NCBI GenBank assembly: GCA_041745895.1
Contig: JBGTIC010000438.1
Coordinates: 1 to 55,023 of the forward strand
DNA from: Gammaproteobacteria bacterium
GTDB lineage: Bacteria > Pseudomonadota > Gammaproteobacteria > Steroidobacterales > PWYM01
DNA: 55,023 bases
Direction: 5' to 3'
Shown here: piece by piece, positions 1 through 55,023 of the stretch
How the letters are laid out: each line of letters starts with the position of its first letter
How positions within the stretch are numbered: the first letter of the stretch is position 1
Notes under the pieces: model-generated
What the model saw: the letters and a program-made list of their open reading frames with translations, nothing else
Told to the model about the DNA's origin: nothing
Databases searched by the model: none
Made by a program: the position numbers and the translations under genes

Positions 1-8
1 AGCTGGCA

Positions 9-1091
9 ATGCCAGCCGTCACTGCAAGCCCCGACGCGGTGATCACACGCACGGCCGCTCCGCCCGTCGCAGCAGCGGTGCCAGCGCGCGTAAGCGCAGG
101 ACCGGCGCTCGGCGTTTCGAGCGAAAGGGCCAGTGCGATCCCCGACATCAGCGTATCAGCCAGAACGGCATCAGCCACAACCGCATCAGTCACAACCGCA
201 TCAGTCACAACTTTGCCGGCATCTGCGACCGCGACGGCCTCGCCGCGCGTGTCTACCCAGGCGCCCGCCGAGCGGGGAGACGGCCTGCTGCGCTGGCTCA
301 CGGGCCTGCTGGTAGGCCTGGGCTTCATCATCCTCGGCGGCTTGCTGGCCTGGTCGGCATTGCGACGCAAGCCCGAGTCCGATGATGCCTCCATCGATCT
401 TGAACAAACCGGCCGCGCCACACTGGCGCCACCGCCGTCCTTCGATCCGGGCCTGATGCAGACGGGTGCCATCGAGTTGCGTGCACAGGGCATGCAGGTC
501 GAGGAAGCCACCGACGAAGTCGAGGTGCTCGACCTCGGACCCGCGCCGGACATCGATCTCGACGACCTGTTCCCCGCTGTTGCGCAGGGCGATGAACACG
601 CGCCGGCGAGCCCTGTGGCGGCATCATCCAGGCCGCCCGAGATCAACGTCGAGGGCACGGGCAGCTTCAAGGTCCCGGACGTCGCGCTCGGCCACAGGCA
701 CAGCGGCGAGACCACCGTCGAGCATCGCTTTGCGGGCTTCAGCGACACCCAGGCGCTGGAGCTGCAGATGACCGAAGCCATGGCCATGCTCGAGAGAGAC
801 TATACCTCGCGCTTCGAGGCCGCCGTATCGCTCGACGACACCGGATCACTGGAGGCCACCGACACCCTGCATGGTGTCCCGGCTGAGGTCATGCGCAGCC
901 TCAAGGAACTCGAAGCCGAGGCTGAGGGTACCAATACGGTGATCGAGGACGCCGCGACCGCGATCATGCCGGCGCCCGAGATCGCTGCCGACGAGACCCT
1001 CGAACCCAACGCTGGCGATGACACCGTGCGCGCAGACGCAGAGCGCACCGCCCTGCTGGAGCAACCGCCGGGCAAAGCCAACACCGGCTAG
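9..1091 (+). CDS. Hypothetical membrane-anchored low-complexity protein (Ala/Thr/Ser-rich N-part, one TM helix, acidic C-part); possibly 5'-truncated by the window edge
   Basis: 360-aa ORF. Hydrophobic span LLRWLTGLLVGLGFIILGGLLAWSAL followed by RRK, then an Asp/Glu-rich tail. No in-frame stop upstream of nt 9. No catalytic motif recognised. Confidence 0.4.
   Translation: MPAVTASPDAVITRTAAPPVAAAVPARVSAGPALGVSSERASAIPDISVSARTASATTASVTTASVTTLPASATATASPRVSTQAPAERGDGLLRWLTGLLVGLGFIILGGLLAWSALRRKPESDDASIDLEQTGRATLAPPPSFDPGLMQTGAIELRAQGMQVEEATDEVEVLDLGPAPDIDLDDLFPAVAQGDEHAPASPVAASSRPPEINVEGTGSFKVPDVALGHRHSGETTVEHRFAGFSDTQALELQMTEAMAMLERDYTSRFEAAVSLDDTGSLEATDTLHGVPAEVMRSLKELEAEAEGTNTVIEDAATAIMPAPEIAADETLEPNAGDDTVRADAERTALLEQPPGKANTG
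168..212. repeat. Three tandem copies of a 15-bp unit (gcatcagYcacaacY) inside the first ORF
   Basis: Read directly: gcatcagccacaacc / gcatcagtcacaacc / gcatcagtcacaact. Encodes ASATT-ASVTT-ASVTT. Confidence 0.9.
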
Positions 1092-1109
1092 CGCCGGAGG
1101 GCACGCCAC

Positions 1110-3371
1110 TCAGCGCTCGGCATTCAAACGCTCGACTTTGCGCCAGCCACGTGGCAGCACGCTGCCACGCCGGCCACGGGCGCCCAGATAATCCGCCAGG
1201 TCGCGGTGCCTCAGCGTCATTCTGCGCTGGCCGCTGTAGATCGCCAGCACCTGCTCGGCTGACACTGCGGCCACCGCCACCATCGCCTCCTCGCCGGCCT
1301 TGAAACGCGCGGGGGTGATCGCCTGGATCTTGTTGCCTTTGCCACGGCCGAGCTGCGGCAGCTCGGCAATCGGAAAGCTCAGCAACTGACCTGCAGAATT
1401 GACTGCGGCCAGCAAAATGTCATCGCCCGACTCGACCGGTGCGGGCAACAGTACCGTGGCGCCTCGCGGCACACTCAGGACCGACTTGCCTGCCTTGTTG
1501 CGCGAATAGAGATCTTCGAGCCTTGCGACGAAGCCGTAACCGGCATCCGTGGCCAGCACCCACAGGCTGCCGGGTTCGCCGGCCAGCACACCGCGAAAAC
1601 TCGCCCCGTCGGGCGGGTTGAAGCGCCCCGACAGCGGCTCGCCCTGGCCGCGCGCCGAGGGAAGCGTATGGGCCGGCAGACTGTAGGCGCGACCGGTGCT
1701 GTCGAGAAACACCGCAAACTGATTGCTGCGTCCGCGACTGGCGGCCAGAAACTCATCACCGCTGCGGTAGTTCAAGGCCTGCGCATCGACCTCATGGCCG
1801 CGCGCCGCGCGTGCCCAGCCGCGTGCCGAGAGGACGAGTGTGACCGGCTCAGCACTCACCAGTTCAGACTCGTCCAGCGCTTGCGCAGCCTCGCGTTCGA
1901 CAAGCTGGGTGCGCCGCGCATCGCCGTGCTTCTCCGTATCCTCGAGAATCTCCTGGCGAATCAGCGTGCGCAGCCGCGCACGACTGCCAAGCAGCTTCTC
2001 CAGCTGCTTTCTCTCCGTCTCAAGCGCCTCCTGCTCGCCGCGGATCTTCATTTCCTCGAGCTTTGCCAGATGGCGCAGCTTGAGTTCCAGGATGGCTTCG
2101 GCCTGCGCATCGCTCAAACCGAAGCGCTGCATCAGCACGGGCTTGGGCTCATCCTCGCTGCGGATGATGGCGATGACCTCGTCGATGTTGAGGTAAGCGA
2201 TGAGCAGACCGTCGAGCAGGTGCAGGCGCTCGCGTACCTTGCCGAGCCGATGCTCGAGCCTGCGCACCACTGTGTCGGTACGAAATTGCAGCCATTCGCT
2301 GAGCAGCCCCTTGAGGTCGACCACGCCCGGCCGGCCGTCGAGCCGGATCACGTTCATGTTCACGCGCACCGTTCGCTCCAGATCGGTGGTCGCGAACAGG
2401 TGGTTCATCAGCGCGTCGATATCGATGCGGTTGGATCGCGGCGTGATCACCAGGCGCGTGGGATTCTGGTGATCGGACTCGTCGCGCAAGTCCTCGACCA
2501 TCGGTAGCTTCTTGGCGCGCATCTGTCCTGCGATCTGTTCGAGCACTCGGCTGCCGGAGACCTGCCAGGGCAGCTCGGTGATGACTATATCGCCGCCCTC
2601 TCGCTCCCAGCGCGCACGCACACGCAGCGTGCCGCCACCGGTCTCATAGATGCGCAGTACATCCTCCCGCGGCGAGATCAGCTCACCGCCGGTCGGAAAA
2701 TCCGGACCACGGATGTGCTCGCACAGCTCGGTCACGCCGGCCTTCGGCTTTTCCAGCAGGTGCACCAGCGCTGCAGACACCTCGCGCAGGTTGTGCGGCG
2801 GAATGTCGGTGGACATGCCCACGGCAATGCCGCTGCTGCCGTTGAGCAGCAAATTGGGCAGGCGCGCGGGCAGACGCACGGGTTCGGTGAGCGTGCCGTC
2901 GAAGTTGCTCGCCCAGTCGACGGTGCCGTGGCCAAGTTCGGAGAGCAGCAGCGCGGCATAGGGCGTGAGCTTGGCCTCGGTGTAGCGCATCGCCGCGAAC
3001 GACTTGGGATCGTCCGCGCTGCCCCAGTTGCCCTGGCCGTGTACGATCGGATAGCGGTAGGCGAAGTCCTGCGCCATGTGCACCATGGCCTCGTAGCAGG
3101 CCGAATCGCCATGCGGATGGTACTTGCCGATGACATCACCCACGGTGCGCGCGGATTTCTTTGGCTTGGCGTTCGCGGACAGCCCCAGTTCGCGCATGGC
3201 GAACACGATGCGCCGCTGTACCGGCTTGAGCCCATCACCGATGAACGGCAAGGCCCGGTCGAGAATCACATACATCGAGTAGTCGAGGTAGGCCTTCTCG
3301 GTGAACTGGCGCAACGGCTGGCGCTCCACGCCCTCGAAATTCAGTTCCACTTCGTCCACGTCAGACCTCAA
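1110..3371 (-). CDS. parC: DNA topoisomerase IV subunit A
   Basis: N-terminus [45 protein letters not shown] and AAMRYTE (active-site Tyr region) match ParC/GyrA. Lies directly downstream of parE. The ORF-track N-terminal 56 aa overlap parE and are rejected. Start is probably TTG 3371 or GTG 3359, so start is uncertain by about 12 nt. Confidence 0.9.
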
Positions 3372-5265
3372 TATCGGCAAGGTTGCCCTTGGATTGCAGC
3401 CAATCGCGCCGGTCGCCCGAGCGCTTTTTCGCCAGCAGCATGTCGAGCATGCGCTCGGTGTCATCGGCCGCCTCGACGGTGAGCTGCACCAGGCGGCGCG
3501 TGTCCGGCGCCATCGTCGTCTCACGCAGCTGCCCGGCACTCATCTCGCCCAGACCTTTGAAGCGCGTGACGCTTACCTGGCCGCGACGCTTCTCTGCGGC
3601 GATACGGTCGAGGATGATGTCGCGCTCAGCGATGTCCAGCGCGTAGAAGACTTCCTTGCCCACATCGACACGAAACAATGGTGGCATGGCCATGTAAACA
3701 TGCCCGGCTGCTACCAACGGTCGATAATGACGCACGAATAGCGCGCACAGCAGCGTGGCGATGTGCAGGCCGTCGGAATCGGCGTCGGCGAGTATGCACA
3801 GCTTGTGATAGCGCAGTCGCGACAGATCCGGCGAGCCGGGGTCTACGCCGAGTGCTACGCTGATGTTGTGTACTTCCTGCGAGGCGAGGATGTCGCCGGA
3901 CTCCACCTCCCAGGTGTTGAGGATCTTGCCGCGCAGCGGCATCACGGCTTGCGTCTCGCGATCGCGTGCCTGTTTGGCAGAACCCCCGGCCGAATCACCC
4001 TCCACGAGAAACAGCTCCGAGCGCGCCGGATCCTGCGAGGTGCAGTCGGCGAGTTTGCCCGGCAGCGCGGGACCACTGACGATGCGCTTGCGCACGACCT
4101 GTCGGGCGGCCTTCATGCGGCGATGGGCATGACTGATGGCAAGCTCGGCGATCTGCTCGCCGGCCTCCGGGTGCTGGTTCAGCCATAGCGCGAAATGATC
4201 CTTGACTACACCCGCGACGAAGCCCGCGGCCTCTCTCGAGGCCAGACGCTCCTTGGTCTGGCCGGAAAACTGCGGTTCGGCAAGTTTCACCGACAACACG
4301 TAGCTGACCTGCTCCCAGACATCCTCGGGTGCCAGACGCAAACCCCGTGGCAACAGATTCCGGAACTCGCAGAACTCGCGCAGCGCCTCGGTCAGCCCCG
4401 AGCGCAGACCGTTGACATGCGTGCCTCCCTGCGCGGTGGGAATGAGATTGACGTAACTCTCGGCAACACTCCCGCCCTCGCCGGCCCGCCAGGCCACCGC
4501 CCATTCCAGCGCCTCGCGCGTGGCGTCGAAACTGCTGGCTAAAGGTTGGGCCGGAACGCGCTCGACATCCCCCATGGCCTCGGCCAGATACTCCGCCAGC
4601 CCGCCTTCATAACACCACTCGCTGACCTCGCCGCTCTTCTCCACAGTGAAGCGCACGCGCAGGCCCGGGCACAGCACGGCCTTGGCGCGCAGTACATGAG
4701 TGAGTCGACTGATCGAGAACTGCGCGGAGTCGAAATAGCTGGCGTCGGGCCAGAAGCGAATCGTCGTGCCGGTGTTGGCGCGCCCGACCTTGCCGACCTG
4801 CTCAAGATCCGAGGCTTTGTGACCGCCACGAAAGCTCATGTTGTACTCGACGCCACCGCGGCGGATCCAGATCTCGAGTGACTTGGAAAGCGCATTGACC
4901 ACGGACACACCCACGCCATGCAGGCCCCCGGAGAACTGGTAATGCTTGCCGGAGAATTTGCCGCCAGCATGCAGGCGCGTGAGGATCAGCTCCACACCCG
5001 GCATGTTTTCCTGTGGATGCATGTCCACCGGCATGCCGCGGCCGTCGTCGGCGACTTCGAGGGAGCCGTCGCGATGCAGCGTCACCTCGATGCTGCGCGC
5101 GTGGCCCGCGAGCGCCTCGTCCACCGAGTTGTCGATGACCTCGTGCGCCAGGTGGTTCGGACGAGTTGTATCGGTATACATGCCCGGGCGGCGACGCACG
5201 GGATCCAGGCCACTCAGGACTTCGATATCCGAGGCGTTGTAGCTGTTGCTCATGGAACTGCGCAT
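3361..5265 (-). CDS. parE: DNA topoisomerase IV subunit B
   Basis: GHKL ATPase and Toprim motifs: [70 protein letters not shown]. About 630 aa without the large GyrB insertion, and adjacent to parC. An alternative ATG at 5253 gives MSNSYNAS. Confidence 0.92.
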
Positions 5266-5280
5266 ACCCCCAATGGACGC

Positions 5281-5302
5281 GGCCGACCCTGGAGGGTCGG
5301 CC
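5281..5302 (-). terminator. Perfect 9-bp stem / 4-nt loop hairpin downstream of the FAD-oxidoreductase gene and upstream of parE
   Basis: GGCCGACCC-tgga-GGGTCGGCC read directly, about 80 nt past the stop at 5385. No clear U-tract on the minus strand, so intrinsic-terminator function is uncertain. Confidence 0.35.
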
Positions 5303-5384
5303 GGCGGAGGCTTACGAGTATAACAGTGCCGCTCGGCGGCCAGCTCGGCGTGCCGGCGGGTGTTACCGGGCTATTTTTCCGGCT

Positions 5385-6917
5385 TCAGGCAAATTCAATG
5401 AGCTCCCGCCCCAGCAACCTGCCGAAGGCCAGGGCAGACATGACCGCCGTTCCGCCAGGCATTGACTTGCCGTTTACCTGACCCATGCCGAGCACTTCAC
5501 CGGCAGCATACAGATTCTGGATCGGCGAGCCATCCGCGCGGGTTACCCGCAATCGGCCGTCGACACCCAGTCCAGCGAAGCTGATCAGGTTCCAGCTGCT
5601 CAGCTGCACGGCGTAGAAAGGCCCGGCCTCAATCGGCAAAGGCATGTGCTGCCGGCCCAGCGCGTCGCGGCCCTCGGCGCGCCCGCGGTTGTATGCCGAC
5701 ACCGTCGCGATCAGCCCGCGGGGTTCGATACCCGCCTTGGTGGCCAAGGTGCCGAGGTCATCGGCGCGATAAAACATCGGCTCATTGTTGGCGAATGCGC
5801 GCTCTTCTTCTTCCGGTCCGAAGCTGCCGAAAAAACCTCCACCAAAAGCGAACTGCGGCGCGGCGCGGCGAATCGCCGAATCGTAAATGGCCCAGCATCG
5901 CTGATCGGGCAGCGTCGAGATGGCCTGCTCGTAGGCATCGTGGCTGGGGATATCTTCACGCAGAAACCGCTCGCCCTTGCCATCCACGAAGATCTCGTAA
6001 GGCGGGCGTTCGGGTGGGAAGTGCCGCGCCAGGGCACGAATACCGGTCGGCTCGTTGTAGTCAGCACGAATGGCGCCGAACAGCGGCGTATGAGTCTCGC
6101 CGCCGCGTACGTAGCCGCCCGCGGCAAGACCCAACTCGATGCCGATGCCCTTGCTCCATGGATAGGTTGCGCGCGAGTAGGTCTTCACACCCTCGTACTT
6201 AGCGAACATGTCGGGATTGGCTGTATAGCCACCGCAGGTCAGTGCCACTCGACGTCCTTGCTGTCGCACGGTGCGCCCATCGGGGCCCTTGAGGACCACT
6301 CCTGTCACGGTCCCCGTGCTGTTCTGCATCAGGTCAACCGCCTCGTGACTGGTCAGCACGGTGACCTGAGCGGACGCCACATGGGGTGCCAATTGTTCGT
6401 TCAGCACCTTGAGGATCGAGCGTCCGCCCTCCGGACCCCAGGCGTAGCGAGCACGGCTGTAGGGCTCGTGCGTGGTACCGGTAATCGGATGCCCGTCGAT
6501 CACCTCGAAACCGCAGTCCATCAGCCAGTCGAATGCTGCGGCCGAATTGTCCACAGAAAGTCGGAGCATCTCCGGGTCGGCCGTGCCCTTGCTGATCTCC
6601 ATGATATCGTCGTAGTGAGACTGCGCCGTATCCTTGATGCCGCGCGCGGCCTGCAGGCGCGTACCGGCTGCACTCATCTGGCCTGAGGACATGAACAGCG
6701 TACCGCCTACAGCGCCACCGGCTTCGACGACCAGCACCCGGGCACCACGCTGTGCGGCGAATATCGCCGTGGGCAGACCCGCGTTGCCTCCGCCCACGAC
6801 AATCAGGTCGTAATCGCTGCGGGCTGCGAAGGCGGCGTTGCCGGCACCGCCCAAGGTGGCTACAGTCGCGGCTGCCCCGGCCAGGCCGAGAAACTCACGC
6901 TTGGAGATTCTGGTCAT
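5385..6917 (-). CDS. Exported FAD-dependent oxidoreductase (fumarate reductase / KstD-like FAD_binding_2 type)
   Basis: Tat-like leader MTRISKREFLGLAGAAATVATLGG. Dinucleotide fold DLIVVGGGNAGLPTAIFAAQRGARVLVVE. C-terminal LYAAGEV..G flavoprotein motif. ATG at 6917; the ORF-track start at 6920 is GTG. Confidence 0.8.
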   Translation of the reverse strand: MTRISKREFLGLAGAAATVATLGGAGNAAFAARSDYDLIVVGGGNAGLPTAIFAAQRGARVLVVEAGGAVGGTLFMSSGQMSAAGTRLQAARGIKDTAQSHYDDIMEISKGTADPEMLRLSVDNSAAAFDWLMDCGFEVIDGHPITGTTHEPYSRARYAWGPEGGRSILKVLNEQLAPHVASAQVTVLTSHEAVDLMQNSTGTVTGVVLKGPDGRTVRQQGRRVALTCGGYTANPDMFAKYEGVKTYSRATYPWSKGIGIELGLAAGGYVRGGETHTPLFGAIRADYNEPTGIRALARHFPPERPPYEIFVDGKGERFLREDIPSHDAYEQAISTLPDQRCWAIYDSAIRRAAPQFAFGGGFFGSFGPEEEERAFANNEPMFYRADDLGTLATKAGIEPRGLIATVSAYNRGRAEGRDALGRQHMPLPIEAGPFYAVQLSSWNLISFAGLGVDGRLRVTRADGSPIQNLYAAGEVLGMGQVNGKSMPGGTAVMSALAFGRLLGRELIEFA

Positions 6918-6932
6918 CACAACTCCGACATG

Positions 6933-7856
6933 TTATTGATTCCGTGACTGCGGAACTTGAAAGCTCTCCAGACCCTCAGCGACCAAGCGCTTCACTTCGG
7001 CATCAAAGCGCGCTTGCCGTTCAATGAACGGCATGTGGCCGGTATCTTCGTAATAGGAAACGGCTGCCTGCGGCAGTTGTGGTATGAGCCCCTGAATGCC
7101 CTCGAGGCTTGCTGCGCGGTCCTGGCTGCCCACCATAAACAGAACAGGTAACTCCAGCTTCGACTTCAGATCAGCATTGTCCAAGCTACGCTGCACTATA
7201 ACCCCGCGTACTCTGGGACTAAGGAGCACGGCCGCAGCAACTTCCCGCTGTACAACATGCTCGTCCAGGGGCTGCACCACCATTCCTGTGACAAATTCCT
7301 GTGCTGCCAGGAATCTATCGCCCGCGTTGGCGGACATCGAGAGTCGCGTCATCCGCGCGAACCGCTCCATAGTGTCCGAATCGGGCGGCGGGAACGGCAA
7401 CATTCCTGCCGTGCTACCGACGAGCACTACACCAGAAAGATTGGCAGTGCCATGTTTTCGAACATAGTCCAGCGCAACGTGGCCTCCATACGACCAGGCG
7501 ACGATCCAGGGTTTTGTCAGGCCTGTGCCAGCGATAACCGCGGCTACATCGTCCGCCCAAAGCGCCGAATCGGCATAATCATCTGCATTCCAGGGATGCG
7601 CTGAATTTCCGTGCCCCCTGAGGTCGAACGCAGCGATGCGGTAATCTTCGGCCAACGACTCAAACTGCTGTAGCCAGCTGCTGGAACTCAGCGAAAACCC
7701 GTGGATGAACAGGATCTCCGGCTGCCCAGGCCGACCGGCGCTGATCACGTGCAGCGGCAAACCACCGCCCCCATAGACAGTTTCGCTCGTCAACCCTTCA
7801 GCCAACACTGGATGAGCCACGAAAGCGAGCATCCACAGAAGCATGCCTTTCCGCAT
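6933..7856 (-). CDS. Exported alpha/beta hydrolase
   Basis: Signal peptide MRKGMLLWMLAFVAHPVLA. Oxyanion region ILFIHGFSLSSSSW. Nucleophile elbow AWSYGG. C-terminal His in EDTGHMPF. Paralog of 30012-30941. Confidence 0.75.
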   Translation of the reverse strand: MRKGMLLWMLAFVAHPVLAEGLTSETVYGGGGLPLHVISAGRPGQPEILFIHGFSLSSSSWLQQFESLAEDYRIAAFDLRGHGNSAHPWNADDYADSALWADDVAAVIAGTGLTKPWIVAWSYGGHVALDYVRKHGTANLSGVVLVGSTAGMLPFPPPDSDTMERFARMTRLSMSANAGDRFLAAQEFVTGMVVQPLDEHVVQREVAAAVLLSPRVRGVIVQRSLDNADLKSKLELPVLFMVGSQDRAASLEGIQGLIPQLPQAAVSYYEDTGHMPFIERQARFDAEVKRLVAEGLESFQVPQSRNQ

Positions 7857-7946
7857 ACTTTTCACCTCACATAAACCGCTGCTTGCCAGCAAACCGCCCT
7901 TGGCCCAGCATCGATACCCCTGCCGCAGCCTCGCGTCTTCATCACG

Positions 7947-9395
7947 CTACATTTGTCCCAAGACTTCGACTGCTACGCGCTCACCCGACTCCATCGCGCC
8001 TTCCATGCCACGACTCACCTGGGCGGTGTGTTCACCACAGAAATGAACCCGACCGTGTGCCATGCCCACGTGTGGCGCCAAAGTGCTCACCTGCCCAGGC
8101 TTCCAGATCGCCCACCCGCCCCCCGCGAACGGATCGCGATACCAGGACTTGTATTCAACGACTTCAAGCTTGCCCTGCGAGGCAGGTCGACGCTTCGCCA
8201 GATCCGCAAGGACCAATGCGCGCGCCTCCGCTTCGGGTAGCTGGTCAAGGAATGCGGCTTTGCTTCCACGTACCCAGGCCGTGAGGCTGGTGACATCATC
8301 AGGCTCGGACCCATTGCGTTCGCCTACCAGGTTGCTTACCAGTCCGTCGCTGTACATGTTGGGGGAAAGGCCCTCTTCCTCCCAGAAAGGTGCCTTGCTG
8401 ACCATATGGATAAGGTTGACTGCTTGGGAATCCAGTGTCTGCACGGCGCGTGCCTGCGGTGTGGGCAGTGGCGGCCAGATTGAAATCCGACGCAGAACCG
8501 AGCAGGGAACAGAACAGACCACATGATCCGCCTTGTAAACCTGCCCGTCTGCAAACGTCACTTCAACCTGATCACCCACATCATGAATCGCTACGACACG
8601 TCGCTCCAGCTCTATGTCGTTTTTAAACGCGCGCGCCATCGCTTCCGGAATTGCCTGATTACCGCCTTCAGCGGTGAGAAACGGAGAGTCTCCGGGGCGT
8701 GCAGATTCCCTCTGATCGGTGAAAAACCTTGAGACAAACAGCATCATGAGCGCCGATACGTGGAATGCCGTGTCGCCATGCGACTGTTCCACGTCTGAAG
8801 TCACGCGAATGACATCGTCACTGACACCCTGCTGGCGCAGCCAGTCGTGGTAGGCGATGTCAAGGCCGCGATTCTCCGGTGCCAGCCACCCATCGAGCGA
8901 TGTCAGCGGATTCGCTTTCGTTGTCAGCTGACCCAGGTACGCCCACGGAGGCGTCTCCCGAGAATCTGCTGGGAAAGGATTTCTGGGATGCTCCGGCCAT
9001 TCCTGAAGCGGAATGTGCTTGCCGTCGAGAAAAATCTCGCGCCGCATCACATGGCTAATCACGGGTCTGCGGTCGACCAGCCCTACCCCATATTTGCGCA
9101 CGGCATCCAGAAGCCGCGCATACCCGTGCGCGAATCCAGTGCCGCCCGATTCAGGGGCACCGGGCAGCTCGCGAGCTGAACACACGCGTCCGCCCACTCG
9201 GCTACGGCCTTCAACCACACGGACATTCAAGCCTGACTGTTCGAGCAGGAGGGCGGCAGCAAGGCCCGACAGGCCTGCGCCGATAACCAGCACCTCGCTT
9301 CGGTTTTGCGACCGAAGCGCCCCTGGAGCCGCCATCAATGCGCCCGCTGCGCCCAGGGCTTTGAGCACCGAGCGCCGATTCGCTGAAGGCACCAT
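7947..9395 (-). CDS. Tat-exported flavin-containing amine oxidase family protein
   Basis: Leader NRRSVLKALGAAGALMAAPGA. FAD fold VLVIGAGLSGLAAALLLEQSGLNVRVVEGRSRVGGR. C-terminal HFCGEHTA..RGMEGAMESG typical of the MAO/amino-oxidase family. Paralog of 39503-40939. Confidence 0.8.
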   Translation of the reverse strand: MVPSANRRSVLKALGAAGALMAAPGALRSQNRSEVLVIGAGLSGLAAALLLEQSGLNVRVVEGRSRVGGRVCSARELPGAPESGGTGFAHGYARLLDAVRKYGVGLVDRRPVISHVMRREIFLDGKHIPLQEWPEHPRNPFPADSRETPPWAYLGQLTTKANPLTSLDGWLAPENRGLDIAYHDWLRQQGVSDDVIRVTSDVEQSHGDTAFHVSALMMLFVSRFFTDQRESARPGDSPFLTAEGGNQAIPEAMARAFKNDIELERRVVAIHDVGDQVEVTFADGQVYKADHVVCSVPCSVLRRISIWPPLPTPQARAVQTLDSQAVNLIHMVSKAPFWEEEGLSPNMYSDGLVSNLVGERNGSEPDDVTSLTAWVRGSKAAFLDQLPEAEARALVLADLAKRRPASQGKLEVVEYKSWYRDPFAGGGWAIWKPGQVSTLAPHVGMAHGRVHFCGEHTAQVSRGMEGAMESGERVAVEVLGQM

Positions 9396-10322
9396 CTAGC
9401 GACCCTCCTTGCCAACGGGTTTGCGGTTTTCCATGTAAACCGTGAACGAAGAATCGTTCGGAGAACCCCAACTTTCTGGGGACGGAGCCGTTAAAAACTC
9501 GGGGTAGTTTCTCGTCATATAGTCCAGAAGCTGCGGCGGTAGATTGGAAGCACGCCCGGTTTTCTGCATGAAGGTTCTATAGAGCAAATGCCCCTCGCTC
9601 TGTCCCATCAACATCCATGGCAACCAGGGACCAATCCGCAGCCAGGTACCGGTAAAGTCCGCCTGCGGCTCATCCGGGTCCGCCAATTGTGAGTAGCGCG
9701 CCGCTCGGTTGAACATCTCACTGGTCCTGTTTATACGGCCGGCACTTTCACGTGGCCATTCTTCCGGCGTCATGGGATTGGGGAAAGCGGCATGCAGCTC
9801 AAGCACGCTGAAGGCAGTGTCTTGCTGAATAAGCCATGGGGGCGCGAACGGAGTCTCAACAATGGTTCCGTCAAAGTCCTGCCTCCGGATCGGTGCAACT
9901 TCTGCAGTCACCGTGCGATTCAGAATAGGCAGCACGTGAACTGTTTCCTGATTCAGCGGATTGAACCAATGATCCAGATAGGCGCCTGTCTTCAAGTCCT
10001 TATATACCGCAAACTCGCGATTGAACATCCGGTATACATCACCGGACATCTGCTGAACTCGGTTGATGCCACACCCTTCCACACCAATCAGCGGCTCGAC
10101 CTTTTTCTGGTCTCCGATGACAGCGTAGATCGTGCCACCAAACCAACCGGTAGTTTCAACGGACGGATCCAGGTTTCCCACCAACTTGATGTAGGCTTTC
10201 AGGTTCTCAGCGGGATTGCTGAAATCGATCAGCGCCTCGCCGTGATCGTCTTTAGCCAGACGGCCTGCTGCACCGGCAGAGGCAATCGAGGAAGCACCGA
10301 TCAGGTTATTCAATAGCAGCAT
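9396..10322 (-). CDS. D1: exported protein of the 14-member DUF1838-like family (function unknown)
   Basis: Motifs NLKAYIKLVGNLD, YKDLKTGAYLDHWFNPLNQETVHV, WLPWMLMGQSEGHLLY. Its stop codon directly abuts the amine oxidase start (9395/9396). Hydrophobic N-terminus without RR. Confidence 0.8.
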   Translation of the reverse strand: MLLLNNLIGASSIASAGAAGRLAKDDHGEALIDFSNPAENLKAYIKLVGNLDPSVETTGWFGGTIYAVIGDQKKVEPLIGVEGCGINRVQQMSGDVYRMFNREFAVYKDLKTGAYLDHWFNPLNQETVHVLPILNRTVTAEVAPIRRQDFDGTIVETPFAPPWLIQQDTAFSVLELHAAFPNPMTPEEWPRESAGRINRTSEMFNRAARYSQLADPDEPQADFTGTWLRIGPWLPWMLMGQSEGHLLYRTFMQKTGRASNLPPQLLDYMTRNYPEFLTAPSPESWGSPNDSSFTVYMENRKPVGKEGR

Positions 10323-10329
10323 TCGACCC

Positions 10330-12186
10330 TCACAATTCCTCGGCCTGGGTATTGTTCATGACTGACAGCACAACGTTGGCAAGGTGTTCGGCAAGCCGAG
10401 GATCATCATTCATGGGCACCCAGAGACTCCATGTGCCGGTATATTGATCCTGGACCGGGGAATCGTTGTCGGGCGGTCCAAGCGCTGGGTCGTATCCCAG
10501 GTGCCCGAAGGGTGGCACATCGAAGACTATTTCCGGATCGAGCCTGCTGAGTGCCTGTCCCACCGGCGTCTGGCGAGTCTCGGGGTATCCATTGCCATCC
10601 GTGCAGCCCCCTAACTTGTAGCAACAGTCGTGGCTGACCCCTTGAGCACGCGCTGAGGGGCTTTTGTAGCAGATTCGTTGCGAATCAGGTGGCCAATGAT
10701 GCGCAAACGGACTGTCGTAGCCAGGCCAAAGAAGCACATCGAGATCAGACACGGGTACGAACCCCCGAAAGCCGATTTCCTGCGCGACCTGATTCGGCAG
10801 GCCCACCTGCCCCACTGTGGTTGTCACAATCACCTGCGGAAACACAACCACGATGTGCTTGACGCCGTTGTCCTTGAGCCGCTCGAGCGCCTCCCAGTAG
10901 CGCAGGCCCCACTTGCCCGGGGGCATCTGTGCATCTGAGCCGTAAAGATAAGCATGGCCCAGGTCTTCGCCGCGCATCTCCCGGGTACGCTGAAGCTTGC
11001 CATCGACCATCTGCTTGATGCCCTCCCAGGCACCCACGATATTGTCGGCTGACAGGGTCGGATGGCGGGTCAACAGGGCTTCCTGCAGATTTTCGTGAAG
11101 CGTTAGGGTGTCATCGATCTTGGGGTCAAATACTTCGTTACCTGGGAAAATGCCATGATTGTAGAGAAGCACACCCGTGTCAGCGGGTGATACGCTGGCG
11201 GACATGGCGCGCACAATTCCGTCGACCACAATTGATGCATACGCCGGATCATCGGTAACGGGATTACCGCGATTCTCAAGCACTACCTCTGGCGCATTAC
11301 GCGGCGCGCCCATCGATGCCGTCCAGTCGGCCGGCTCCTTGGGGTATGCCTCCATCATGAAGCCGGTGTAGTCGTTGGCCCAGACGATTGGAACCGAGCG
11401 GTTCGTGTCGCGCAGCGCGGCATCTCTGGCCCTGCCCAGCATTTTGTATACGTCAAGACTCTTCGAGAAACGGATCCCGCCCACGGCGGTATCGACGATG
11501 ACTATTTTTTCAACACCGGCTCGCAGCAGCCGATCCATTGGTCCGTCGACGTTGTAGCGCTCCGGGTCGCACAGCGGCCAGCGCCCGTCTGGCTGGGCTC
11601 CACCGTCTGTTGAACCACCGCAGTAACGCATGGCGATCTCAGACGCTCCATCCTGGTTGTAGATGAATCGAGGGTAAGGCAGCGACCCCACATCAGCAGA
11701 TCCAGCAATCCAGCCGACCCAATCCACGACAAACTGGGTATTCGTAGAGGTTGCCGCCCCATCCAATGCGGCTTGCAAGGAAACCACCTGGGCCTCTGTG
11801 ACTTGCGTGACCGGCTCCAGATCACCAATCCGCCCCAGCTGGAAGCTGTACTTGCGGGTTAGCCCGAGGAGTTCTGAGGCCTGCTCAGTGTTGTGGAGGG
11901 GTAGCACGCTGGGCCAGTTCTCCGGCTGCCAGATGATATTCTGATATACGTAGGAGTTGGGATCATAGGATGCCATCTGAATACCGGCATCAAAGAAATT
12001 TGAGAAATTCAGCGACCTTGCGCCACCGTGAACCAGATACAGAACCCCGATCTTTTGTGTATCACCGTTACTCTCAGCCAGGCCCTCCGAAGGAGAGAAT
12101 AGTTGTGCCGAAAAAAGTAACGCCAACAGCACGGCATAAGCGCGACAAGTCGCAATGACCCGGCTGGATCTGTCAAGGAATTGCAT
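10330..12186 (-). CDS. Exported 618-aa protein of unknown function (ferrochelatase/CbiX-like motif pattern; Cys-rich C-part)
   Basis: Signal-like N-terminus. VLYLVHGG, IAMRYCGG...LLRAGVEKIVIVDTAVGG, LLYNHGIFPG, WGLRYWEALERLKDNGVKHIVVVFPQVIVTTT. Five Cys in CYKSPSARAQGVSHDCCYKLGGC. Close paralog of 14097-15956. Confidence 0.75.
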   Translation of the reverse strand: MQFLDRSSRVIATCRAYAVLLALLFSAQLFSPSEGLAESNGDTQKIGVLYLVHGGARSLNFSNFFDAGIQMASYDPNSYVYQNIIWQPENWPSVLPLHNTEQASELLGLTRKYSFQLGRIGDLEPVTQVTEAQVVSLQAALDGAATSTNTQFVVDWVGWIAGSADVGSLPYPRFIYNQDGASEIAMRYCGGSTDGGAQPDGRWPLCDPERYNVDGPMDRLLRAGVEKIVIVDTAVGGIRFSKSLDVYKMLGRARDAALRDTNRSVPIVWANDYTGFMMEAYPKEPADWTASMGAPRNAPEVVLENRGNPVTDDPAYASIVVDGIVRAMSASVSPADTGVLLYNHGIFPGNEVFDPKIDDTLTLHENLQEALLTRHPTLSADNIVGAWEGIKQMVDGKLQRTREMRGEDLGHAYLYGSDAQMPPGKWGLRYWEALERLKDNGVKHIVVVFPQVIVTTTVGQVGLPNQVAQEIGFRGFVPVSDLDVLLWPGYDSPFAHHWPPDSQRICYKSPSARAQGVSHDCCYKLGGCTDGNGYPETRQTPVGQALSRLDPEIVFDVPPFGHLGYDPALGPPDNDSPVQDQYTGTWSLWVPMNDDPRLAEHLANVVLSVMNNTQAEEL

Positions 12187-12267
12187 GCTGTTGAAGCTCC
12201 ATCCAATACAAGTTCGCGAGTATCACTTAATCCACATCAACGGAGTCCATCTACCAAGTCTGACGCG

Positions 12268-13203
12268 CTAGCGACTCTTTACTCCGACCGGCTTCCTGTT
12301 TTCCATGTAAACCGTGAACGACGAATCGTTCGGAGAACCCCAGCTTTCTGGGGACGGAGCCGATAAAAACTCGGGGTAGTTTCTCGTCATATAGTTCAGA
12401 AGCTGCGGTGGTAGATTGGAAGCACTGCCGGTTTTCTGCATGAAGGTTCTATAGAGCAGATGCCCCTGGCTTTGCCCCATCAACATCCATGGCAACCAGG
12501 GACCCACCCGCACCCAGGTACCGGTGTGGTCAGCCTGCGGTTGATCGGGATCGGCTAACTGTGCGTAGCTAGCTGCTCGGTTAAACATCTCACTGGTTCT
12601 ATTGATGCGACCGGCACTTTCACGCGGCCATTCTTCCGGCGTCATGGGATTGGGAAAAGCGGCGTGCAGCTCAAGCACGCTGAAGACAGTGTCTTGCTGA
12701 ACAAGCCATGGGGGCGTGAACGGAGTCTCCACCATGGTCCCATCAAAGTCCTGCCTCATGATCGGTGCAACTTCTGCATTCACCGTCCGATTCATGATAG
12801 GAAACACATCGACTGTTTCCTGGTTCAAGGGATTGACCCAATGATCCAGATAGGCGCCCGTCGCCAGGTCCTTATACACGGCAAACTCGCGATTGAAGAT
12901 CCGGTATACACCATCACCTACCTGCTGTGTTCGATTGACGCCACAGCCCTCCACACCAATCAGCGGCTCGACCTTTTTCTGATCTCCAATGACAGCGTAG
13001 ATCGTGCCACCAAACCAACCGGCTACTTCAACGGACGGATCGAGACTTCCCATCAACTTGACGAAAGCTTTCAGGTTTTCGGAGGGATTGCTGAAGTCGA
13101 TCAGCCCGTTGGCTCTATTGTGTTCTGCCAGACCTTTGGCGCCGGTTGCCGTAGCAGCAGAGGCAATCATCGAAGCACCGATCAAGTTGTTCAGCAGCAG
13201 CAT
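12268..13203 (-). CDS. D2: DUF1838-like family protein, near-duplicate of D1
   Basis: Collinear with D1 along its whole length (YKDLATGAYLDHWVNPLNQETVDV, WLPWMLMGQSQGHLLY). The DNA is also highly similar to D1. Confidence 0.8.
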   Translation of the reverse strand: MLLLNNLIGASMIASAATATGAKGLAEHNRANGLIDFSNPSENLKAFVKLMGSLDPSVEVAGWFGGTIYAVIGDQKKVEPLIGVEGCGVNRTQQVGDGVYRIFNREFAVYKDLATGAYLDHWVNPLNQETVDVFPIMNRTVNAEVAPIMRQDFDGTMVETPFTPPWLVQQDTVFSVLELHAAFPNPMTPEEWPRESAGRINRTSEMFNRAASYAQLADPDQPQADHTGTWVRVGPWLPWMLMGQSQGHLLYRTFMQKTGSASNLPPQLLNYMTRNYPEFLSAPSPESWGSPNDSSFTVYMENRKPVGVKSR

Positions 13204-13207
13204 TCGA

Positions 13208-14083
13208 CTAAACCTCCGCGTCGGTAAAGCTGTCTACATTCAGATGGTCTGGATACTCTGCCTCGATGCGCTTCCGGTAGGGGTGCGGAAGATCCTCTAC
13301 AGACGCAAGCTTCGCCCCCGAGGCGTGCCAAACCAGGTGACCGGGCCGATCGCCCATATCCAGCCAGTCTGACCAAGGCGCAAAGAAAGACACGGTAAAC
13401 GCAGCCGGCAGACGCCTTCGATTCTTGTCAGCAAAATGATCTGTTCTGACAATCTGCGTCTGTCTCTGCTTGCGCGGTTGCTGGAGTCCGGGAGGATAGA
13501 CGGTCTCGTTGTGCAGCCATACGAAACCTCCGGCCTCCGTCCACCAAAGATCCAGCGGCGCATCTGGAATCTGGTCGGCAACCCACCGCGGCCGAACACC
13601 ACTGGTCTGATAGAGAAACCCGCGGTCGCCGCTTATCTGGCTCAAGGCCGGCACCTCAACAGTCTTTCCTGTGAGCGGGTTTTCCATTTCGTGCAACCAT
13701 TCGCCGGTCGCGATATCCGTGAAAAACGTGACGGTCGCGCCCTTCATGAGGAAGCCACCGGAACGCAGGCGCCTCATCTTGTATATCTCCATACCTTGCA
13801 GCCGCATCAACTCCAGGGGCGCTGCACCGTCGGTAACCGCATAGATAGATCCGTTGTAGAACCACGGCGTATCCTCCGGATCGAGACTGGCCGTAATTCG
13901 AACGAGGTTCTCCAGGTTCTCCTCCGGTGTGACGGGCAAGGCAAGACCGTCGACGCGAGGAGCATTTGCCGTAGACGCCACCGCGCCGAAGACCGGCAGG
14001 AATCCCAAGCCTGCGGCACCCGCACCCCCGAGCGCTGTGCGCCTGCTGATACGCGCGTCGGGCGTTTTACTTGAGTTCGTCAT
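13208..14083 (-). CDS. D3: Tat-exported DUF1838-like family protein
   Basis: Leader ISRRTALGGAGAAGLG. FTDIATGEWLHEMENPLTGKTVEV. WSDWLDMGDRPGHLVWHASG. ATG at 14083, just after the upstream stop at 14097. Confidence 0.8.
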   Translation of the reverse strand: MTNSSKTPDARISRRTALGGAGAAGLGFLPVFGAVASTANAPRVDGLALPVTPEENLENLVRITASLDPEDTPWFYNGSIYAVTDGAAPLELMRLQGMEIYKMRRLRSGGFLMKGATVTFFTDIATGEWLHEMENPLTGKTVEVPALSQISGDRGFLYQTSGVRPRWVADQIPDAPLDLWWTEAGGFVWLHNETVYPPGLQQPRKQRQTQIVRTDHFADKNRRRLPAAFTVSFFAPWSDWLDMGDRPGHLVWHASGAKLASVEDLPHPYRKRIEAEYPDHLNVDSFTDAEV

Positions 14084-14096
14084 AAGAGCGTCTTCC

Positions 14097-15956
14097 TCAC
14101 AATTCCTGGGCCTGGGCATTGTTCATGACTGCCAGCACGACGTTGGCAAGGTGTTCGGCAAGCCGGGGATCATCGTTCATGGGCACCCAGATACTCCATG
14201 TACCGGTATATTGATTCTGGACCGGGGCATCGTTGTCGGGCGGTCCAAGCGCTGGGTCGTATCCCAGGTGGCCGAACGGTGGCACATCGAAGACTATTTC
14301 CGGATCCAGCCTGCTGAGTGCCTGTCCTACCGGCGTTTGGCGAGTCTCGGGGTATCCATTGCCATCAGCGCATCCCCCTAACTTGTAGCAACAGTCGTGG
14401 CTGACCCCTTGCGCACGCGCTGAGGGGCTTTCGTAGCAGACTCGGTCCGAATCAGGCGGCCAGTGATGCGCAAACGGACTATCGTAGCCAGGCCACAGCA
14501 GAACATCGAGATCTGACACGGGTACGAACCCGCGAAAGCCGATTTCCTGCGCTATCTGATTCGGCAGGGTCACCTGCCCCCCTGTGGATGTAACAATCAC
14601 CTGCGGAAACACGACCACGATGTGCTGGACGCCGCTGTCCTTGAGGCGCTCGAGCGCCTCCCAGTAGCGCAAGCCCCACTTGCCCGGGGGCATCTGAGCA
14701 TCTGACCCGTAAAGGTAAGCATGCCCCAGGTCTTCGCCGCGCATCTCCCGGGTACGCTGAAGCTTGCCATCGACCATCTGCCTGATCCCCTCCCAGGCGC
14801 CTACGATATTGTCTGCGGACATGGTCGGATGGAGGGTCAACAGGGCTTCCTGCAAATTTTCGTGAACCGTTATGGTGTCATCGATCTTGGGGTCAAATAC
14901 TTCGTTACCAGAATAGATTCCATGATTGTAAAGAAGCACACCAGTGTCAGCGGGCGATACGCTGGCGGACATGGCGCGCACAATTCCGTCGACCACGATT
15001 GACGCATACGCTGGATCATCGGTCACCGGATTACCGCGGTTCTCAAGCGCTACCTTTGGCGCACTGGGCGGCGCGCCCATCGACGCCGTCCAGCCGGCCG
15101 GCTCCTTGGGGTATGCCTCCATCATGAAGCCGGTGTAGTCGTTGGCCCAAACGATCGGCACCGAGCGGTTCGTGTCGCGCAGCGCGGCATCTCTGGCCCT
15201 GCCCAGCATTTTGTATACATCAAGACTTTTAGAAAAGCGGATACCGCCCACGGCGGTATCGACGACAATTATCCTGTCAACGCCCGCTTGCAGAAGACGA
15301 TCCACTGGTCCGTCCACGTTATAGCGCTCCGGGTCACACAGCGGCCAGCGCCCGTCTGGCTGAGCGCCACCGTCTGTTGAACTGCCGCAGTAACGCATGG
15401 CAATCTCGGACTCGCCATCCTGGTTGTAGATGAAGCGAGGGTAAGGCAGCGACCCCACATCAGATGATCCGGTAATCCAGGCCACCCAATCCACGACAAA
15501 CTGCGTATTCGTAGTGGCTGCCGCCCGATCCAATGCGGCTTGCAGGGAAACCACCTGAGCCTCAGTGACTTGCGTGACCGGCTCAATACTGCCTGCTCGT
15601 CCCAGCTTGAAGATGGACTTGCGGAGCAAGCCAAGAAATTCTGAGGCCTGCCGACCGGCACTGAGCGGCACTACGCGATGCCAGTTCTCCGGCTGCCATA
15701 TAGTATTTTTATATCCCGCGGAGTTCTCATCATAGGATGCCATCTGTATACCGGCATCGAAGAAATTGGAGTAGTTGATCGATCTGTGGCCACCGTGAAC
15801 CAGGTACAGGACTCCAACTTTTTGTGAGTTACTACTTTCGTCCGCAAGAACCTGAGGCGGAGAAAGCAGTTGCGCCGAAAGCAGCAATACCGCAAGCAAA
15901 ACATGAAAGCGGTAGGACACAATGACGACCAGGTGTTTCCTGTATAGAGATGACAT
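14097..15956 (-). CDS. Exported ~619-aa protein, paralog of 10330-12186
   Basis: Same motif series as the 618-aa protein, and the C-terminal ~500 nt are nearly identical at DNA level. ATG at 15956 (MSSLYRKHLVV...); the ORF-track start at 15992 is TTG. Confidence 0.75.
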   Translation of the reverse strand: MSSLYRKHLVVIVSYRFHVLLAVLLLSAQLLSPPQVLADESSNSQKVGVLYLVHGGHRSINYSNFFDAGIQMASYDENSAGYKNTIWQPENWHRVVPLSAGRQASEFLGLLRKSIFKLGRAGSIEPVTQVTEAQVVSLQAALDRAAATTNTQFVVDWVAWITGSSDVGSLPYPRFIYNQDGESEIAMRYCGSSTDGGAQPDGRWPLCDPERYNVDGPVDRLLQAGVDRIIVVDTAVGGIRFSKSLDVYKMLGRARDAALRDTNRSVPIVWANDYTGFMMEAYPKEPAGWTASMGAPPSAPKVALENRGNPVTDDPAYASIVVDGIVRAMSASVSPADTGVLLYNHGIYSGNEVFDPKIDDTITVHENLQEALLTLHPTMSADNIVGAWEGIRQMVDGKLQRTREMRGEDLGHAYLYGSDAQMPPGKWGLRYWEALERLKDSGVQHIVVVFPQVIVTSTGGQVTLPNQIAQEIGFRGFVPVSDLDVLLWPGYDSPFAHHWPPDSDRVCYESPSARAQGVSHDCCYKLGGCADGNGYPETRQTPVGQALSRLDPEIVFDVPPFGHLGYDPALGPPDNDAPVQNQYTGTWSIWVPMNDDPRLAEHLANVVLAVMNNAQAQEL

Positions 15957-16209
15957 ACCCTCAACGCTCCGCCGAGTGGCCGTTTTGCTCAATTGGCCTA
16001 TCTAAATTAACAATTTACAGATCTGACATAGCACCCCCATGTGAGCATAGGATTTCCGCCAAGACTAATGAGTACCAGATGGCGCCCCATCACTTCTATG
16101 CATATTGCACTCAGCGCATGAACGGCCCTTTTTTTGAAGCTCCACGATCGACTAGGCCAGGGTTGCCCAGCCCGAAGAAACTGGCGGCCAATATTATCGG
16201 CAACAGGTG

Positions 16210-17133
16210 TCATTCATCAGCTGCATCGCTGACGCTATGTCCATAGTCTCGCGCGGCTTCGCGTACGAGCTGCATCAGCCGTTCAACCGCCCCGCTACGG
16301 GGTCTGCCGCGCAGAAAGATCAATCCTGCCCGCCGTCTCAAGCGGGGCATTGCCACGTCCAGCACACAAACTTTCCCGCGACGTATTTCGTCGTGCATGA
16401 CACCGCTGGCCATAAAGGCCAGGTGGCTGCCATCGGAGACTAGTAGCCTCACCAACGCCAGCGAATCAGTTCTCAATATGGGCGGCGGTGACAAACCGGA
16501 GGTCTCGAACAGCTGCATGAGCACATCCCGCGGCTCGGTCCTGTCGATGACGACCCAGCGCGATTCCGCCATTTGCTGTAGTTGAATCTGCGTGGTCTGT
16601 GCCAGAGGATGATGGGTGGCTGCAAACACGTTCACGTGCAGGTCCAGAAGCGGCTCGACCACAAAGTCACCGTCGATCGGGGACTGTGTAAAATTGGTCA
16701 GCGCGAAGTCAATCTGACCAGTACGCATCAGCCCCAATAGGTCTTCGAAGTAGCCCTCTGTGACCGTCACGTTGACGTTCGGCATCTGCACACTGGTACT
16801 TTTGGCCGCTTCAAAAGCGATGGAGCCGCCAAACACTGTCGCAATCCCCATCGCCACATGCCCCGCAACGCCGTCACGAAACATGTGAATTTCACGTTGG
16901 GCGCGGTCGCAGTCCTGCAGAATCATGCGCGCGTAGTCGAGAAACAACTCGCCTTCGCGTGTCAGCGATGCACCTCGCGGGCCACGCTCCATCAAACGGG
17001 TCTCAAGCTGACGTTCCAATGCCTTGAGACTTCGCGTGAGTGCCGGTTGGGTCAAGTGCACCCGCCGTGCTGCGCTGGAGAAGTTGCTTTCCTCCGCGAT
17101 CGCGACGAAATGACGCAACTGACGTAATTCCAT
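16210..17133 (-). CDS. LysR-family transcriptional regulator
   Basis: MELRQLRHFVAIAEESNFSSAARRVHLTQPALTRSLKALE winged-HTH followed by a LysR substrate domain. Divergent from the aldehyde dehydrogenase gene. Confidence 0.9.
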   Translation of the reverse strand: MELRQLRHFVAIAEESNFSSAARRVHLTQPALTRSLKALERQLETRLMERGPRGASLTREGELFLDYARMILQDCDRAQREIHMFRDGVAGHVAMGIATVFGGSIAFEAAKSTSVQMPNVNVTVTEGYFEDLLGLMRTGQIDFALTNFTQSPIDGDFVVEPLLDLHVNVFAATHHPLAQTTQIQLQQMAESRWVVIDRTEPRDVLMQLFETSGLSPPPILRTDSLALVRLLVSDGSHLAFMASGVMHDEIRRGKVCVLDVAMPRLRRRAGLIFLRGRPRSGAVERLMQLVREAARDYGHSVSDAADE

Positions 17134-17409
17134 CGAGCAAGTATAACCCGTCCTCATAGCCGCTAACGCACAATTCAGTGTTCTTTTCGCAACTCAACCC
17201 GCACTATCCTGCCATGACCCCGTCGGACACAATTTTCATACCGATCCAACCGCGCCAAGGGGAGGCGAACTCCATACCTGCTTTTCCGGCGCTTGCGAGG
17301 CTCTACTGCCGATTGCCGGGTTTGCTGGGCGCGCAGCGTTCTGGAACGCCCAGGCGCCAAGGCTATGAAGCATCAATCGATGTGAAGTCATTCCACTCGA
17401 GGACTTGTT

Positions 17410-18924
17410 ATGCAGATTGAAGTAGACAAGCTCGCGCCATCCGACGCTCATGCGTGCAAATTTTTGCAGCGTAAGCGCTATCAGCTTTTTATCAATAATG
17501 AATGGCATGATGCCGCGAATGGCGAAACCATTGATACGTTCAACCCAGCGACGGGCGAGCTGATCGGGTGTTTCCCAGCAGGTTCGAATGAAGATATTGA
17601 CCGGGCCGTCAAAGCGGCCCGGTATGCATTGGAGCGAGGCGAGTGGTCGACTCTCACGCCTCGCGACCGCGAAACTTTACTGTGGCGCCTGGCCGAGTTA
17701 GTCGATGCCCATCAACAGGAGTTGGCCGAACTCGAGACAGTAGATCAGGGTAAGCCGCTCTATGTGGCTTTGGCTGAGATCGGCGTCGTGTCGGAAGAGT
17801 TTCGTTTCTTCGCTGGCATGTGTACGAAGATCGAGGGCGAGACGTTCAGTCCTTCTATCGCCTGGCTGCCCCCTGGGCGGGGCACCTTCGCCTTCAGCAT
17901 AAAGGAGCCGATAGGAGTTGTCGGCGCCATCGTCCCATGGAATTCACCGCTGATCATGGCGGCATTCAAGCTGGGACCGGCACTGGCTGCCGGCTGTTCG
18001 GTGGTTCTGAAACCTGCGGAAAATACTTCTCTCACTGCTCTGCGGCTGGCCGAGTTGATTGTCGAGGCAGGGTTTCCACCGGGCGCAGTGAATGTCGTAA
18101 CCGGTCTCGGAAACATTGCTGGCGCCGCGCTCGCCGCTCATCACGACGTTGATAAAGTGGCCTTTACCGGCTCCACCCGGACTGGTCGCCACATTATTGA
18201 CAGTGCCAAGGGCAATCTGAAAAAGGTAACGCTTGAGTTAGGTGGAAAATCGCCTGCGATTTTTCTCGAGGATTGTGATCTTAAGTTGGCTGTGCTGGGT
18301 GCTGTCAATGCGATCACATGGAACAATGGTCAGATCTGTGTCGCCGGATCCCGGCTATATGCACACCACTCTATTTTTGATGAACTGGTGGCTGGTGTTG
18401 CCGAGGCAATGGATGGCATGGTTCTGGGCCATGGTTTGGATCCAGCAACACAGATCGGCCCGATGGTCACTCCGCTGCAGGCGCAAAGCATTCAGCGGTA
18501 TATCGACGAGGGGCTTGAGCAAGGCGCCGAAGCGCTGGTCGGCGGGCACGCCGTAAACTCGGTCAGTGGTTGCTTTATCAAGCCGACAGTCTTGGTCGAA
18601 ACCCAGCCCTCCATGCGTTGCGTTCAAGAGGAGATATTCGGCCCAGTTCTGGTGTGTATGCCATTTTCGGATATCGACGACGTCATCCGGCAGGCCAATG
18701 ATTCCATTTATGGCTTGAGTGCGAGTCTATGGACCGAGAGCCATTCGTCAGCCATCAGTCTGTCGCGTCGATTGAAGGCGGGGACCGTATGGATAAACAG
18801 TCATCTGCTGTTCGATGCAAGCCTGCCTATAGGCGGCTACAAGCAATCAGGATTCGGCCGTGATCGTGGTGCTCAAGCGGTCGAGAATTATTTGGAAACA
18901 AAGACAGTTATTTCGTTGGTGTAG
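17410..18924 (+). CDS. NAD(P)+-dependent aldehyde dehydrogenase
   Basis: ALDH motifs [17 protein letters not shown] and GQICVAGSR (catalytic Cys), plus EEIFGPV. 504 aa. Confidence 0.9.
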
Positions 18925-18955
18925 TGAACGAAAGTCCTTCAATGGGGGGCATCAG

Positions 18956-21900
18956 ATGACCGAAAATGCGACCACTGACGTCGATGCTGTTGTAGTCGGC
19001 GCGGGGTTCGCTGGACTGTACCAGCTGTACCGGCTCCGGAGAGCCGGCTTTCGTACGATCGTGCTCGAACATGCAGATGATGTGGGCGGCACCTGGTACT
19101 GGAACCGCTACCCCGGTGCGCGCTGCGACATCCTGAGTATCGACTACTCCTACAGCTGGGACCCCGACCTGGAGCAGGAATGGGCGTGGTCGGAGCGCTA
19201 CGCTACGCAGCCGGAGATCCTGCGTTACATCCAGTTCGTCGCGAACAAGCACGACCTGCGGCGCGATATCGTATTCAACACGCGCGTTGAGTCCGCCAAA
19301 TGGAATGACACCACCAGGCGTTGGTCGATCCGCACCAACACCGATGCCCGCTTCACTGCCCAGTTCTACGTGATGGCCACCGGATGCCTTTCGATTCCAA
19401 AGGTTCCCGACATCGAGGGGCTTAGCCGTTTCAAGGGAGAGGTGTATTTCACGAACAAGTGGCCACACGATGGGGTGGATTTCACGGGACAACGGGTCGC
19501 CGTCATTGGCACCGGATCGACGGCGATGCAGGCCATCCCCATGATCGCCGAACAGGCCGCGCACTTGACCGTGTTCCAGCGTACACCCAACTTCTCGCTG
19601 CCGGCGCACAACGGTCCAATCTCCGAAGAGCGTCTGGCGAAGTATCGCAAAGATCGACGCGAATACCGGCAAGCGGCGCGCTGGTCATTAGCCGGCGTGC
19701 CCCGAGTACGCCCTACCGAAGGCGCGCTCATGGTGTCCGAGGAGGAGCGCAACGCCCGTTACGAAGCCATGTGGGAGGCAGGCGAACTGCTGGGCGCCAG
19801 CGATACGTTCAATGATATCCGTACGAACCCTACGAGCAATGAAACCCTGCGTGATTTCATCCATAACAAAATCCGCGCAGTCGTCAAGGACGAAAAGGTT
19901 GCTGCGCTGTTATGCCCGAAAGACTACTACGTGGGCAGCAAACGTGTCTGCCTGGATACGAATTACCACGCGACCTTCAACCTGCCCCATGTTCGCCTGA
20001 TCGATCTGAAGTCACAACCGATCAAGACGATCACTGAGTCAGGCATCGACATCTCGACCGACACCGACGGGCAACACCTCGAGTTTGACGCCATCGTGTT
20101 CGCCACGGGGTTCGACGCGATGACAGGTGCCATCCTCGCTGTCGATTTGATCGGCCGCGATGGGATGACGCTGCGCGAAAAGTGGGCCACTGGCGCCGTC
20201 ACGTACCTCGGCATGATGACCACAGGATTCCCTAATCTTTTCATGATCACCGGCCCAGGAAGCCCATCGGTGTTCTCGAACATGGTGGTATCTATCGAGC
20301 AGCATGTCGAATGGGTCACGAGCGCGCTGGAGCACGTCAGCAAGAACGGATTCGACACGATTGAGCCCACCGAGCTGGCCGAGACGCATTGGGTCCGGCA
20401 CAGCAACGAGGTTGCCTCCCTGACACTGTTGCCAACCGGAAACTCCTGGTACATCGGCGCCAACATTCCGGGCAAGCCGAAGGTATTTCTGCCCTATCTG
20501 GGTGGGGTTGATCAGTATCGGGCTGCGTGCGACGAGGTTGTCGAGCGAGGCTACCTCGGGTTCGTTTTCGCCGGACCCGATGGCATTGTCGCCAACGACG
20601 GGGTCATCCGGGAGCTCAAGCCCGATGTCGCGAAGATGCTGCAGGCAACGGCCGAACTTGGCTTGCCACCGATCGAATCGATGTCTGTGGCCGAGGCTCG
20701 AGCATTCATGGAGGCCGCGGTTGCCAAGCGCCCACGCGGGCCCGAGGTGGGCCAGGTTGTCGACGACACGCTTCCGGGCGCCGATGGAAGTATATGCAGC
20801 TACCGGCTCTACCGGCCCGCTTCGCCCGGGCCGCACCCGATCGTCGTGTACTTCCACGCGGGTGGGTGGGTTCTGGGCAGCCACACGTCCGATGATGCTG
20901 TCTGTCGCGACCTGTGCGTGCGATCGGATGCCATCATCGTGTCGGTCGACTACCGGCACGCCCCAGACGCCCGGTTTCCGGCAGCGGCTGACGACGGACT
21001 CGCTGCAGTTGGGTGGATCGCCGAGAACGCCGGGAGACTCGGCGGTATGCCAGGTCAGCTGGCCGTGGCCGGCTTTAGCGCAGGCGGCACTCTGGCAGCG
21101 GTGACATGTCAGCAGGCGAGGCTCGCAGGCGGGCCATCGATCGCCGGACAGCTGCTGGTCAATCCTGTGACCGATTGCGACTTCACCACGTCATCGTACG
21201 TGGAGAACGCCGAAGGATACATCCTGACCAGACGACTGATGGAATGGTTCTGGGACCACTACTGCGATCCCGCCGAGCGTAACGACCCGAAAGCCTCACC
21301 ATTGCGGGCTGATGACCTGTCCGGTCTTCCACCGGCAATGGTCGTAACCTGTCAGTTCGACCCGCTACGCGACGAAGGCGAGGCTTACGCAAAGGCGCTG
21401 GCTGAGGCCGGTGTGCCTGTTCAACACCTGCGATGCGAGGGCCATACCCACACCTCGCTCGGCGCCGTCGGCGTGGTCGCCACAGGAGCCGACGCCCGCG
21501 AAGAGATGGCCAAGGCCTTGCGCTCGTTCTTCAACCCTCATCGGAACAGACCAATGAGTGAATTGCGTGAGGACGAACCGCCGATTGCGGTGATCGGGGC
21601 TGGTCTGGGTGGCTTGAGCGTGGCCATCGGATTACTCCAGAAGGGCTTTCGTGTGCGCATCTACGAGCAGGCTGACGCATTTGGCGAAGTGGGTGCCGGG
21701 ATCTCGATATCGCCGAATGCGAGCAAGATTTTCGCCGCCTGGGGACTGGATGAACGGCTGGCTGAGATTTCGTGTACACCGCTGGTCGGGACGGTACTCA
21801 ATGGGGTGACCGGCGAGGCGCTGCAAAGTCAGCCACTTGGCGATGCGTTGGAGCAGTTGTTCGGCTCGCCTTACTACCAGCTGCTGCGACCGCAGCTGCA

Positions 21901-22738
21901 TGCCATGCTGGTGGATGAGGTGCGCAGGCTCGATGCTGATGCGTTCCGACTCGGGCATCGCCTGGTGGATATCTCGGGTCCTGATGATGCGCCGGTGCTG
22001 GAATTTGCCGACGGTGCGACCGCTGAGGCGTCGCTGGTCATCGCCGCAGACGGTGCACGCTCCGTTGTGCGTTCGCGGCGGTTCGCGGATGAGCCGGCGC
22101 GCTTTACGCGTCATATTGCGTATCGCGGCGTGCTGCCTAGCGAGAACCTGCCTGACCGCTACCGTGAACCAAAAGCGATGGTCTGGCTGGGTGACCGCTG
22201 CCAGCTGGTCCATTATCCGGTGGCTGACTACGAGGCGGTGAATGTAGTGGCCTTCGTCAGTGATGTCGACTGGGATGTCGAGGGGTGGCACGAGCGCGCC
22301 GAGCTCAGTGAGCTGCAGGCTGCGTTCGCTGGGTTCTGTGATGAAGCCAAAGCCGTGCTCGATAACCTGGCGGGTCATGAACTGTTCAAGTGGGCGCTGT
22401 ACGATCGCGAGCCTGTCGATGAGTGGGCGCGTGGCCGGCTGGTGCTGATGGGGGATGCCGCGCATCCAATGCTGCCCTATCTGGGCCAGGGTGCGGCGAT
22501 GGCGATCGAGGACGCCTGGGTGCTGTCAAGCGTGCTGGCCAGTCACGAACGCCTCGATGAAGCGCTGATTGACTATCAGCAACGGCGCGTCGAGCGGGCA
22601 AAGTGGGTACTGCTGCAGTCACGCGAGCAGGGCAAGCGTTATCATGAACCCGGACAGGATTCACAACGGTTCGAGGGCGATGCGGTGATGCATACGCAGA
22701 AGCTGTTTTCGCCCGGGCCGACATCGCTCCTGACGTAG
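18956..22738 (+). CDS. Three-domain fusion: type I Baeyer-Villiger monooxygenase + HSL-family esterase + class A FAD-dependent hydroxylase
   Basis: One uninterrupted frame. BVMO, about nt 18956-20585: [52 protein letters not shown]. Esterase, about nt 20612-21538: YFHAGGW, GFSAGG, DPLRDEG, GHTH. Hydroxylase, nt 21554-22738: [44 protein letters not shown] 18956 is preceded by a G-rich RBS. Confidence 0.8.
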
Positions 22739-22778
22739 TTCTCTCACAGGCAACTATCTGCACTTTCTGGAGGCATCA

Positions 22779-24011
22779 ATGGATGGCTTGACGCTCAACA
22801 CTTTTCAGCAGATCGATCACCCAGCGCTGCCCAAGACGAACCACGATGAACGTTCGCGGCAGGAGTTTTCCAAGAGTCTGAAGACCTGCATTCAGAAAAA
22901 GATTCTCCCGGGGCTGCAGACGGTTTATACGACCCGTGCCGCGAAGGCCTTCGAGAAGACCGAAGGGCGCGCCCCGGAGAATCGTCGCGATATCCGCAAG
23001 GCCATGGAGCGCGATCTCTACTTCCAGCACTACCTGTGCATCAATCGAGTCGCCCAGGAGCTGATATGGGAGTCGGTGATGACCTCCGTCGAACGTCAGC
23101 TGCCCGAGCTGATCGACACGGCGCGTGCGCTGTCGGCGAAGTCCAGGGCCACGCTTGAGATCGACCCTGCGTTCAAGCCGCCGCGCTACGCCACGGCCTT
23201 GGACATCCACTGCATGCCCGGCGGTTATGCCGACGAGTTCACCGAGGATGATGTGGCCGTGGCGGCGCTTTACGATCGCGGCGTATTTCTGTATGCCATG
23301 GGCTTCATCGGCCCGTACAACGACGATATGGGCCGCTCGGTGTGCAACTACCTGCAGCGCAACCTGCCCGATTTCAAGCCCAAGCGGATCCTCGACATGG
23401 GTTGCTCGGTCGGCCATTCCACCGTGCCCTACAAGGAGCGGTTTGCCGACGCGGAAGTCTATGGCCTGGACATTGGGGCCCCGCTGGTGCGATACGCTCA
23501 TGCGCGGGCAAAAGGACTGGGCCAGGAGGTGAACTTTGTACTCGGCAATGCCGAGGACACGACATTTAAGGACGAAAGCTTCGATCTGATCGTCAGCCAC
23601 ATCCTGCTGCACGAGACCTCCGGCAAGGCCATGCCGCGCATCTTCAAGGAGTGTTTTCGGCTGCTCAAGCCGGGTGGCTACATGATCCATGCCGACCTGC
23701 CGCCGTTTTCGAAGATGGACAACTTCGCGCAGTTCATCCTGGATCTGGAAACCTACTACAACAACGAACCGTTCTGGGGCGCGATGCGCGAGGCCGACCA
23801 GGCCGAGTTGGCGCGGGCGGCTGGCTTTCGTGGCGAAGACGTTTTCTCCGACACCGCACCGATGGCCATCATGGAAATGGCAGCTGCAGCGCAGGCCGGC
23901 AATCCTGAGGCGGCAATAGACACCCAGTCCGAAGAATTCAAGAGCGGTGAGTTTGCACCGACCAGCGGCTGGGAAGTGCTGATCGGACGCAAGCCGGAGG
24001 TGAAGCAATGA
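22779..24011 (+). CDS. Class I SAM-dependent methyltransferase with a ~190-aa N-terminal extension
   Basis: Motif I ILDMGCSVGHST, post-I YGLDIG, later LKPGGYMIHAD. RBS tGGAGGc lies 6 nt before the ATG. The equal-length antisense ORF is rejected. Confidence 0.8.
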   Translation: MDGLTLNTFQQIDHPALPKTNHDERSRQEFSKSLKTCIQKKILPGLQTVYTTRAAKAFEKTEGRAPENRRDIRKAMERDLYFQHYLCINRVAQELIWESVMTSVERQLPELIDTARALSAKSRATLEIDPAFKPPRYATALDIHCMPGGYADEFTEDDVAVAALYDRGVFLYAMGFIGPYNDDMGRSVCNYLQRNLPDFKPKRILDMGCSVGHSTVPYKERFADAEVYGLDIGAPLVRYAHARAKGLGQEVNFVLGNAEDTTFKDESFDLIVSHILLHETSGKAMPRIFKECFRLLKPGGYMIHADLPPFSKMDNFAQFILDLETYYNNEPFWGAMREADQAELARAAGFRGEDVFSDTAPMAIMEMAAAAQAGNPEAAIDTQSEEFKSGEFAPTSGWEVLIGRKPEVKQ

Positions 24012-24361
24012 GTGCGCAACTGAAAGTTCGCCGCGATGCGCGCGGCAAGCGTCCGCAGTTTTACGATGATCCCGCCAACGACACGCTGATGTCGATGGTC
24101 ATGGTGCTGGCCAGCGAGCTGTGCGTGACGCGCGATAGGCTCGACACCATCGAGCGTATCGCCGATGAGAAGAACCTGATCATTTCGCGTGAGATCGACA
24201 TGTTCAAGCTCGATCAGGAAGCGCTGGCCGAGCGCGAGCAGCGGCGTCAGGACTTCATGGACCGGATGTTCTATCTGCTTCGCAAGGACATCTCGGAGCT
24301 CCAGGAGCAGGACACCGGTGAGCGCTACACGCAGACCCTCGACGACATCGCGAAGAACTGA
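24008..24361 (+). CDS. Hypothetical 117-aa charged protein, translationally coupled to the methyltransferase
   Basis: ATGA start/stop overlap at 24008-24011. Coiled-coil-like Glu/Arg/Asp-rich sequence. No motif recognised. Confidence 0.5.
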   Translation: MSAQLKVRRDARGKRPQFYDDPANDTLMSMVMVLASELCVTRDRLDTIERIADEKNLIISREIDMFKLDQEALAEREQRRQDFMDRMFYLLRKDISELQEQDTGERYTQTLDDIAKN

Positions 24362-24434
24362 TTCACCAGTACCACTCAGACGTGCTGACCGAACGGCAGC
24401 TCAGTACCGAATAGGGAAACGTAGCTGACACGTC

Positions 24435-24471
24435 AAAAAAAGCAAGGTGGCTGACGCATGCGTCAACCACC
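24435..24471 (-). terminator. Rho-independent terminator of the TonB-dependent receptor gene
   Basis: Hairpin GGTGGCTGACGC-at-GCGTCAACCACC (one mismatch) at 24446-24471. On the minus strand it is followed by a T7 run (A7 at 24435-24441 on the plus strand). Lies about 25 nt past the stop at 24496. Confidence 0.7.
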
Positions 24472-24495
24472 CTGCCGTGACGCTCTTCCTGGTTT

Positions 24496-26865
24496 CTAGA
24501 ACCTGTATGTCGCGGTGACGCCAACCTGACGCTTGTTGGCGAGCACAGCCTCGGAGGCCGAGAGCTGGAAGAAGAACGGGTCGGTCGCACTGTCACTGTT
24601 ATAGCGCGAGGACTCCAGCGTGTCATCATCAAACAGGTTGTTCACGAACACTGTCACATCCCAGTTGTCGGCACGAATACCGCCGCGCAGGTTGGTGCGG
24701 ATCTGGCTGGGCACATACGCAAGATTGGCAATACTGTCCCACATGCGGCCACGATAGGTCACATCGGTACGCACAAACCAGCTGCGATCGCCCATCATCG
24801 GCGCCTCATAATCTGCATACGCCGCGGCACTGAACTCGGGCACCTGACCAAAATCGAATCCCTTGGCGTCCGTGATGCCGAAGAAGCGCAGCGGCAGCGT
24901 CTCGTTGAGCGCCTTGGTGATGTTGGTTTTGGCGTAGCCTGCGCTGCCGCCCACGGTGAGACGATCGGTCAGGCTGTACGCACCATCAAGCTCGATACCG
25001 CGAGTGTTGCTGTCGCCAGCTGCGAAGGGTACAGCGTTGAATGTTTCGCCAACCGGCGCTTGGCCAGGTTGGATGATACCGTCCCCGTTCAGATCCACCT
25101 GAACGGTGCGTGTACCCTGCCGGCCCACCCACTCGAGGTAATAGATGGCGGCATTGGCAAACCAGCGGCCATCCGCCGAGCGATGCTTGATGCCGATCTC
25201 GTAATTCTCCACCTCGGCTTCGGGCGCGGTGGGCACCACGCCGGCTGCCAGGGCAATCACCTGCTGTTCGGGAGTAAGCAGGAAGTACGTGGCGTAGCCT
25301 TGCGTGGGCTGGTTGCCCTGGGCGTAGTTGCCGTAAAGGTTGGTCTGATCCGAAAGCTCGTAGCGAAGGAGAAAGCGCGGAAGCGTCGCTGTAGTTTCGA
25401 CATCGAACACCGTCGGCAGACCAATACCACTGGTGATGGTGTCCTTCTGACGACGCGCTTCAACACTCAGGTTCAGCCGATCGGTGAAATCATAGCCGAC
25501 CTGCGCAAACACCGAGTCGGTCTTCGATGCGTTGCGCGCCGGAATCAGCGACGCAGGGTTGGCCGGCCCACCCTGTCCGGGGCCGAACAGCGTACCGAGG
25601 ATGAAGGCGCCAAGTGAGTCGTAGGTCTGTTCCAGACGAGCCACCCCGACCATATAGGTCAATGCTGAATCCTGCGGAGACGAAAGGCGAAGCTCATAGC
25701 TGTCTTGTTCCTGCGCGATTCTGATGAAGGCCCAGTAGCGGTCTTCGGGGGCGCGCTCGAAGTCAGCGAGTCTGCGAAGCTCGTAATCCTGCGTACTGAC
25801 CACTGCAGTGAGGGTATGACCGCTGGCGAACCCATAATCGGCAGACGCCGAGAGCAGCTGGTGATCATACTCCGCACGCGAGTCGGCGAAGGGAACACCA
25901 GGACTTACGTTGTCCGGGAGATCAACATTGATGCCAACCTGACCCGAGGGGGCCTGGAGTGGCCCGCAATATGACCGGCGCGCCTGCTCAAGGGTAAACC
26001 CGGCGGGCAGACCCCCAAGCGGGCGAGGCAGGAAACCCGGGAACGGGCCGCAGTTGTGCTCGGTAAACCGCGCGATCAGCGCCGTGGCCTCCGGGCCGTC
26101 CTTGTCGCTGCGATCGCTGAAGCGCACCCGCATGGAGAAGTTGTCGGTCGGCGTGAAGCTCAGGGTGCCCGCGTAGTAGAGCCCCTCGCTTTCGCCCAGA
26201 CGCCCGCCGAAGCTGTTCTTGTAGAAACCATCAAAGGTGTTGGCCTGCACCACCAGTCGGCCGGCCAGCACGTCCGCCCAGATTGGCCCTTCCACCGACA
26301 ACGAACCGCGGTAGTCGCCATAGGCCGCAGCCGTGCCGCTGACCCGGGCTTTAAACTCGTTACCCGGTGTCGTTGTGATCATACTGATCGCGCCGCCAAA
26401 GGTCGCTCGGCCAAACAGCGCCGACTGTGGCCCCTTGACGATCTCAACGCGCTCCAGATCCTCCACCCCGTAAGTCGTCGGTGAGCCCACAAGCGGCACG
26501 CCATCAAGAAACACTGTGACCAGATCCCGACGGTTGTCACCCTGAGGGCCGACCTGGTTCATACCGCGAACCGAGAAGCTGGAGGAACCCCGGTAAGTGT
26601 TGCTGTTGAGGTTTATGCCGGGCGTGAATTTTGTCAGATCTGCCATGTTCTGAACGCCGCGAACCTCAACCTGGTCTCCGCTGAACGCCAGGATGCTCAA
26701 AGGCGCGTCCTGAACCGTCTCCTCGCGCTTGCGCGCCGTGACAACGATCTCGTCGAGCATTCGCGCGCCGGTGCGCTCCTGCGCCTGGGCAAGCCCATGG
26801 CCTGCAACTCCCGTGGCGCAGATCAGACTGACCAGGCGCATACTGTTGGATTTTGATAACGACAT
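24496..26865 (-). CDS. TonB-dependent outer-membrane receptor
   Basis: Signal peptide. Plug DEIVVTARKREETVQDAPLSILAF and VEIVKGPQSALFGR. Long beta-barrel. C-terminal ...TATYRF. Confidence 0.9.
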   Translation of the reverse strand: MSLSKSNSMRLVSLICATGVAGHGLAQAQERTGARMLDEIVVTARKREETVQDAPLSILAFSGDQVEVRGVQNMADLTKFTPGINLNSNTYRGSSSFSVRGMNQVGPQGDNRRDLVTVFLDGVPLVGSPTTYGVEDLERVEIVKGPQSALFGRATFGGAISMITTTPGNEFKARVSGTAAAYGDYRGSLSVEGPIWADVLAGRLVVQANTFDGFYKNSFGGRLGESEGLYYAGTLSFTPTDNFSMRVRFSDRSDKDGPEATALIARFTEHNCGPFPGFLPRPLGGLPAGFTLEQARRSYCGPLQAPSGQVGINVDLPDNVSPGVPFADSRAEYDHQLLSASADYGFASGHTLTAVVSTQDYELRRLADFERAPEDRYWAFIRIAQEQDSYELRLSSPQDSALTYMVGVARLEQTYDSLGAFILGTLFGPGQGGPANPASLIPARNASKTDSVFAQVGYDFTDRLNLSVEARRQKDTITSGIGLPTVFDVETTATLPRFLLRYELSDQTNLYGNYAQGNQPTQGYATYFLLTPEQQVIALAAGVVPTAPEAEVENYEIGIKHRSADGRWFANAAIYYLEWVGRQGTRTVQVDLNGDGIIQPGQAPVGETFNAVPFAAGDSNTRGIELDGAYSLTDRLTVGGSAGYAKTNITKALNETLPLRFFGITDAKGFDFGQVPEFSAAAYADYEAPMMGDRSWFVRTDVTYRGRMWDSIANLAYVPSQIRTNLRGGIRADNWDVTVFVNNLFDDDTLESSRYNSDSATDPFFFQLSASEAVLANKRQVGVTATYRF

Positions 26866-27003
26866 CGTCTATTCCCCTGTTTCGTGTGCTTACGCACTGA
26901 TATTTGATTACTTGATACGCCCTGCCAGCCCCTCGGCGCTAAATCAATGCCTTGTTATCGCACGGGCAACATATCTGCACTAATGAATTCGGCTCCCTGA
27001 ATG

Positions 27004-27018
27004 ATGCGCAATGCGCAT
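27004..27018. promoter_or_regulatory. Perfect 7-1-7 palindrome ATGCGCA-A-TGCGCAT between the TBDR and LytTR genes
   Basis: Read directly. Candidate operator only. It overlaps the first ATG of the LytTR ORF. Confidence 0.3.
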
Positions 27019-28096
27019 GAGTTCCGGTAATGTAGTGAATTTACAACAATTGACGACGAGGGTTTTCTCGCGGGAGCCGTCGAGCCAGCCAAGTGGTTTT
27101 GACTTGATCGCAACCTGCCCCTATGTTCAGCGGGATGATGTGGCCATGGAAAACTTGATGCCCCCCAGCGTTTCTGCCGCCCTGCCCGCGGATGAATCGC
27201 GCCTGTCGCCGCAAACGCCGCTGCCTGGTTCGCCCGCCTGGTGGACGTTCTACTGGGTACTGCCGTTGATGATGGCGCTGCCTCTGGGTTGGTACAGGGC
27301 GGGCCTGGCCAGCGAAATGCCGTTTGCTGCGTCCATGATCCTTTGGATCTCGATCTGCCTGGTGTCATGGTGGATGTCCGATCTACTGGCGCGTCTGTTG
27401 GCAAGATGGTTTCGCGCTTGGTCGCCGGCGCCCTGGAGTTTGCTGATCGGCGGCTACCTGCTCAACCTGCTGGCCTCCAGCGTCTACAATCCGTGGGTGG
27501 TGGAGTTGCTGCTGCGGGCAGGCCTTGCCAGTCCCACGCCAATGTTCCATGCGTATTTTGAAATGGAACGTTCTCTGCTCGATCCCGGCTATCTCTGGCT
27601 GCTCGTACTGGCCGGGCTGCCAGGACTGGCTTGCTGGCTTGCCGGTAACTTCGCTCTCGAGGCGGTCTGTGGTGTGCCACGCTTTCGATCGGTGCCTGCA
27701 AGTCCCACGCGCCCGCCAATGACTGACGCAAAACAAAAGGCCTCCAGCGGAGAACCGGCGCCCGAGCATCCGCGATTTCTGGAGCGCCTGCGGCAACTTG
27801 AACAGGTTGGCGTCGACGAGCTCATTGCGGTCGAGGCCGCGGATCACTACATACAGGTGCACACGACGCGCGGGAAGGAACTGGTGCACTACCGCTTCGG
27901 CGACGCGCTCGCTGAACTTGAGCCGTTTCCCGGGCTGCAGATTCACCGCTCCGCGTGGGTCAGTGATCACGGTGTCAACCGCCTTGCCGAGTCCGGCAGC
28001 AGCCTGAGCGCAGTACTCATCACCGGCGAGCGACTGGCTGTCAGCCAGCCGAATCGCCGCAGTGCCAAAGCGCGCTTCACTCCGCGCAAGCGCTGA
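27011..28096 (+). CDS. Membrane-embedded LytTR-domain DNA-binding protein (no receiver domain)
   Basis: Several hydrophobic helices (WWTFYWVLPLMMALPLGW, ILWISICLVSWWMS, LLIGGYLLNLLASS, LWLLVLAGLPGLACWLAG). C-terminal LytTR signature LIAVEAADHYIQVHTTRGKELVHYRFGDALAELEP..LQIHRSAWV. Start uncertain (27011, or ATG 27146 giving MENLMPP). Confidence 0.75.
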   Translation: MRMSSGNVVNLQQLTTRVFSREPSSQPSGFDLIATCPYVQRDDVAMENLMPPSVSAALPADESRLSPQTPLPGSPAWWTFYWVLPLMMALPLGWYRAGLASEMPFAASMILWISICLVSWWMSDLLARLLARWFRAWSPAPWSLLIGGYLLNLLASSVYNPWVVELLLRAGLASPTPMFHAYFEMERSLLDPGYLWLLVLAGLPGLACWLAGNFALEAVCGVPRFRSVPASPTRPPMTDAKQKASSGEPAPEHPRFLERLRQLEQVGVDELIAVEAADHYIQVHTTRGKELVHYRFGDALAELEPFPGLQIHRSAWVSDHGVNRLAESGSSLSAVLITGERLAVSQPNRRSAKARFTPRKR

Positions 28097-28170
28097 CTCG
28101 CACGCATTGTCGTGAACCTTGACCGCCGCCGGTTGGCTCGCGGGCACGATCTCGTTATTCGAGTCTACGA

Positions 28171-29109
28171 TCACGCGGGCTTTCGCTCCCGCATGTAGCG
28201 AATCATGCTGGGCTCGCTGGGTCGCACTTCTGCAGGCGGGAACAGGAATTCCGGCAAGCGCTCGCGCACCACGGCGAGTATGTGTGGCGGCAGCTCGGCC
28301 GTCGTCTGCGCCGTTGCGGTCATGGCACTGTAGAGACAGTGGCCAGGGTGCTCTCCCATGAGCATCCAAGGCTGCCAAGGTCTCACGTGCACCCAGTGGC
28401 CTGAGTAATCGACACTGTCTCTGCGTGGGTCGGCAAGCTCGCTCCAGCTTGCGTGATAGCTGATCATGTCCGAGACCTGGATCTCCGCGCCGCTGCTTTC
28501 ACGCTTCCAGATCGCAGGATCCAGTGGGTTTCGCGCCCAGAAGTGTGCGCGCTGCTCAAGCAGCACGCGATCACCGGCGCGCTGCCAGGGCAACACGAAG
28601 GGCACTTCTGCCGGCGCCTTTGCTTCACCGTCGACGCGATCATAGAAGCGCTCCTGCTTCACGACCGGCAGTATCCATCGATTGACCGCCGGGTTGGCGA
28701 TGGGAAACGGCTCTACGATTTCATCGATGTAGGGATTGTGCCAGCGTTCAAGTACCTCGCCGGTATCAAGGTCGGTAAAGAATCCGCACTCCTTCTGCAG
28801 CAACTGATAACCACCCTGATCGGGCACGGCCACCAGCCGCTGCGAACTCATCCCGAAAATTCCCACCAGCTCGCGCACCGCAGCACCCGGCACGACGCCC
28901 ATCAGCACCCCTGTATACCAGCCGTGCTTGTACCCATCCGGCGCCAGCGTGGCCGTGAGCTTGGCCAGTGCGGTGACGTTGCCGGCCGCCGTTGTTAGAT
29001 CAAGCGCGTCGGCGGTCGGTGCTGTGCGCGCGCGCGCCGCGGAAGCCACCAGCGGGGCTTCGAGCAAGGCGGCCAGCCCGAAGCCGTGCAGAACGGTGCG
29101 TCGCTTCAT
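28171..29109 (-). CDS. D4: Tat-exported DUF1838-like family protein
   Basis: MKRRTVLHGFGLAALL. FTDLDTGEVLERWHNPYIDEIVEP. WQPWMLMGEHPGHCLY. ATG 29109 lies just after the upstream stop at 29117. Confidence 0.8.
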   Translation of the reverse strand: MKRRTVLHGFGLAALLEAPLVASAARARTAPTADALDLTTAAGNVTALAKLTATLAPDGYKHGWYTGVLMGVVPGAAVRELVGIFGMSSQRLVAVPDQGGYQLLQKECGFFTDLDTGEVLERWHNPYIDEIVEPFPIANPAVNRWILPVVKQERFYDRVDGEAKAPAEVPFVLPWQRAGDRVLLEQRAHFWARNPLDPAIWKRESSGAEIQVSDMISYHASWSELADPRRDSVDYSGHWVHVRPWQPWMLMGEHPGHCLYSAMTATAQTTAELPPHILAVVRERLPEFLFPPAEVRPSEPSMIRYMRERKPA

Positions 29110-29116
29110 GTTCGCG

Positions 29117-30019
29117 TCACTCCCAGCGGGTCCAAGTGCGAAGAAAGTCAGGGTGGTCGGCGGCAATGCGTTCGCGCATGGCTTCGGGCACGGCGAGGCG
29201 ATCTTCCGTGCGGCACTTGGCACCGATCAGGCGCATGTTCTGCACGCCGGGTATCGAACTCATCTCCAGCCAGCCGACGAAACTGTTGAGTGTGGTGTAG
29301 CTGAAGGTGCAGTCGATCCAGTCGGACTCAGGCCGCTGAAGATCTGCCGCGGCACAGATGAAGGTGGCCAGCGAAGTCGAAATGCGTTCCGGGCGGGCCT
29401 CGGCATCCTCAGTGCCTGGCATGCCAGGCAGCTTCACATACAGATCTTCGGTCAGTGCCACAATGCCGCCGACTTCCGCGAGCCGCGTCACCTCGCCACG
29501 AAACTCTATGCCGGCAGGCAGCTGCGCGATCGGGTGCACACCGGTCCCGGAGAATCGCAGCTGCTGCGGTGAACGATAGTGCCGCGGGCGCACCTGCGCG
29601 CCGGTAAAGGGATTGATCAGCGCCTCGAGCACCTCGCCGGTCGAGAGATCACAGAAGTAGCCGACTTCTTCGAGTTGCAGATCCCATGCGCCATCATCAC
29701 GCGCCGTGATCCGGGTGAAACTCAGGCCTTCGATTCTGGTGACCTCACGCGCCAGCTGCCTCTCGGGCTTGACCACCAGCACACCGGAGTACACCCACAT
29801 GACGGGTGCGCCGTCGGGTGAGCTGCGCATACGCATGCTGTCACGCAACAGCGGCGTGGCATCGAGGTCACGTCGGGGCGCGGTGGTGCCAGCGGACATC
29901 TGCGCGGCAGCGGCCGCCATGCCGACGCCGGGGGCAAGCATCAACAAACCCAGATGTCCAAGCATCTCCCGTCGCGATGTATGCGCCCTCGCAGGTGCGC
30001 AGTCCGATTGCTTATTCAC
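29117..30019 (-). CDS. D5: divergent DUF1838-like family protein (C-terminal PGH block degenerate)
   Basis: SRREMLGHLGLLMLAPG leader. FCDLSTGEVLEALINPFTGAQVRP. The C-block reads WLEMSSIPGVQNM. Proposed GTG start at 30019 overlaps the upstream stop (GTGAATAA); start uncertain. Confidence 0.65.
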   Translation of the reverse strand: MNKQSDCAPARAHTSRREMLGHLGLLMLAPGVGMAAAAAQMSAGTTAPRRDLDATPLLRDSMRMRSSPDGAPVMWVYSGVLVVKPERQLAREVTRIEGLSFTRITARDDGAWDLQLEEVGYFCDLSTGEVLEALINPFTGAQVRPRHYRSPQQLRFSGTGVHPIAQLPAGIEFRGEVTRLAEVGGIVALTEDLYVKLPGMPGTEDAEARPERISTSLATFICAAADLQRPESDWIDCTFSYTTLNSFVGWLEMSSIPGVQNMRLIGAKCRTEDRLAVPEAMRERIAADHPDFLRTWTRWE

Positions 30020-30941
30020 GGCTGATGATCTCCACGAGGTCGGCATTGAATCGCTTCGCAGCCTCAACGAAAGGGGAATGCCCGACCCCGGAGTAGACAC
30101 GAACTTCAATGTTGGACTTGTGCCCGAGCGCCTCGCTTATCACTGCAGCATTCAGACTGAAGTCGGCCTCGCCGATCACCAGCAACATCGGCAGGGTCAG
30201 GTCACTGATCAGATCGGAGTTATCGAGGCTTTTGCCGACGAATGCCCGGCGAACGTAAGGCGGCAACATGACATGAGAAAACTCTCCGCGAACCCGGATC
30301 TCGTCGGGCAGGGGCTGGGCACTCATGAGACTCATGAACTCGCGGGCACTTTCGATCGCCGCCTGCAGGTCGTTGGAGAAATCAGGCGTCGCGCCGACAG
30401 GTCGCCTGAGCAGGCCGCCATGACTGCCGGTGAACAGCAGACCCGAGAGGGGTTGCTGGCCGTACCTTCGCACGTAATCCAGTGCGACAAAGCCGCCAAA
30501 TGACCAGGCGACCAGCCACGGCTGATGGATGTCGAGGGTCTGCATGACCATCGCAAGGTCATCGGCCCACGGCTCGTGGCCCTGGTACGCTTCAGGAGTC
30601 CAAGGCTTTCCCGAAGCGCCGTGGCCGCGCAGGTCCAGCGCGATCAGGCGATACCGCTGTGCAAGATCAGCATCATCGAGCTGTGCACGCCAGCTCAGGT
30701 AGCTCTGTGAGAAGCCGTGCAGGAAGACCACCGGCACACCGGCCCGGTTGCCCGTCTCCACCACGTTCAGCGGCACGCCGTCGTGAGAGACGATCTCGTG
30801 AAAGGTGTAGTTTTGTGCAGACGCAGCGTCACGGGGGTCGGCGATCGCACCGGTGCCAGCCAGACACACCAACAGAGCGGCAAGCAAGGGGCTTCGCATC
30901 AGCACCCGACTGCTTTTTGATTGGATCGACCAACCACCCAT
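30012..30941 (-). CDS. Exported alpha/beta hydrolase (paralog of 6933-7856)
   Basis: Signal MRSPLLAALLVCLAGTGAIA. VVFLHGFSQSYLSW. Nucleophile elbow AWSFGG. GVGHSPF. ATGA overlap with the D6 stop at 30941; alternative ATG at 30899. Confidence 0.75.
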   Translation of the reverse strand: MGGWSIQSKSSRVLMRSPLLAALLVCLAGTGAIADPRDAASAQNYTFHEIVSHDGVPLNVVETGNRAGVPVVFLHGFSQSYLSWRAQLDDADLAQRYRLIALDLRGHGASGKPWTPEAYQGHEPWADDLAMVMQTLDIHQPWLVAWSFGGFVALDYVRRYGQQPLSGLLFTGSHGGLLRRPVGATPDFSNDLQAAIESAREFMSLMSAQPLPDEIRVRGEFSHVMLPPYVRRAFVGKSLDNSDLISDLTLPMLLVIGEADFSLNAAVISEALGHKSNIEVRVYSGVGHSPFVEAAKRFNADLVEIISRE

Positions 30942-31807
30942 CAGCGTTCGAACCTGCCGGCTGCTTCATCGAGCGCGCCGATCGGATCGGATGCAATCTG
31001 CGGAGAAACCTCAGCCAGCCGCGCACGCCACCCATCAGGAAGATCGGCATAACTGCGGCACTTCCTCCCGGCCATCCTGGAAGTCAGGTTGCCGGGCCGA
31101 TCCCCCATATTCATCCATCGCTGCCAGCCGGTCACTTCGGCGAAAAACACCGTGGCCTCGCCCATGGTCACAGCCGGGTCCGCGAGGTTCCTCATGCTGC
31201 CGTGGTACACGGCGATGTCATTGACCTCGAACGGCGTCGCCCGCCCCGCCGTAAACACACGCGCCACGGACTCGTCGCGCAAGAATACGTCATCACCGAC
31301 GATGATCGGCGGATGGGAAGTCGCAGTGGCCTCCAGCGGCGTGCCGCCCAGCTCGGTCGGCAGGACGCGGGTATTGTCCGCGCGATAACGCAGGGTGATT
31401 GGCCCGACGGGGTTGAACGCTACCGGCAGGACCTCGCCTGTATACGGATTGCGCCACTGCTCGAGCGGCTCGCCTGTCTCGAGGTCGAGCATGAAGAGCA
31501 TCTCGAGCTGGGTAAGCTCCAGACCGCCATCCTCGAGCACGCGTACCCGCTGAATGGTGCCTACACTGCTGGTGTAGAGCGGCGTCAGCGTTGAGCCGAC
31601 CTGCCCGATTTTGGGCCCCTGCAACCACCAGAAAAGCAGCCCGTCGTCGCTGCGCAGCTTCAGCTTGCGCAGCAACAGGATCGGATCAATCCCCGTCGGC
31701 GCCAGGGTATTTTCGGCATGAGCGAGTGTCGGTATCGACAAGCACGCAGCCGGAACGGCCAGCATGCCCAGGGAGGTGCCTAGAAAACTTCGGCGATCGA
31801 GGTTCAT
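30941..31807 (-). CDS. D6: Tat-exported DUF1838-like family protein
   Basis: MNLDRRSFLGTSLGMLAV. MLDLETGEPLEQWRNPYTGEVLPV. WQRWMNMGDRPGNLTS (His replaced by Asn). The 122-aa N-terminal extension in the ORF track is rejected. Confidence 0.8.
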   Translation of the reverse strand: MNLDRRSFLGTSLGMLAVPAACLSIPTLAHAENTLAPTGIDPILLLRKLKLRSDDGLLFWWLQGPKIGQVGSTLTPLYTSSVGTIQRVRVLEDGGLELTQLEMLFMLDLETGEPLEQWRNPYTGEVLPVAFNPVGPITLRYRADNTRVLPTELGGTPLEATATSHPPIIVGDDVFLRDESVARVFTAGRATPFEVNDIAVYHGSMRNLADPAVTMGEATVFFAEVTGWQRWMNMGDRPGNLTSRMAGRKCRSYADLPDGWRARLAEVSPQIASDPIGALDEAAGRFER

Positions 31808-31852
31808 ATGGAGGACTTGTATCCGTCGGCCTTTAGAAAGGACATACTCGCT

Positions 31853-31870
31853 GTGATCATTTTTGATCAC
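31853..31870. promoter_or_regulatory. Perfect inverted repeat GTGATCA-tttt-TGATCAC in the D6/D7 divergent intergenic region
   Basis: Read directly, 46 nt upstream of the D6 start. Candidate operator only. Confidence 0.3.
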
Positions 31871-32060
31871 CTGGCGCGTTCCGGGGGGATATTCTTCGTC
31901 GCATCCGAGAGATTTTCGTGAATCGGCGTTTACGCAGCCCTCTATTTCGCGAATCCAGGCTTGCGGTGCGCGAGTCAGGCACGCCGGAACCGATACCGCG
32001 TGTTTCCAGACGACACTGGAGCAGAGAAATGGATCGCGCCCACCAGGCGGAGAACGGACG

Positions 32061-32864
32061 ATGACAAACCGGCGGCAGGTACTCGCAGGTCTGGCCGGCA
32101 TGAGTACTTCAATCGTCGCGGCAGCCGACGGCGGCAGCAAGCGCGCGCTCGACCTCGATGATCCGGCGACCAACCTGCTTGCCTACGTCAAGCTGCGCGG
32201 CAGCCTCGACAGCGAGCCGGTATACGACATCGTTCGGGGACAGGTTTTCGCGCTGGTGGCCGGCGAGCAGGCCCGGCCGCTGTTCAAAATGATTGGCGCG
32301 CAGCGCTCAACCTACGCGCGGCAGTCGACGTTGGCGTACGCCGCCAGTACACACTACCTCGGCTGGCTGCTGGACTGGCAGACCGAGCGGCCGTTGCAGG
32401 CGTGGTCCAATCCATGGACTGGCGAGCACTGTGAGGTACCGGCCACGCGATACGGTCCTTCCTCCGTGCGGATACTCGCAGACCGTATGGTGCCGTCAAC
32501 TGACGCCAGCGAGGCACTGCCGGGCAGCCGGCGGCCCTGGTTCCTGATGGGTGGTGTTGTCCACATGCTCGACGAGATCGTCATGCCCGCACCGGCCGAA
32601 GCGCTGTATCCAAAGGCCGACCTGATGACGTTTTCAGGAGACTGCCAACACCTCGTCGACCCGGCACGCTCCAGGATTACCTCGCGCCTGAGCTTCTCGG
32701 CGGTGGAAGGCTGGCGGGACTGGATGCAGATGGACCGTCCGGGCGTCTTGTGGTGGCACGTCGCCGGCATCAAGCTTGACGGGCCACAGGCCTATCCGCC
32801 GGAGCTGAAGGCGCTGCTGGATTCTGCTGATCCCAAGTTTTTCCAGCCAATCGCTCAAGCGTGA
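32061..32864 (+). CDS. D7: Tat-exported DUF1838-like family protein
   Basis: RBS GGAG then ATG 32061. MTNRRQVLAGLAGMST. NLLAYVKLRGSLD. LLDWQTERPLQAWSNPWTGEHCEV. WRDWMQMDRPGVLWWH (shortened C-block, no His at the usual position). Confidence 0.8.
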   Translation: MTNRRQVLAGLAGMSTSIVAAADGGSKRALDLDDPATNLLAYVKLRGSLDSEPVYDIVRGQVFALVAGEQARPLFKMIGAQRSTYARQSTLAYAASTHYLGWLLDWQTERPLQAWSNPWTGEHCEVPATRYGPSSVRILADRMVPSTDASEALPGSRRPWFLMGGVVHMLDEIVMPAPAEALYPKADLMTFSGDCQHLVDPARSRITSRLSFSAVEGWRDWMQMDRPGVLWWHVAGIKLDGPQAYPPELKALLDSADPKFFQPIAQA

Positions 32865-32994
32865 ACACGCGACGCTTGCTATAAGTTGGGCGTTCGGGCG
32901 TCACGAGTGTTGCATTTTGAGTATGCGCCGCCTCTATAGCCTCTACAACAGAACTGATTGGATTTATCGGGTTAGCCTGAAGATACTCGGGTCA

Positions 32995-33016
32995 ATACAG
33001 TCGTATGTGACTGTAT
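32995..33016. promoter_or_regulatory. Perfect inverted repeat ATACAGTC-gtatgt-GACTGTAT 30 nt upstream of the second TBDR gene
   Basis: Read directly. Could be an operator or a 5'-UTR hairpin. Confidence 0.3.
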
Positions 33017-33046
33017 GCCAACACCATAAAACCAAGGGGAAGGGGC

Positions 33047-35398
33047 ATGATATCAACGCGTGCAGGCGTACTGGTTCTGGCAACGCTGGCCACCAGTGTT
33101 TCAATGGCTCAGTCCGGCAGCGCTCCGGGGACCCGGGTGATCGAGGAGATCACGGTCACGGCGCGAAAGACCGAGGAGAGCCTCCAGGATGTGCCCATTT
33201 CGGTTTCGGCATTTACCAAGCTGGAAATGGATCGACGAGGATTCCGTGGACTCGAGGGCGTTGCGCTGGCCACACCTGGTCTTTCTTTCGAGGATTACGG
33301 TGGTGGTTTTGGCGTGCCAGTGGTGCGCGGCGGCTCCCAGCTGCGCATTCAGGATCTCGATGCCACGACTTCCGTGTATCTGGACGGCATCTACCTTGCC
33401 CGCCAATACGCCATAGACGTCGGCACCGCGGCGCTGGATCGCATCGAAGTGGTCAAGGGCCCACAAAGTGCCCTGTTCGGGCGGAACGCCTTCCTGGGCG
33501 CCATCAATTACGTCAGTGCCCGCCCAAGCGACGAGCTGGGCGTGGAGTTCAGCGGCACAATCGGCTCGGACGAGCGCTACGACCTTTCGGGTGAGATATC
33601 CGGGCCGATTCTCGGTGAAATGCTGCGCGGACGTCTGCTCGTTGCCCATTCCGAATTCGATGGGACCTTCCGCAACGAGTTCCCGGCCGTCGATAACAGG
33701 AACTACGGAAGGCGTGGCACGACCGGCAACATCGGTGGATTCGAGACCCGGACGGTCGGCATCAACCTGGATTCCCAACTCACTGATGCCCTTTCGCTGG
33801 AGTTGAATTACTACAACTTCCGGCGTTTCGAGGAGGTCACACCGTCAGTGCGGACCGAGGCGGCATTCGGCGACACCAACTGCTCGTTCGATCCCAATTT
33901 CCTTGGGGGACGGAATCGCTTCTACTGCGGTGAGATTCCCCAGCGGTTCACGCCACTGCCGGGCGGGGCTCCGGAAGGCACCCGATATGCCGTTGACCCG
34001 CGTGCCTTTTCGATGGATGCGAGGACCGACTTCGCCTCGGCCACCGCGCGATACGAGCTCAATGACAACTGGGGGGCGGTCTACCAGTTCGGCTACTCGG
34101 ATTCCCAGATCGTTGCCGCAGGCTCGAATGATCGTGATCCGGTGCTCGGCAGCGCTTTTATCGGAACCCCGGTCATGGGCGTCAACGTGACACCCGCAGG
34201 GACCAACAAGTACCGGTCGCACGAACTTCGTGTCGAGTACGATCAGGGCCAGTGGTCGGGACTGATGGGCGTGTTCACCGGGAAGATTGACGACTTGGAC
34301 GTGTTCGATTTTGCCTTCGCCCGCTTTCGCGATCCCGAGCCGTTCAACATCAGCCCGACGCTAGGCCTCACTTGCCCGGACTGTCCGCTTGCCTTGGCCC
34401 TGACCCGGGCGGCCACGGAGGTGGACACAAGGGCAGTCTTCGCCCGTGTGGGATGGGAGTCGGCCGACAGCCGCTGGCGTCTGGGTGCCGAGGCGCGTTA
34501 CCAGGATGAAAAGAAGGATCTGGACCCGAACACCCGCAATCCGGCCAGCCCGCGCTTTGCGGACAACTGGAAGACCTTCACCCCGCGTCTCACGGTCGAT
34601 TATCGGCTGAACGATGACCAGATGGTGTATTCAAGTCTCGCCAGGGGCGCCAAGTCGGGCGGCTTCAACAATACCGTCTTTGATGAATCCCAGCGCGCCT
34701 TCGACCCGGACGAGAACTGGACGTTCGAGATCGGCAGCAAGAACAGCCTGCTGGATGGCCGAGTGCGGCTCAACGGCGCGGTCTATTACACCGACTGGGA
34801 TGATCTGCAGATCAACAGCTCGCCAATTGGCATTCCCCCGGGCGTGCAGCCGCCGGCAATCGTTGCCAACACAGGTGGTGCGAAGATCTGGGGTGCAGAA
34901 ATGGACGGCACGTGGCTGGCCACGGACATGCTGTCGTTCGACTACGCGGTGTCCTACACCAAGGCTGAATACACCAGCAACTCGATAAGCGCACGCATCG
35001 GCCTTACCGGCGCCTGCGACGGAATTGTATGTCCTGCTGACGGCAGTATCGGCGGCAACCAGCTGCAGCGCCAGCCTGCATTCCAGCTCAGCGTCGGCGC
35101 GGCACTCGAGGGCAGTTTCGCCGGCGACTGGAACTGGTATGCCCGCGGGGATGTAAACCACCAGAGCAAGCAGTACATGGACGAGCTCAACCTGGCATGG
35201 GTGCCGGACCGCACACTCGTCAACCTCCGCTTCGAGCTCAACAGGGGGCCCATGACTGCATCCCTGTGGGTCAAGAACCTGCTTGACGAGGAGTATGGCG
35301 CCAACGGCTTCTTCATTGCCACGCCGTTCGGCACCGCCTATGCCACGCTGCTGGGCGACCTGCGCACCTATGGCCTCACGCTGACCTACAGGCTCTAA
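33047..35398 (+). CDS. TonB-dependent outer-membrane receptor
   Basis: Signal peptide. Plug IEEITVTARKTEESLQDVPISVSAF and IEVVKGPQSALFGRNAF. Beta-barrel. C-terminal LTLTYRL. Confidence 0.9.
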   Translation: MISTRAGVLVLATLATSVSMAQSGSAPGTRVIEEITVTARKTEESLQDVPISVSAFTKLEMDRRGFRGLEGVALATPGLSFEDYGGGFGVPVVRGGSQLRIQDLDATTSVYLDGIYLARQYAIDVGTAALDRIEVVKGPQSALFGRNAFLGAINYVSARPSDELGVEFSGTIGSDERYDLSGEISGPILGEMLRGRLLVAHSEFDGTFRNEFPAVDNRNYGRRGTTGNIGGFETRTVGINLDSQLTDALSLELNYYNFRRFEEVTPSVRTEAAFGDTNCSFDPNFLGGRNRFYCGEIPQRFTPLPGGAPEGTRYAVDPRAFSMDARTDFASATARYELNDNWGAVYQFGYSDSQIVAAGSNDRDPVLGSAFIGTPVMGVNVTPAGTNKYRSHELRVEYDQGQWSGLMGVFTGKIDDLDVFDFAFARFRDPEPFNISPTLGLTCPDCPLALALTRAATEVDTRAVFARVGWESADSRWRLGAEARYQDEKKDLDPNTRNPASPRFADNWKTFTPRLTVDYRLNDDQMVYSSLARGAKSGGFNNTVFDESQRAFDPDENWTFEIGSKNSLLDGRVRLNGAVYYTDWDDLQINSSPIGIPPGVQPPAIVANTGGAKIWGAEMDGTWLATDMLSFDYAVSYTKAEYTSNSISARIGLTGACDGIVCPADGSIGGNQLQRQPAFQLSVGAALEGSFAGDWNWYARGDVNHQSKQYMDELNLAWVPDRTLVNLRFELNRGPMTASLWVKNLLDEEYGANGFFIATPFGTAYATLLGDLRTYGLTLTYRL

Positions 35399-35437
35399 GG
35401 GGGCGTCTGGCACTGAGCAGCAACAGATCAGCCACAG

Positions 35438-36667
35438 ATGGGTCGAACCTATCGTGTGATCGCCGTCCTTGCCGCCGTCACCCTCGTGGTGACGGCGGCA
35501 ATATTGGTTGACTGGCGGTTCTGGTACCGCTGGCACACACTCCCAGAGGATGCCGGGGAATGGCCCGACAGCTTCTACCAGCCTGCGCTCACCATACCGG
35601 GTGACGCGAAAGCGTTCTTCCCGAGCGCGGATGCGGATCAACTGACGATCGCCAGCACGGCCCTTGAGGCCGCGGCGGACTGGGCAGCGGAGCACAACAG
35701 TGCGGCGTTGCTGGTCCTGCACAAGGGCGTCGTGCAGCTGGAGCGCTACTGGCAGGGAATAGGGCCTGATTCGCCGTTCACTGGGCGGGCCATGACCCGA
35801 TCCCTGATCCCACTGTTGATTGCGATCGCAATCGAAGATGGCCATATCGCGAGTGTTGATGATCCGGTCGGCAGGTATCTCCCCGAGTGGTCGGACGATC
35901 CGCGTGGGGTAATCACCATCCGCCAGCTGCTGCAGAACGTCAGTGGGCTGGAGAACCCGGGATTGACGGGTGACCCGACCCCTGGCAACAAGAACAACCG
36001 CCTGTCTCTGGGTTCCAACATGCGCAAGACAGCCCTGAGCTTCGAGCTGGAACACGAACCGGGGGAGTTCTTCCAGCTATCCAATGTCAATGCACAGCTG
36101 CTGGGTGTGCTGCTTGAATCGGCAACCGGCGAGAACTATCAGGACTATATGAACCGCAGGCTATGGGCCCCGCTGGGTGCCGGACCGGCGATTTTCTACA
36201 TGGACCGTCCGAACGGGATGCCCGCCACGTACTGCTGCTTCAGGGCGACGCCGCGCGACTGGGTGCGGGTCGGCGCAGCGCTGTCCCAGGATGGCCAGAC
36301 AGGCAACCAGCGCCTTTGGGCCGCCGGCTGGGTTGAAGAGATGACAACCCCCTCTGCGGCCTATCCCAACTATGGCTATCAGATCTGGACAGGCAATCCG
36401 CAAGGCACGGTGCGGCCATATTCTCAGGGAGATTCCGACGGGTACGGGGTACCGCATGGGGCGCCGATAGCGGCTGATCGCGTGTACTTCCTGGAGGGGG
36501 GTGGATACAGGACGATGGTCGTGCTGCCTGACCATGATCTGGTGATCCTGCGCCTGGGCTACTTCCATCCGGACTGGCAGACCTCAACCATTCCCAATCT
36601 TGTCCTCGCCGGGATCGAATCCGACGGCGCGGACTCGGCGCCGGAGCGTGTCGGCGCCGAACGGTAA
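35438..36667 (+). CDS. Beta-lactamase/serine-hydrolase-fold protein lacking canonical SxxK and YxN motifs; N-terminal membrane anchor or signal
   Basis: Overall pattern of PF00144-type proteins (ALLVLHKGVVQLERY, ..IEDGHIASVDDPVGRYLPEW, ITIRQLLQNVSGL, QLSNVNAQLLGVLLE..TG..Y.DY). The SxxK position reads A-M-T-R and the YxN position reads L-S-N. Confidence 0.6.
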   Translation: MGRTYRVIAVLAAVTLVVTAAILVDWRFWYRWHTLPEDAGEWPDSFYQPALTIPGDAKAFFPSADADQLTIASTALEAAADWAAEHNSAALLVLHKGVVQLERYWQGIGPDSPFTGRAMTRSLIPLLIAIAIEDGHIASVDDPVGRYLPEWSDDPRGVITIRQLLQNVSGLENPGLTGDPTPGNKNNRLSLGSNMRKTALSFELEHEPGEFFQLSNVNAQLLGVLLESATGENYQDYMNRRLWAPLGAGPAIFYMDRPNGMPATYCCFRATPRDWVRVGAALSQDGQTGNQRLWAAGWVEEMTTPSAAYPNYGYQIWTGNPQGTVRPYSQGDSDGYGVPHGAPIAADRVYFLEGGGYRTMVVLPDHDLVILRLGYFHPDWQTSTIPNLVLAGIESDGADSAPERVGAER

Positions 36668-36726
36668 AGAGAAGTCATCGGCGTGCTCGCCGATCATGTT
36701 GGCACCGAATCTTGCAGAGGTCTGCC

Positions 36727-37701
36727 ATGAAAGTTGATGAAACGTTCCGTCAGGCGCTTGACAACAGCAACCCGGAATCGGGCCAGCACCTGCCGGACGC
36801 GATTTCCCGACGCGCGTTCTGCGGCGCGGCGTTGCCGGCTGCGCTCCTGCCAGCTGCTGTGCTACCGGCCACGCTGGTACCGGCGGTCAGTTCAGGCGCG
36901 GACGCATTGGGGTTGAACAGCCAGAGTGATCTACTCAAGGCGATGATCAAGATGAGGGGCAGCCTCGACAACGAAATGGTCATTGGCTGGATACGCGCCA
37001 AGCGTTTCGCAGTGTCGCAGGGCCAGGTCGAGCCAGTTTATGGTTTGGTGGCGGCGACGCTGAGTCGATGGACGCGCATCTCCGATGACCTTTACAGTGC
37101 GGTGGTGCTGGAGATCACCCACTACACGGATCTTCGTACCGGTGAACTGCTTGACACCGTCGTCATGCCATTCTCCGGGAAAGAGGTCGTGGTTCCCGCC
37201 TATCGCTTTGGTCCTGAGACCGTGCGCTTCGCCGTAAGTCTGGATGAGGAGTTTGCCTACGCCCCGATTGCCGGGACCACCGAAGGCGAGTTCGCGCCAG
37301 CGGGGAGTGTACACATGACCAGGTCCACTGAACAAGAGCTTTTGACTGACGACGAGCTGTTTATCAGACATGAGGAGTATGGTCGCGTCTATCCCCATGC
37401 CAGCGATTACCCGAGCATGTTCTACAAAGAGTCGACGCTCTGGACGGCACCGACGCGGCAGGTTCTGGCAAGGGATACGGCACGCGTAAACTCACGCGTC
37501 TTCTATTCGGCCATGACCAGCTGGCGACCGTGGATGCAGATGGGCGACATCTTAGGCCACACCACATCCAACGGCATGGGTGGAACAGTCGGCTCCATAG
37601 CCGACCTGCCCGAAGACTTCCTCCGCTTTACGCAGCAGGTTCATCCGGATTGGATTGCCGATCCGGAAGCTGCACTTGATGCACGCAAGACCGAGTCCTG
37701 A
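36727..37701 (+). CDS. D8: Tat-exported DUF1838-like family protein
   Basis: ISRRAFCGAALPAAL. DLLKAMIKMRGSLD. YTDLRTGELLDTVVMPFSGKEVVV. WRPWMQMGDILGHTTSNGMGG. Confidence 0.8.
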   Translation: MKVDETFRQALDNSNPESGQHLPDAISRRAFCGAALPAALLPAAVLPATLVPAVSSGADALGLNSQSDLLKAMIKMRGSLDNEMVIGWIRAKRFAVSQGQVEPVYGLVAATLSRWTRISDDLYSAVVLEITHYTDLRTGELLDTVVMPFSGKEVVVPAYRFGPETVRFAVSLDEEFAYAPIAGTTEGEFAPAGSVHMTRSTEQELLTDDELFIRHEEYGRVYPHASDYPSMFYKESTLWTAPTRQVLARDTARVNSRVFYSAMTSWRPWMQMGDILGHTTSNGMGGTVGSIADLPEDFLRFTQQVHPDWIADPEAALDARKTES

Positions 37702-37711
37702 GAGGTTCCAT

Positions 37712-38611
37712 ATGAAGACATCAATTTCTCGCCGCCACATGCTAGGCGGGCTGGCGCTTGCCAGTTTCGGCGTGGGCCGACTGGCTCACGGTGCGGTAGA
37801 CGCAGTGCGCGCTCCAGCGACTGTCTACTTCGATTCACCCGGAAGCGTGATGACTGCGCTGGTCAAGATGCGTGGCCACCTCGAGGGAAAGCCGACTTTC
37901 ATCTGGCTGCGCGGCGTACAGTACACGCTTATCGATGGCGAGGCGGTGCCGATGTGTGGCTACCTCGGGGGTGCCATCACGCGCTACCGGCGTCTCGGCG
38001 ACGACACGTTCGAGTTCGTGATGTACGAGATCTCCTATTACACCGATCTGGAGACCGGCAAACAGCTGGAAACCGTTCGCATGCCCGTGACGGGGCGCGA
38101 GGTCGCCGTACCTCTTTACCGCACCGGGCCTGGCCAGCACGTCATCATGATGGAGAACGAGGAGGAGCTCTACTGGAGCAAGGAGCTTACGACCAGTGCG
38201 GAGGTGGCGCGACAGCTGGCACCTGATGCCAGGATCCATTACAGGTTCAATGTCCGCCAGCCCGATGTATTCAGGGACAGCGCATGGATCCGCAACGACT
38301 CTTTCACGCGGATGATCCCTGATGATCCGGATCAGCCGGGGTTGTTCTACAAGGAAGCCATCACCTACCAGGCCAGCCTGGCCCAGCTGGCGGATCCCGA
38401 CGCGCCGCAGGTGGATACCTCGATGTCGTTTGCGATTGCCACCGCATGGCGTCCCTGGATGCAGATGCAGGGCATCAACGGGCATACGATGACTGACGGG
38501 GTCGGGGGCAAGGTATTCGATATTCACGACATGCCCGATGACTTCGTGGCTTTGACGGCCCAGCTCCATCCGGATGTGCTGGAAAATCCCGTGGCGCTGT
38601 TGGGGGACTGA
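37712..38611 (+). CDS. D9: Tat-exported DUF1838-like family protein (tandem paralog of D8)
   Basis: RBS GAGG then ATG 37712. MKTSISRRHMLGGLALA. YTDLETGKQLETVRMPVTGREVAV. WRPWMQMQGINGHTMTDGVGG. Confidence 0.8.
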   Translation: MKTSISRRHMLGGLALASFGVGRLAHGAVDAVRAPATVYFDSPGSVMTALVKMRGHLEGKPTFIWLRGVQYTLIDGEAVPMCGYLGGAITRYRRLGDDTFEFVMYEISYYTDLETGKQLETVRMPVTGREVAVPLYRTGPGQHVIMMENEEELYWSKELTTSAEVARQLAPDARIHYRFNVRQPDVFRDSAWIRNDSFTRMIPDDPDQPGLFYKEAITYQASLAQLADPDAPQVDTSMSFAIATAWRPWMQMQGINGHTMTDGVGGKVFDIHDMPDDFVALTAQLHPDVLENPVALLGD

Positions 38612-38647
38612 TCGTCGCGTTCAAGCGAACAGTCCTGTGAACATGCC

Positions 38648-39475
38648 CTATTCCCAGGAGTCCGGGCTCGCCGTCAGCAAGCCCCCATGCTCTGCCTCCG
38701 CCCGGCGCCGGTACTCCGCGGGAAGCTGGTCGATAGAGTCGAGCTTGCGGCCTGAGGAATGCCACACCAAGTGGCCGGGAGTGTCAGCCATATCCATCCA
38801 ACCCTGCCACGGCGACAGGTAGGTCGAAGAGAACACTGACGGAACGTTCGCCACTTCCGGATCCAGAAATCGGTCTACGGGACAGAACACCGTCATGCTC
38901 TCGAGCCATGGTTGAGGCTGCTCTGACAAATAGCGACTGGAGACAAGCCAGACGCTGTCGCCTGACCGATACCATTCGATCTCCCACGGAGTCAGCGCGG
39001 ACTCAGCATCTAATTCCTCACCATAGCCCCAGCCCCTCGCGGCATACAGTGTGGTATCGCGACCGCCCAGCTGGTTTGGTCGTACAGTGTTCATGTTCGT
39101 GGTGTAGGGATTGCGATACTCCCTGAGCATTTCTCCAGTCTCGCGATCGCGGAAGAATGTCAGAGTGCGACTGCTGACCAGGAATGACCCATCCGCGAGC
39201 GGTGTCGACCAGTAGACTTCGGTACCTTCGAGATTGAAAAGATGTTTCGGCGCCTCGTTACCCACCTGGCCATATATGCGGCCTGTATACCACCAGAGTA
39301 CGTCTTCCGGCCTCACACTCATTCTCATCCTGATGTTGGCCCGGAACTGCTCTTCGGCTGTCCGAGGCATCCATGTATCAGCGGATGAGGGTGTCATGGC
39401 GGCGCGCGCCCGCATGCCCCCGCTCAGTCCGAGGGCGCTGATGCCCCCCACCAACAAGCGCCTGGAAATTTGCAT
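38648..39475 (-). CDS. D10: Tat-exported DUF1838-like family protein
   Basis: MQISRRLLVGGISALG. FRDRETGEMLREYRNPYTTNMNTV. WQGWMDMADTPGHLVWHSSG. Confidence 0.8.
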   Translation of the reverse strand: MQISRRLLVGGISALGLSGGMRARAAMTPSSADTWMPRTAEEQFRANIRMRMSVRPEDVLWWYTGRIYGQVGNEAPKHLFNLEGTEVYWSTPLADGSFLVSSRTLTFFRDRETGEMLREYRNPYTTNMNTVRPNQLGGRDTTLYAARGWGYGEELDAESALTPWEIEWYRSGDSVWLVSSRYLSEQPQPWLESMTVFCPVDRFLDPEVANVPSVFSSTYLSPWQGWMDMADTPGHLVWHSSGRKLDSIDQLPAEYRRRAEAEHGGLLTASPDSWE

Positions 39476-39502
39476 GTTCTATCTTGCTCCTGCGTTTTTG
39501 TT

Positions 39503-40939
39503 TCAAAGCATACTCGAGACGTCGATGACGGCACGTTCAGCTGATTCCAGCGCGCCCTCCATGCCGCGCTGGGTCGTGGCTGTATGTTCGCCACAGAAAT
39601 GAATGCGGCCGTGTGGCTCAGTCACGTGCGGCAGTAACCCGTGCACCTGACCCGGCCCGTAGATTGCCCAGTCGCCGGCCGCGAAAGGATCCAGCCACCA
39701 GGAATGAAACCCGCCGAATTCCAGCGCTCCCCGTGCCGCAGGACGTAAGCGCTCTATCTCTGCAATGACGGCACGCCCAGCGGCTTCACCGCCTAACCGG
39801 TCGAGGTAATCTGCACTCCAACCCCGAGCGTTCACCACGATTCCTGTGACCTCTGTGGGGTCTGCGCCAAACCTCTGCGCCGCGACTGACCCACATATGC
39901 CATCAGTCCACATGGAAGGGGAAAGTCCATCCTTTTCCCAGTAGGCCTTGCGAGGCACGAGAAACACCAGGCTGTATCGCATGTATTGCAGGCCTTGCAC
40001 CAGGCGACGCTGCGGACCCTGCAGGCGGGGCACCAGACTCACGTCGCGTAACTTCGACGCCGGCAAAGAGCAAATGATCTGCCTGGCTTCCAGCGAGTCA
40101 CCGTTTCGCCTAAAGACGCGAACTCCATCGGCGTGCTGCTCGATAGCGGCCACCTCGAAATCCAGCAAGATCTCGCCGCTCAGCGCTGCAGCCATTTTTT
40201 GCGGCAACTTCTCGTTGCCCCCGGCAACCGCGTAAGCAGCGCTGCCAACACTGACCTGCTCTGCCATCCACCGATCGTTGAACAGATACATCAGCGCCGA
40301 CACCCCCGCGGAGGAATCCCCGAAATAGGGATTGATGTCGTAACCTAGACTGATCTCGCCATCACTCAGTCCCCGCGAGAGGAGATACTGGTCTAACGGG
40401 CGATCAAGACCGCGGTGTTCGGCTGCGAGCCAATCGCTGGATACCTTCAGCGGGTTAGTTCCGGCAAGCCGACTCGCCAGCACTTGCCAGGGAAGCAGTT
40501 CTCTATACGCAGATGGCAACGGATTGAGAGGGCTGTCCGGCCATTGGCCGGCAGGGATCAGTTGCCCCGCCATGACCATCTCGGGTTGTGCCCCCGAGTA
40601 CATTCGTGGCGCGTAGTTGACCAAAGGAAGCTCTAGCCTCTTGGCCAGATCAATCACCCGCGCATAGCCCGACGCGATAGTGTTGCCGCCAACTTCCGGG
40701 TGGCCAGGCAGGTCGAATCGTGTGCGCAGGCGTCCGCCGACACGATCCCGCGCCTCCACGACCTGGACTTGAGCACCCATTTCTTCGAGAAGAAGTGCTG
40801 CGTAAAGACCCGACAGACCAGCACCGAGAACGATGACGTCGAGCTTGCGCGCAGTCGCGGGTCCCGCCATCGGACTCAATCCTGGGTGCAGAAGCCCTGT
40901 TCCCAGCAATCCTGCCACCACTTCACGTCTTGAAACCAT
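39503..40939 (-). CDS. Tat-exported flavin-containing amine oxidase family protein (paralog of 7947-9395)
   Basis: MVSRREVVAGLLGTGLL. VIVLGAGLSGLYAALLLEEMGAQVQVVEARDRVGGR. HFCGEHTATTQRGMEGALES. ATG at 40939; the ORF-track start at 40957 is TTG. Confidence 0.8.
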   Translation of the reverse strand: MVSRREVVAGLLGTGLLHPGLSPMAGPATARKLDVIVLGAGLSGLYAALLLEEMGAQVQVVEARDRVGGRLRTRFDLPGHPEVGGNTIASGYARVIDLAKRLELPLVNYAPRMYSGAQPEMVMAGQLIPAGQWPDSPLNPLPSAYRELLPWQVLASRLAGTNPLKVSSDWLAAEHRGLDRPLDQYLLSRGLSDGEISLGYDINPYFGDSSAGVSALMYLFNDRWMAEQVSVGSAAYAVAGGNEKLPQKMAAALSGEILLDFEVAAIEQHADGVRVFRRNGDSLEARQIICSLPASKLRDVSLVPRLQGPQRRLVQGLQYMRYSLVFLVPRKAYWEKDGLSPSMWTDGICGSVAAQRFGADPTEVTGIVVNARGWSADYLDRLGGEAAGRAVIAEIERLRPAARGALEFGGFHSWWLDPFAAGDWAIYGPGQVHGLLPHVTEPHGRIHFCGEHTATTQRGMEGALESAERAVIDVSSML

Positions 40940-40975
40940 TTTCGTGTCCGGGGTCAAGTACGTGATGCGCGTGCA

Positions 40976-41845
40976 TCAGGCATTATCGAGCACGGCGTAT
41001 GGATCCTTTGAAGCCTCAGGGAAAGTCTGTTCAAACAGGATACGCCACAATTCTGGCATCCCCTCGTACGCAAATACTTTCCTTCCAAAACAATAGGAAT
41101 AGAAGCTGCCGGGCTGATCGCCCATCTGGAGCCATGCCGGCCACGTGAGTATGTCGGTGAAGTACTGAGCACTCGGCGCATTCATTACACGCGGATCAGC
41201 GACGTCAGCTACCGTGCCGACGTACGTCGACCAGTCGGAGGCTACGAAGGGCCGTGCGTCCGGGCCCGCTTCGGTGGGTACTGCCCGGATCATCATATCG
41301 CCTCGGATGACCACATCATCGCCCTCGATATATCCCGGGCCTTTGTCCGTTACGAGGTCTGTCGTCGTCATGCCAGGCATGCTCACACCAAACGGTGAAC
41401 CGCCTTCTGGTCCCATGACTGTTCGCCACGCTCTGGGCGTGTTGTACGGGACGGATACGTTGGCTCCAGTGTACGGATTTCGAAAGACCTCGAGCAGTTG
41501 CATCGAGTCGGGTGGTGTATAGAAATTCGCACTCGCAACCGTCACCTCATAGGAATCATCGTCCAGATCCCGAGTGCGAAACCACGCGCCGACATACATA
41601 TCCCAGAATGGTGTTGCAACGGAGTCGACGACACCATGGCGTCTTCCTCTCATCCACCAGAACGTGACTGCATCGTCCAGCGAATATGCCAGCTTGCGGT
41701 AGGCGCGCAGGACCTGCTGCCTGTCGCTCATGTCCGGTGGCGCCCACGTGTGCTCTGCGGCCTGAGTCGCACGCGGCGCGTTGCCCATCGCCAGCAAACC
41801 TGCAGCAGCGCCCATCATGCCAAGCGCGGATCTTCTACGGATCAT
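40976..41845 (-). CDS. D11: Tat-exported DUF1838-like family protein
   Basis: Strong RBS GGAGGAG before ATG 41845. MIRRRSALGMMGAAAGLL. EVFRNPYTGANVSV. WPAWLQMGDQPGSFYS (His replaced by Ser). Confidence 0.8.
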   Translation of the reverse strand: MIRRRSALGMMGAAAGLLAMGNAPRATQAAEHTWAPPDMSDRQQVLRAYRKLAYSLDDAVTFWWMRGRRHGVVDSVATPFWDMYVGAWFRTRDLDDDSYEVTVASANFYTPPDSMQLLEVFRNPYTGANVSVPYNTPRAWRTVMGPEGGSPFGVSMPGMTTTDLVTDKGPGYIEGDDVVIRGDMMIRAVPTEAGPDARPFVASDWSTYVGTVADVADPRVMNAPSAQYFTDILTWPAWLQMGDQPGSFYSYCFGRKVFAYEGMPELWRILFEQTFPEASKDPYAVLDNA

Positions 41846-41887
41846 GACATCTCCTCCCACAGTACCTCATTGCTGAAATCGTATGAC

Positions 41888-43048
41888 CTACCAATTGCGC
41901 CGTTCAGCGAAATGGCGCGATGCATCAGAGAAATCTGTCGGGACGTAATCCGCCTGCAGATTGGGGCCATGGCGAGGCACGTAGCCACTGTAGACCGGTA
42001 GCAGCATCTCGATCGGAATGCCGGGCGGCAACGTCCGCGAACGCCGGAACTCGGCGACCGGAATCGTCGTCGTAACGAACTCTTCTTCGACAGAGCGCGC
42101 TTGGGCTGCGATGCTCCCGCTCGGGGCGAAGATCGCCGTATCTCCGGACCCGGAGAATGCCGGGAACCCTGGCTGTTCCGGTGAGACCGACTGATTGCAG
42201 ACGACAGTCCACAATCTGTTGTGCTGAGAAATGACTTTCGCCTCGTCGAGGTTATAACCACCTGAGGAGGAGCTGAGGCGAAGCTCGAGCCCCTTGATGG
42301 CCAAGGCCCGAATCACGTCCGGCTGGCCAGGGGTGATCGAACACGAAATGTTTCCGATGTCGGTTCTGGCCAGGGGCAGGACCGCATCTTCGCCATACAT
42401 TTCGCGATAGCGATCGAGCACATCGTAGATTGATGTCGTGTACAGGTCCCAATTCGGACGGAACCCGCGCCCATTGTTGGTTTTCCAATGATTTGCGACG
42501 ACCTTGCCCTCTGGCGAGATGAGAACACCGTTGAGCAGCAGGTGCCCAGGCCAGTCAATGTCGCGGGCATAGGTCCCGAACGTGATGTAGCAACCATGCT
42601 CCATGGCTTTTTTGCCGAGGGCATCGGTTTCCGGCCCTGGGACTTCTATCGCAACGCGTAACGCTTCCTGCAACGACCACGGGTTCCAACCCATGATGGG
42701 TTGTTCGTGAAAGCACACGAGATCCTGCGGACCGGGAAAACCGTTAGCCATATCGATCAGTTCGAGCACGTGATCAAGATTGGCTTTCATCTCCGGGTCG
42801 GGGTTACGTGTATTCCGGATCGCACGAATTTGCGATTGCACCGCGGTGACGCGTAGCGCATCTTTTCGCAACGGCATGACAGCGTAATTACCGTTGCCGG
42901 CGATCCTGAGGTCCGCAGTCGCAGTGCTTTCTTGTGCCTCAAGGGCGATGCCGCCGCTTAAGACTGCACCGGCAGCGCCGAGACCCCCCGTTGCCAGAAT
43001 CTGTCGCCGACTGATCGACCCGATGGGCTTATCGGTGTTCCTTTTCAT
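41888..43048 (-). CDS. Tat-exported carbon-nitrogen hydrolase (nitrilase superfamily) candidate
   Basis: Leader ISRRQILATGGLGAAGAV. Spacing of the Glu-Lys-Cys triad candidates: LRVTAVQ...DLVCFHE, ...ANHWKTN..., ...TDIGNISCSITPGQPDVIRALAIKG. RBS GAGGTG before the ATG. Confidence 0.55.
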   Translation of the reverse strand: MKRNTDKPIGSISRRQILATGGLGAAGAVLSGGIALEAQESTATADLRIAGNGNYAVMPLRKDALRVTAVQSQIRAIRNTRNPDPEMKANLDHVLELIDMANGFPGPQDLVCFHEQPIMGWNPWSLQEALRVAIEVPGPETDALGKKAMEHGCYITFGTYARDIDWPGHLLLNGVLISPEGKVVANHWKTNNGRGFRPNWDLYTTSIYDVLDRYREMYGEDAVLPLARTDIGNISCSITPGQPDVIRALAIKGLELRLSSSSGGYNLDEAKVISQHNRLWTVVCNQSVSPEQPGFPAFSGSGDTAIFAPSGSIAAQARSVEEEFVTTTIPVAEFRRSRTLPPGIPIEMLLPVYSGYVPRHGPNLQADYVPTDFSDASRHFAERRNW

Positions 43049-43066
43049 TAATCACCTCTCGTAAAG

Positions 43067-43921
43067 TCAGCCCGGATGAAGATCGGGGATGGCTTGATCG
43101 AAGAGGCTGCGATCGACGCGCAGCAGTTTCGGGAATTCCCGCTCCGCACGTTCGCGAAATTCGACGGGCAACTCGTCGGTAGAGCGAAGCTTGCAGCCAC
43201 TCCAGGCGGCAAACATGTGGCCGGGCGAATCGCCCATCTCCATCCACTGTGGCCAGGGAAATACGTACGCGCCGGATACTTCAGCGGGTAGCCAGTTCCG
43301 CGTCCGGTCGTCGAATGCGGCCGCCGGGGTTGCTTCCGTGCCCATCTCGAGAAAGGTTACAGGCCAGGTGTCGGGCGGCACACGAATCGCGTCGACCTTC
43401 ACGTAGCCATTCTCTCGGCGCAGAACTTTGTAGTCGGGCCGCGGCGGCTGTGTGCGCCGATCCAGACTGATGACGCCTGCAGGGGATCGCACAATGCCCG
43501 GATCTTCGATCAGCGCCATTGGAGGCACGGTCACCATGGCACCCGTCACAGGGTTCAGTACCTCGCTGACGAAGCGTCCGGAGTCAAGGTCGCGAGGGAA
43601 AGACAGGTTATGACCGTGAATGCGGTAGCGATTCTCGCCGATGCGTTGATGCCGTGAGAACTCGATGCCCTCCCACCTGACGACGGCCTTGGGTGTGGCG
43701 TTCCCCGGCACGGCCACCATGATGAAGTGGTACCAATGCAGAATATCGTCGGCATCCTCGAGACTGCGCTGTATGCGCATTGACTGCCGAAAGCGTTCGA
43801 CCGGATCCAGGGCAAGGAACTCAGAGATCCCGGTGACAGGTGCGGCCGTCGCCACCGAACTTACGCCAGTCAGTCCAGGGGCGGCGAGTATCATCGCGCC
43901 GAGCGCTTCGCGTCGCTTCAT
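43067..43921 (-). CDS. D12: exported DUF1838-like family protein (triplet subfamily)
   Basis: MKRREALGAMILAAPG. YRIHGHNLSFPRDLDSGRFVSEVLNPVTGAMVTV. WPQWMEMGDSPGHMFAAWSG. Confidence 0.8.
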   Translation of the reverse strand: MKRREALGAMILAAPGLTGVSSVATAAPVTGISEFLALDPVERFRQSMRIQRSLEDADDILHWYHFIMVAVPGNATPKAVVRWEGIEFSRHQRIGENRYRIHGHNLSFPRDLDSGRFVSEVLNPVTGAMVTVPPMALIEDPGIVRSPAGVISLDRRTQPPRPDYKVLRRENGYVKVDAIRVPPDTWPVTFLEMGTEATPAAAFDDRTRNWLPAEVSGAYVFPWPQWMEMGDSPGHMFAAWSGCKLRSTDELPVEFRERAEREFPKLLRVDRSLFDQAIPDLHPG

Positions 43922-43945
43922 GACTGCACCTCTGGCTTATGGGGA

Positions 43946-44854
43946 TCAGAGTGGGAAGGCAATGGGGCGCTCGAACTCCTCCCACCTGGGTTGCAGCAAC
44001 TCAGGATAGAGACGCTCGGTGTGTTCCAGAAAATCTCTGGGAATCTCGGCGGCATTGTGGAGTTTTCGACCATCGAAGAATCCGAGCATGTGCCCGGGAC
44101 GATCGCCCATTTCCAGCCACGGCAGATACGGGAATACGTAGCTGCCTGCGAAATGCACCGGCAGGGATGTAATGGTCGGATTCTCGAAATACCTGAGATC
44201 CGTCCACTGGCAGGAGTTCTCCATGTGGGTGCTTGGCCAGTCCGGTGGTGCAGTGCGTACGCTATCGAGCTTCAACAGATTGTCTTCGATTCTGAATCTG
44301 CGATAGGGCTGGACGTATTGTCCGCTTCCCGAGAGGTTTCGAAACCCCTTAGGCGAAGCCAGGGTGCCGGGATCATGCAGCAACACCGTGGGCATGGCCT
44401 TGACGGTTTTCCCGGTGAGCGGGTTATCGATGGTTTCGAGGAACTCGCCGGTGTGAATGTCACGCACGTAGGAGAGGTTGTGGGCATGAATCCGGTACTC
44501 CATGTCCGCTACCCGCCGGAAGTAGCTGTACTCAATACCCTCGTAAGCCATGAGCGGGAAGGGGGTGCGATCGGCCGGGATGACGTAGGCGATCCAGTGG
44601 TACCAGGTCAGGGTGCTGCCCTCCTCCTCGACCAGATCGCGTTCCAGACGAAGGTGCTGGCGAAACTCCTCGACGGGATCTTCGAAGAAAATAAACTCTG
44701 ACCGCACCTGGCTCAACGCCATGTCCTCGGCCCGGGTGCCGGCGGGAATCCGCACACCCGGACTGTGGTTGCGGCTGGGTGCGGCCCCGGCCCCAGGGGC
44801 TATCGCCAGGGCGGATAATGCCGCGTTACTGGCGAGGAAACGACGTCGATTCAT
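43946..44854 (-). CDS. D13: Tat-exported DUF1838-like family protein (triplet subfamily)
   Basis: MNRRRFLASNAALSALA. YRIHAHNLSYVRDIHTGEFLETIDNPLTGKTVKA. LPWLEMGDRPGHMLGFFDG. Confidence 0.8.
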   Translation of the reverse strand: MNRRRFLASNAALSALAIAPGAGAAPSRNHSPGVRIPAGTRAEDMALSQVRSEFIFFEDPVEEFRQHLRLERDLVEEEGSTLTWYHWIAYVIPADRTPFPLMAYEGIEYSYFRRVADMEYRIHAHNLSYVRDIHTGEFLETIDNPLTGKTVKAMPTVLLHDPGTLASPKGFRNLSGSGQYVQPYRRFRIEDNLLKLDSVRTAPPDWPSTHMENSCQWTDLRYFENPTITSLPVHFAGSYVFPYLPWLEMGDRPGHMLGFFDGRKLHNAAEIPRDFLEHTERLYPELLQPRWEEFERPIAFPL

Positions 44855-44882
44855 ATCTCATTTCACCAGATGAAGGCTTGCT

Positions 44883-45872
44883 TCAGCCGCGCAGCGCCTC
44901 CTGCGCCACCGCTGACAGGGGTGTTTCGAGTTCTGCCCAGCGAGGACGCAGCAATTCAGGCACTTCGCGGGCGACCCGATCATGGAACTGGCGTGGAAGT
45001 TCGGCCGGTCCGCCCATGACCCTGCGACCACTCCACGCGCCCAGCATGTGGCCCGGCCGCTCCCCCATGCGCATCCACGCCGGAAAGGGAAATACGTAGA
45101 ACCCGGATGTCTGGAACGGCAGCGCAGTCACCGCCGGGTTGTAGAAGTCGTCGCGCGACACCGTGCTGCAGCCGCTTTCGATGAACATTTCGGGCCAGCC
45201 TTCGGGCATTGGCCTGATGTGCTCGGACTTGATGAGTGGTCCTTCTATACGAAGAACGTGATAAGAGTCCAGCCATTTCGGGCTCGTCGCATCCAGCACC
45301 AGATACCCCTTGGGACCGTGAAGCACGCCGGGATCATTGAGCAGCCTGATAGGCTCGACCCGAAGCTCTTCATTGGTATAGGGATTGTGCGCGCTGGAGG
45401 TGAACTCGCCGGTGATCAGATCACGCGGGTAGCTGACGTTATGTGCGTGGATGCGCCAGGTCATCTCCCCGACGCGCCGAAAATACGAAAACTCCATGCC
45501 TTCCCAGCGGACAATCGGCTGCGGGCGCTGACCGGGAGACAGCGCATACATCAGAAACTGGTAGGTCGACAGCGCAGTGCCTTCGTCTTGGAGGTCGCGC
45601 TCCAGCCTGAAAAGCGCCTTGAACTTCTCGACCGGGTCGGTCAAGCGGATGAATCCATCATCCCACGGCGTGGATTCCGCTGCCGCGGATGCATTCAGGC
45701 TGACTGGGAGCATGCCAAGGCCGACCAGGGCCAGCGGCGCACCTCCCAACAGCTGCCGACGTCGGCTGTCGATGCAATCCGGTGCACTACCCTCTGGCGC
45801 TCCGCGTGTCTCTGGCGCTCCGCTCGACTCGGCCAGGTTGCGAACAAGGGCCTGGCGCAGGGTATTGATCAT
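44883..45872 (-). CDS. D14: Tat-exported DUF1838-like family protein (triplet subfamily)
   Basis: DSRRRQLLGGAPLALVG. WRIHAHNVSYPRDLITGEFTSSAHNPYTNEELRV. FPAWMRMGERPGHMLGAWSG. Confidence 0.8.
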   Translation of the reverse strand: MINTLRQALVRNLAESSGAPETRGAPEGSAPDCIDSRRRQLLGGAPLALVGLGMLPVSLNASAAAESTPWDDGFIRLTDPVEKFKALFRLERDLQDEGTALSTYQFLMYALSPGQRPQPIVRWEGMEFSYFRRVGEMTWRIHAHNVSYPRDLITGEFTSSAHNPYTNEELRVEPIRLLNDPGVLHGPKGYLVLDATSPKWLDSYHVLRIEGPLIKSEHIRPMPEGWPEMFIESGCSTVSRDDFYNPAVTALPFQTSGFYVFPFPAWMRMGERPGHMLGAWSGRRVMGGPAELPRQFHDRVAREVPELLRPRWAELETPLSAVAQEALRG

Positions 45873-45933
45873 TGGCTACACCCGTCGGTAGGCGTGCAGA
45901 GAATCCGCACGTGTCGCAGGCCAGACTATCGGG

Positions 45934-47130
45934 ATGTTGGCGAAAATGACAATACGAATGGCGATCGCCGTCATGCGCACAATGCATAAGATCAACAGGC
46001 TCGTTGCATCATACTGGCTGGCGCTGCGCAGCGCTTTGGCGCAGATCGCTATGTCCCGAGGTGCCACGATGATTGCGAATATCACTGGGCGAGTCAGCCA
46101 CGTCGAATTTCACGCCACCACGGCGCAGCCAGCAGGCCGCCAAGCTACCTTATTGCGAGCCGTTCTCGCGTGTATGGCGTTTTTTTCGGGCACGGGCCTG
46201 GTGGCAGGCCAGTCTCCGGGGCAATACCCACCCGACGTCGCTGTCGTCGAGGTGACTCGCGATTGCACCACCTGTCCCGAATTGGTGCTGATCCCTGCCG
46301 GCGAATTTCTGATGGGCGCAGACATAACTGAGCCGCGCAAGCTCGGCTTGCCGGAATTCTGGGCCACACGTGAGCAGCCCGTGCATCGTGTGACGGTGGA
46401 GCGGCCGTTCTATCTTGGGAAATACGAGGTCTCCCGGGGCGAGTTCGCGCAGTTTGTCGCAGCCACCGGCTATTCACCAGCGCCGGGGTGTTGGCATTTC
46501 GTGGGCAGCGAGTGGCTGTTCGATGAGGCCCGAAACTGGCAGGACGCGGGGATCGACCAAAACGACGGACATCCTGCCACCTGTGTCAATTGGCTCGACG
46601 CGCAGGCTTATCTTGCATGGCTGAGCAGCAAGACCGGCGAAACCTACCGCTTGGCGAGCGAATCGGAGTGGGAATATGCCGTCCGAGCGGGTACCCGGAC
46701 GGCGTACTGGTTTGGTGACGACCCGGAACGGATCTGTGACTTCATCAATCTCGGCGACATCACCACACGGGAGCAATTCGGCTGGGACCAAACCGAGATG
46801 GTGTACGAGACCTTGGACAACTGGAAGGGCGAGCCCTGCCGCGATGGCTATGCCACCACCGCCCCCGTGCGTGAGACGGTGGCAAACCCCTTTGGTCTGC
46901 ATGGCATGCTCGGCAATGCCAATGAGTGGGTGGCCGATTGCTGGAACGACGACCACAGTGAGGCACCCGCCGATCAGACGGCAAGATTGACCGGTGCGGA
47001 CTGTGGTCTGCGCGTGATGCGCGGACAGGGCTGGACGGCGATCGCGGCGAGCACGCGGCCTGCGTTCAGGCTCAAGATGAATGCCACGGATCGAAGGTTC
47101 ACGTTTGGTTTCCGCGTGGCTCGGGACTGA
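45934..47130 (+). CDS. Formylglycine-generating-enzyme (SUMF1/FGE-sulfatase) domain protein, exported
   Basis: LIPAGEFLMGA, HPATCVNWLDAQAYLAWLS, YRLASESEWEYAVRAG, GNANEWVADCW, RVMRGQGW. Start uncertain: internal ATGs at 46051 and 46069 precede the signal-like LLRAVLACMAFFSGTGLVAG. Confidence 0.75.
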   Translation: MLAKMTIRMAIAVMRTMHKINRLVASYWLALRSALAQIAMSRGATMIANITGRVSHVEFHATTAQPAGRQATLLRAVLACMAFFSGTGLVAGQSPGQYPPDVAVVEVTRDCTTCPELVLIPAGEFLMGADITEPRKLGLPEFWATREQPVHRVTVERPFYLGKYEVSRGEFAQFVAATGYSPAPGCWHFVGSEWLFDEARNWQDAGIDQNDGHPATCVNWLDAQAYLAWLSSKTGETYRLASESEWEYAVRAGTRTAYWFGDDPERICDFINLGDITTREQFGWDQTEMVYETLDNWKGEPCRDGYATTAPVRETVANPFGLHGMLGNANEWVADCWNDDHSEAPADQTARLTGADCGLRVMRGQGWTAIAASTRPAFRLKMNATDRRFTFGFRVARD

Positions 47131-47254
47131 GCGTCGGCAAAGCACCGCGATCTCATCAGTTTCAATACATCAGGTATGCTTCGAACTCATACCGGCCAAC
47201 CCGCACGGTCGCCTATACTCAAATTCCGAAGTTCAGGTCCATGGGGAATGACCG

Positions 47255-49273
47255 ATGTCGCAAATGCCTGTTTCGCTAATGGTCGCGGGCGTAGCAGCGC
47301 TATGCTGTGGTTATGTTGACGCTGCAGAAACTGCCACCTCGCAGCAGGCGGCATCATCCGATGCGCTGGTGGTCTACACGGAAGCACGCGACCCCTGCAC
47401 CGAGCGCAGCGCCACCCGCAACGCATACTTCGGCGACCTGCATATCCACACAGGCTTCTCCTACGACGTCCGTCCGTTCGGCTCGACCACGACTCCGGCC
47501 GATGCCTACCGCTTCGCCCGGGGCGGCTCGATCGGTGTCCCGCCCTTCGACGACAGTGGCGAGCCGACCGCCACCCTGCAGCTGCGCACACCCCTGGATT
47601 TCGCCGCGGTCACCGACCATGCCGAGTTCTTTGGCGAGTTGGGGCTGTGCATGGACCCCTCCGGCAGCGTGTATGACGTGCCCGCCTGCCAGTACCTGCG
47701 CGGGAGCGGCGACAGTATCTCGCCCGCCAGCGGCAATCTCTTCAGGGTGTTCGTGAACAGCCTGCTCACCGACTCTCCTTATCAAGTCGAGGAAATCTGC
47801 GGTGAGGACCCAGCTGCATGCGTCGAGTCGGCCAGCCCGCTGTGGAAAGCGACGCAGCAGATGGCCGAGGACGCCTACGATCGCTCGTCGCGCTGCGAGT
47901 TCACCACCTTCGTCGGCTATGAGCATACCGGCACACCAAACTCCAACAACTATCATCGCAACGTCATTTTCCGCAATGCCGACGTACCGGCGCGCGCCAT
48001 CTCCTACATCGACGCCCCGAGAGGTCTTGACCTGTGGAACGCGCTAACCGATGAGTGCCTGGACGCAGTTGACGGCTGCGACGTGCTGGTGATCCCGCAC
48101 AATTCAAACCTGAGTTCCGGGTCGATGTTCCCGTCCTACGCGGCCGGCTCCGAGACGGCAGAATTCGCTCCGGCCGCGGCCCGTCTGCAGGCCGCCATGG
48201 AGCCGATCATGGAGATTTTCCAGCACAAGGGAAATTCCGAATGTTTCAATGGGTTTCCGGGAATTCTCGGCGCGCCGGATGAGCTGTGCGAGTTCGAACA
48301 GGTCCGCTCGGTCGGCGAGCGTCGACTGATCTTCGGGGAAACCTACGAACTGAGGTTCTGCGAGGAAGGCGAAGTCGGGCGACGCGGCTTTGCCGCCGTG
48401 GGCTGTGTCTCGAGGAACGATTTTTTCCGCAGCGTGCTGCTGACCGGCCTTCAGGACGAGGCCGCCATCGGCGTGAATCCATACAAGTTAGGCGCGATCG
48501 GATCGACGGATACGCACCTGGCGCTGGCGGGCGCCACCCAGGAGTCGGACTGGCCAGGACACCTTGTGCCTGAGACCGAGCTCGAGGCGCGTCTTAGGTC
48601 CGGGCTTTTTTCTCCACAGTCTCTCGTCAGTAATCCCGGAGGCCTGGCCGGCATCTGGGCGGTAGAGAACTCGCGCGATGCCCTGTTCGAGGCCATGCGC
48701 AGACGCGAGGTCTTCGGCACCTCGGGCACGCGTATTCAACCGCGCCTTTTTGCGGGCTGGGATATCGACGATAAAGCTTGCAATCTCGCTGACCTGCCGG
48801 AGTACGGATACGCGCATGGCGTCCCCATGGGCGGCGACCTGCCGCCGGCCACGGCAGCGGGGAAGCCGCGGTTGCTGGCTTCCGCAGTGAGGGATCCCGA
48901 CGGCGCCGCGCTGCAGAAGCTGCAGATCATCAAGGGATGGATCGATACTTCGGGCCAGGCTCGCTACGAAGTCTTCGACGTGGCGGGTGCAGACAACTCT
49001 GACGGACAGGTCAACCTCCTCACGGGCGAGTGGAATGGCGAGGGTTCGACATCGCTGTGTGCGGTCTTCGAAGACACGGCTTTCGATCCGGCGGAATCCA
49101 CCTACTATTACCTGCGAGTGGTCGAGGTTCCGACGCTGCGGTGGAACTGGGCGCAGTGCGTCGCCCTGCCCGCCGACGAACGCCCGGCAGCCTGCCAGAA
49201 CGACGCACCCCGAACCATCCAGGAAATGGCCTGGACTTCGCCGATCTGGTATACCCCGATCGCCGGCGACTAG
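47255..49273 (+). CDS. DUF3604-family protein (PHP-like metal-dependent hydrolase fold), exported
   Basis: Signal peptide. N-proximal YFGDLHIHTGFSYD and later VIPHNSNLS and GSTDTH motifs, as I recall for DUF3604. 672 aa. Confidence 0.65.
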   Translation: MSQMPVSLMVAGVAALCCGYVDAAETATSQQAASSDALVVYTEARDPCTERSATRNAYFGDLHIHTGFSYDVRPFGSTTTPADAYRFARGGSIGVPPFDDSGEPTATLQLRTPLDFAAVTDHAEFFGELGLCMDPSGSVYDVPACQYLRGSGDSISPASGNLFRVFVNSLLTDSPYQVEEICGEDPAACVESASPLWKATQQMAEDAYDRSSRCEFTTFVGYEHTGTPNSNNYHRNVIFRNADVPARAISYIDAPRGLDLWNALTDECLDAVDGCDVLVIPHNSNLSSGSMFPSYAAGSETAEFAPAAARLQAAMEPIMEIFQHKGNSECFNGFPGILGAPDELCEFEQVRSVGERRLIFGETYELRFCEEGEVGRRGFAAVGCVSRNDFFRSVLLTGLQDEAAIGVNPYKLGAIGSTDTHLALAGATQESDWPGHLVPETELEARLRSGLFSPQSLVSNPGGLAGIWAVENSRDALFEAMRRREVFGTSGTRIQPRLFAGWDIDDKACNLADLPEYGYAHGVPMGGDLPPATAAGKPRLLASAVRDPDGAALQKLQIIKGWIDTSGQARYEVFDVAGADNSDGQVNLLTGEWNGEGSTSLCAVFEDTAFDPAESTYYYLRVVEVPTLRWNWAQCVALPADERPAACQNDAPRTIQEMAWTSPIWYTPIAGD

Positions 49274-49301
49274 CTCGCGACTACCGGATGTCGTCTCACG
49301 C

Positions 49302-50159
49302 ATGCTGAGACTGCTGATCAGAGAACCACTGATCCACTTCGTGATCATCGGCGGTCTGCTGTTTGCAGCGTACTCGATGCTGGCGCAGGCGCCAGGCGAA
49401 GAAGCGGTGAACCGCATCATGGTCGATACCGGGCTCATCGACAGGCTCGAACGGGACTTCGTTCGCCAGTGGCGACGCCCTCCTGATGACCTGGAACGCG
49501 AGGGTCTGATCCAGGAATACCTGCGCGAGGAGATCCTGTACCGGGAGGCGCTGGCACGCGGCCTGGACAGAAATGATGCAGTCGTACGACAGCGTCTGGC
49601 AAGAAAGATGGAGGCGTTCGCCATTATCGACGCGGGCGTTCCCGCCGAGCCGACGGAAACGGAACTGCGCGCCTACTTTGCGCAGCACGTGGAGCGGTTC
49701 GCCACGCCGGAGCAGATTTCCTTCACTCACGTCTTCCTGGCTCGGGATTCGCGGGGAGATGACCTGGCCGCGGATGCCCGGACACTGCTCGGTGAGCTTC
49801 GCGCCGCCGCTGTCTCGGATATTGACGGCCTGGGAGACGCCCCGCCGACACGCCCGAGCTATGAGGGTACAACGCAGCGCGAAGCGGCGCGCCAGTTCGG
49901 CAGGACATTTGCCGAGCGACTGTTCGAGTTGCCTGCCGGGAGCTGGCAAGGTCCGGTCGAATCCGGTTTCGGTCTGCACCTGGTCCTGATCATAACACGT
50001 ACCCCATCACGTGATCCGGAGTTCGAGCAGGTGGCGTTCGAGGTCAGAAGTGATTATCTCGAGAATCGGCGTCGCGAGCTTCGTTCCGCTGTTTTTACGG
50101 AGATGCGACGCAACTACGCGATCGAGATGCCCGCACCGGACCAGGCCGACCGACAGTGA
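49302..50159 (+). CDS. Membrane-anchored parvulin-like peptidyl-prolyl isomerase (Rotamase_2 type)
   Basis: N-terminal TM LIHFVIIGGLLFAAYSML. C-part ISFTHVFL...AGSWQGPVESGFGLHLVLI. The ORF-track N-terminal 105 aa overlap the upstream gene and are rejected. Confidence 0.65.
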   Translation: MLRLLIREPLIHFVIIGGLLFAAYSMLAQAPGEEAVNRIMVDTGLIDRLERDFVRQWRRPPDDLEREGLIQEYLREEILYREALARGLDRNDAVVRQRLARKMEAFAIIDAGVPAEPTETELRAYFAQHVERFATPEQISFTHVFLARDSRGDDLAADARTLLGELRAAAVSDIDGLGDAPPTRPSYEGTTQREAARQFGRTFAERLFELPAGSWQGPVESGFGLHLVLIITRTPSRDPEFEQVAFEVRSDYLENRRRELRSAVFTEMRRNYAIEMPAPDQADRQ

Positions 50160-51211
50160 GGCAAGCGAAGCGCGTTTCGCGCGCGCTGACCATGGCTGCA
50201 GTGGCGCTGAACCTGTCATTCGGGTGCTTCGTCGCGAACGCGCATGATCTGCGACCGATGTACCTGGAAATCGTGGAGCACGCGCCAAACCTGTTCGGGA
50301 TCAGCACGAAACTGCCACCCACCGTGTCCATGCGCGCACTTCCCGAAGTGGAGCTGCTGGGTCCATCGTGCGATCGCGTGGACCGCCAGGCGCCGAGCGC
50401 GGATAGGAACTATCCTGCCGAGGCACTGCCGGGTTTCTATTCCTGCGATGACGGCCTGGCGTCGGCCGAGCTGATCCTCAGATACCCCGAGTTCAATCCC
50501 TCGCTGAATATCCTGGTCGGCATCACATGGCTCAGCGGCGAGCACCGTATGCTGGCGGTGGGGCCGGACGAAACACGCATAGCCCTGCCCTCTCCCGAAA
50601 CATTCGGTGGCGTCGCGAACGCCTACGTGTCGCTTGGCATCAAGCACATCCTGACAGGGATAGACCACCTGCTGTTCGTTGTCTGCCTGCTCTGGATCGC
50701 CGGCACCCTGCCGCGAATTGCACTGGCAATTACCGGCTTTACGCTGGCCCACTCCGTGACACTTGGTCTGTCGGCACTGGATATCGTACGACTGCCCGTG
50801 GCCCCCATGGAAGCATGCATCGCACTGAGCGTCGTCATCCTGGCAGCGGAACTGGTGCGGCGCCGACGCGATACCCTTGCCTGGCGGTTTCCCATCCTCG
50901 TCTCACTGATCTTCGGTCTTCTGCACGGCTTCGGCTTCGCCAGCGTACTGAATGAAATCGGCTTGCCGCACACCCAAATTGTTGGTGCCCTGCTGTTTTT
51001 CAATCTGGGTATCGAACTCGGTCAGCTGGCCTTTGCCGCAGTGATGCTTCTGTATCTCGGCCTGATTCGTTCGGTCTGGCGGGGCACGCGGCTGCGGCTG
51101 TTTCCCGTCGCGTCGACAGACAACTCACTGGGCACTTCGGTCATGGGCTATGTCATTGGCGGAACCGCCGCGTTCTGGCTGCTGCAACGGCTCGCTGTAC
51201 TCCCCTACTGA
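50156..51211 (+). CDS. HupE/UreJ-family membrane protein
   Basis: GIKHILTGIDHLLFVVCLL signature plus several further TM helices. GTGA overlap with the PPIase stop; alternative ATG at 50192. Confidence 0.65.
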   Translation: MRQAKRVSRALTMAAVALNLSFGCFVANAHDLRPMYLEIVEHAPNLFGISTKLPPTVSMRALPEVELLGPSCDRVDRQAPSADRNYPAEALPGFYSCDDGLASAELILRYPEFNPSLNILVGITWLSGEHRMLAVGPDETRIALPSPETFGGVANAYVSLGIKHILTGIDHLLFVVCLLWIAGTLPRIALAITGFTLAHSVTLGLSALDIVRLPVAPMEACIALSVVILAAELVRRRRDTLAWRFPILVSLIFGLLHGFGFASVLNEIGLPHTQIVGALLFFNLGIELGQLAFAAVMLLYLGLIRSVWRGTRLRLFPVASTDNSLGTSVMGYVIGGTAAFWLLQRLAVLPY

Positions 51212-51254
51212 CGCAATCGCAATCCGGCCGTAGCGCTCATCACTGGCGAGGCAC

Positions 51255-51842
51255 TCAGCTCGCGAAATCCGCGCGCAACGCCTGAGCGATCGGCTCCGGA
51301 ACGGGATCCACGGTATGCTGATACTTGTCGTGGCCGATCCCTGCCGAGAGTTTCGCCCCGCCGCGAAACGCCGCGATCATCTCTTGTGAAAACTCGAAGC
51401 GCATGAAGTGCACGGCAGAGGTTTTTTCATCGGTGGTGCGCTCGAGGTCCTCGTTGGCGATCGGTGTGACGCGCTCGAAGCCCTCGACCTGCAGCCAGGT
51501 GCCCTTCTCGATACCGATCAGTTCGGCGAGCCGACGGCGACGCTCCTCCGTGTCCGGAAACTCCACCATGAACGTGGCCTTGAGGTTGCTGCCGTCGGGG
51601 ATCAGCGGATTGTAGGCTGCCAGTTCATCCTCGATGCCCTGCGCTTCGAACACCCGCTCGATGCGCAGCATCTCCTGAACCTGATACTGAAGGGTCAGGC
51701 GGTCTTCGAAATACAGCGTGGCGTTCTCACCGATGTGCAGCTTGCGATGCTGCTTGTGGGCGATCACCTTGGCCCGGAACTCCGGACGCAAGTTTGCGTA
51801 CTCCTCGAGACTGTAGAGATCCTCGCGTGTGAGCTTGTTCAT
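51255..51842 (-). CDS. DUF3501-family protein
   Basis: 195-aa acidic protein immediately downstream of the CCG Fe-S protein and rubrerythrin, matching the conserved trio as I recall it. The call rests on context and length, with no catalytic motif. Confidence 0.5.
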   Translation of the reverse strand: MNKLTREDLYSLEEYANLRPEFRAKVIAHKQHRKLHIGENATLYFEDRLTLQYQVQEMLRIERVFEAQGIEDELAAYNPLIPDGSNLKATFMVEFPDTEERRRRLAELIGIEKGTWLQVEGFERVTPIANEDLERTTDEKTSAVHFMRFEFSQEMIAAFRGGAKLSAGIGHDKYQHTVDPVPEPIAQALRADFAS

Positions 51843-51859
51843 GTCTATCCTTGATAGCT

Positions 51860-53209
51860 TCAGAGGCCGTAGGCCTGACGCAGCAAACTCATCGGGTGAC
51901 TGGCCTGCGTATCCTTGCTGCCAATCGCGATCTGTTCGGCTGCCATCGGGCAGTCGCTGGTGAAATGATCCGCCTTAGCATTCTCGACGCGCCGCACCAC
52001 TGGCTGCGCGATTTTACGCGAGACCTCGTGGAACTCCTTTTTCACGGCATAGGTGCCGTCGTGGCCTGAACAGCGCTCGATCGCCTCGACCTGCGTGTCG
52101 GGCACGAGCTGCAGCACATCGCGGGTCTTCAGGCCGATGTTCTGCACACGCAGGTGGCAAGGCACCTGGTAGGCGATCTTCCCGAGCACCTTGGTGAAAT
52201 CGGTCTTCAGCTTGCCGGCTTTGTGCCGGGCCATCAGGTAGTTGAAGGGGTCCCACATTGCGGCAGCCACCTTCTTCACCTGCTCATCGTCGGGAAACAG
52301 CAGCGGCAGCTCCTGCTTGAACATCAAAACGCAGGATGGGACCGGGGCGACGATGTCCCACCCCTCGTCCACCAACGCCGCGAGCACAGGCACGTTGATG
52401 TTCTTCGCCTTCTCCACCGCATGGAGATCGCCGAGTTCGAGCTTGGGCATGCCACAGCACTTCTCGGTATCGGCCAGGCGCAGCGCAATCTCGTTGTGCC
52501 GGAATACGGCCACCAGGTCCTCGGCCATCGCCGGCAGATTTCGATTGCCATAGCAGGTGGTGAACAGCACAGCGCGGCCGCGCGTCGCACCCACGACCTC
52601 GGCCGTCTCGCCGGTCTCCTCACGCAGCGATGCCAGACGCTTGCGCGCGGTGTTGCTGTGGTACTTCGGCACCGGCGCTTGTGCGTGCACCCCGAGCACG
52701 TTTTCCAGCAACTTGCGTGCCGTGGCGTTGCGGTTGGCCGCATTGACGGCCTGCACGACCACCGGAATGCCAGCGAGTGAACCGACAGTGTCGGTGGCCG
52801 AAAGAATCTTGTCGCGCGTGGAGACCTTGCCGTCCTTGAACTTCGCGACCTTGGCACGCAGCATCAGGTGTGGGAAATCGACGTTCCACGGATGTGGCGG
52901 CACATACGGACACTTGGTCATGTAGCACATGTCGCACAGGTAGCAGTGGTCGACGACGTCCCAGTAAGCCTTCCTGGGCATACCATCGACTTCCCCCGTA
53001 GCGGATTCGTCCACCGCATCGAACAGTGTCGGAAACGAGTTGCAAAGGCTGAAGCAGCGCCGGCAGCCATGGCAGATATCGAAGACGCGCTCGAGTTCAC
53101 CAAACAGTGCCGTCTCGTCGGTGAAATCCGGAGATTTCCAGTCGATCGGATGCCGGGTGGGCGCGTCGAGACAGCCTTCGCGCTGCTGATCGGGGGGTTT
53201 GGTGGACAT
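51860..53209 (-). CDS. Heterodisulfide-reductase-related (HdrD/GlpC-like) Fe-S protein with CCG domains
   Basis: Two ferredoxin-type clusters, CHGCRRCFSLCNSFP and CYLCDMCYMTKCP. CCG motif EKCCGMP and second-domain ERCSGHDG. ATG at 53209; the upstream 73 aa in the ORF track are rejected. Confidence 0.8.
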   Translation of the reverse strand: MSTKPPDQQREGCLDAPTRHPIDWKSPDFTDETALFGELERVFDICHGCRRCFSLCNSFPTLFDAVDESATGEVDGMPRKAYWDVVDHCYLCDMCYMTKCPYVPPHPWNVDFPHLMLRAKVAKFKDGKVSTRDKILSATDTVGSLAGIPVVVQAVNAANRNATARKLLENVLGVHAQAPVPKYHSNTARKRLASLREETGETAEVVGATRGRAVLFTTCYGNRNLPAMAEDLVAVFRHNEIALRLADTEKCCGMPKLELGDLHAVEKAKNINVPVLAALVDEGWDIVAPVPSCVLMFKQELPLLFPDDEQVKKVAAAMWDPFNYLMARHKAGKLKTDFTKVLGKIAYQVPCHLRVQNIGLKTRDVLQLVPDTQVEAIERCSGHDGTYAVKKEFHEVSRKIAQPVVRRVENAKADHFTSDCPMAAEQIAIGSKDTQASHPMSLLRQAYGL

Positions 53210-53321
53210 CAACTTGTCCTTGTTGTTGGCACGAAGCGGGGCGGGCGCAAGGGCCCGCCCCGGTCGTTCTGACTCACACTGCGCGGGCCTGCTGGCGCGC
53301 GAGCTGGCGTCTTCCAGGGGA

Positions 53322-53741
53322 TCAGGCGTCGAGCTGATCCAGCGCCTTCTGGAAGCGGTTGGCATGGGAGCGCTCGGCCTTGGCCAGCGTCTCGAACCAG
53401 TCGGCGATCTCGTCAAAGCCTTCGTCACGCGCCGTCTTGGCCATGCCGGGATACATGTCGGTGTATTCGTGCGTCTCGCCGGCCACCGCGGCCTTCAGGT
53501 TGTGTGAGGTCGGGCCGATCGGCAGGCCGGTCGCCGGGTCACCGACAGCTTCCAGATACTCGAGGTGCCCATGCGCATGACCGGTTTCACCCTCTGCGGT
53601 CGAGCGGAATACCGAGGCGACGTCGTTGTAGCCCTCGACATCGGCCTTCGATGCGAAATACAGGTAACGGCGATTGGCCTGGGATTCACCGGCGAACGCC
53701 TCCTTGAGGTTGTTCTCGGTCTTGCTGCCCTTCAGTTCCAT
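53322..53741 (-). CDS. Rubrerythrin-family diiron protein (four-helix domain only, no rubredoxin CxxC)
   Basis: [58 protein letters not shown] (ExxH pairs). No Cys. RBS AGGAG before ATG 53741. Confidence 0.85.
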
Positions 53742-53808
53742 GCTGCTTGCTCCTTGCCTTTGTATTTGCAATGCCGGATGTAGAGAAAACATCTCTCGAT
53801 CCGAGGGT

Positions 53809-53823
53809 TTAGAATCAGTCTAA
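53809..53823. promoter_or_regulatory. Fur-family-like 7-1-7 near-palindrome TTAGAAT-c-AGTCTAA upstream of the rubrerythrin gene
   Basis: Read directly. 6 of 7 arm positions are complementary. About 70 nt upstream of the start at 53741. Architecture resembles PerR/Fur boxes. Candidate only. Confidence 0.3.
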
Positions 53824-53983
53824 GAGGCTGAAATTAGACCCCTGTGCCAGGCTTGTCAACCGCTAGGCGCGGAGCGTTGCAGCGCAGCTATGCGCGTTGA
53901 CCGCCCTGCGCGCCGTGTGTAGCTTAGCCTGCGCTGCGGCACCGCTGTGGCCAGCGCGACCCAAGCCACCTGGAGCAGGCCGG

Positions 53984-54259
53984 ATGCCGCGGAAAACCAC
54001 GCCGAAGGACAGCCCGGCACTGGGCAACGAAGACACCCCCACAGTTGATTTCGAACAGTCGCTAAAGGCACTGGAGGCGCTGGTGGAGCGCCTGGAAGGC
54101 GGCGAGTTGCCGCTGGAGCAGGCGCTGGAGGCCTTCGAAACGGGCGTGCGCCTCACCCGGGAATGCCAGCAGGCACTGCGTCAGGCAGAACAGAAGGTCG
54201 AGATCCTCACCGGCAGCGGGGAGGGCGCCCGCCCGGTGCCCTTCGAAGCTGAAGACTGA
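53984..54259 (+). CDS. xseB: Exodeoxyribonuclease VII small subunit
   Basis: [61 protein letters not shown] before ATG 53984. Followed by ispA, as in the conserved xseB-ispA(-dxs) operon. Confidence 0.9.
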
Positions 54260-54268
54260 TCGCGCCAG

Positions 54269-55023
54269 GTGGATATCGCCAGTCGACTTGCGACGCTCAA
54301 GCAGCGGGTGGATACAGCGCTCGCGCAGTATCTCGTCGCGCGAGAGGGGCGCCCGGAGCGACTGCTTGAAGCAATGCGCTACAGCGTGCTGGGTCCGGGC
54401 AAACGCATCCGGCCGGTATTGTGCTATTTCACCGGAGAGGCGCTGGGCCTGGATATCGCCCGGCTGGACGCACCGGCCTGCGCGGTCGAGATGATCCATG
54501 CCTACTCACTCATCCATGACGACCTGCCGGCCATGGACGATGACGATCTCCGTCGCGGCCGGGCGACCTGTCATCGCGCATTTGACGAAGCCACGGCCAT
54601 CCTGGCCGGCGATGCCCTGCAGGTGCTGGCCTTTGAGGTGCTGGCGGGCGATGACCGGCTGACCGCGGAACCACACCTGCGCCTGGGGCTGGTGCGACGT
54701 CTGGCCGCTGCGAGCGGCATCGACGGCATGGCCGCCGGTCAGGCGATGGACCTGGCGGCCGAAGAGCGCACGCTGACGCTTCAGGAGCTTGCGGCCGTAC
54801 ATCGGCGCAAGACCGGTGCGCTGATCAGGGCCTGCGTGCTCATGATGGCCGATCTCGCCGAAGCGCCGGAACAACAGGCCACCGCGCTGGGAACCTATGC
54901 CGATCGCATCGGCCTTGCTTTCCAGGTGCGTGACGACATTCTCGATGTCGAGGGTGACGAGGCGGCCACCGGCAAGCGCGTGGGTGCCGATGCACGGCTG
55001 CACAAGGCGACCTATCCGGCGCT
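54269..55023 (+). CDS. ispA: Farnesyl diphosphate synthase, 3'-truncated by the window end
   Basis: My own translation from GTG 54269: VDIASRLATLKQRVD...GKRIRPVLCYFTGEALG...EMIHAYSLIHDDLPAMDDDDLRRGRATCH (first DDxxD region). The frame stays open to nt 55023. Not in the ORF track because it has no stop codon. Confidence 0.85.
   Translation, partial: MDIASRLATLKQRVDTALAQYLVAREGRPERLLEAMRYSVLGPGKRIRPVLCYFTGEALGLDIARLDAPACAVEMIHAYSLIHDDLPAMDDDDLRRGRATCHRAFDEATAILAGDALQVLAFEVLAGDDRLTAEPHLRLGLVRRLAAASGIDGMAAGQAMDLAAEERTLTLQELAAVHRRKTGALIRACVLMMADLAEAPEQQATALGTYADRIGLAFQVRDDILDVEGDEAATGKRVGADARLHKATYPA

What the first reader, a model, noticed from the sequence alone, without database searches (positions are those of the whole stretch)
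5385..15992. Nine-gene minus-strand string in which every product carries an export signal
Gene order on the minus strand is: 631-aa protein, D3, D2, 618-aa protein, D1, flavin amine oxidase, alpha/beta hydrolase, FAD oxidoreductase. Gaps range from 0 to about 90 nt. The D1 stop abuts the oxidase start at 9395/9396, and D3/D2 are 4 nt apart. Each protein begins with a Tat-like or Sec-like leader, including both flavoproteins (NRRSVLKALGAAG and SKREFLGLAGAAA). No inner-membrane transporter, cytoplasmic enzyme or TonB/ExbBD gene is interleaved. The same holds for the strings at 28171-31807, 32061-38611 and 38648-45872. Together with the two TBDRs, this reads as a pathway confined to the periplasm: import across the outer membrane, then oxidation or hydrolysis there.
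Basis: partly seen in the sequence, partly recalled or inferred. Interest (0 to 1): 0.7.

Follow-up and report, generated by a model that had tools for sequence, protein, structure and literature searches.

The report
Exported enzyme operon with unknown partners
A tightly packed eight-gene operon encodes mostly exported enzymes built around a conserved four-gene core of two uncharacterised protein families and an amine oxidase; two of its proteins have lost their export signal, so the pathway is probably not confined to the periplasm.

Summary
The string at 5385-15992 (minus strand) is real, but it holds eight genes, not nine.

Six products have credible leaders:
- Sec-type: the two 618/619-aa proteins and the alpha/beta hydrolase.
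- Twin-arginine (Tat) type: D3, the amine oxidase, and the FAD protein (a KR variant).

D1 and D2 have no RR motif and no basic n-region. Their more distant orthologues carry a Tat leader, which this clade has lost.

The core is a module found in five independent genomic contexts. It consists of protein "A", a Tat-DUF1838, a leaderless DUF1838 4-23 nt downstream, and a Tat amine oxidase of the monoamine-oxidase (MAO) type. "A" has no Pfam or PDB sequence match, but its predicted fold resembles ferrochelatase (class II chelatase). In this window, A plus the leaderless DUF1838 were duplicated in tandem.

The surrounding 40 kb holds 14 DUF1838 paralogues and 16 twin-arginine leaders.

"Periplasm-only" overreaches. 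Cytoplasmic enzymes flank the operon: an aldehyde dehydrogenase and a monooxygenase-esterase fusion. MFS transporters sit beside the core in relatives.

My best reading is an exported front end of an amine-compound catabolic pathway. The leaderless DUF1838 possibly exits by Tat hitchhiking. The substrate is unknown.

The parts
14097..15992 (-). A2: 619-aa protein (probable start ATG 15956; ORF from TTG 15992 gives 631 aa). Orphan 'A' family with a Sec-type leader.
   Evidence: No Pfam or NCBIfam hit. 85% identical to A1. Leader is MSSLYRKHLVVIVSYRFHVLLAVLLLSAQLLSPPQVLA, with RBS GAGGGT before ATG 15956.
13208..14119 (-). D3 ('Da'): DUF1838 with a twin-arginine leader. Probable start is ATG 14083.
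   Evidence: PF08894, E 2e-22. Leader contains ...ARISRRTALGGAGAAGLGF. Orthologues in L001, L084, L086 and L090 all carry RR leaders.
12268..13203 (-). D2 ('Db'): DUF1838 without an RR or basic n-region. It lies 4 nt after D3, with an RBS GGAGG inside the D3 3' end.
   Evidence: PF08894, E 1e-44. N-terminus is MLLLNNLIGASMIASAATATGAKG. The leader was lost in this clade. AF2 model is a beta-barrel, pLDDT 89, with residues 1-21 disordered.
10330..12186 (-). A1: 618-aa orphan 'A' family protein with a Sec-type leader and a predicted class II chelatase-like fold.
   Evidence: No Pfam, NCBIfam or PDB sequence hit. AF2 model has pLDDT 83 and pTM 0.85. The top 44 Foldseek hits are ferrochelatases, E down to 2e-8. 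H53, H344, H444 and six Cys are invariant.
9396..10322 (-). D1: second copy of Db (leaderless DUF1838). It lies 7 nt after A1, and its stop abuts the oxidase start.
   Evidence: PF08894, E 3e-43. About 81-85% identical to D2, depending on the method; dS 0.46, dN/dS 0.20. N-terminus is MLLLNNLIGASSIASAGAAGRLAKDD.
7947..9395 (-). AO1: flavin amine oxidase of the MAO / putrescine-oxidase type, with a twin-arginine leader.
   Evidence: PF01593, E 1e-57, plus a weak TAT_signal hit. Best PDB relatives are MAO-B, putrescine oxidase and L-amino-acid oxidase, E 1e-29 to 1e-26, not protoporphyrinogen oxidase. RR is kept in 118 of 120 homologues.
6933..7892 (-). ABH1: alpha/beta hydrolase with a Sec-type leader. 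Probable start is ATG 7856.
   Evidence: Abhydrolase_1, E 2.5e-25. Leader is MRKGMLLWMLAFVAHPVLA, with RBS GAGGTG. It is also present after the oxidase in L084 and L085.
5385..6920 (-). FAD2: flavoprotein similar to fumarate reductase / urocanate reductase, with a Tat-like leader carrying KR instead of RR.
   Evidence: FAD_binding_2, E 1e-52. Best PDB relatives are the flavin domain of Shewanella flavocytochrome c fumarate reductase and urocanate reductase, E 1e-40 to 1e-33. A 33-residue extension, MTRISKREFLGLAGAAATVATLGGAGNAAFA, precedes the Rossmann motif. Relatives elsewhere are either leaderless or lipoproteins.
16210..17157 (-). LysR-type regulator directly upstream on the same strand. 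Probable regulator of the string.
   Evidence: HTH_1 plus LysR_substrate domains. It is divergent from the aldehyde dehydrogenase at 17410-18924.

Best explanation
The string is one operon that encodes the exported front end of a catabolic pathway for an unidentified amine-containing organic compound.

Architecture (shown):
- The conserved core is A, Da, Db and AO.
  - A is a Sec-exported protein with a chelatase-like fold.
  - Da is a Tat-exported DUF1838 beta-barrel.
  - Db is a leaderless DUF1838 beta-barrel, probably translationally coupled to Da.
  - AO is a Tat-exported FAD amine oxidase of the MAO type.
- In this genome, A plus Db were duplicated in tandem, giving A2-D3-D2-A1-D1-AO1.
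- An exported alpha/beta hydrolase and a Tat-type fumarate-reductase-like flavoprotein were added downstream.

Mechanism (inferred):
1. A TonB-dependent receptor brings the substrate into the periplasm.
2. The oxidase converts an amine to an imine or aldehyde. O2 is the likely electron acceptor, because no cytochrome c gene is nearby.
3. The hydrolase and the flavoprotein trim ester or amide bonds and C=C bonds.
4. The DUF1838 barrels act as ligand-binding or specificity partners rather than as enzymes with a shared catalytic site.
5. Products then enter the cytoplasm. There the neighbouring aldehyde dehydrogenase and the monooxygenase-esterase fusion continue the pathway.
6. Db probably reaches the periplasm by binding Da and hitchhiking on its Tat leader.

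The role of A is unknown. Its fold and invariant histidines suggest it binds or processes a metal or a macrocycle-like ligand.
For: Operon structure: eight co-directional genes with gaps of 0-90 nt, and Shine-Dalgarno-like GA/G-rich motifs before the probable starts that were read.

Export: RR or Sec leaders on six of eight products. These leaders are conserved in homologues.

Conserved core: A-Da-Db-AO occurs in five contexts with different flanks. These are the window, L001-L003, L084/L085, L086 and L090. In every case Da carries RR, and a leaderless Db follows 4-23 nt downstream.

Age of the pair: a Da-Db pair in which both members keep RR exists in L092. The pair is therefore older than the loss of the Db leader.

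Duplication: A1/A2 and D1/D2 have the same age and are under purifying selection (dS 0.39 and 0.46; dN/dS about 0.2).

Enzyme types:
- The oxidase is MAO/putrescine-oxidase-like.
- FAD2 resembles periplasmic fumarate and urocanate reductases.
- No CxxCH motif falls in any of the genes assigned in the window. [quoted passage not shown]

DUF1838 as a binding partner: among 17 aligned DUF1838 sequences (the 14 window paralogues plus three leaderless relatives), apart from the initiator Met only P125, W239, M242, G247 and P265 are invariant. None of these is a typical catalytic residue.

Second oxidase: AO2 is likewise flanked by DUF1838 genes. D3's closest paralogue, at 38648, is one of them.

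Cytoplasmic continuation. MFS transporters lie beside the core in L001 and L086.

Hitchhiking precedents: PaoABC (PMC4273604) and the FAD-glucose dehydrogenase gamma-alpha complex (PMC6719666).
Against: - No substrate can be named.
- No signal-peptide predictor was run.
- No expression data exist for this locus.
- D1 has no Da gene of its own, so its export would depend on D3 or on another partner.
- The window copies of Db keep a 14-16-residue uncharged N-terminal stretch. Weak Sec targeting cannot be excluded.
- Twelve of the 14 DUF1838 paralogues use Tat. That could instead mean they bind a cofactor in the cytoplasm, which would argue against a passive ligand-binding role.
- In distant genomes, A is only sometimes near DUF1838 (22 of 80 loci) or near an amine oxidase (about 6 of 80). 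Its function is therefore not tied to this pathway.
- No TonB-dependent receptor lies inside the string. In this window the nearest is about 8.5 kb away.
Confidence: 0.5

Rival explanations
1. Periplasmic handling of a metal chelate or tetrapyrrole. In this reading, a TonB-dependent receptor imports a metal-ligand complex such as a siderophore, haem or a chlorophyll-derived pigment. The chelatase-fold protein A removes or inserts the metal. The DUF1838 barrels carry the macrocycle or ligand, and the oxidase and hydrolase destroy the organic ligand.
For: - The A model matches ferrochelatases and CpfC, with Foldseek probability 1.0 and E down to 2e-8. It also matches the periplasmic CbiK 2xvx more weakly.
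- Invariant His residues sit directly after the first strand of each domain: VHGG H53 and NHG H344. Judging from recalled motifs, these are the topological positions of the CbiX/SirB and HemH metal-binding histidines. No superposition was done.
- Six invariant Cys fit an oxidising compartment.
- Weak fold matches of DUF1838 include the haem-binding nitrobindin barrel and a haemophore.
- TonB-dependent receptors sit next to the core in L001 and L084.
Against: - A shows no sequence similarity to any chelatase, even with a profile search.
- TM-scores are only 0.52-0.69 on the target and 0.30-0.41 on the query.
- The oxidase is MAO-like, not protoporphyrinogen-oxidase-like.
- No Fur box scores above shuffled controls. 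The local regulator is LysR-type.
- No inner-membrane metal or haem ABC transporter is present in the window.
- The DUF1838 fold matches have TM 0.2-0.3, which is at noise level.
- The contexts of A in other genomes vary widely.
Confidence: 0.15
2. Split-compartment system. Here D1 and D2 stay in the cytoplasm. They act as a sensor, a substrate-binding protein, or a chaperone for the Tat-exported partners, while the other six products work in the periplasm.
For: - D1 and D2 lack RR and any basic n-region.
- Orthologues in the same clade have polar or acidic N-termini.
- A whole DUF1838 clade of 275-278 aa starts directly at the mature domain and is clearly cytoplasmic. Streptomyces members of 248 aa also occur in biosynthetic clusters.
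- The short N-terminal motif ML.(S/N)SLL is conserved both in RR-bearing orthologues and in the leaderless clade, so it may have a function of its own.
Against: - The leaderless Db always lies 4-23 nt after an RR-bearing Da, inside an operon of exported proteins.
- In L092 both members of the Da-Db pair are exported, so the ancestral site of action is the periplasm.
Confidence: 0.2
3. Periplasmic maturation or tailoring of a secreted metabolite rather than catabolism. The model would be periplasmic pyoverdine maturation by PvdM/N/O/P/Q.
For: - The island is dominated by exported oxidoreductases and hydrolases.
- An FGE-sulfatase-domain protein is present in it (45934-47130). From memory, PvdO has this fold.
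- Periplasmic pyoverdine maturation is described in PMC9305348, which appeared in the literature search.
Against: - No NRPS, PKS or other biosynthetic core gene is present, and no exporter is in the window.
- TonB-dependent receptors, a LysR-aldehyde dehydrogenase pair, a monooxygenase-esterase fusion, and amidase-type hydrolases (CN_hydrolase, beta-lactamase fold) are typical of catabolic islands.
Confidence: 0.05

Closest known systems
NicA2 / Pnao / CycN periplasmic nicotine oxidation in Pseudomonas putida S16, and the Tat-bearing flavoprotein amine oxidoreductases surveyed in PMC12224317
   Same: Both involve flavin amine oxidase family enzymes with twin-arginine leaders, exported to the periplasm as the first steps of amine catabolism. 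An aldehyde dehydrogenase acts downstream.
   Different: No cytochrome c gene lies anywhere in the 55-kb window. AO1 is closer to MAO-B and putrescine oxidase than to NicA2. AO1 is embedded with DUF1838 and A proteins, which the nicotine system lacks.
Class II chelatases: ferrochelatase HemH/CpfC, CbiK including the periplasmic CbiK of Desulfovibrio (2xvx), and CbiX/SirB
   Same: The predicted two-domain alpha/beta fold of A matches them. A histidine follows the first strand of each domain. Like periplasmic CbiK, A is exported.
   Different: A has no detectable sequence similarity to them. It is about 250 residues longer, with large insertions and a Cys-rich C-terminal part. It occurs in no tetrapyrrole-synthesis context. 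No activity is known.
Tat 'hitchhiker' co-export: hydrogenase small/large subunits, PaoABC (PMC4273604), FAD-glucose dehydrogenase gamma-alpha (PMC6719666)
   Same: One partner carries the twin-arginine leader. The adjacent, probably translationally coupled partner has none.
   Different: Here the two partners are paralogues of one beta-barrel family with no known cofactor. The complex and its co-export are inferred only from gene order and from the loss of the leader.
Periplasmic flavocytochrome c fumarate reductase and urocanate reductase of Shewanella
   Same: FAD2 shares the FAD_binding_2 catalytic domain (E 1e-40 to 1e-33) and is also exported.
   Different: FAD2 has no haem or FMN-binding electron-input domain. 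Its electron partner is unknown.
TonB-dependent-receptor-centred utilisation loci (polysaccharide utilisation loci; periplasmic siderophore processing such as PfeE)
   Same: Both combine outer-membrane import with periplasmic enzymes encoded together.
   Different: There is no SusD-like protein and there are no glycoside hydrolases. The enzymes here are flavoproteins and hydrolases accompanied by many DUF1838 barrels. Most of the products use Tat rather than Sec.

Membership tests
DUF1838 (PF08894) | Match to the Pfam profile above the gathering score (25 bits). | tested here: met
   D1 scores 148.6 bits, D2 153.6 and D3 80.3. Eleven further paralogues in the window score 40-116 bits.
Flavin amine oxidase (PF01593), MAO / putrescine-oxidase branch | Full-length match to the Amino_oxidase profile, with an N-terminal GxGxxG FAD motif. 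| tested here: met
   AO1 scores 196.9 bits over profile positions 1-443 of 443. Its best PDB relatives are MAO-B, putrescine oxidase and L-amino-acid oxidase.
Flavin amine oxidase (PF01593), MAO / putrescine-oxidase branch | Amine-oxidising activity and substrate identity. | not testable with these tools
   No characterised close homologue was found. The source names are generic ('monoamine oxidase', 'FAD-dependent oxidoreductase').
Cytochrome-c-dependent amine dehydrogenases (NicA2/Pnao type) | A Tat leader plus an adjacent Sec-exported cytochrome c gene (the criteria of PMC12224317). | tested here: not met
   The Tat leader is present. However, no CxxCH motif falls in any of the genes assigned in the window.
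Class II chelatase (ferrochelatase / CbiK / CbiX) | A two-domain Rossmann-like alpha/beta fold. | tested here: met
   The AF2 model has pLDDT 83. The top 44 Foldseek hits are ferrochelatases, with probability 1.0 and TM on target 0.52-0.69.
Class II chelatase (ferrochelatase / CbiK / CbiX) | Sequence-level homology to a chelatase family (Pfam Ferrochelatase, CbiK or CbiX). | tested here: not met
   No hit was found in Pfam, NCBIfam or PDB, either with the single sequence or with a profile. A profile search of 1.84 billion representatives listed only strong full-length matches and shorter partial matches; none was compared with a chelatase.
Class II chelatase (ferrochelatase / CbiK / CbiX) | Catalytic His (and Glu) at the metal site, and chelatase activity. 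| tested here: inconclusive
   Invariant H53 and H344 follow the first strand of each domain. That position matches the recalled HemH and CbiX motifs. No residue-level superposition could be made, and no activity is known.
Tat substrates | An N-terminal S/T-R-R-x-F-L-K-like motif, followed by a moderately hydrophobic region and an A-x-A site. | tested here: met
   D3 has SRRTAL, AO1 has NRRSVL, and FAD2 has SKREFL (a KR variant). The motif is conserved in 118 of 120 AO homologues. No predictor was run and no experiment exists.
Tat substrates | The same motif in D1 and D2. | tested here: not met
   Neither has RR or KR, and the net charge is 0. The RR segment is deleted relative to orthologues.
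Tat hitchhiker pairs | A physical complex between a leader-bearing and a leaderless partner, with co-export that depends on that leader. | not testable with these tools
   Only indirect evidence exists: a 4-23 nt spacing in five loci, and leader loss in Db alone.

The most novel reading that the evidence does not exclude
DUF1838 proteins would be a new class of Tat-exported periplasmic beta-barrel partner subunits. In the conserved core, a leader-bearing barrel and a leaderless barrel would form a heterodimer that leaves the cell by hitchhiking. That heterodimer would then work with the orphan chelatase-fold protein A and a periplasmic amine oxidase as one functional unit. For example, it might deliver substrate to the flavoenzyme or accept its electrons, replacing the cytochrome c used by NicA2-type enzymes. 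The 14 paralogues and 16 twin-arginine leaders in 40 kb would then represent a modular, Tat-based counterpart of a polysaccharide utilisation locus for nitrogenous organic matter.
Probability: 0.2. Interest if true: 0.8.

Novelty: new variant of a known kind. Interest (0 to 1): 0.55.

Why it matters
Three points go beyond routine annotation.

First, the operon gives genomic context to two protein families with no known function.
- DUF1838 appeared in only two papers in the library searched, and only as a table entry in each.
- The roughly 600-aa 'A' family has no Pfam model. It has a compact sequence space and a chelatase-like predicted fold.

Second, 16 twin-arginine leaders within 40 kb is an unusually dense cluster of Tat substrates. 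From memory, E. coli has fewer than 30 in its whole genome. This makes the island a good test bed for asking why a cofactor-less beta-barrel family should need Tat.

Third, the repeated pairing of a leader-bearing and a leaderless paralogue is a concrete, testable candidate for a new natural Tat hitchhiker pair.

The homologues come mainly from metagenome-assembled genomes of uncultured Gamma- and Alphaproteobacteria and Thermodesulfobacteriota. The system may therefore matter for the turnover of nitrogen-containing organic matter in those environments.

Tried and rejected
- Haem-biosynthesis-like pair. I considered that A plus AO1 might resemble HemH plus HemY. I rejected this because AO1's PDB relatives are MAO-B, putrescine oxidase and L-amino-acid oxidase, not protoporphyrinogen oxidase.
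- Iron regulation. The best Fur-box match is 13 of 19, the same as in shuffled sequence.
- Cytochrome c partner. No CxxCH motif falls within any real gene.
- Promoter and terminator scans gave counts at or below the shuffle expectation, so they were uninformative.
- PDB sequence searches found nothing significant, with either single sequences or profiles of A and DUF1838.
- Fold searches of the DUF1838 model gave only weak barrel matches, against both PDB and viral structures. Hits included PsbO, porins and nitrobindin at TM 0.2-0.3. I did not assign a fold family. The viral search was a wasted job.
- Literature search on periplasmic ferrochelatase-like proteins linked to TonB-dependent transport returned nothing relevant.
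- One look-up (P0040, Oceanicoccus) had no record.
- Hydropathy alone did not separate leaderless Db from RR-bearing orthologues (median 1.33 versus 1.62). The call therefore rests on loss of the RR and of the basic residues.
- Taxonomy could not be fixed beyond 'uncultured Gammaproteobacteria-like'.

Full report
**1. What is there**

The minus strand between 5385 and 15992 carries eight ORFs, not nine:

| Gene | Coordinates | Size / note |
|---|---|---|
| A2 | 14097-15992 | 619 aa from the probable ATG at 15956 |
| D3 | 13208-14119 | probable ATG at 14083 |
| D2 | 12268-13203 | |
| A1 | 10330-12186 | 618 aa |
| D1 | 9396-10322 | |
| AO1 | 7947-9395 | |
| ABH1 | 6933-7892 | probable ATG at 7856 |
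| FAD2 | 5385-6920 | |

The D1 stop TAG is followed directly by the AO1 ATG. D3 and D2 are 4 nt apart. The other gaps are 7, 12-13, 81 and 54-90 nt. Consensus promoter and terminator scans were no better than shuffled sequence.

**2. Family assignments**

- D1, D2 and D3 are DUF1838 (PF08894).
- AO1 is a flavin amine oxidase. Its best solved relatives are MAO-B, putrescine oxidase and L-amino-acid oxidase.
- ABH1 is an alpha/beta hydrolase.
- FAD2 has the FAD_binding_2 domain. It is closest to the flavin domains of Shewanella periplasmic fumarate reductase and urocanate reductase.
- A1 and A2 match nothing in Pfam, NCBIfam or PDB by sequence.

**3. Export signals**

No signal-peptide predictor was available. 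I used motif, charge, hydropathy and conservation in homologues.

*Credible leaders on six of eight products:*
- A1 and A2 have positively charged n-regions, followed by strongly hydrophobic stretches and A-x-A-like sites.
- ABH1 starts MRKGMLLWMLAFVAHPVLA.
- D3 has SRRTALGG.
- AO1 has NRRSVLKALG.
- FAD2 has SKREFLGLAG, a KR variant, on a 33-residue extension before its Rossmann motif.

*Conservation supports these calls:*
- 118 of 120 AO1 homologues keep RR ahead of the GxGxxG motif.
- 105 of 115 A homologues have a hydrophobic leader, and about 25 have a lipobox-like one.

*D1 and D2 are different:*
- They begin MLLLNNLIGAS..., with no RR or KR and zero net charge.
- D2 homologues at about 45-65% identity typically start 'ML.sSL....RR..L...' followed by a hydrophobic region. 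That is a Tat leader with an unusually conserved n-region.
- The 66-82% clade containing D1 and D2 keeps the first eight or so residues but has lost the RR segment. Several members are polar or acidic there, e.g. MMLLNSLLEAATAYYADENTAGG and MLLLNSLLDAATARYADSDTPGG.
- A further DUF1838 clade of 275-278 aa starts directly at the mature domain. DUF1838 proteins therefore exist on both sides of the membrane.

The statement that every product carries an export signal is thus wrong for two of the eight.

**4. A conserved core and a duplication**

The closest relatives of A1 lie in loci with the order A, DUF1838 (286-294 aa, RR leader), DUF1838 (307-311 aa, leaderless), amine oxidase (495-496 aa, RR leader). 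This order occurs in four further contexts with different flanking genes:
- L001-L003
- L084/L085
- L086
- L090

L084 continues with an alpha/beta hydrolase, a TonB-dependent receptor, parE and parC. That is the same chromosomal neighbourhood as the window, where parE and parC lie at 1110-5265.

The leaderless barrel always starts 4-23 nt after the leader-bearing one. In L092 an equivalent pair exists in which both members keep RR leaders. The pair is therefore older than the loss of the leader.

In the window, A and the leaderless barrel are present twice:
- A1/A2 are 85% identical, with dS 0.39.
- D1/D2 are about 81-85% identical depending on the method, with dS 0.46.
- Both pairs have dN/dS of about 0.2.

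The second copy lacks its own leader-bearing barrel.

**5. The A family**

- A word-indexed search found at least 360 homologues. The named ones listed are all called 'hypothetical protein', and none listed has a Pfam domain. They come mainly from uncultured Gamma- and Alphaproteobacteria and Thermodesulfobacteriota.
- 181 loci were confirmed in species-representative genomes.
- A full profile search of 1.84 billion representatives returned only 186 hits. About eight of these are full-length clusters, and the rest of those listed are shorter partial matches. The family appears compact and isolated in sequence.
- An alignment of 33 members shows 47% mean column identity. It has many invariant Arg, Asp and Trp residues, three invariant His (H53, H344, H444) and six invariant Cys.
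- The AlphaFold2 model has pLDDT 83 and pTM 0.85.
- Its top 44 Foldseek hits in the PDB are all ferrochelatases or coproporphyrin ferrochelatases. E-values run from 2e-8 to 2e-5, probability is 1.0, and TM on the target is 0.52-0.69. The periplasmic CbiK 2xvx is a weaker hit.
- H53 (VHGG) and H344 (NHG) each follow the first strand of a domain. As I recall the HemH 'SAHSLP' and CbiX 'GHGS' motifs, that is where class II chelatases place their metal-binding histidines. I could not superpose the structures, so this remains an inference.

I therefore describe A as having a chelatase-like fold. I do not file it as a chelatase.

Its genomic contexts elsewhere vary. Neighbours include Rieske/VanA oxygenase, CN_hydrolase, an MFS transporter, ccm genes and an aldehyde:ferredoxin oxidoreductase. 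DUF1838 lies within 8 kb in 22 of 80 loci. An AO1-like oxidase is present in about 6 of 80.

**6. DUF1838**

- The D2 model (pLDDT 89) is a closed beta-barrel with flanking helices and a disordered N-terminus.
- PDB and viral fold searches gave only weak barrel matches at TM 0.2-0.3 (PsbO, nitrobindin, a haemophore, porins). No solved relative is evident.
- The literature library mentions DUF1838 only as table entries in two Streptomyces gene-cluster papers.
- The window contains 14 paralogues. All are 20-44% identical to each other except D1/D2.
- Twelve of the 14 carry RR leaders.
- Across 17 aligned sequences (the 14 paralogues plus three leaderless relatives), apart from the initiator Met only P125, W239, M242, G247 and P265 are invariant. 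The frequent His of the 'PGH' motif is replaced in four paralogues. This pattern fits a ligand-binding or partner role better than a shared catalytic site.
- The second amine oxidase, AO2 (39503-40957), is flanked by DUF1838 genes on both sides. One of them, at 38648, is D3's closest paralogue at 37% identity. The pairing of DUF1838 with an amine oxidase therefore occurs twice in this window.

**7. The wider island**

- Adding AO1, AO2, the CN_hydrolase and FAD2 to the 12 RR-bearing barrels gives 16 twin-arginine leaders in about 40 kb.
- Two TonB-dependent receptors are present at 24496-26865 and 33047-35398.
The exception is the beta-lactamase-fold protein, whose N-terminus looks like an uncleaved membrane anchor.
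- The string's LysR gene (16210-17157) is divergent from a leaderless aldehyde dehydrogenase.
- That gene is followed by one uninterrupted 1260-aa ORF. It joins a Baeyer-Villiger-type monooxygenase, an HSL-type esterase and a flavin hydroxylase. A methyltransferase follows.
- These leaderless, probably cytoplasmic enzymes, together with the MFS transporters and the FMO-like gene beside the core in L001 and L086, argue that the pathway continues in the cytoplasm.

**8. How it probably works**

*Shown:*
- The operon architecture.
- Leaders on six products.
- The conserved four-gene core.
- The tandem duplication.
- The enzyme classes.

*Inferred:*
- A receptor imports an amine-containing compound.
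- AO1 oxidises it in the periplasm. O2 is the likely acceptor, because no cytochrome c gene is present. Tat-bearing amine oxidases that lack an adjacent cytochrome c mostly reacted rapidly with O2 in vitro, as periplasmic oxidases would (PMC12224317).
- ABH1 and FAD2 process ester or amide bonds and C=C bonds.
- The DUF1838 barrels bind the substrate or partner the enzymes.
- Products pass to the cytoplasmic aldehyde dehydrogenase and monooxygenase-esterase.
- The leaderless barrel most likely exits bound to its leader-bearing neighbour. PaoABC and the FAD-glucose dehydrogenase gamma-alpha complex do this (PMC4273604 and PMC6719666).

*Rivals:*
- A metal-chelate or tetrapyrrole processing system centred on A.
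- A split-compartment system in which D1 and D2 stay in the cytoplasm.
- Periplasmic tailoring of a secreted product.

Evidence for and against each is given in the rival-explanations section of this report.

**9. Verdict**

The operon encodes an exported front end of a pathway, not one confined to the periplasm.

- an orphan family with a chelatase-like fold;
- a very dense cluster of Tat-exported DUF1838 paralogues;
- a recurring leader-bearing/leaderless paralogue pair.

Function and substrate remain unknown. I rate the finding moderately interesting, as a new variant of a known kind.

Noticed in passing
window 18860-22738 (+): One uninterrupted ORF of about 1260 aa from the Met at codon 33. 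It joins a Baeyer-Villiger/FMO-type monooxygenase, an Abhydrolase_3 (HSL-type) esterase and a FAD_binding_3 hydroxylase, with no stop codons between them and no leader. It is either a natural three-enzyme fusion or genes that happen to share a frame.
   Followed up: partly
window 28171-45872: Eleven further DUF1838 paralogues lie here, making 14 in the window. They are 20-44% identical to each other, and all 11 have RR leaders. Counting AO1, AO2, the CN_hydrolase and FAD2, the window has 16 twin-arginine leaders in about 40 kb.
   Followed up: partly
window 38648-41860 (-): A second Tat-type amine oxidase, AO2 (39503-40957), is flanked on both sides by DUF1838 genes. The one at 38648 is D3's closest paralogue, at 37% identity. 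This repeats the DUF1838-oxidase pairing seen in the string.
   Followed up: partly
window 1110-5265 (-) and L084 9500-12441: parE and parC lie directly downstream of the string. The closest related contig, L084, has A-Da-Db-AO-hydrolase-TBDR-parE-parC. The module therefore sits at the same chromosomal site in relatives. There, a TonB-dependent receptor occupies the position that FAD2 holds here.
   Followed up: yes
D2 homologues P0132-P0240: RR-bearing D2 orthologues share a conserved N-terminal segment before the twin arginines (ML.sSL..a...RR). This is unusual for a Tat n-region. The leaderless clade keeps this segment but not the RR.
   Followed up: no
window 35438-36667 (+): This beta-lactamase-fold protein begins MGRTYRVIAVLAAVTLVVTAAILVDW. 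That looks like an uncleaved membrane anchor rather than a cleavable signal peptide.
   Followed up: no
window 45934-51211 (+): A run of genes encodes an FGE-sulfatase-domain protein with a long hydrophobic N-terminus, a Sec-leader DUF3604 protein (672 aa), a PPIC-type rotamase and a HupE/UreJ membrane protein. It may be a separate metal-related periplasmic cluster.
   Followed up: no
window 22776-24011: Two mirror-image 410-aa ORFs lie on opposite strands. Only the plus-strand ORF has a domain: a methyltransferase at residues 181-327, behind an N-terminal extension of about 180 residues with no match.
   Followed up: no
L087 5827-8785; L088 7001-15706: In distant genomes the A-family gene appears in other contexts. 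In L087 it lies 10 nt after a Rieske/VanA oxygenase gene and near a CN_hydrolase, an MFS transporter and a DUF1838. In L088 it lies a few kb from a ccm cytochrome-c maturation operon.
   Followed up: no
window 27011-28096 (+): A 361-aa protein has a C-terminal LytTR DNA-binding domain and an uncharacterised N-terminal 260 residues. It lies between TBDR1 and the first of the other DUF1838 strings, and may be a second regulator of the island.
   Followed up: no

Follow-up and report, generated by a model that had tools for sequence, protein, structure and literature searches.

Related systems

No function is given for the DUF1838 family (Pfam PF08894) by Pfam, NCBIfam or the PDB, nor by the searchable literature, where just two papers were found to name it, in passing entries of Streptomyces gene cluster tables; its public homologs are called no more than 'DUF1838 family protein' or 'hypothetical'. 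Loci centred on TonB-dependent receptors (TBDRs) include the PULs of Bacteroidota and, in proteobacteria, TBDR loci for the use of carbohydrates or of aromatics derived from lignin. In the PfeA/PfeE system, a periplasmic esterase adjoins a siderophore TBDR. The Tat 'hitchhiker' pairs are represented by the small and large subunits of hydrogenase and by MelC1 and tyrosinase, where MelC1 is the Tat-signal 'caddie'.

DUF1838 proteins of the locus

The window, i.e., the whole stretch of 55,023 nucleotides analysed here, had been predicted to encode fourteen paralogs of a family of unassigned function, taken to be DUF1838. Both the copies and the family name were confirmed: the 14 ORFs (D1–D14, Table 1) translate cleanly, with no internal stops, and all of them match PF08894 with 40.1–153.6 bits, above the Pfam gathering cutoff of 25 bits. 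A profile built from DUF1838 recovered exactly these 14 proteins and no further copy from the six-frame ORF set of the window. Within positions 9396–45872, DUF1838 accounts for 14 of the 27 genes and 34% of the bases. In a set of 1.84 billion representatives, DUF1838 forms just 1,882 clusters at 50% identity; with a family this rare, chance is no concern.

The paralogs share 17–42% pairwise identity, with the exception of D1 and D2 (85%), while nine of the 14 have orthologs at 61–91% on related contigs (L081, L082 and L086), with the same gene order. D1–D14 are therefore 13 ancient paralog lineages and one recent duplicate, an old conserved set rather than a recent amplification. The view that the copies are no passengers agrees with this one-to-one conservation.

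Table 1. Position and characteristics of the genes discussed in the text. RR, twin-arginine motif; scores of D1–D14 refer to PF08894.
Feature	Position	Strand	Profile match (bits)	Characteristics	Relatives
FAD_binding_2 flavoprotein	5385..6920	-	PF00890, 179.9	RR signal; final gene of operon 1	
abh1	6933..7892	-	Abhydrolase_1, 90	alpha/beta hydrolase, Sec-type signal	
AO1	7947..9395	-	PF01593, 196.9	flavin amine oxidase, RR signal; immediately downstream of D1	
D1	9396..10322	-	148.6	D2-type, no RR motif; recent duplicate of D2	D2, 85%; DNA repeat 9396-9695 / 12268-12567, 88%
X1	10330..12186	-		exported, 618 aa; predicted ferrochelatase (class II chelatase) fold, AF2 pLDDT 82.4	
D2	12268..13203	-	153.6	D2-type, no RR motif; start 4 nt past D3	L086, 83%
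D3	13208..14083	-	80.5	RR motif; upstream partner of D2	L086, 82%
X2	14097..15992	-		631 aa; tandem duplicate of X1	X1, 86% over 609 aa; DNA repeats spaced 3767
TBDR1	24496..26865	-	Plug + TonB_dep_Rec_b-barrel	divergent from the LytTR regulator	
LytTR-domain regulator	27011..28096	+	LytTR, 39.3 (residues 264-354)	membrane-anchored; hydrophobic segments at about residues 76-230	
D4	28171..29109	-	116.9	RR motif; paired with D5	L081/L082, 88-91%; L085, 41%
D5	29117..30019	-	53.3	RR motif; paired with D4	L081/L082, 75-79%
abh2	30012..30941	-	Abhydrolase_1, 80.6	alpha/beta hydrolase, Sec-type signal; between D6 and D5	
D6	30941..31807	-	62	RR motif; heads operon D6-abh2-D5-D4	L081, 83%
D7	32061..32864	+	64.6	RR motif; upstream of TBDR2	
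TBDR2	33047..35398	+	Plug + TonB_dep_Rec_b-barrel		
Beta-lactamase-family serine hydrolase	35438..36667	+	PF00144, 94.9		
D8	36727..37701	+	43.5	RR at residue 28; paired with D9	D9, 35%
D9	37712..38611	+	53.1	RR motif; paired with D8	
D10	38648..39475	-	86.8	RR motif; final gene of operon D14..D10	L082, 80%
AO2	39503..40957	-	PF01593, 162.9	flavin amine oxidase, RR signal; between D11 and D10	
D11	40976..41845	-	40.1	RR motif; immediately upstream of AO2	L082, 76%
CN_hydrolase	41888..43048	-	PF00795, 55.8	nitrilase-superfamily amidase, RR signal; between D12 and D11	
D12	43067..43921	-	42	RR motif	L082, 61%
D13	43946..44854	-	47.9	RR motif	D12/D14, 38-42%
D14	44883..45872	-	45.6	RR at residue 37	L082, 82%

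Operons and gene neighbourhoods

The DUF1838 genes lie in four tight operons together with two TBDRs, a membrane LytTR regulator, flavin amine oxidases with Tat signals, alpha/beta hydrolases, an amidase and two proteins of predicted ferrochelatase fold. In every operon they are interleaved with single enzyme genes, and they outnumber the recognisable enzymes. The predicted association of the copies with TBDRs and with enzymes bearing Tat or Sec signals thus holds within the window. The nearest solved relatives of AO1 (N-terminus SANRRSVLKALGAAG) are MAO-B, putrescine oxidase and L-amino-acid oxidase; the second amine oxidase, AO2, begins with MVSRREVVAGLLG. The FAD_binding_2 flavoprotein (ISKREFLGLAGAAAT) is flavocytochrome c / KstD-like, with an NCBIfam flavocytochrome c-like match below the cutoff, and the CN_hydrolase showed a weak formamidase match in the PDB. 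Intergenic gaps in the operon D6-abh2-D5-D4 are -1, -8 and 7 nt. The order DUF1838-abh-DUF1838-DUF1838 is kept in L081 and L082, DUF1838-CN_hydrolase-DUF1838-DUF1838 in L082, and the TBDR1/LytTR arrangement is repeated in L081, L082 and L085. The locus also carries a LysR gene, an aldehyde dehydrogenase and a BVMO-esterase-hydroxylase fusion, all of them typical carbon catabolism genes.

X1 had no sequence match in Pfam, NCBIfam or the PDB. In the Foldseek search with its model, the top 44 PDB matches were all ferrochelatases (E down to 7e-9, TM (target) 0.5–0.66), and the next was periplasmic CbiK. X proteins recur near DUF1838 on the distant contigs L086, L087, L088 and L091. Neither this partner nor the tandem duplication of D1/D2 with X1/X2 had been noticed in the original prediction.

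The pairing and fusion of DUF1838 domains had likewise been overlooked. Adjacent copies in the window often form pairs with gaps of 4–28 nt, a second, D3-like gene stands immediately upstream in 25 of 56 genome loci of the D2 type, and fused two-domain DUF1838 proteins exist. Among 27 metagenome loci of the D4 type, each of at least 8 kb, 22 contain a TBDR, 13 an alpha/beta hydrolase and 12 a LytTR gene, with 1–6 copies of DUF1838 per locus. In one of the surveyed contigs (L085), the genes run TBDR-DUF1838-DUF1838-hydrolase with overlapping stop and start codons. The survey of 80 D2-type genome loci (neighbours within +/-10 kb) gave a different picture, as TBDRs and amine-oxidase-like genes were each found in five of them and X in two. 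The commonest neighbours there were cytoplasmic FAD_binding_4 and Rieske/VanA_C enzymes, and the catabolic surroundings also included SDR and S10 enzymes. TBDR linkage thus depends on the DUF1838 subfamily: of the linkage to TBDRs and oxidases that had been proposed for the family, the TBDR part is strong for the D4 type, and both parts fail for the D2 type. As D2-type genes mostly have no TBDR nearby, a TBDR-coupled role cannot be the universal function of the family.

Export signals, conserved residues and predicted fold

In 12 of the 14 copies, the same number as predicted, an RR motif precedes a stretch without charged residues; Tat targeting was judged by this motif. It is missing from D1, D2 and their closest orthologs but present in the adjacent D3, and most D2-type homologs elsewhere keep one of their own. 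The starts originally chosen for D3–D9 and D11 are shorter than the longest ORF, but they bring the RR motif close to the N-terminus and are plausible. In the PDB, the DUF1838 profile matches nothing but Tat signal peptides. Among the neighbouring enzymes, the flavoenzymes and the amidase each bear an RR signal, and Sec signals are found in the hydrolases.

The four shared motifs described earlier are real, and their conservation was measured over 149 diverse members. The core hairpin is marked by D112 (94%), N124 (95%) and P125 (98%), and the C-proximal block by W236 (83%), W239 (93%), M242 (93%) and G247 (96%). Conservation above 80% is confined to Gly, Pro, Trp and Met residues and to D112 and N124, which lie in two hairpin-turn motifs and are the only polar residues conserved family-wide. 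No Cys or His is conserved across the 149 members. The histidine of the PGH motif (His248) occurs in 10 of the 14 copies of the window, yet in just 34% of the family representatives. A metal/His-dependent enzyme, one of the roles suggested previously, is accordingly not supported, and no conserved cofactor ligand backs the earlier reasoning that Tat export implies a cofactor. Four charged residues of moderate conservation, R91 (62%), E106 (70%), E205 (63%) and K257 (78%), lie on adjoining strands and could form a catalytic or polar site. In the D2-type subfamily (21 sequences, 50–85% identity) many polar residues are invariant, e.g., E59, R91, N104-E106, E178, H180, E195, S196, R232, Y251 and R252.

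The AlphaFold (AF2) model of D2 has a pLDDT of 89.8 and is nearly all beta. The predicted structure is that of a soluble beta-barrel, to which no solved structure is closely related. Its structural neighbours in Foldseek are weak (TM 0.2–0.3, rmsd 8–14 A) and comprise PsbO, nitrobindin, the Riemerella haemophore 8xjc and LolA-like carriers, or membrane barrels; PsbO chains gave E values of 3e-4 to 4e-3 and a probability of up to 0.99. No enzyme family with a shared active site was found among these neighbours.

Proposed role and alternatives

Our best guess, offered tentatively and somewhat short of an even chance, is that the DUF1838 proteins are paired periplasmic ligand-handling subunits serving the co-encoded enzymes and, jointly, that the region as a whole is an island for periplasmic processing, conserved and made up of several operons, in an uncultured proteobacterium. 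The proteins would be exported folded through Tat as soluble beta-barrels, as suggested by the RR motifs, the Tat-signal PDB matches and the RR-bearing oxidases and amidase; D1 and D2, which have lost the motif, may ride out with D3. The upstream second copies, the short gaps between genes and the fused proteins point to hetero-pairs as the main form, encoded by adjacent genes or, elsewhere, as fused domains. As non-catalytic or auxiliary subunits, they may take up small, probably poorly soluble molecules entering via TBDRs, or their intermediates, and hold them for, or present them to, the hydrolase or oxidase whose gene is adjacent. The weak structural neighbours, which are barrels that bind or cap and include no enzyme family with a common active site, and the conservation of mainly Gly, Pro, Trp and Met were counted in favour of such a role. 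Such coupling of import and hydrolysis is consistent with the D4-type TBDR/hydrolase/LytTR loci, the order in L085 and the interleaved enzymes. Each paralog or pair would be dedicated to a single substrate, intermediate or partner enzyme, for which the low identity among paralogs against the high identity of orthologs was counted. The proposal is weakened by the low structural similarities, by the semi-conserved charged residues, by the PGH histidine kept in most window copies, and by the D2-type genes elsewhere, mostly found among cytoplasmic oxygenases and away from TBDRs.

The main rival, which we regard as rather unlikely although it deserves real weight, is that the DUF1838 proteins catalyse reactions in their own right, as beta-barrel enzymes (isomerases, lyases, cyclases or hydrolases, for example) that need no cofactor or depend loosely on a metal. 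Beside the hydrolases and oxidases, the many paralogs would carry out consecutive or substrate-specific reactions of a pathway in the periplasm. The invariant polar residues of the D2 type, the four semi-conserved charged residues, His248 in most window copies and the catabolic neighbours in other genomes are in line with this, as is the one-to-one conservation of paralogs, which resembles that of pathway enzymes. Family-wide, however, the only conserved polar residues lie in turn motifs, His248 is at 34%, and the family has no similarity to any enzyme family, either by sequence or by fold. Moreover, the DUF1838 genes exceed the recognisable enzymes in number, and their pairing and fusion would sooner be expected of binding or structural modules.

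It is improbable that the island serves metal or metallophore acquisition instead of carbon catabolism. The TBDRs would then import a metal chelate, e.g., a siderophore-like or tetrapyrrole-like compound, bound by the DUF1838 barrels as by siderocalin or haemophore barrels; the esterases, amidase and amine oxidases would take the ligand apart and the X proteins would handle the metal. The predicted fold of X1 and X2, the recurrence of X near DUF1838 on distant contigs and the weak fold matches of D2 to nitrobindin and the haemophore fit this reading. So do a HupE/UreJ metal permease block flanking the island here and in L081, the best match of both TBDRs to a siderophore-receptor subfamily (below its cutoff) and the precedent of PfeA/PfeE. 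On the other hand, AO1 resembles MAO or putrescine oxidase and not protoporphyrinogen oxidase, a search of the whole window for Fur boxes found no site resembling one (its top match, 13/19, lies outside the TBDR promoters), X has no sequence-level chelatase match and is rarely near D2-type genes, and the locus holds genes typical of carbon catabolism.

Very unlikely, too, is a role of DUF1838 as export or assembly escorts, or structural subunits, comparable to MelC1 for tyrosinase or to the small subunits of hydrogenase. They would bind a partner protein in the cytoplasm, then accompany it through Tat or keep it stable during the passage and in the periplasm. The lack of RR in D1/D2 next to D3, the tight translational coupling of adjacent genes and the resemblance to PsbO, which caps another protein, speak for it. 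Nevertheless, the flavoenzymes, amidase and hydrolases bring their own signals and so need no carrier, and hitchhiking would explain D1 and D2 only, as the other 12 copies each have a signal. Finally, a recent redundant amplification or passenger expansion without an organised role is hardly credible: the X-D segment is truly a recent tandem duplication, with DNA repeats 71–94% identical, but the divergence of all other pairs, the nine paralogs with orthologs in conserved order and comparable multi-copy islands in 25 of the 27 D4-type metagenome loci contradict it.

Comparison with known systems

PsbO and the nitrobindin, haemophore and LolA-like barrels are the best and consistent Foldseek matches of the D2 model, and all are exported or soluble proteins that bind a ligand or cap a partner. 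The relation to PsbO is, on this model, one of resemblance and not of membership: apart from the low TM, there is no sequence or profile similarity, hhalign against a PsbO sequence gave a probability of 0.09%, and no Pfam cross-matches link DUF1838 to other families.

As in the Tat hitchhiker pairs, D3 with its RR signal is translationally coupled to D2, which lacks one; the difference is that most D2-type homologs elsewhere retain a motif of their own. X1 and X2 share the predicted fold of the class II chelatases (HemH/CpfC, CbiK), and their VHGG and NHG motifs presumably stand at the chelatase His positions, judging by eye. They differ in being about 300 residues longer, with a signal peptide and a Cys-rich C-terminal region, and in matching neither the Ferrochelatase and CbiX/CbiK Pfam models nor PDB sequences.

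The island is similar to TBDR utilisation loci in that it combines the genes of a TBDR, of a dedicated regulator and of exported enzymes of degradation, in an arrangement kept across relatives. Unlike them, it has no SusD-like lipoprotein, glycoside hydrolase or inner-membrane transporter; its enzymes comprise flavin oxidases and hydrolases of the esterase or amidase type, its regulator is a membrane LytTR protein, and a single uncharacterised beta-barrel family accounts for half of its genes.

All 14 proteins pass the threshold of PF08894, a family without assigned function, structure or dedicated literature. To it the present analysis adds a Tat-type signal, a predicted beta-barrel fold, domain pairing and fusion, a subfamily-specific linkage to TBDR, LytTR and hydrolase genes, and the existence of dense multi-paralog islands. 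With similar islands in many metagenomes, this one is a good starting point for learning the function of DUF1838.

Identification of the DUF1838 array

The fourteen paralogous genes D1-D14, which the original prediction had assigned to the family DUF1838, are members of it: their translated ORFs contain no internal stops and all score above 25 bits, the curated gathering score of PF08894 that was used as the membership threshold. The scores of D1-D7 were 148.6, 153.6, 80.5, 116.9, 53.3, 62.0 and 64.6 bits, and those of D8-D14 were 43.5, 53.1, 86.8, 40.1, 42.0, 47.9 and 45.6 bits (range 40.1-153.6). In the alignment, the copies are collinear end to end over a domain of about 230 residues and share columns in which P, W, M, G and P are invariant. 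A profile of 60 family members scored D1-D14 at 209-446 bits and picked no others among all window ORFs of at least 80 aa. Between 9396 and 45872, 14 of the 27 genes belong to DUF1838 and cover 34% of the bases, and this clustering is far beyond chance, because the family profile gathered just 1,882 clusters at 50% identity from 1.84 billion representative proteins.

The four shared motifs described previously were also found, and their frequencies were counted in 149 diverse family members. The hairpin D-x-x-T-G-E ... N-P-x-T-G carries D112 in 94%, N124 in 95% and P125 in 98% of them, and the block W-x-x-W-M-x-M-G-x-x-P-G carries W239 in 93%, M242 in 93% and G247 in 96%. The histidine that follows this block (PGH) occurs in 10 of the 14 window copies but in only 34% of the family.

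The scan of 60 members against Pfam at E up to 10 found no related family or clan. Likewise, searches of the PDB with the D2 sequence and with the 60-member profile returned no relatives, only non-significant alignments of the profile N-terminus to the Tat signals of unrelated entries (E 0.2-8). All public names of homologs are 'DUF1838' or 'hypothetical', and the cluster members come from MAGs and metagenomes only, with no cultured carrier among them. The literature on DUF1838, PF08894 and IPR014990 gave two mentions, both incidental, in tables that list Streptomyces gene clusters (ArtU, ket16). The genes concerned are peripheral and unassigned, and the idea of tying them to piperazate (KtzT-type) chemistry was therefore dropped.

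Paralog divergence and orthologs

The pairwise identity among D1-D14 is 17-42%, with the exception of D1 and D2 (85%). The DNA shows that a unit X-(D3)-D was recently duplicated in tandem, X1 and X2 being the exported proteins encoded beside D1-D3 (86% identical to each other). The repeats are spaced 3767 nt for X1/X2 and 2872 nt for D1/D2, a 62-nt junction 5' of the start codons of D1 and D2 is conserved, and D3 is gone from the second copy. The unduplicated form was found on contig L086 as X-D3-D2-AO-hydrolase-TBDR-parE-parC, where AO is a flavin amine oxidase and TBDR a TonB-dependent receptor.

One-to-one orthologs of D2, D3, D4, D5, D6, D10, D11, D12 and D14 occur on related contigs at 61-91% identity and in the same order. 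Contig L081 carries D6-hydrolase-D5-D4 / LytTR / TBDR, and on L082 a 17-kb stretch holds seven DUF1838 genes as well as the CN_hydrolase gene. Because the paralogs are so diverged and the orthologs, on L081, L082 and L086, keep their identity and order, the array is ancient, conserved and composed of specialised proteins. It is no passenger, in agreement with the original prediction.

Gene organisation of the window

The neighbouring genes were classified by Pfam and NCBIfam scans and the operons were defined by intergenic distances, according to which all four are tight.

Table. Features of the window, with operon composition.
Feature	Coordinates	Strand	Description
Operon 1		minus	X2-D3-D2-X1-D1-AO1-abh1-FAD_binding_2 (AO, flavin amine oxidase; abh, alpha/beta hydrolase)
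Operon 2		minus	D6-abh2-D5-D4; adjoins the divergent LytTR regulator (probably membrane-anchored) and TBDR1
Operon 3		plus	D7-TBDR2-beta-lactamase-family hydrolase-D8-D9
Operon 4		minus	D14-D13-D12-CN_hydrolase-D11-AO2-D10
X1	10330-12186	minus	exported, about 620 aa
X2	14097-15992	minus	exported, about 620 aa
Duplicated X-(D3)-D unit	9396-15992		recent tandem duplication
Low G+C segment	8000-20000		operon 1 and neighbours
Multidomain ORF	18860-22738	plus	1292 aa, three enzyme domains
Methyltransferase	22779-24011	plus	about 405-410 aa
Antisense ORF	22776-24008	minus	410-aa mirror of the methyltransferase gene
TBDR	24496-26865	minus	divergent partner of the LytTR regulator
LytTR regulator	27011-28096	plus	no receiver domain
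Overlapping ORF	27383-28378	minus	no family match
Flank of the island	45934-51211		FGE-sulfatase/PvdO-like gene and DUF3604, PpiC-type rotamase, HupE/UreJ block

Among solved structures, AO1 comes closest to MAO-B, putrescine oxidase and L-amino-acid oxidases, and a protoporphyrinogen-oxidase-like identity of AO1 and AO2, which would tie them to the chelatase-fold protein X, was therefore rejected. The N-terminal half of the LytTR regulator is hydrophobic and probably embedded in the membrane; its divergent arrangement with the TBDR is kept on L081, L082 and L085.

Several other features of the window were observed. The 1292-aa ORF appears from its domain matches to be a putative three-enzyme fusion. 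Residues about 33-519 match a Baeyer-Villiger-type flavin monooxygenase, 586-887 a LipP1/hormone-sensitive-lipase-type esterase (NCBIfam cutoff reached) and 906-1267 a 3-hydroxybenzoate-6-monooxygenase-like FAD hydroxylase. The methyltransferase combines an unfamiliar N-terminal half with a class I SAM domain. In the flank of the island, the DUF3604-rotamase-HupE block (HupE/UreJ being a metal permease family) is syntenic with L081 (17673-20825), and FGE-sulfatase genes also occur near DUF1838 on L082 and L091. Many long antisense or overlapping ORFs, such as the two in the table, had no family matches and are most likely high-GC artefacts, not genes. The G+C content of the segment spanning operon 1 is 0.55-0.59 compared with 0.61-0.67 in most of the remaining window, so this segment could have a different history. 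However, a very recent acquisition is disfavoured, because L086 has the same arrangement by parE/parC.

DUF1838 neighbourhoods in other genomes

Two subfamilies, named D2-type and D4-type after the window copies, were compared using the same HMMs and method, in 80 genome loci (all MAGs) and 27 metagenome loci with a minimum length of 8 kb, respectively. A TBDR gene was present in 22 of the 27 D4-type loci as opposed to 5 of the 80 D2-type loci, a LytTR gene in 12 as opposed to 2, and an alpha/beta hydrolase of the window type in 13 as opposed to 14. Amine-oxidase-like genes were found by the AO profile in 5/80 D2-type and 0/27 D4-type loci. The number of DUF1838 copies per locus was 1-4 for the D2-type (loci of at least 8 kb) and 1-6 for the D4-type, with means of 0.99 and 2.8 copies per 10 kb, respectively; the value for the window is 3.8. 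The commonest neighbours of D2-type genes were FAD_binding_4 (14 loci), cytochrome c, SDR, S10 peptidase and Rieske/VanA_C genes, and the FAD_binding_4 proteins had no signal peptides. The methyltransferase of about 405-410 aa recurs by DUF1838 or X genes on L001, L025, L071, L087 and L091; two X-family contigs have it, as do 8 of the 80 D2-type loci.

The distant contig L085 has the layout LytTR / TBDR-DUF1838-DUF1838-hydrolase, in which stop and start codons overlap, and TBDR, regulator and exported degradative enzymes lie together in the window and on L081, L082 and L085. Because of the contrast between the two subfamilies and the layout of L085, the dense TBDR-linked DUF1838 islands are a recurrent environmental module, of which the window is a long example, and the TBDR linkage belongs to particular subfamilies, not to the whole family. 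The original prediction of a linkage to TBDRs and exported oxidases was thus borne out for the receptors of the D4-type, while its family-wide form, for receptors or for amine oxidases, was rejected on the D2-type counts, and the D4-type loci gave no oxidase linkage either.

Export signals

An RR motif followed by an uncharged or hydrophobic stretch was found by motif within the first 40 residues of 12 of the 14 copies, the exceptions being D1 and D2. The Pfam TAT_signal model matched weakly in 4 of 60 members. N-terminal RR motifs were also present in AO1, AO2, the FAD_binding_2 protein and the CN_hydrolase, and Sec-type signals in the alpha/beta hydrolases, X1 and X2. Judging by signal motifs only, the whole gene set seems to function outside the cytoplasm.

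D1 (9396-10322), D2 (12268-13203) and the orthologs nearest to them (proteins P0003 and P0005) start with MLLLN(N/S)L and have no RR motif, whereas most D2-type homologs elsewhere have their own. The start of D2 lies 4 nt past the stop of the RR-bearing D3. These features suggest either signal loss in D1, D2 and their closest orthologs, with possible 'hitchhiking' on D3, or a different localisation.

Predicted fold of DUF1838

The AlphaFold2 model of D2, built on a 60-sequence alignment, is confident (pLDDT 89.8, pTM 0.84); it starts with two helices, continues with about twelve long beta-strands and ends in a short helical part. Foldseek found no close solved relative in the PDB or BFVD, with no TM >0.3, and the viral models of BFVD added nothing. 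The best matches were PsbO chains (E 3e-4, TM 0.24-0.30), followed by nitrobindin, a haemophore, LolA-like proteins and membrane barrels. We read the model as a soluble beta-barrel with no solved representative of its type. Kinship with PsbO/MSP, taken as sequence or profile similarity or a fold TM >0.5, was not supported: the hhalign probability against one PsbO sequence was 0.09%, and the 60 members gave no match to Pfam MSP even at E up to 10.

Pairing and fusion of DUF1838 domains

Of the D2-type genome loci, 56 had sufficient flanking sequence, and in 25 of these a D3-like DUF1838 gene lies directly upstream on the same strand. The window copies D3/D2, D5/D4, D8/D9 and D12/D13/D14 are next to each other, separated by 4-28 nt. 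Moreover, six of the best 150 family representatives (P0279, P0318, P0332, P0336, P0352 and P0372) contain two DUF1838 domains in 480-600 aa. Taken together, the fusions and the gene order suggest joint action by two different DUF1838 domains. The two-domain proteins have a long D2-like domain and then a shorter one; five of the six are Lys/Asn-rich with Sec-like signals, a composition unlike that of proteobacterial members.

The chelatase-fold protein X

X1 and X2 had no sequence match in Pfam, NCBIfam or the PDB, and sequence profiles against the PDB gave no chelatase match; the link is by fold only. In the model of X (pLDDT 82.4), the top 44 PDB matches of Foldseek were all ferrochelatases (E 7e-9 to 5e-6, target TM 0.51-0.66), followed by the periplasmic CbiK, and X1 and X2 are thus predicted to have the two-lobed class II chelatase (ferrochelatase) fold. 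More than 360 'hypothetical' homologs of X make up its family, in which certain His and Cys residues are invariant; H53 and H344 were invariant in 40 homologs. On the distant contigs L087, L088 and L091, X lies beside Rieske/VanA_C oxygenases, CN_hydrolase, alpha/beta hydrolases and DUF1838, and its neighbours there include a 405-aa methyltransferase like that of the window. Two further X contexts are without DUF1838.

Possible function of the DUF1838 proteins

Family membership, copy number, operons, orthology, pairing statistics, subfamily TBDR linkage and predicted fold are direct results; the export route, dimerisation, ligand binding and the direction of hand-over are inferred. We tentatively favour, at somewhat less than even confidence, a role of the DUF1838 proteins as carriers. 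They would leave the cytoplasm via Tat as soluble beta-barrels, often act as hetero-pairs, and bind small molecules imported by the TBDRs or their intermediates; the bound molecule would be held for, or presented to, a neighbouring periplasmic hydrolase or oxidase, and each paralog might be specialised for one step or one partner.

That the DUF1838 proteins are themselves enzymes is somewhat less likely, with some points in its favour: polar residues are invariant within a subfamily, and the charged R91, E106, E205 and K257 on neighbouring strands are 62-78% conserved. The residues conserved family-wide are mainly Gly, Pro, Trp and Met, together with D112 and N124 of the hairpin turns. We consider it improbable that the island processes a metallophore or tetrapyrrole with DUF1838 proteins as chelate binders. 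The predicted fold of X gives the sole chemical clue in the locus, a weak one that points towards a metal chelate or macrocycle, and a search of the window for a Fur-box-like site of iron regulation found nothing convincing. A role as Tat escorts or structural subunits, to which the RR-less D2 behind D3 would be relevant, is about as improbable. Redundant amplification is rejected by the divergence of the paralogs and their ordered one-to-one orthologs.

Should they prove to carry or present TBDR-imported molecules in the periplasm, the proteins would close a gap in proteobacterial handling of such substrates between the outer membrane and the periplasmic enzymes. A much bolder reading, to which we give little credence, is that DUF1838 pairs form an unrecognised class of periplasmic small-molecule carriers and, with X, the Tat-exported amine oxidases, esterases and amidase, an undescribed pathway. 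Its task would be to break down a metallated or macrocyclic natural product taken up by the TBDRs (such as a metallophore or a tetrapyrrole- or corrinoid-derived compound) in uncultured freshwater and marine Proteobacteria, which are widespread.

The window puts 13 deeply diverged DUF1838 lineages side by side, each by a different exported enzyme, and similar islands with a TBDR, a LytTR regulator, an alpha/beta hydrolase and several DUF1838 genes occur on dozens of environmental contigs. The function of DUF1838 is therefore testable, as pairs, partner enzymes and importer are all defined, and the TBDR-linked D4-type and unlinked D2-type loci provide built-in controls. The orphan family X, likewise uncharacterised, also merits follow-up, and the locus offers unusually complete material from which to begin de-orphaning the two families.

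Comparison with TBDR-centred utilisation loci

DUF1838 is already catalogued in Pfam, and similar islands are common in metagenomes. The scan of the window proteins against Pfam gave no SusD-family match, and because a SusD-like surface lipoprotein is absent, the locus is not a PUL in the strict (Bacteroidota) sense; CAZymes and an inner-membrane transporter are likewise absent. However, it resembles TBDR-centred utilisation loci in overall design, with half of its genes belonging to one uncharacterised barrel family.

Follow-up and report, generated by a model that had tools for sequence, protein, structure and literature searches.

Bacterial ketone catabolism can rely on a Baeyer-Villiger monooxygenase (BVMO), which converts the ketone to an ester, and an esterase, which then hydrolyses the ester. 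In hapE/hapD of Pseudomonas fluorescens ACB and mekA/mekB of P. veronii the two enzymes are unfused, on separate polypeptides. The gene order of such pairs is sometimes reversed, and unfused esterase->BVMO gene pairs are seen in three metagenome loci (L133, L146 and L151).

The two activities can also reside on one polypeptide. BVMO-esterase fusions have been mentioned from genome analysis (Aalbers & Fraaije 2018, PMC6563810, citing van Beilen et al. 2003). Fusions of ~860 aa have hundreds of homologs in several phyla, annotated by JGI as ‘CzcO flavoprotein/acetyl esterase/lipase’, and no biochemically characterised member was found in the literature searched. The original prediction for the DNA analysed here called a covalent three-step assembly unusual; its BVMO-esterase join is instead a widespread, conserved architecture, already mentioned in that review.

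The window (the whole stretch of DNA analysed, 55,023 nt) carries a gene of this type in which a third enzyme, a group A FAD-dependent hydroxylase, follows the esterase in the same frame. On balance, the comparisons below favour a real, lineage-specific fusion that arose by rearrangement and is incidental (neutral or mildly tolerated), not a conserved design. As far as the sequences can tell, the three-domain ORF appears to be a one-strain curiosity rather than a conserved three-step enzyme machine, and it reveals no new conserved enzyme family or pathway.

Domain layout of the open reading frame

The ORF listing gives one plus-strand frame running unbroken from 18860 (GTG) to 22738. The ATG at 18956 is the likely start because relatives begin at the equivalent Met, and it defines an ORF of 1260 aa (18956..22738, + strand, stop codon included). 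Pfam and NCBIfam divide it into a class B flavoprotein/BVMO-type N-terminal domain (aa ~4-545), an Abhydrolase_3/LipP1-type HSL esterase (aa 556-855, E 8e-71) and a FAD_binding_3 domain (aa 874-1235, E 4.5e-27). The prediction of three complete enzyme domains in a single frame is borne out by the ORF list and by Pfam, NCBIfam and PDB sequence searches, in which none of the three domains is missing. The catalytic motifs of all three enzymes are intact, and the motifs originally quoted all lie where they were placed, with the qualification that the short BVMO fingerprint is not canonical (His -> Phe). Every part is under purifying selection, with a dN/dS of 0.15 for the BVMO-esterase and 0.13 for the hydroxylase.

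The first domain (18956..20590, + strand, aa 1-545) is a type I BVMO of the PAMO/STMO clade. It matches PAMO (1w4x) and STMO (4ap3), both single-domain enzymes, end to end, with residues 7-538 aligning to PAMO 15-541 (E 1.8e-177). It shares with them two Rossmann motifs (GAGFAG at aa 15 and GTGSTA at aa 185, aligned to PAMO) and, at aa 44, the long motif [A/G]GxWxxxx[F/Y]P[G/M]xxxD in the form GGxWxxxxYPGxxxD, whose Asp aligns with the active-site D66 of PAMO; R330 aligns with the catalytic R337. The window departs from PAMO in the short fingerprint FxGxxxHxxxW[P/D], where Phe occupies the position of PAMO His173 (PAMO FAGNLYHTGNWP). This His is replaced by Phe or Tyr in all close relatives, and the change is a family-wide variant, not a lesion of the window gene.

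The inter-domain linker and a family IV (HSL) esterase follow (20591..21532, + strand, aa 546-859), ending at a conserved ...ALRSFF. The esterase scores 238.6 bits against PF07859 (cutoff 25) and, marginally, 351.1 bits against NCBIfam LipP1 (cutoff 350), and a PDB sequence search returns Est8 (4ypv, E 2e-75) together with other family IV esterases. The oxyanion, nucleophile, catalytic Asp and catalytic His motifs (HAGGW, GFSAGG, DPLRDEG and GHTH) occupy conserved alignment columns. Most relatives have HGGGW as the oxyanion motif, and HAGGW is also found in P0001.

Up to this point the protein has the domain order, inter-domain linker and motifs of the BVMO-esterase family. Residues 1-859 are colinear with P0001 (83% identity), P0002, P0003, P0007, P0017 and P0099 (66-83% overall), and many further two-domain relatives are 66-75% identical over the same residues. 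Family members stop 3-10 residues past ...ALR.F[FL], whereas the window reads on for 394 aa; it does not end shortly after the last esterase helix, as the six aligned relatives and the checked loci do. The best 120 database matches are all 827-891 aa long and cover 65-69% of the query, with PF01494 in 0/120, and the best 80 loci from 185,579 species genomes all end at about residue 860-920, their ORFs terminating on schedule. One two-domain member, L023, is exceptional in having a ~30-residue tail.

The third domain (21554..22738, + strand, aa 867-1260) is colinear with 394-aa group A hydroxylase orthologs from Met1 to the stop codon and scores 95.6 bits against PF01494 (cutoff 22). Its seven stand-alone relatives are all 394 aa long and align at 100% coverage (P0121 at 90%, P0122 at 89% and P0123-P0127 at 68-73% identity). 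The alignment is gap-free with the same start Met, GAGLGG, ADGARS and GDAAHP (GxGxxG, DG and GD) form invariant columns, and PF07859 occurs in none of these relatives. At the DNA level the match to L004/L170 is 88% across exactly 21546-22738. In a MAFFT alignment, the hydroxylase half was paired with the BVMO Rossmann domain of two-domain homologs, at 18% identity.

The solved structures retrieved with the third domain are tropone 2-monooxygenase, 6-hydroxynicotinate 3-monooxygenase (NicC), the decarboxylating 4-hydroxybenzoate/vanillate 1-hydroxylases and 3-hydroxybenzoate 6-hydroxylase, 3HB6H (8rqh, 5eow, 8gsm, 8x38 and 4bjy). They have the fold family and the GxGxxG/DG/GD motifs in common with the window hydroxylase but are distant from it (E 1e-54 to 1e-60). 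Scores fall below the NCBIfam equivalog cutoffs for NF006021 (3HB6H; 280 bits vs 459) and TIGR03219 (151 bits vs 446), the specific models for 3HB6H/salicylate hydroxylase, and no substrate can therefore be assigned from any of these enzymes.

The esterase-hydroxylase junction

The esterase and hydroxylase are connected by seven codons, N-P-H-R-N-R-P (21533..21553, + strand), as delimited by blastn against two-domain loci (L001/L002) and hydroxylase loci (L004/L007/L170). Homology to L001/L002 stops at 21531, with a weak extension to 21545, and homology to the hydroxylase loci begins at 21546, about nine bases ahead of the retained ATG, which places the break at 21545/21546. Of the linker codons, the first four are leftover esterase tail and the last three (AAC AGA CCA, N-R-P) translated hydroxylase 5'-UTR. 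The sequence CAGGACA at the join occurs in both ‘parent’ types, a microhomology of ~7 nt. An internal ATG is kept at 21554-21556, and comparison with L004/L007/L170, which read ...ACAGGACAGACCAATG, identifies a Shine-Dalgarno remnant 8 nt upstream of it (21543..21545, + strand), reduced from AGGA there to GGA in the window. Together, the GGA and the ATG may also let ribosomes start within the ORF and make some of the 394-aa hydroxylase independently. In a promoter and terminator scan of 16900-24600, no signal exceeded the shuffled expectation, and no terminator lay between the domains.

In uncultured Gammaproteobacteria (L004, L007, L008 and L170 = GCA_020832005.1) the hydroxylase gene stands on its own, downstream of genes for FAD_binding_4 and ALDH proteins, and is served by an AGGA ribosome-binding site. 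These loci have in common with the window the ATG, the ~9 nt before it (ACAGACCA plus one base), and nearby genes for a methyltransferase and a 117-aa protein. The window hydroxylase, unlike theirs, lacks an upstream stop codon and is tethered to an esterase.

The flanks of the gene also resemble two different kinds of locus. The LysR regulator and aldehyde dehydrogenase (ALDH) originally noted upstream are both present: the former (16210..17157, - strand) is divergent from the operon, and an identical gene on L169 has HTH_1 and LysR_substrate domains, while the 504-aa ALDH (17410..18924, + strand) is the first operon gene. In the nearest relative, L001, an Aldedh gene likewise adjoins the two-domain gene, and the window ALDH is 84% identical (aa) to it, versus 44% to the ALDH preceding the stand-alone hydroxylase in L007. 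Downstream lie a SAM-dependent methyltransferase of 410 aa (Pfam Methyltransf_25/11) and an overlapping 117-aa ORF (22779..24361, + strand), probably co-transcribed. In relatives these two genes are within the hydroxylase locus, inverted and about 6.5 kb away; L170 1888-3457 matches window 24362-22793 at 87.7%, and L007 agrees with this. At the junction the window is mosaic: L001-like sequence gives way to L004/L170-like sequence from 21546 to the stop codon, and the inverted L170-like block follows. The junction coincides with a synteny breakpoint.

In L001/L002 the two-domain gene is followed, 90 nt downstream, by an ortholog of a DUF1838 gene (Pfam) that lies at 43946..44854 (- strand) in the window; L001 4467-4559 and L002 2731-2878 match 43948-44095 at 82-84%. 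This gene marks the far end of ~22.4 kb missing from the L001-type relative, with L001 synteny resuming at 43948. The difference is either an insertion in the window or a deletion in L001. A mobile element behind the segment was considered and rejected, there being no tRNA gene and no integrase or transposase domains in the ORFs scanned.

The original prediction regarded this junction as suspicious and derived, and so it appears: two-domain relatives stop there and hydroxylase relatives stand alone. Its explanation, a recently lost stop codon, fits less well with the junction being a rearrangement breakpoint. Stop-codon loss between old neighbours was rejected as the primary model, since the esterase and hydroxylase genes are adjacent in no sampled relative, on either side.

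Searches for a second fusion and the artefact explanation

No second BVMO-esterase-hydroxylase or esterase-hydroxylase protein was found in a 5.8-billion-protein index, and when 1.84 billion representatives were searched exhaustively by HMMER with an esterase+hydroxylase query, no protein with the esterase -> hydroxylase order was returned. A fused relative was likewise absent from the best 80 loci of the 185,579 species genomes and from JGI metagenome contigs searched with a wobble-tolerant junction pattern and a junction-spanning query. Exact look-ups gave no record of the tri-domain protein, the window methyltransferase or the 117-aa protein; the one for the ALDH returned the identical Logan contig L169, which stops short of the junction. 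The literature searched contains no described fusion of either kind, only the generic BVMO-esterase remark (PMC6563810). The search for natural full-length homologs of the same three-domain order, proposed with the original prediction, leaves the tri-domain protein a singleton.

Several candidates were set aside. Metagenome matches extending past the junction (L118, L133, L146, L151, L089 and L138) pass a stop codon before they reach non-coding sequence or the next gene downstream, and those from the genome scan (L042, L022, L023 and L063) are not fusions either, crossing a stop codon likewise. Proteins matching in two stretches (P0241, P0242, P0244, P0267, P0275, P0260 and P0288) are tandem esterase-esterase proteins. 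Fusions of FAD_binding_3 -> Abhydrolase_3 were found in metagenomic proteins of ~700-720 aa (P0282, P0302, P0315, P0334, P0341, P0352 and P0354). Like the window, these carry a group A monooxygenase and an HSL-type esterase on one polypeptide; unlike it, they have the opposite order, 32-34% identity and no BVMO, and they form several clusters where the window protein is a singleton.

A singleton may be an artefact. The true genome would then hold two genes, a BVMO-esterase gene ending at a TGA that overlaps the next start codon (caATGAgtGA) and, beginning there, an independent gene for the 394-aa hydroxylase, with the fusion produced by a one-base indel error or by a chimeric join of two co-occurring strains. 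The two other frames at the junction end at TGA codons (21555-21557 and 21559-21561), giving classic ATGA or ATGAGTGA overlaps, so that one missed or extra base in 21533-21553 would restore two ordinary translationally coupled genes. The window looks metagenome-derived, metagenome contigs are the source of all its relatives and of the identical fragment L169, and no independent contig across the junction was found, so that the fused state rests on one assembly. Against this, the error would be confined to 21 nt, the frame being fixed by homology through ...SFF and again from Met1, and the longest homopolymer in 21533-21553 is CCC. Among the ~30 window genes scanned against Pfam, none seems to be split by a frameshift, and an indel error within the 21-nt target is therefore improbable; a random join would be in frame one time in three, which we take as far likelier than a base-calling indel at the junction. 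A chimeric graph join requires a common k-mer, but the ‘parents’ share only ~7 nt at the join. The Logan contig L169 is 100% identical to window 15189-19108 (3.9 kb, ending at 19108 before the junction), and the window contig later resumes L001 synteny. An artefact of sequencing or assembly, though possible, is less likely than a real fusion and on this evidence quite improbable.

Proposed origin and predicted function

A real but incidental fusion would have begun with a BVMO-esterase gene of the usual bifunctional kind, located in an operon under LysR control and preceded by an aldehyde dehydrogenase gene. Rearrangement of the genome would then have brought this gene together with a group A flavin hydroxylase gene that normally stands alone. 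The join would have cost the esterase gene its stop and last ~3 codons, and the hydroxylase gene all but ~9-12 nt of its 5'-UTR, the result being in frame by chance. Translation from 18956 would produce a ~138-kDa polypeptide with three intact catalytic domains. Judging by family membership, the BVMO domain is predicted to use NADPH and O2 to convert a phenylacetone/steroid-type ketone to an ester, the esterase domain to cleave the ester to an alcohol or phenol plus acid, and the hydroxylase domain to use NAD(P)H and O2 for the hydroxylation, possibly decarboxylating, of a hydroxy-aromatic acid or phenol. Among relatives, an ALDH gene always precedes the hydroxylase gene; an aromatic acid produced by the ALDH is therefore a likelier hydroxylase substrate than the compound released directly by the esterase. 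What the fusion ties together is most likely a set of enzymes from a single regulon or pathway, rather than three channelled steps in strict succession.

The original prediction described a covalent three-step assembly. Read as a selected trifunctional enzyme, the protein would take ketone to ester, to phenol or alcohol, and on to a hydroxylated product, with a benefit from proximity or stoichiometry. Phenols are typical group A hydroxylase substrates, and an aryl-ketone BVMO with an esterase would be expected to supply one. The three domains are intact and under purifying selection, the BVMO-esterase precedent indicates that consecutive-step fusion is favoured in this family, and covalent links between group A monooxygenases and Abhydrolase_3 exist in nature in the opposite order (P0282, P0302, P0315 and others). 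A second example is nevertheless absent from every collection searched, so that a selected channelled assembly lacks comparative support. A group A monooxygenase occurs near BVMO-esterase genes in only 1/80 genome loci (28% identity, opposite strand) and 0/80 metagenome loci, the conserved ALDH partner points to an aromatic acid substrate two steps off the esterase product, and the linker is merely remaining tail and UTR. A selected trifunctional enzyme is unlikely. Quite doubtful, too, is the conjunction of a correct sequence with an adaptive fusion in which class B BVMO, esterase and group A hydroxylase in turn insert oxygen into a ketone, cleave the resulting ester and hydroxylate the ring.

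If that adaptive reading were true, the protein would be the first natural three-enzyme version of cascades built artificially by biocatalysis groups. If the sequence is right, it offers a snapshot of the birth of a multi-enzyme protein through a rearrangement at ~7 nt of microhomology, in which an intact gene with start codon and leader stub was placed in frame behind a bifunctional gene, all domains being under purifying selection. For biocatalysis it is a natural BVMO-esterase-hydroxylase construct, with a natural 7-residue linker, that can be compared with engineered fusions. The larger practical resource is the very widespread ~860-aa BVMO-esterase family, with Phe/Tyr for the fingerprint His.

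A real fusion could also have compromised the hydroxylase, which might misfold or fail to oligomerise when tethered, leaving a gene heading to loss or working only via internal initiation at 21554. The weakening of the Shine-Dalgarno sequence from AGGA to GGA would agree with this, as would an excess of lineage-specific substitutions in the window hydroxylase over its stand-alone sisters (17 vs 5, p=0.02; 18 vs 7, p=0.04). The domain has nonetheless kept 394 codons without a stop or frameshift, all of its fingerprint motifs and a dN/dS (0.13) near that of the other domains, and alignment offsets show 20-30 additional N-terminal residues in the crystallised relatives, which argues that N-terminal extensions are tolerated. 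A compromised hydroxylase is very unlikely, and the substitution excess could reflect either relaxed constraint or adaptation. Five of the changes (G66D, N153D, A174S, L229V and A378V) fall at sites invariant in 7/7 stand-alone relatives. The BVMO-esterase part has also changed somewhat faster on the window lineage (56 vs 36 substitutions).

Domain composition of the ORF

The plus-strand reading frame is uninterrupted from a GTG at 18860 to 22738 in the ORF listing of the window. All relatives start at the position of the ATG at 18956 (the nearest of them, P0001, begins MAQNASTDVD...), which gives a product of 1260 residues. Pfam, NCBIfam and searches of solved structures agree, as originally predicted, on three domains in this one frame: (i) a class B flavoprotein of the Baeyer-Villiger monooxygenase (BVMO) type, residues ~4-545, (ii) an Abhydrolase_3 esterase, LipP1-type and of the hormone-sensitive-lipase family, residues 556-855, (iii) a FAD_binding_3 group A monooxygenase, here called the hydroxylase, residues 874-1235. 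Among solved structures, phenylacetone monooxygenase (PAMO) and steroid monooxygenase match the BVMO domain along its whole length (E about 1e-177), the esterase domain resembles Est8 and further family IV esterases, and the hydroxylase domain matches tropone 2-monooxygenase, NicC and 3HB6H, together with decarboxylating 4-hydroxybenzoate and vanillate hydroxylases.

The motifs listed in the original prediction are all present, but the short BVMO fingerprint FxGxxxHxxxWP is non-canonical. Alignment with PAMO and relatives places it at window 19430-19465 (plus strand; ORF residues 159-170), with Phe165 at the His position, where PAMO reads FAGNLYHTGNWP. All close BVMO-esterase fusion relatives likewise have Phe or Tyr here; the remaining active-site signature is canonical, and Asp66 and Arg337 of PAMO are kept. 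The replacement could be a hallmark of the fusion family.

Database searches show the BVMO-esterase part to be ordinary. The best 120 matches to the full ORF in an index of 5.8 billion proteins are 827-891 residues long, cover 65-69% of the query and all carry BVMO-type and Abhydrolase_3 domains; FAD_binding_3 is absent from every one of them. The same architecture is found at the best 80 loci of a scan across 185,579 species, each represented by a single genome; these loci belong to Acidimicrobiia (mainly Ilumatobacteraceae, up to 74% identity), Gammaproteobacteria, Mycobacteriales, Bradyrhizobium, Pseudaquabacterium and Bacillaceae. Here the matches all stop near residue 860-920, and where they seem longer the ORFs nevertheless end at 852-890 residues. 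Citing van Beilen et al. 2003, Aalbers and Fraaije state in a review (PMC6563810) that genome analysis has revealed natural BVMO-esterase fusions. Because matches of this length are widespread and such fusions are named there, residues 1-859 are, on sequence grounds, a normal member of a known two-domain family.

For this part of the gene (window 18956-21553 against loci L009-L088), the best reference-genome matches are from Actinomycetota (Actinomycetes and Ilumatobacteraceae MAGs) at 70-74%, and gammaproteobacterial MAGs reach 59-62%. In contrast, the window carries TonB-dependent receptors, and the relatives of its hydroxylase are gammaproteobacterial. That Actinomycetota matches rank first despite these features is a hint that the two-domain gene has crossed between phyla. 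On three metagenome contigs (L133, L146 and L151) the esterase and BVMO are separate and in reverse order, the BVMO beginning between a few and a few dozen bases past the esterase stop, so the pair has come together by more than one path.

The esterase-hydroxylase junction

Searched alone, the third domain matches P0121 (90%), P0122 (89%) and P0123-P0127 (68-73%), stand-alone proteins of exactly 394 residues each, with 100% query coverage and the same starting Met. An esterase domain occurs in none of its best 120 matches, and no protein in the index spans both sides of a 160-residue junction query. Among 1.84 billion cluster representatives, searched exhaustively by HMMER with the 715-residue esterase and hydroxylase part, none has this domain order; the two-stretch matches are tandem esterases or a small family of opposite order. 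None of the 80 metagenome loci recruited with a junction-spanning protein query has a third-domain homolog, a wobble-tolerant DNA pattern of the junction has zero matches in metagenome contigs, and exact look-ups find neither the tri-domain protein nor its two downstream neighbours on record. Natural homologs with the full three-domain order are thus missing from the protein index, the representatives, the species genomes and the metagenome contigs, and among these collections the esterase-hydroxylase fusion would belong to this lineage only.

Several candidates for such a fusion were rejected. P0241, P0242, P0244, P0267, P0275, P0260 and P0288 are Abhydrolase_3-Abhydrolase_3 tandems of 595-677 residues, a 'double esterase' form that recurs fairly often in the top-ranking esterase-domain relatives, and apparent metagenome read-throughs past the junction cross stop codons. 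P0282, P0302, P0315, P0334, P0341, P0352 and P0354 have FAD_binding_3 at the N-terminus and Abhydrolase_3 at the C-terminus, the reverse of the window junction; they form a small, unnamed, metagenome-only family of ~700-720 residues.

To the original prediction the junction looked like a recently lost stop codon or a sequencing error; blastn places it at a rearrangement breakpoint. The nearest two-domain relative, P0001 (83% amino acid identity), lies on metagenome contigs L001 and L002 with the same aldehyde dehydrogenase (ALDH) gene upstream; it ends in ...ALRSFFDTPCRQDN and is followed 90 nt downstream by a convergent DUF1838 gene. L001 matches window 17401-21531 and then, in the same orientation, 43948-44040; L002 matches 43948-44095, oriented as the 17401-21531 block. 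Since synteny breaks at 21531 and resumes at 43948, the window holds an extra segment of ~22.4 kb that is missing from the P0001 relative and starts at the esterase-hydroxylase junction. The window has no tRNA gene, and the ORFs scanned across the segment contain no integrase or transposase domains.

Stand-alone relatives of the hydroxylase occupy another, conserved operon, Abhydrolase_1, FAD_binding_4, ALDH, hydroxylase (loci L004-L008, and L170 from MAG GCA_020832005.1), whose ALDH is only 44% identical to that of the window. DNA of these loci matches the window at 88% across 21546-22738 only, by blastn from 8 nt before the ATG through the stop codon. A second L170-like block, a methyltransferase gene and a 117-residue ORF, lies past a 54-nt spacer and is inverted relative to L170. 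In L170 itself (JAFIFN010000010.1, 10001-11185) the hydroxylase is called in two pieces of 204 and 186 residues. The split points to a frameshift or stop there, so that this copy is either a pseudogene or misassembled.

At the junction the window reads TTC TTC AAC CCT CAT CGG / AAC AGA CCA ATG AGT, L001 reads TTT TTT GAC ACC CCT TGT CGT CAG GAC AAT TAG, and L004 and L170 read ...CTACAGGACAGACCA ATG AGT. By this alignment the linker N-P-H-R is a remnant of the esterase tail and N-R-P the translated 5'-UTR of the hydroxylase gene, and the AGGA Shine-Dalgarno of the relatives is cut to GGA, 8 nt before the retained ATG. Because CAGGACA is present at the join in both 'parent' sequences, joining by microhomology is compatible with the data.

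The fusion in the tri-domain ORF, seen in one assembly, is most likely real but incidental. One wrong base could conceal an ordinary pair of translationally coupled genes, since TGA overlaps ATG in both alternative frames (caATGAgtGA), but such a sequencing or assembly error is improbable. Homology fixes the frame through ...SFF and again from Met1 onward, so that an indel is confined to 21 nt (21533-21553), where the longest homopolymer is CCC, and no broken gene is apparent among the ~30 scanned in the window. A k-mer graph misjoin would need more shared sequence than the two 'parents' have at the join, and L001 synteny resumes on the contig 22 kb further on. Once a rearrangement is assumed, the prior for an in-frame join is ~1/3, and a base-calling indel at the junction would be far less likely. 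A Logan contig (L169, run SRR28170462), found by look-up of the ALDH, is 100% identical to window 15189-19108 and ends before the junction.

Constraint and possible function

Alignment of the hydroxylase domain with seven stand-alone relatives needs no gaps. The domain keeps all fingerprint motifs and has a dN/dS of 0.13 against L004 (NG86; dS 0.42), compared with 0.085 for two stand-alone hydroxylases against each other; the BVMO-esterase part gives 0.15 against L001 (dS 0.62). In relative-rate counts, 17 changes are specific to the window hydroxylase and 5 to P0121 (p=0.02), with 18 against 7 for P0122 (p=0.04); the BVMO-esterase count against P0001 is 56 to 36 (p=0.05). The window lineage is somewhat faster throughout, and more so in the fused hydroxylase domain. 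No sign of decay is visible in the alignment, dN/dS or relative-rate counts of this domain, suggesting either that the fusion is young or that the tethered hydroxylase is still functional.

The BVMO domain would fall in the PAMO/STMO clade, with the esterase cleaving its ester product, a ketone-to-ester and ester-cleavage logic presumably shared by the whole two-domain family. The conserved partner of the hydroxylase in its relatives is an ALDH, with a FAD_binding_4 oxidase ahead of it, and the nearest solved relatives use hydroxy-aromatic acids or related rings. Both points make an aromatic acid formed by the ALDH a likelier hydroxylase substrate than the immediate esterase product. Since an ALDH paralog is first in the operon of the tri-domain gene, all three activities may well serve a single route, possibly from aryl-alkyl ketone through ester, alcohol, aldehyde and acid to a hydroxylated ring, in which the steps of the three domains would not be strictly consecutive. 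A selected three-step assembly finds no comparative support, because a group A monooxygenase is almost never near BVMO-esterase genes (1 of 80 genome loci, 0 of 80 metagenome loci). The first two-thirds of the protein are a known, common bifunctional enzyme; the last third is a hydroxylase that otherwise stands alone, joined in frame at a rearrangement breakpoint.

Genomic surroundings

Genes for topoisomerase IV subunits (parC-like and parE-like, 1113-5265, minus strand; Pfam) occupy the window's left end and place the locus on the chromosome rather than on a small mobile element. DUF1838 (PF08894) is locally expanded to at least 13 paralogs within 9399-14119 and 28174-44854. The left group lies at 9399-10322, 12271-13203 and 13211-14119, the right group at 28174-29223, 29120-30109, 30944-32173, 31863-32861, 36712-37698, 37655-38608, 38651-39475, 40979-41860, 43070-43921 and 43949-44854. 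Interspersed are two TonB-dependent receptors, two flavin amine oxidases, alpha/beta hydrolases, a beta-lactamase-fold protein, a CN-hydrolase and a LytTR regulator. Two large minus-strand ORFs of 618 and 631 residues (10333-12186 and 14100-15992), both without a Pfam match, appear to be paralogs; within them a ~640-nt stretch, 15189-15825, matches 11422-12060 at 83%. The methyltransferase gene at 22779-24011 (plus strand) is mirrored by an antisense ORF of equal length (410 residues; 22776-24008, minus strand). Only the plus-strand product has a Pfam match, and high G+C content most likely accounts for the antisense ORF.
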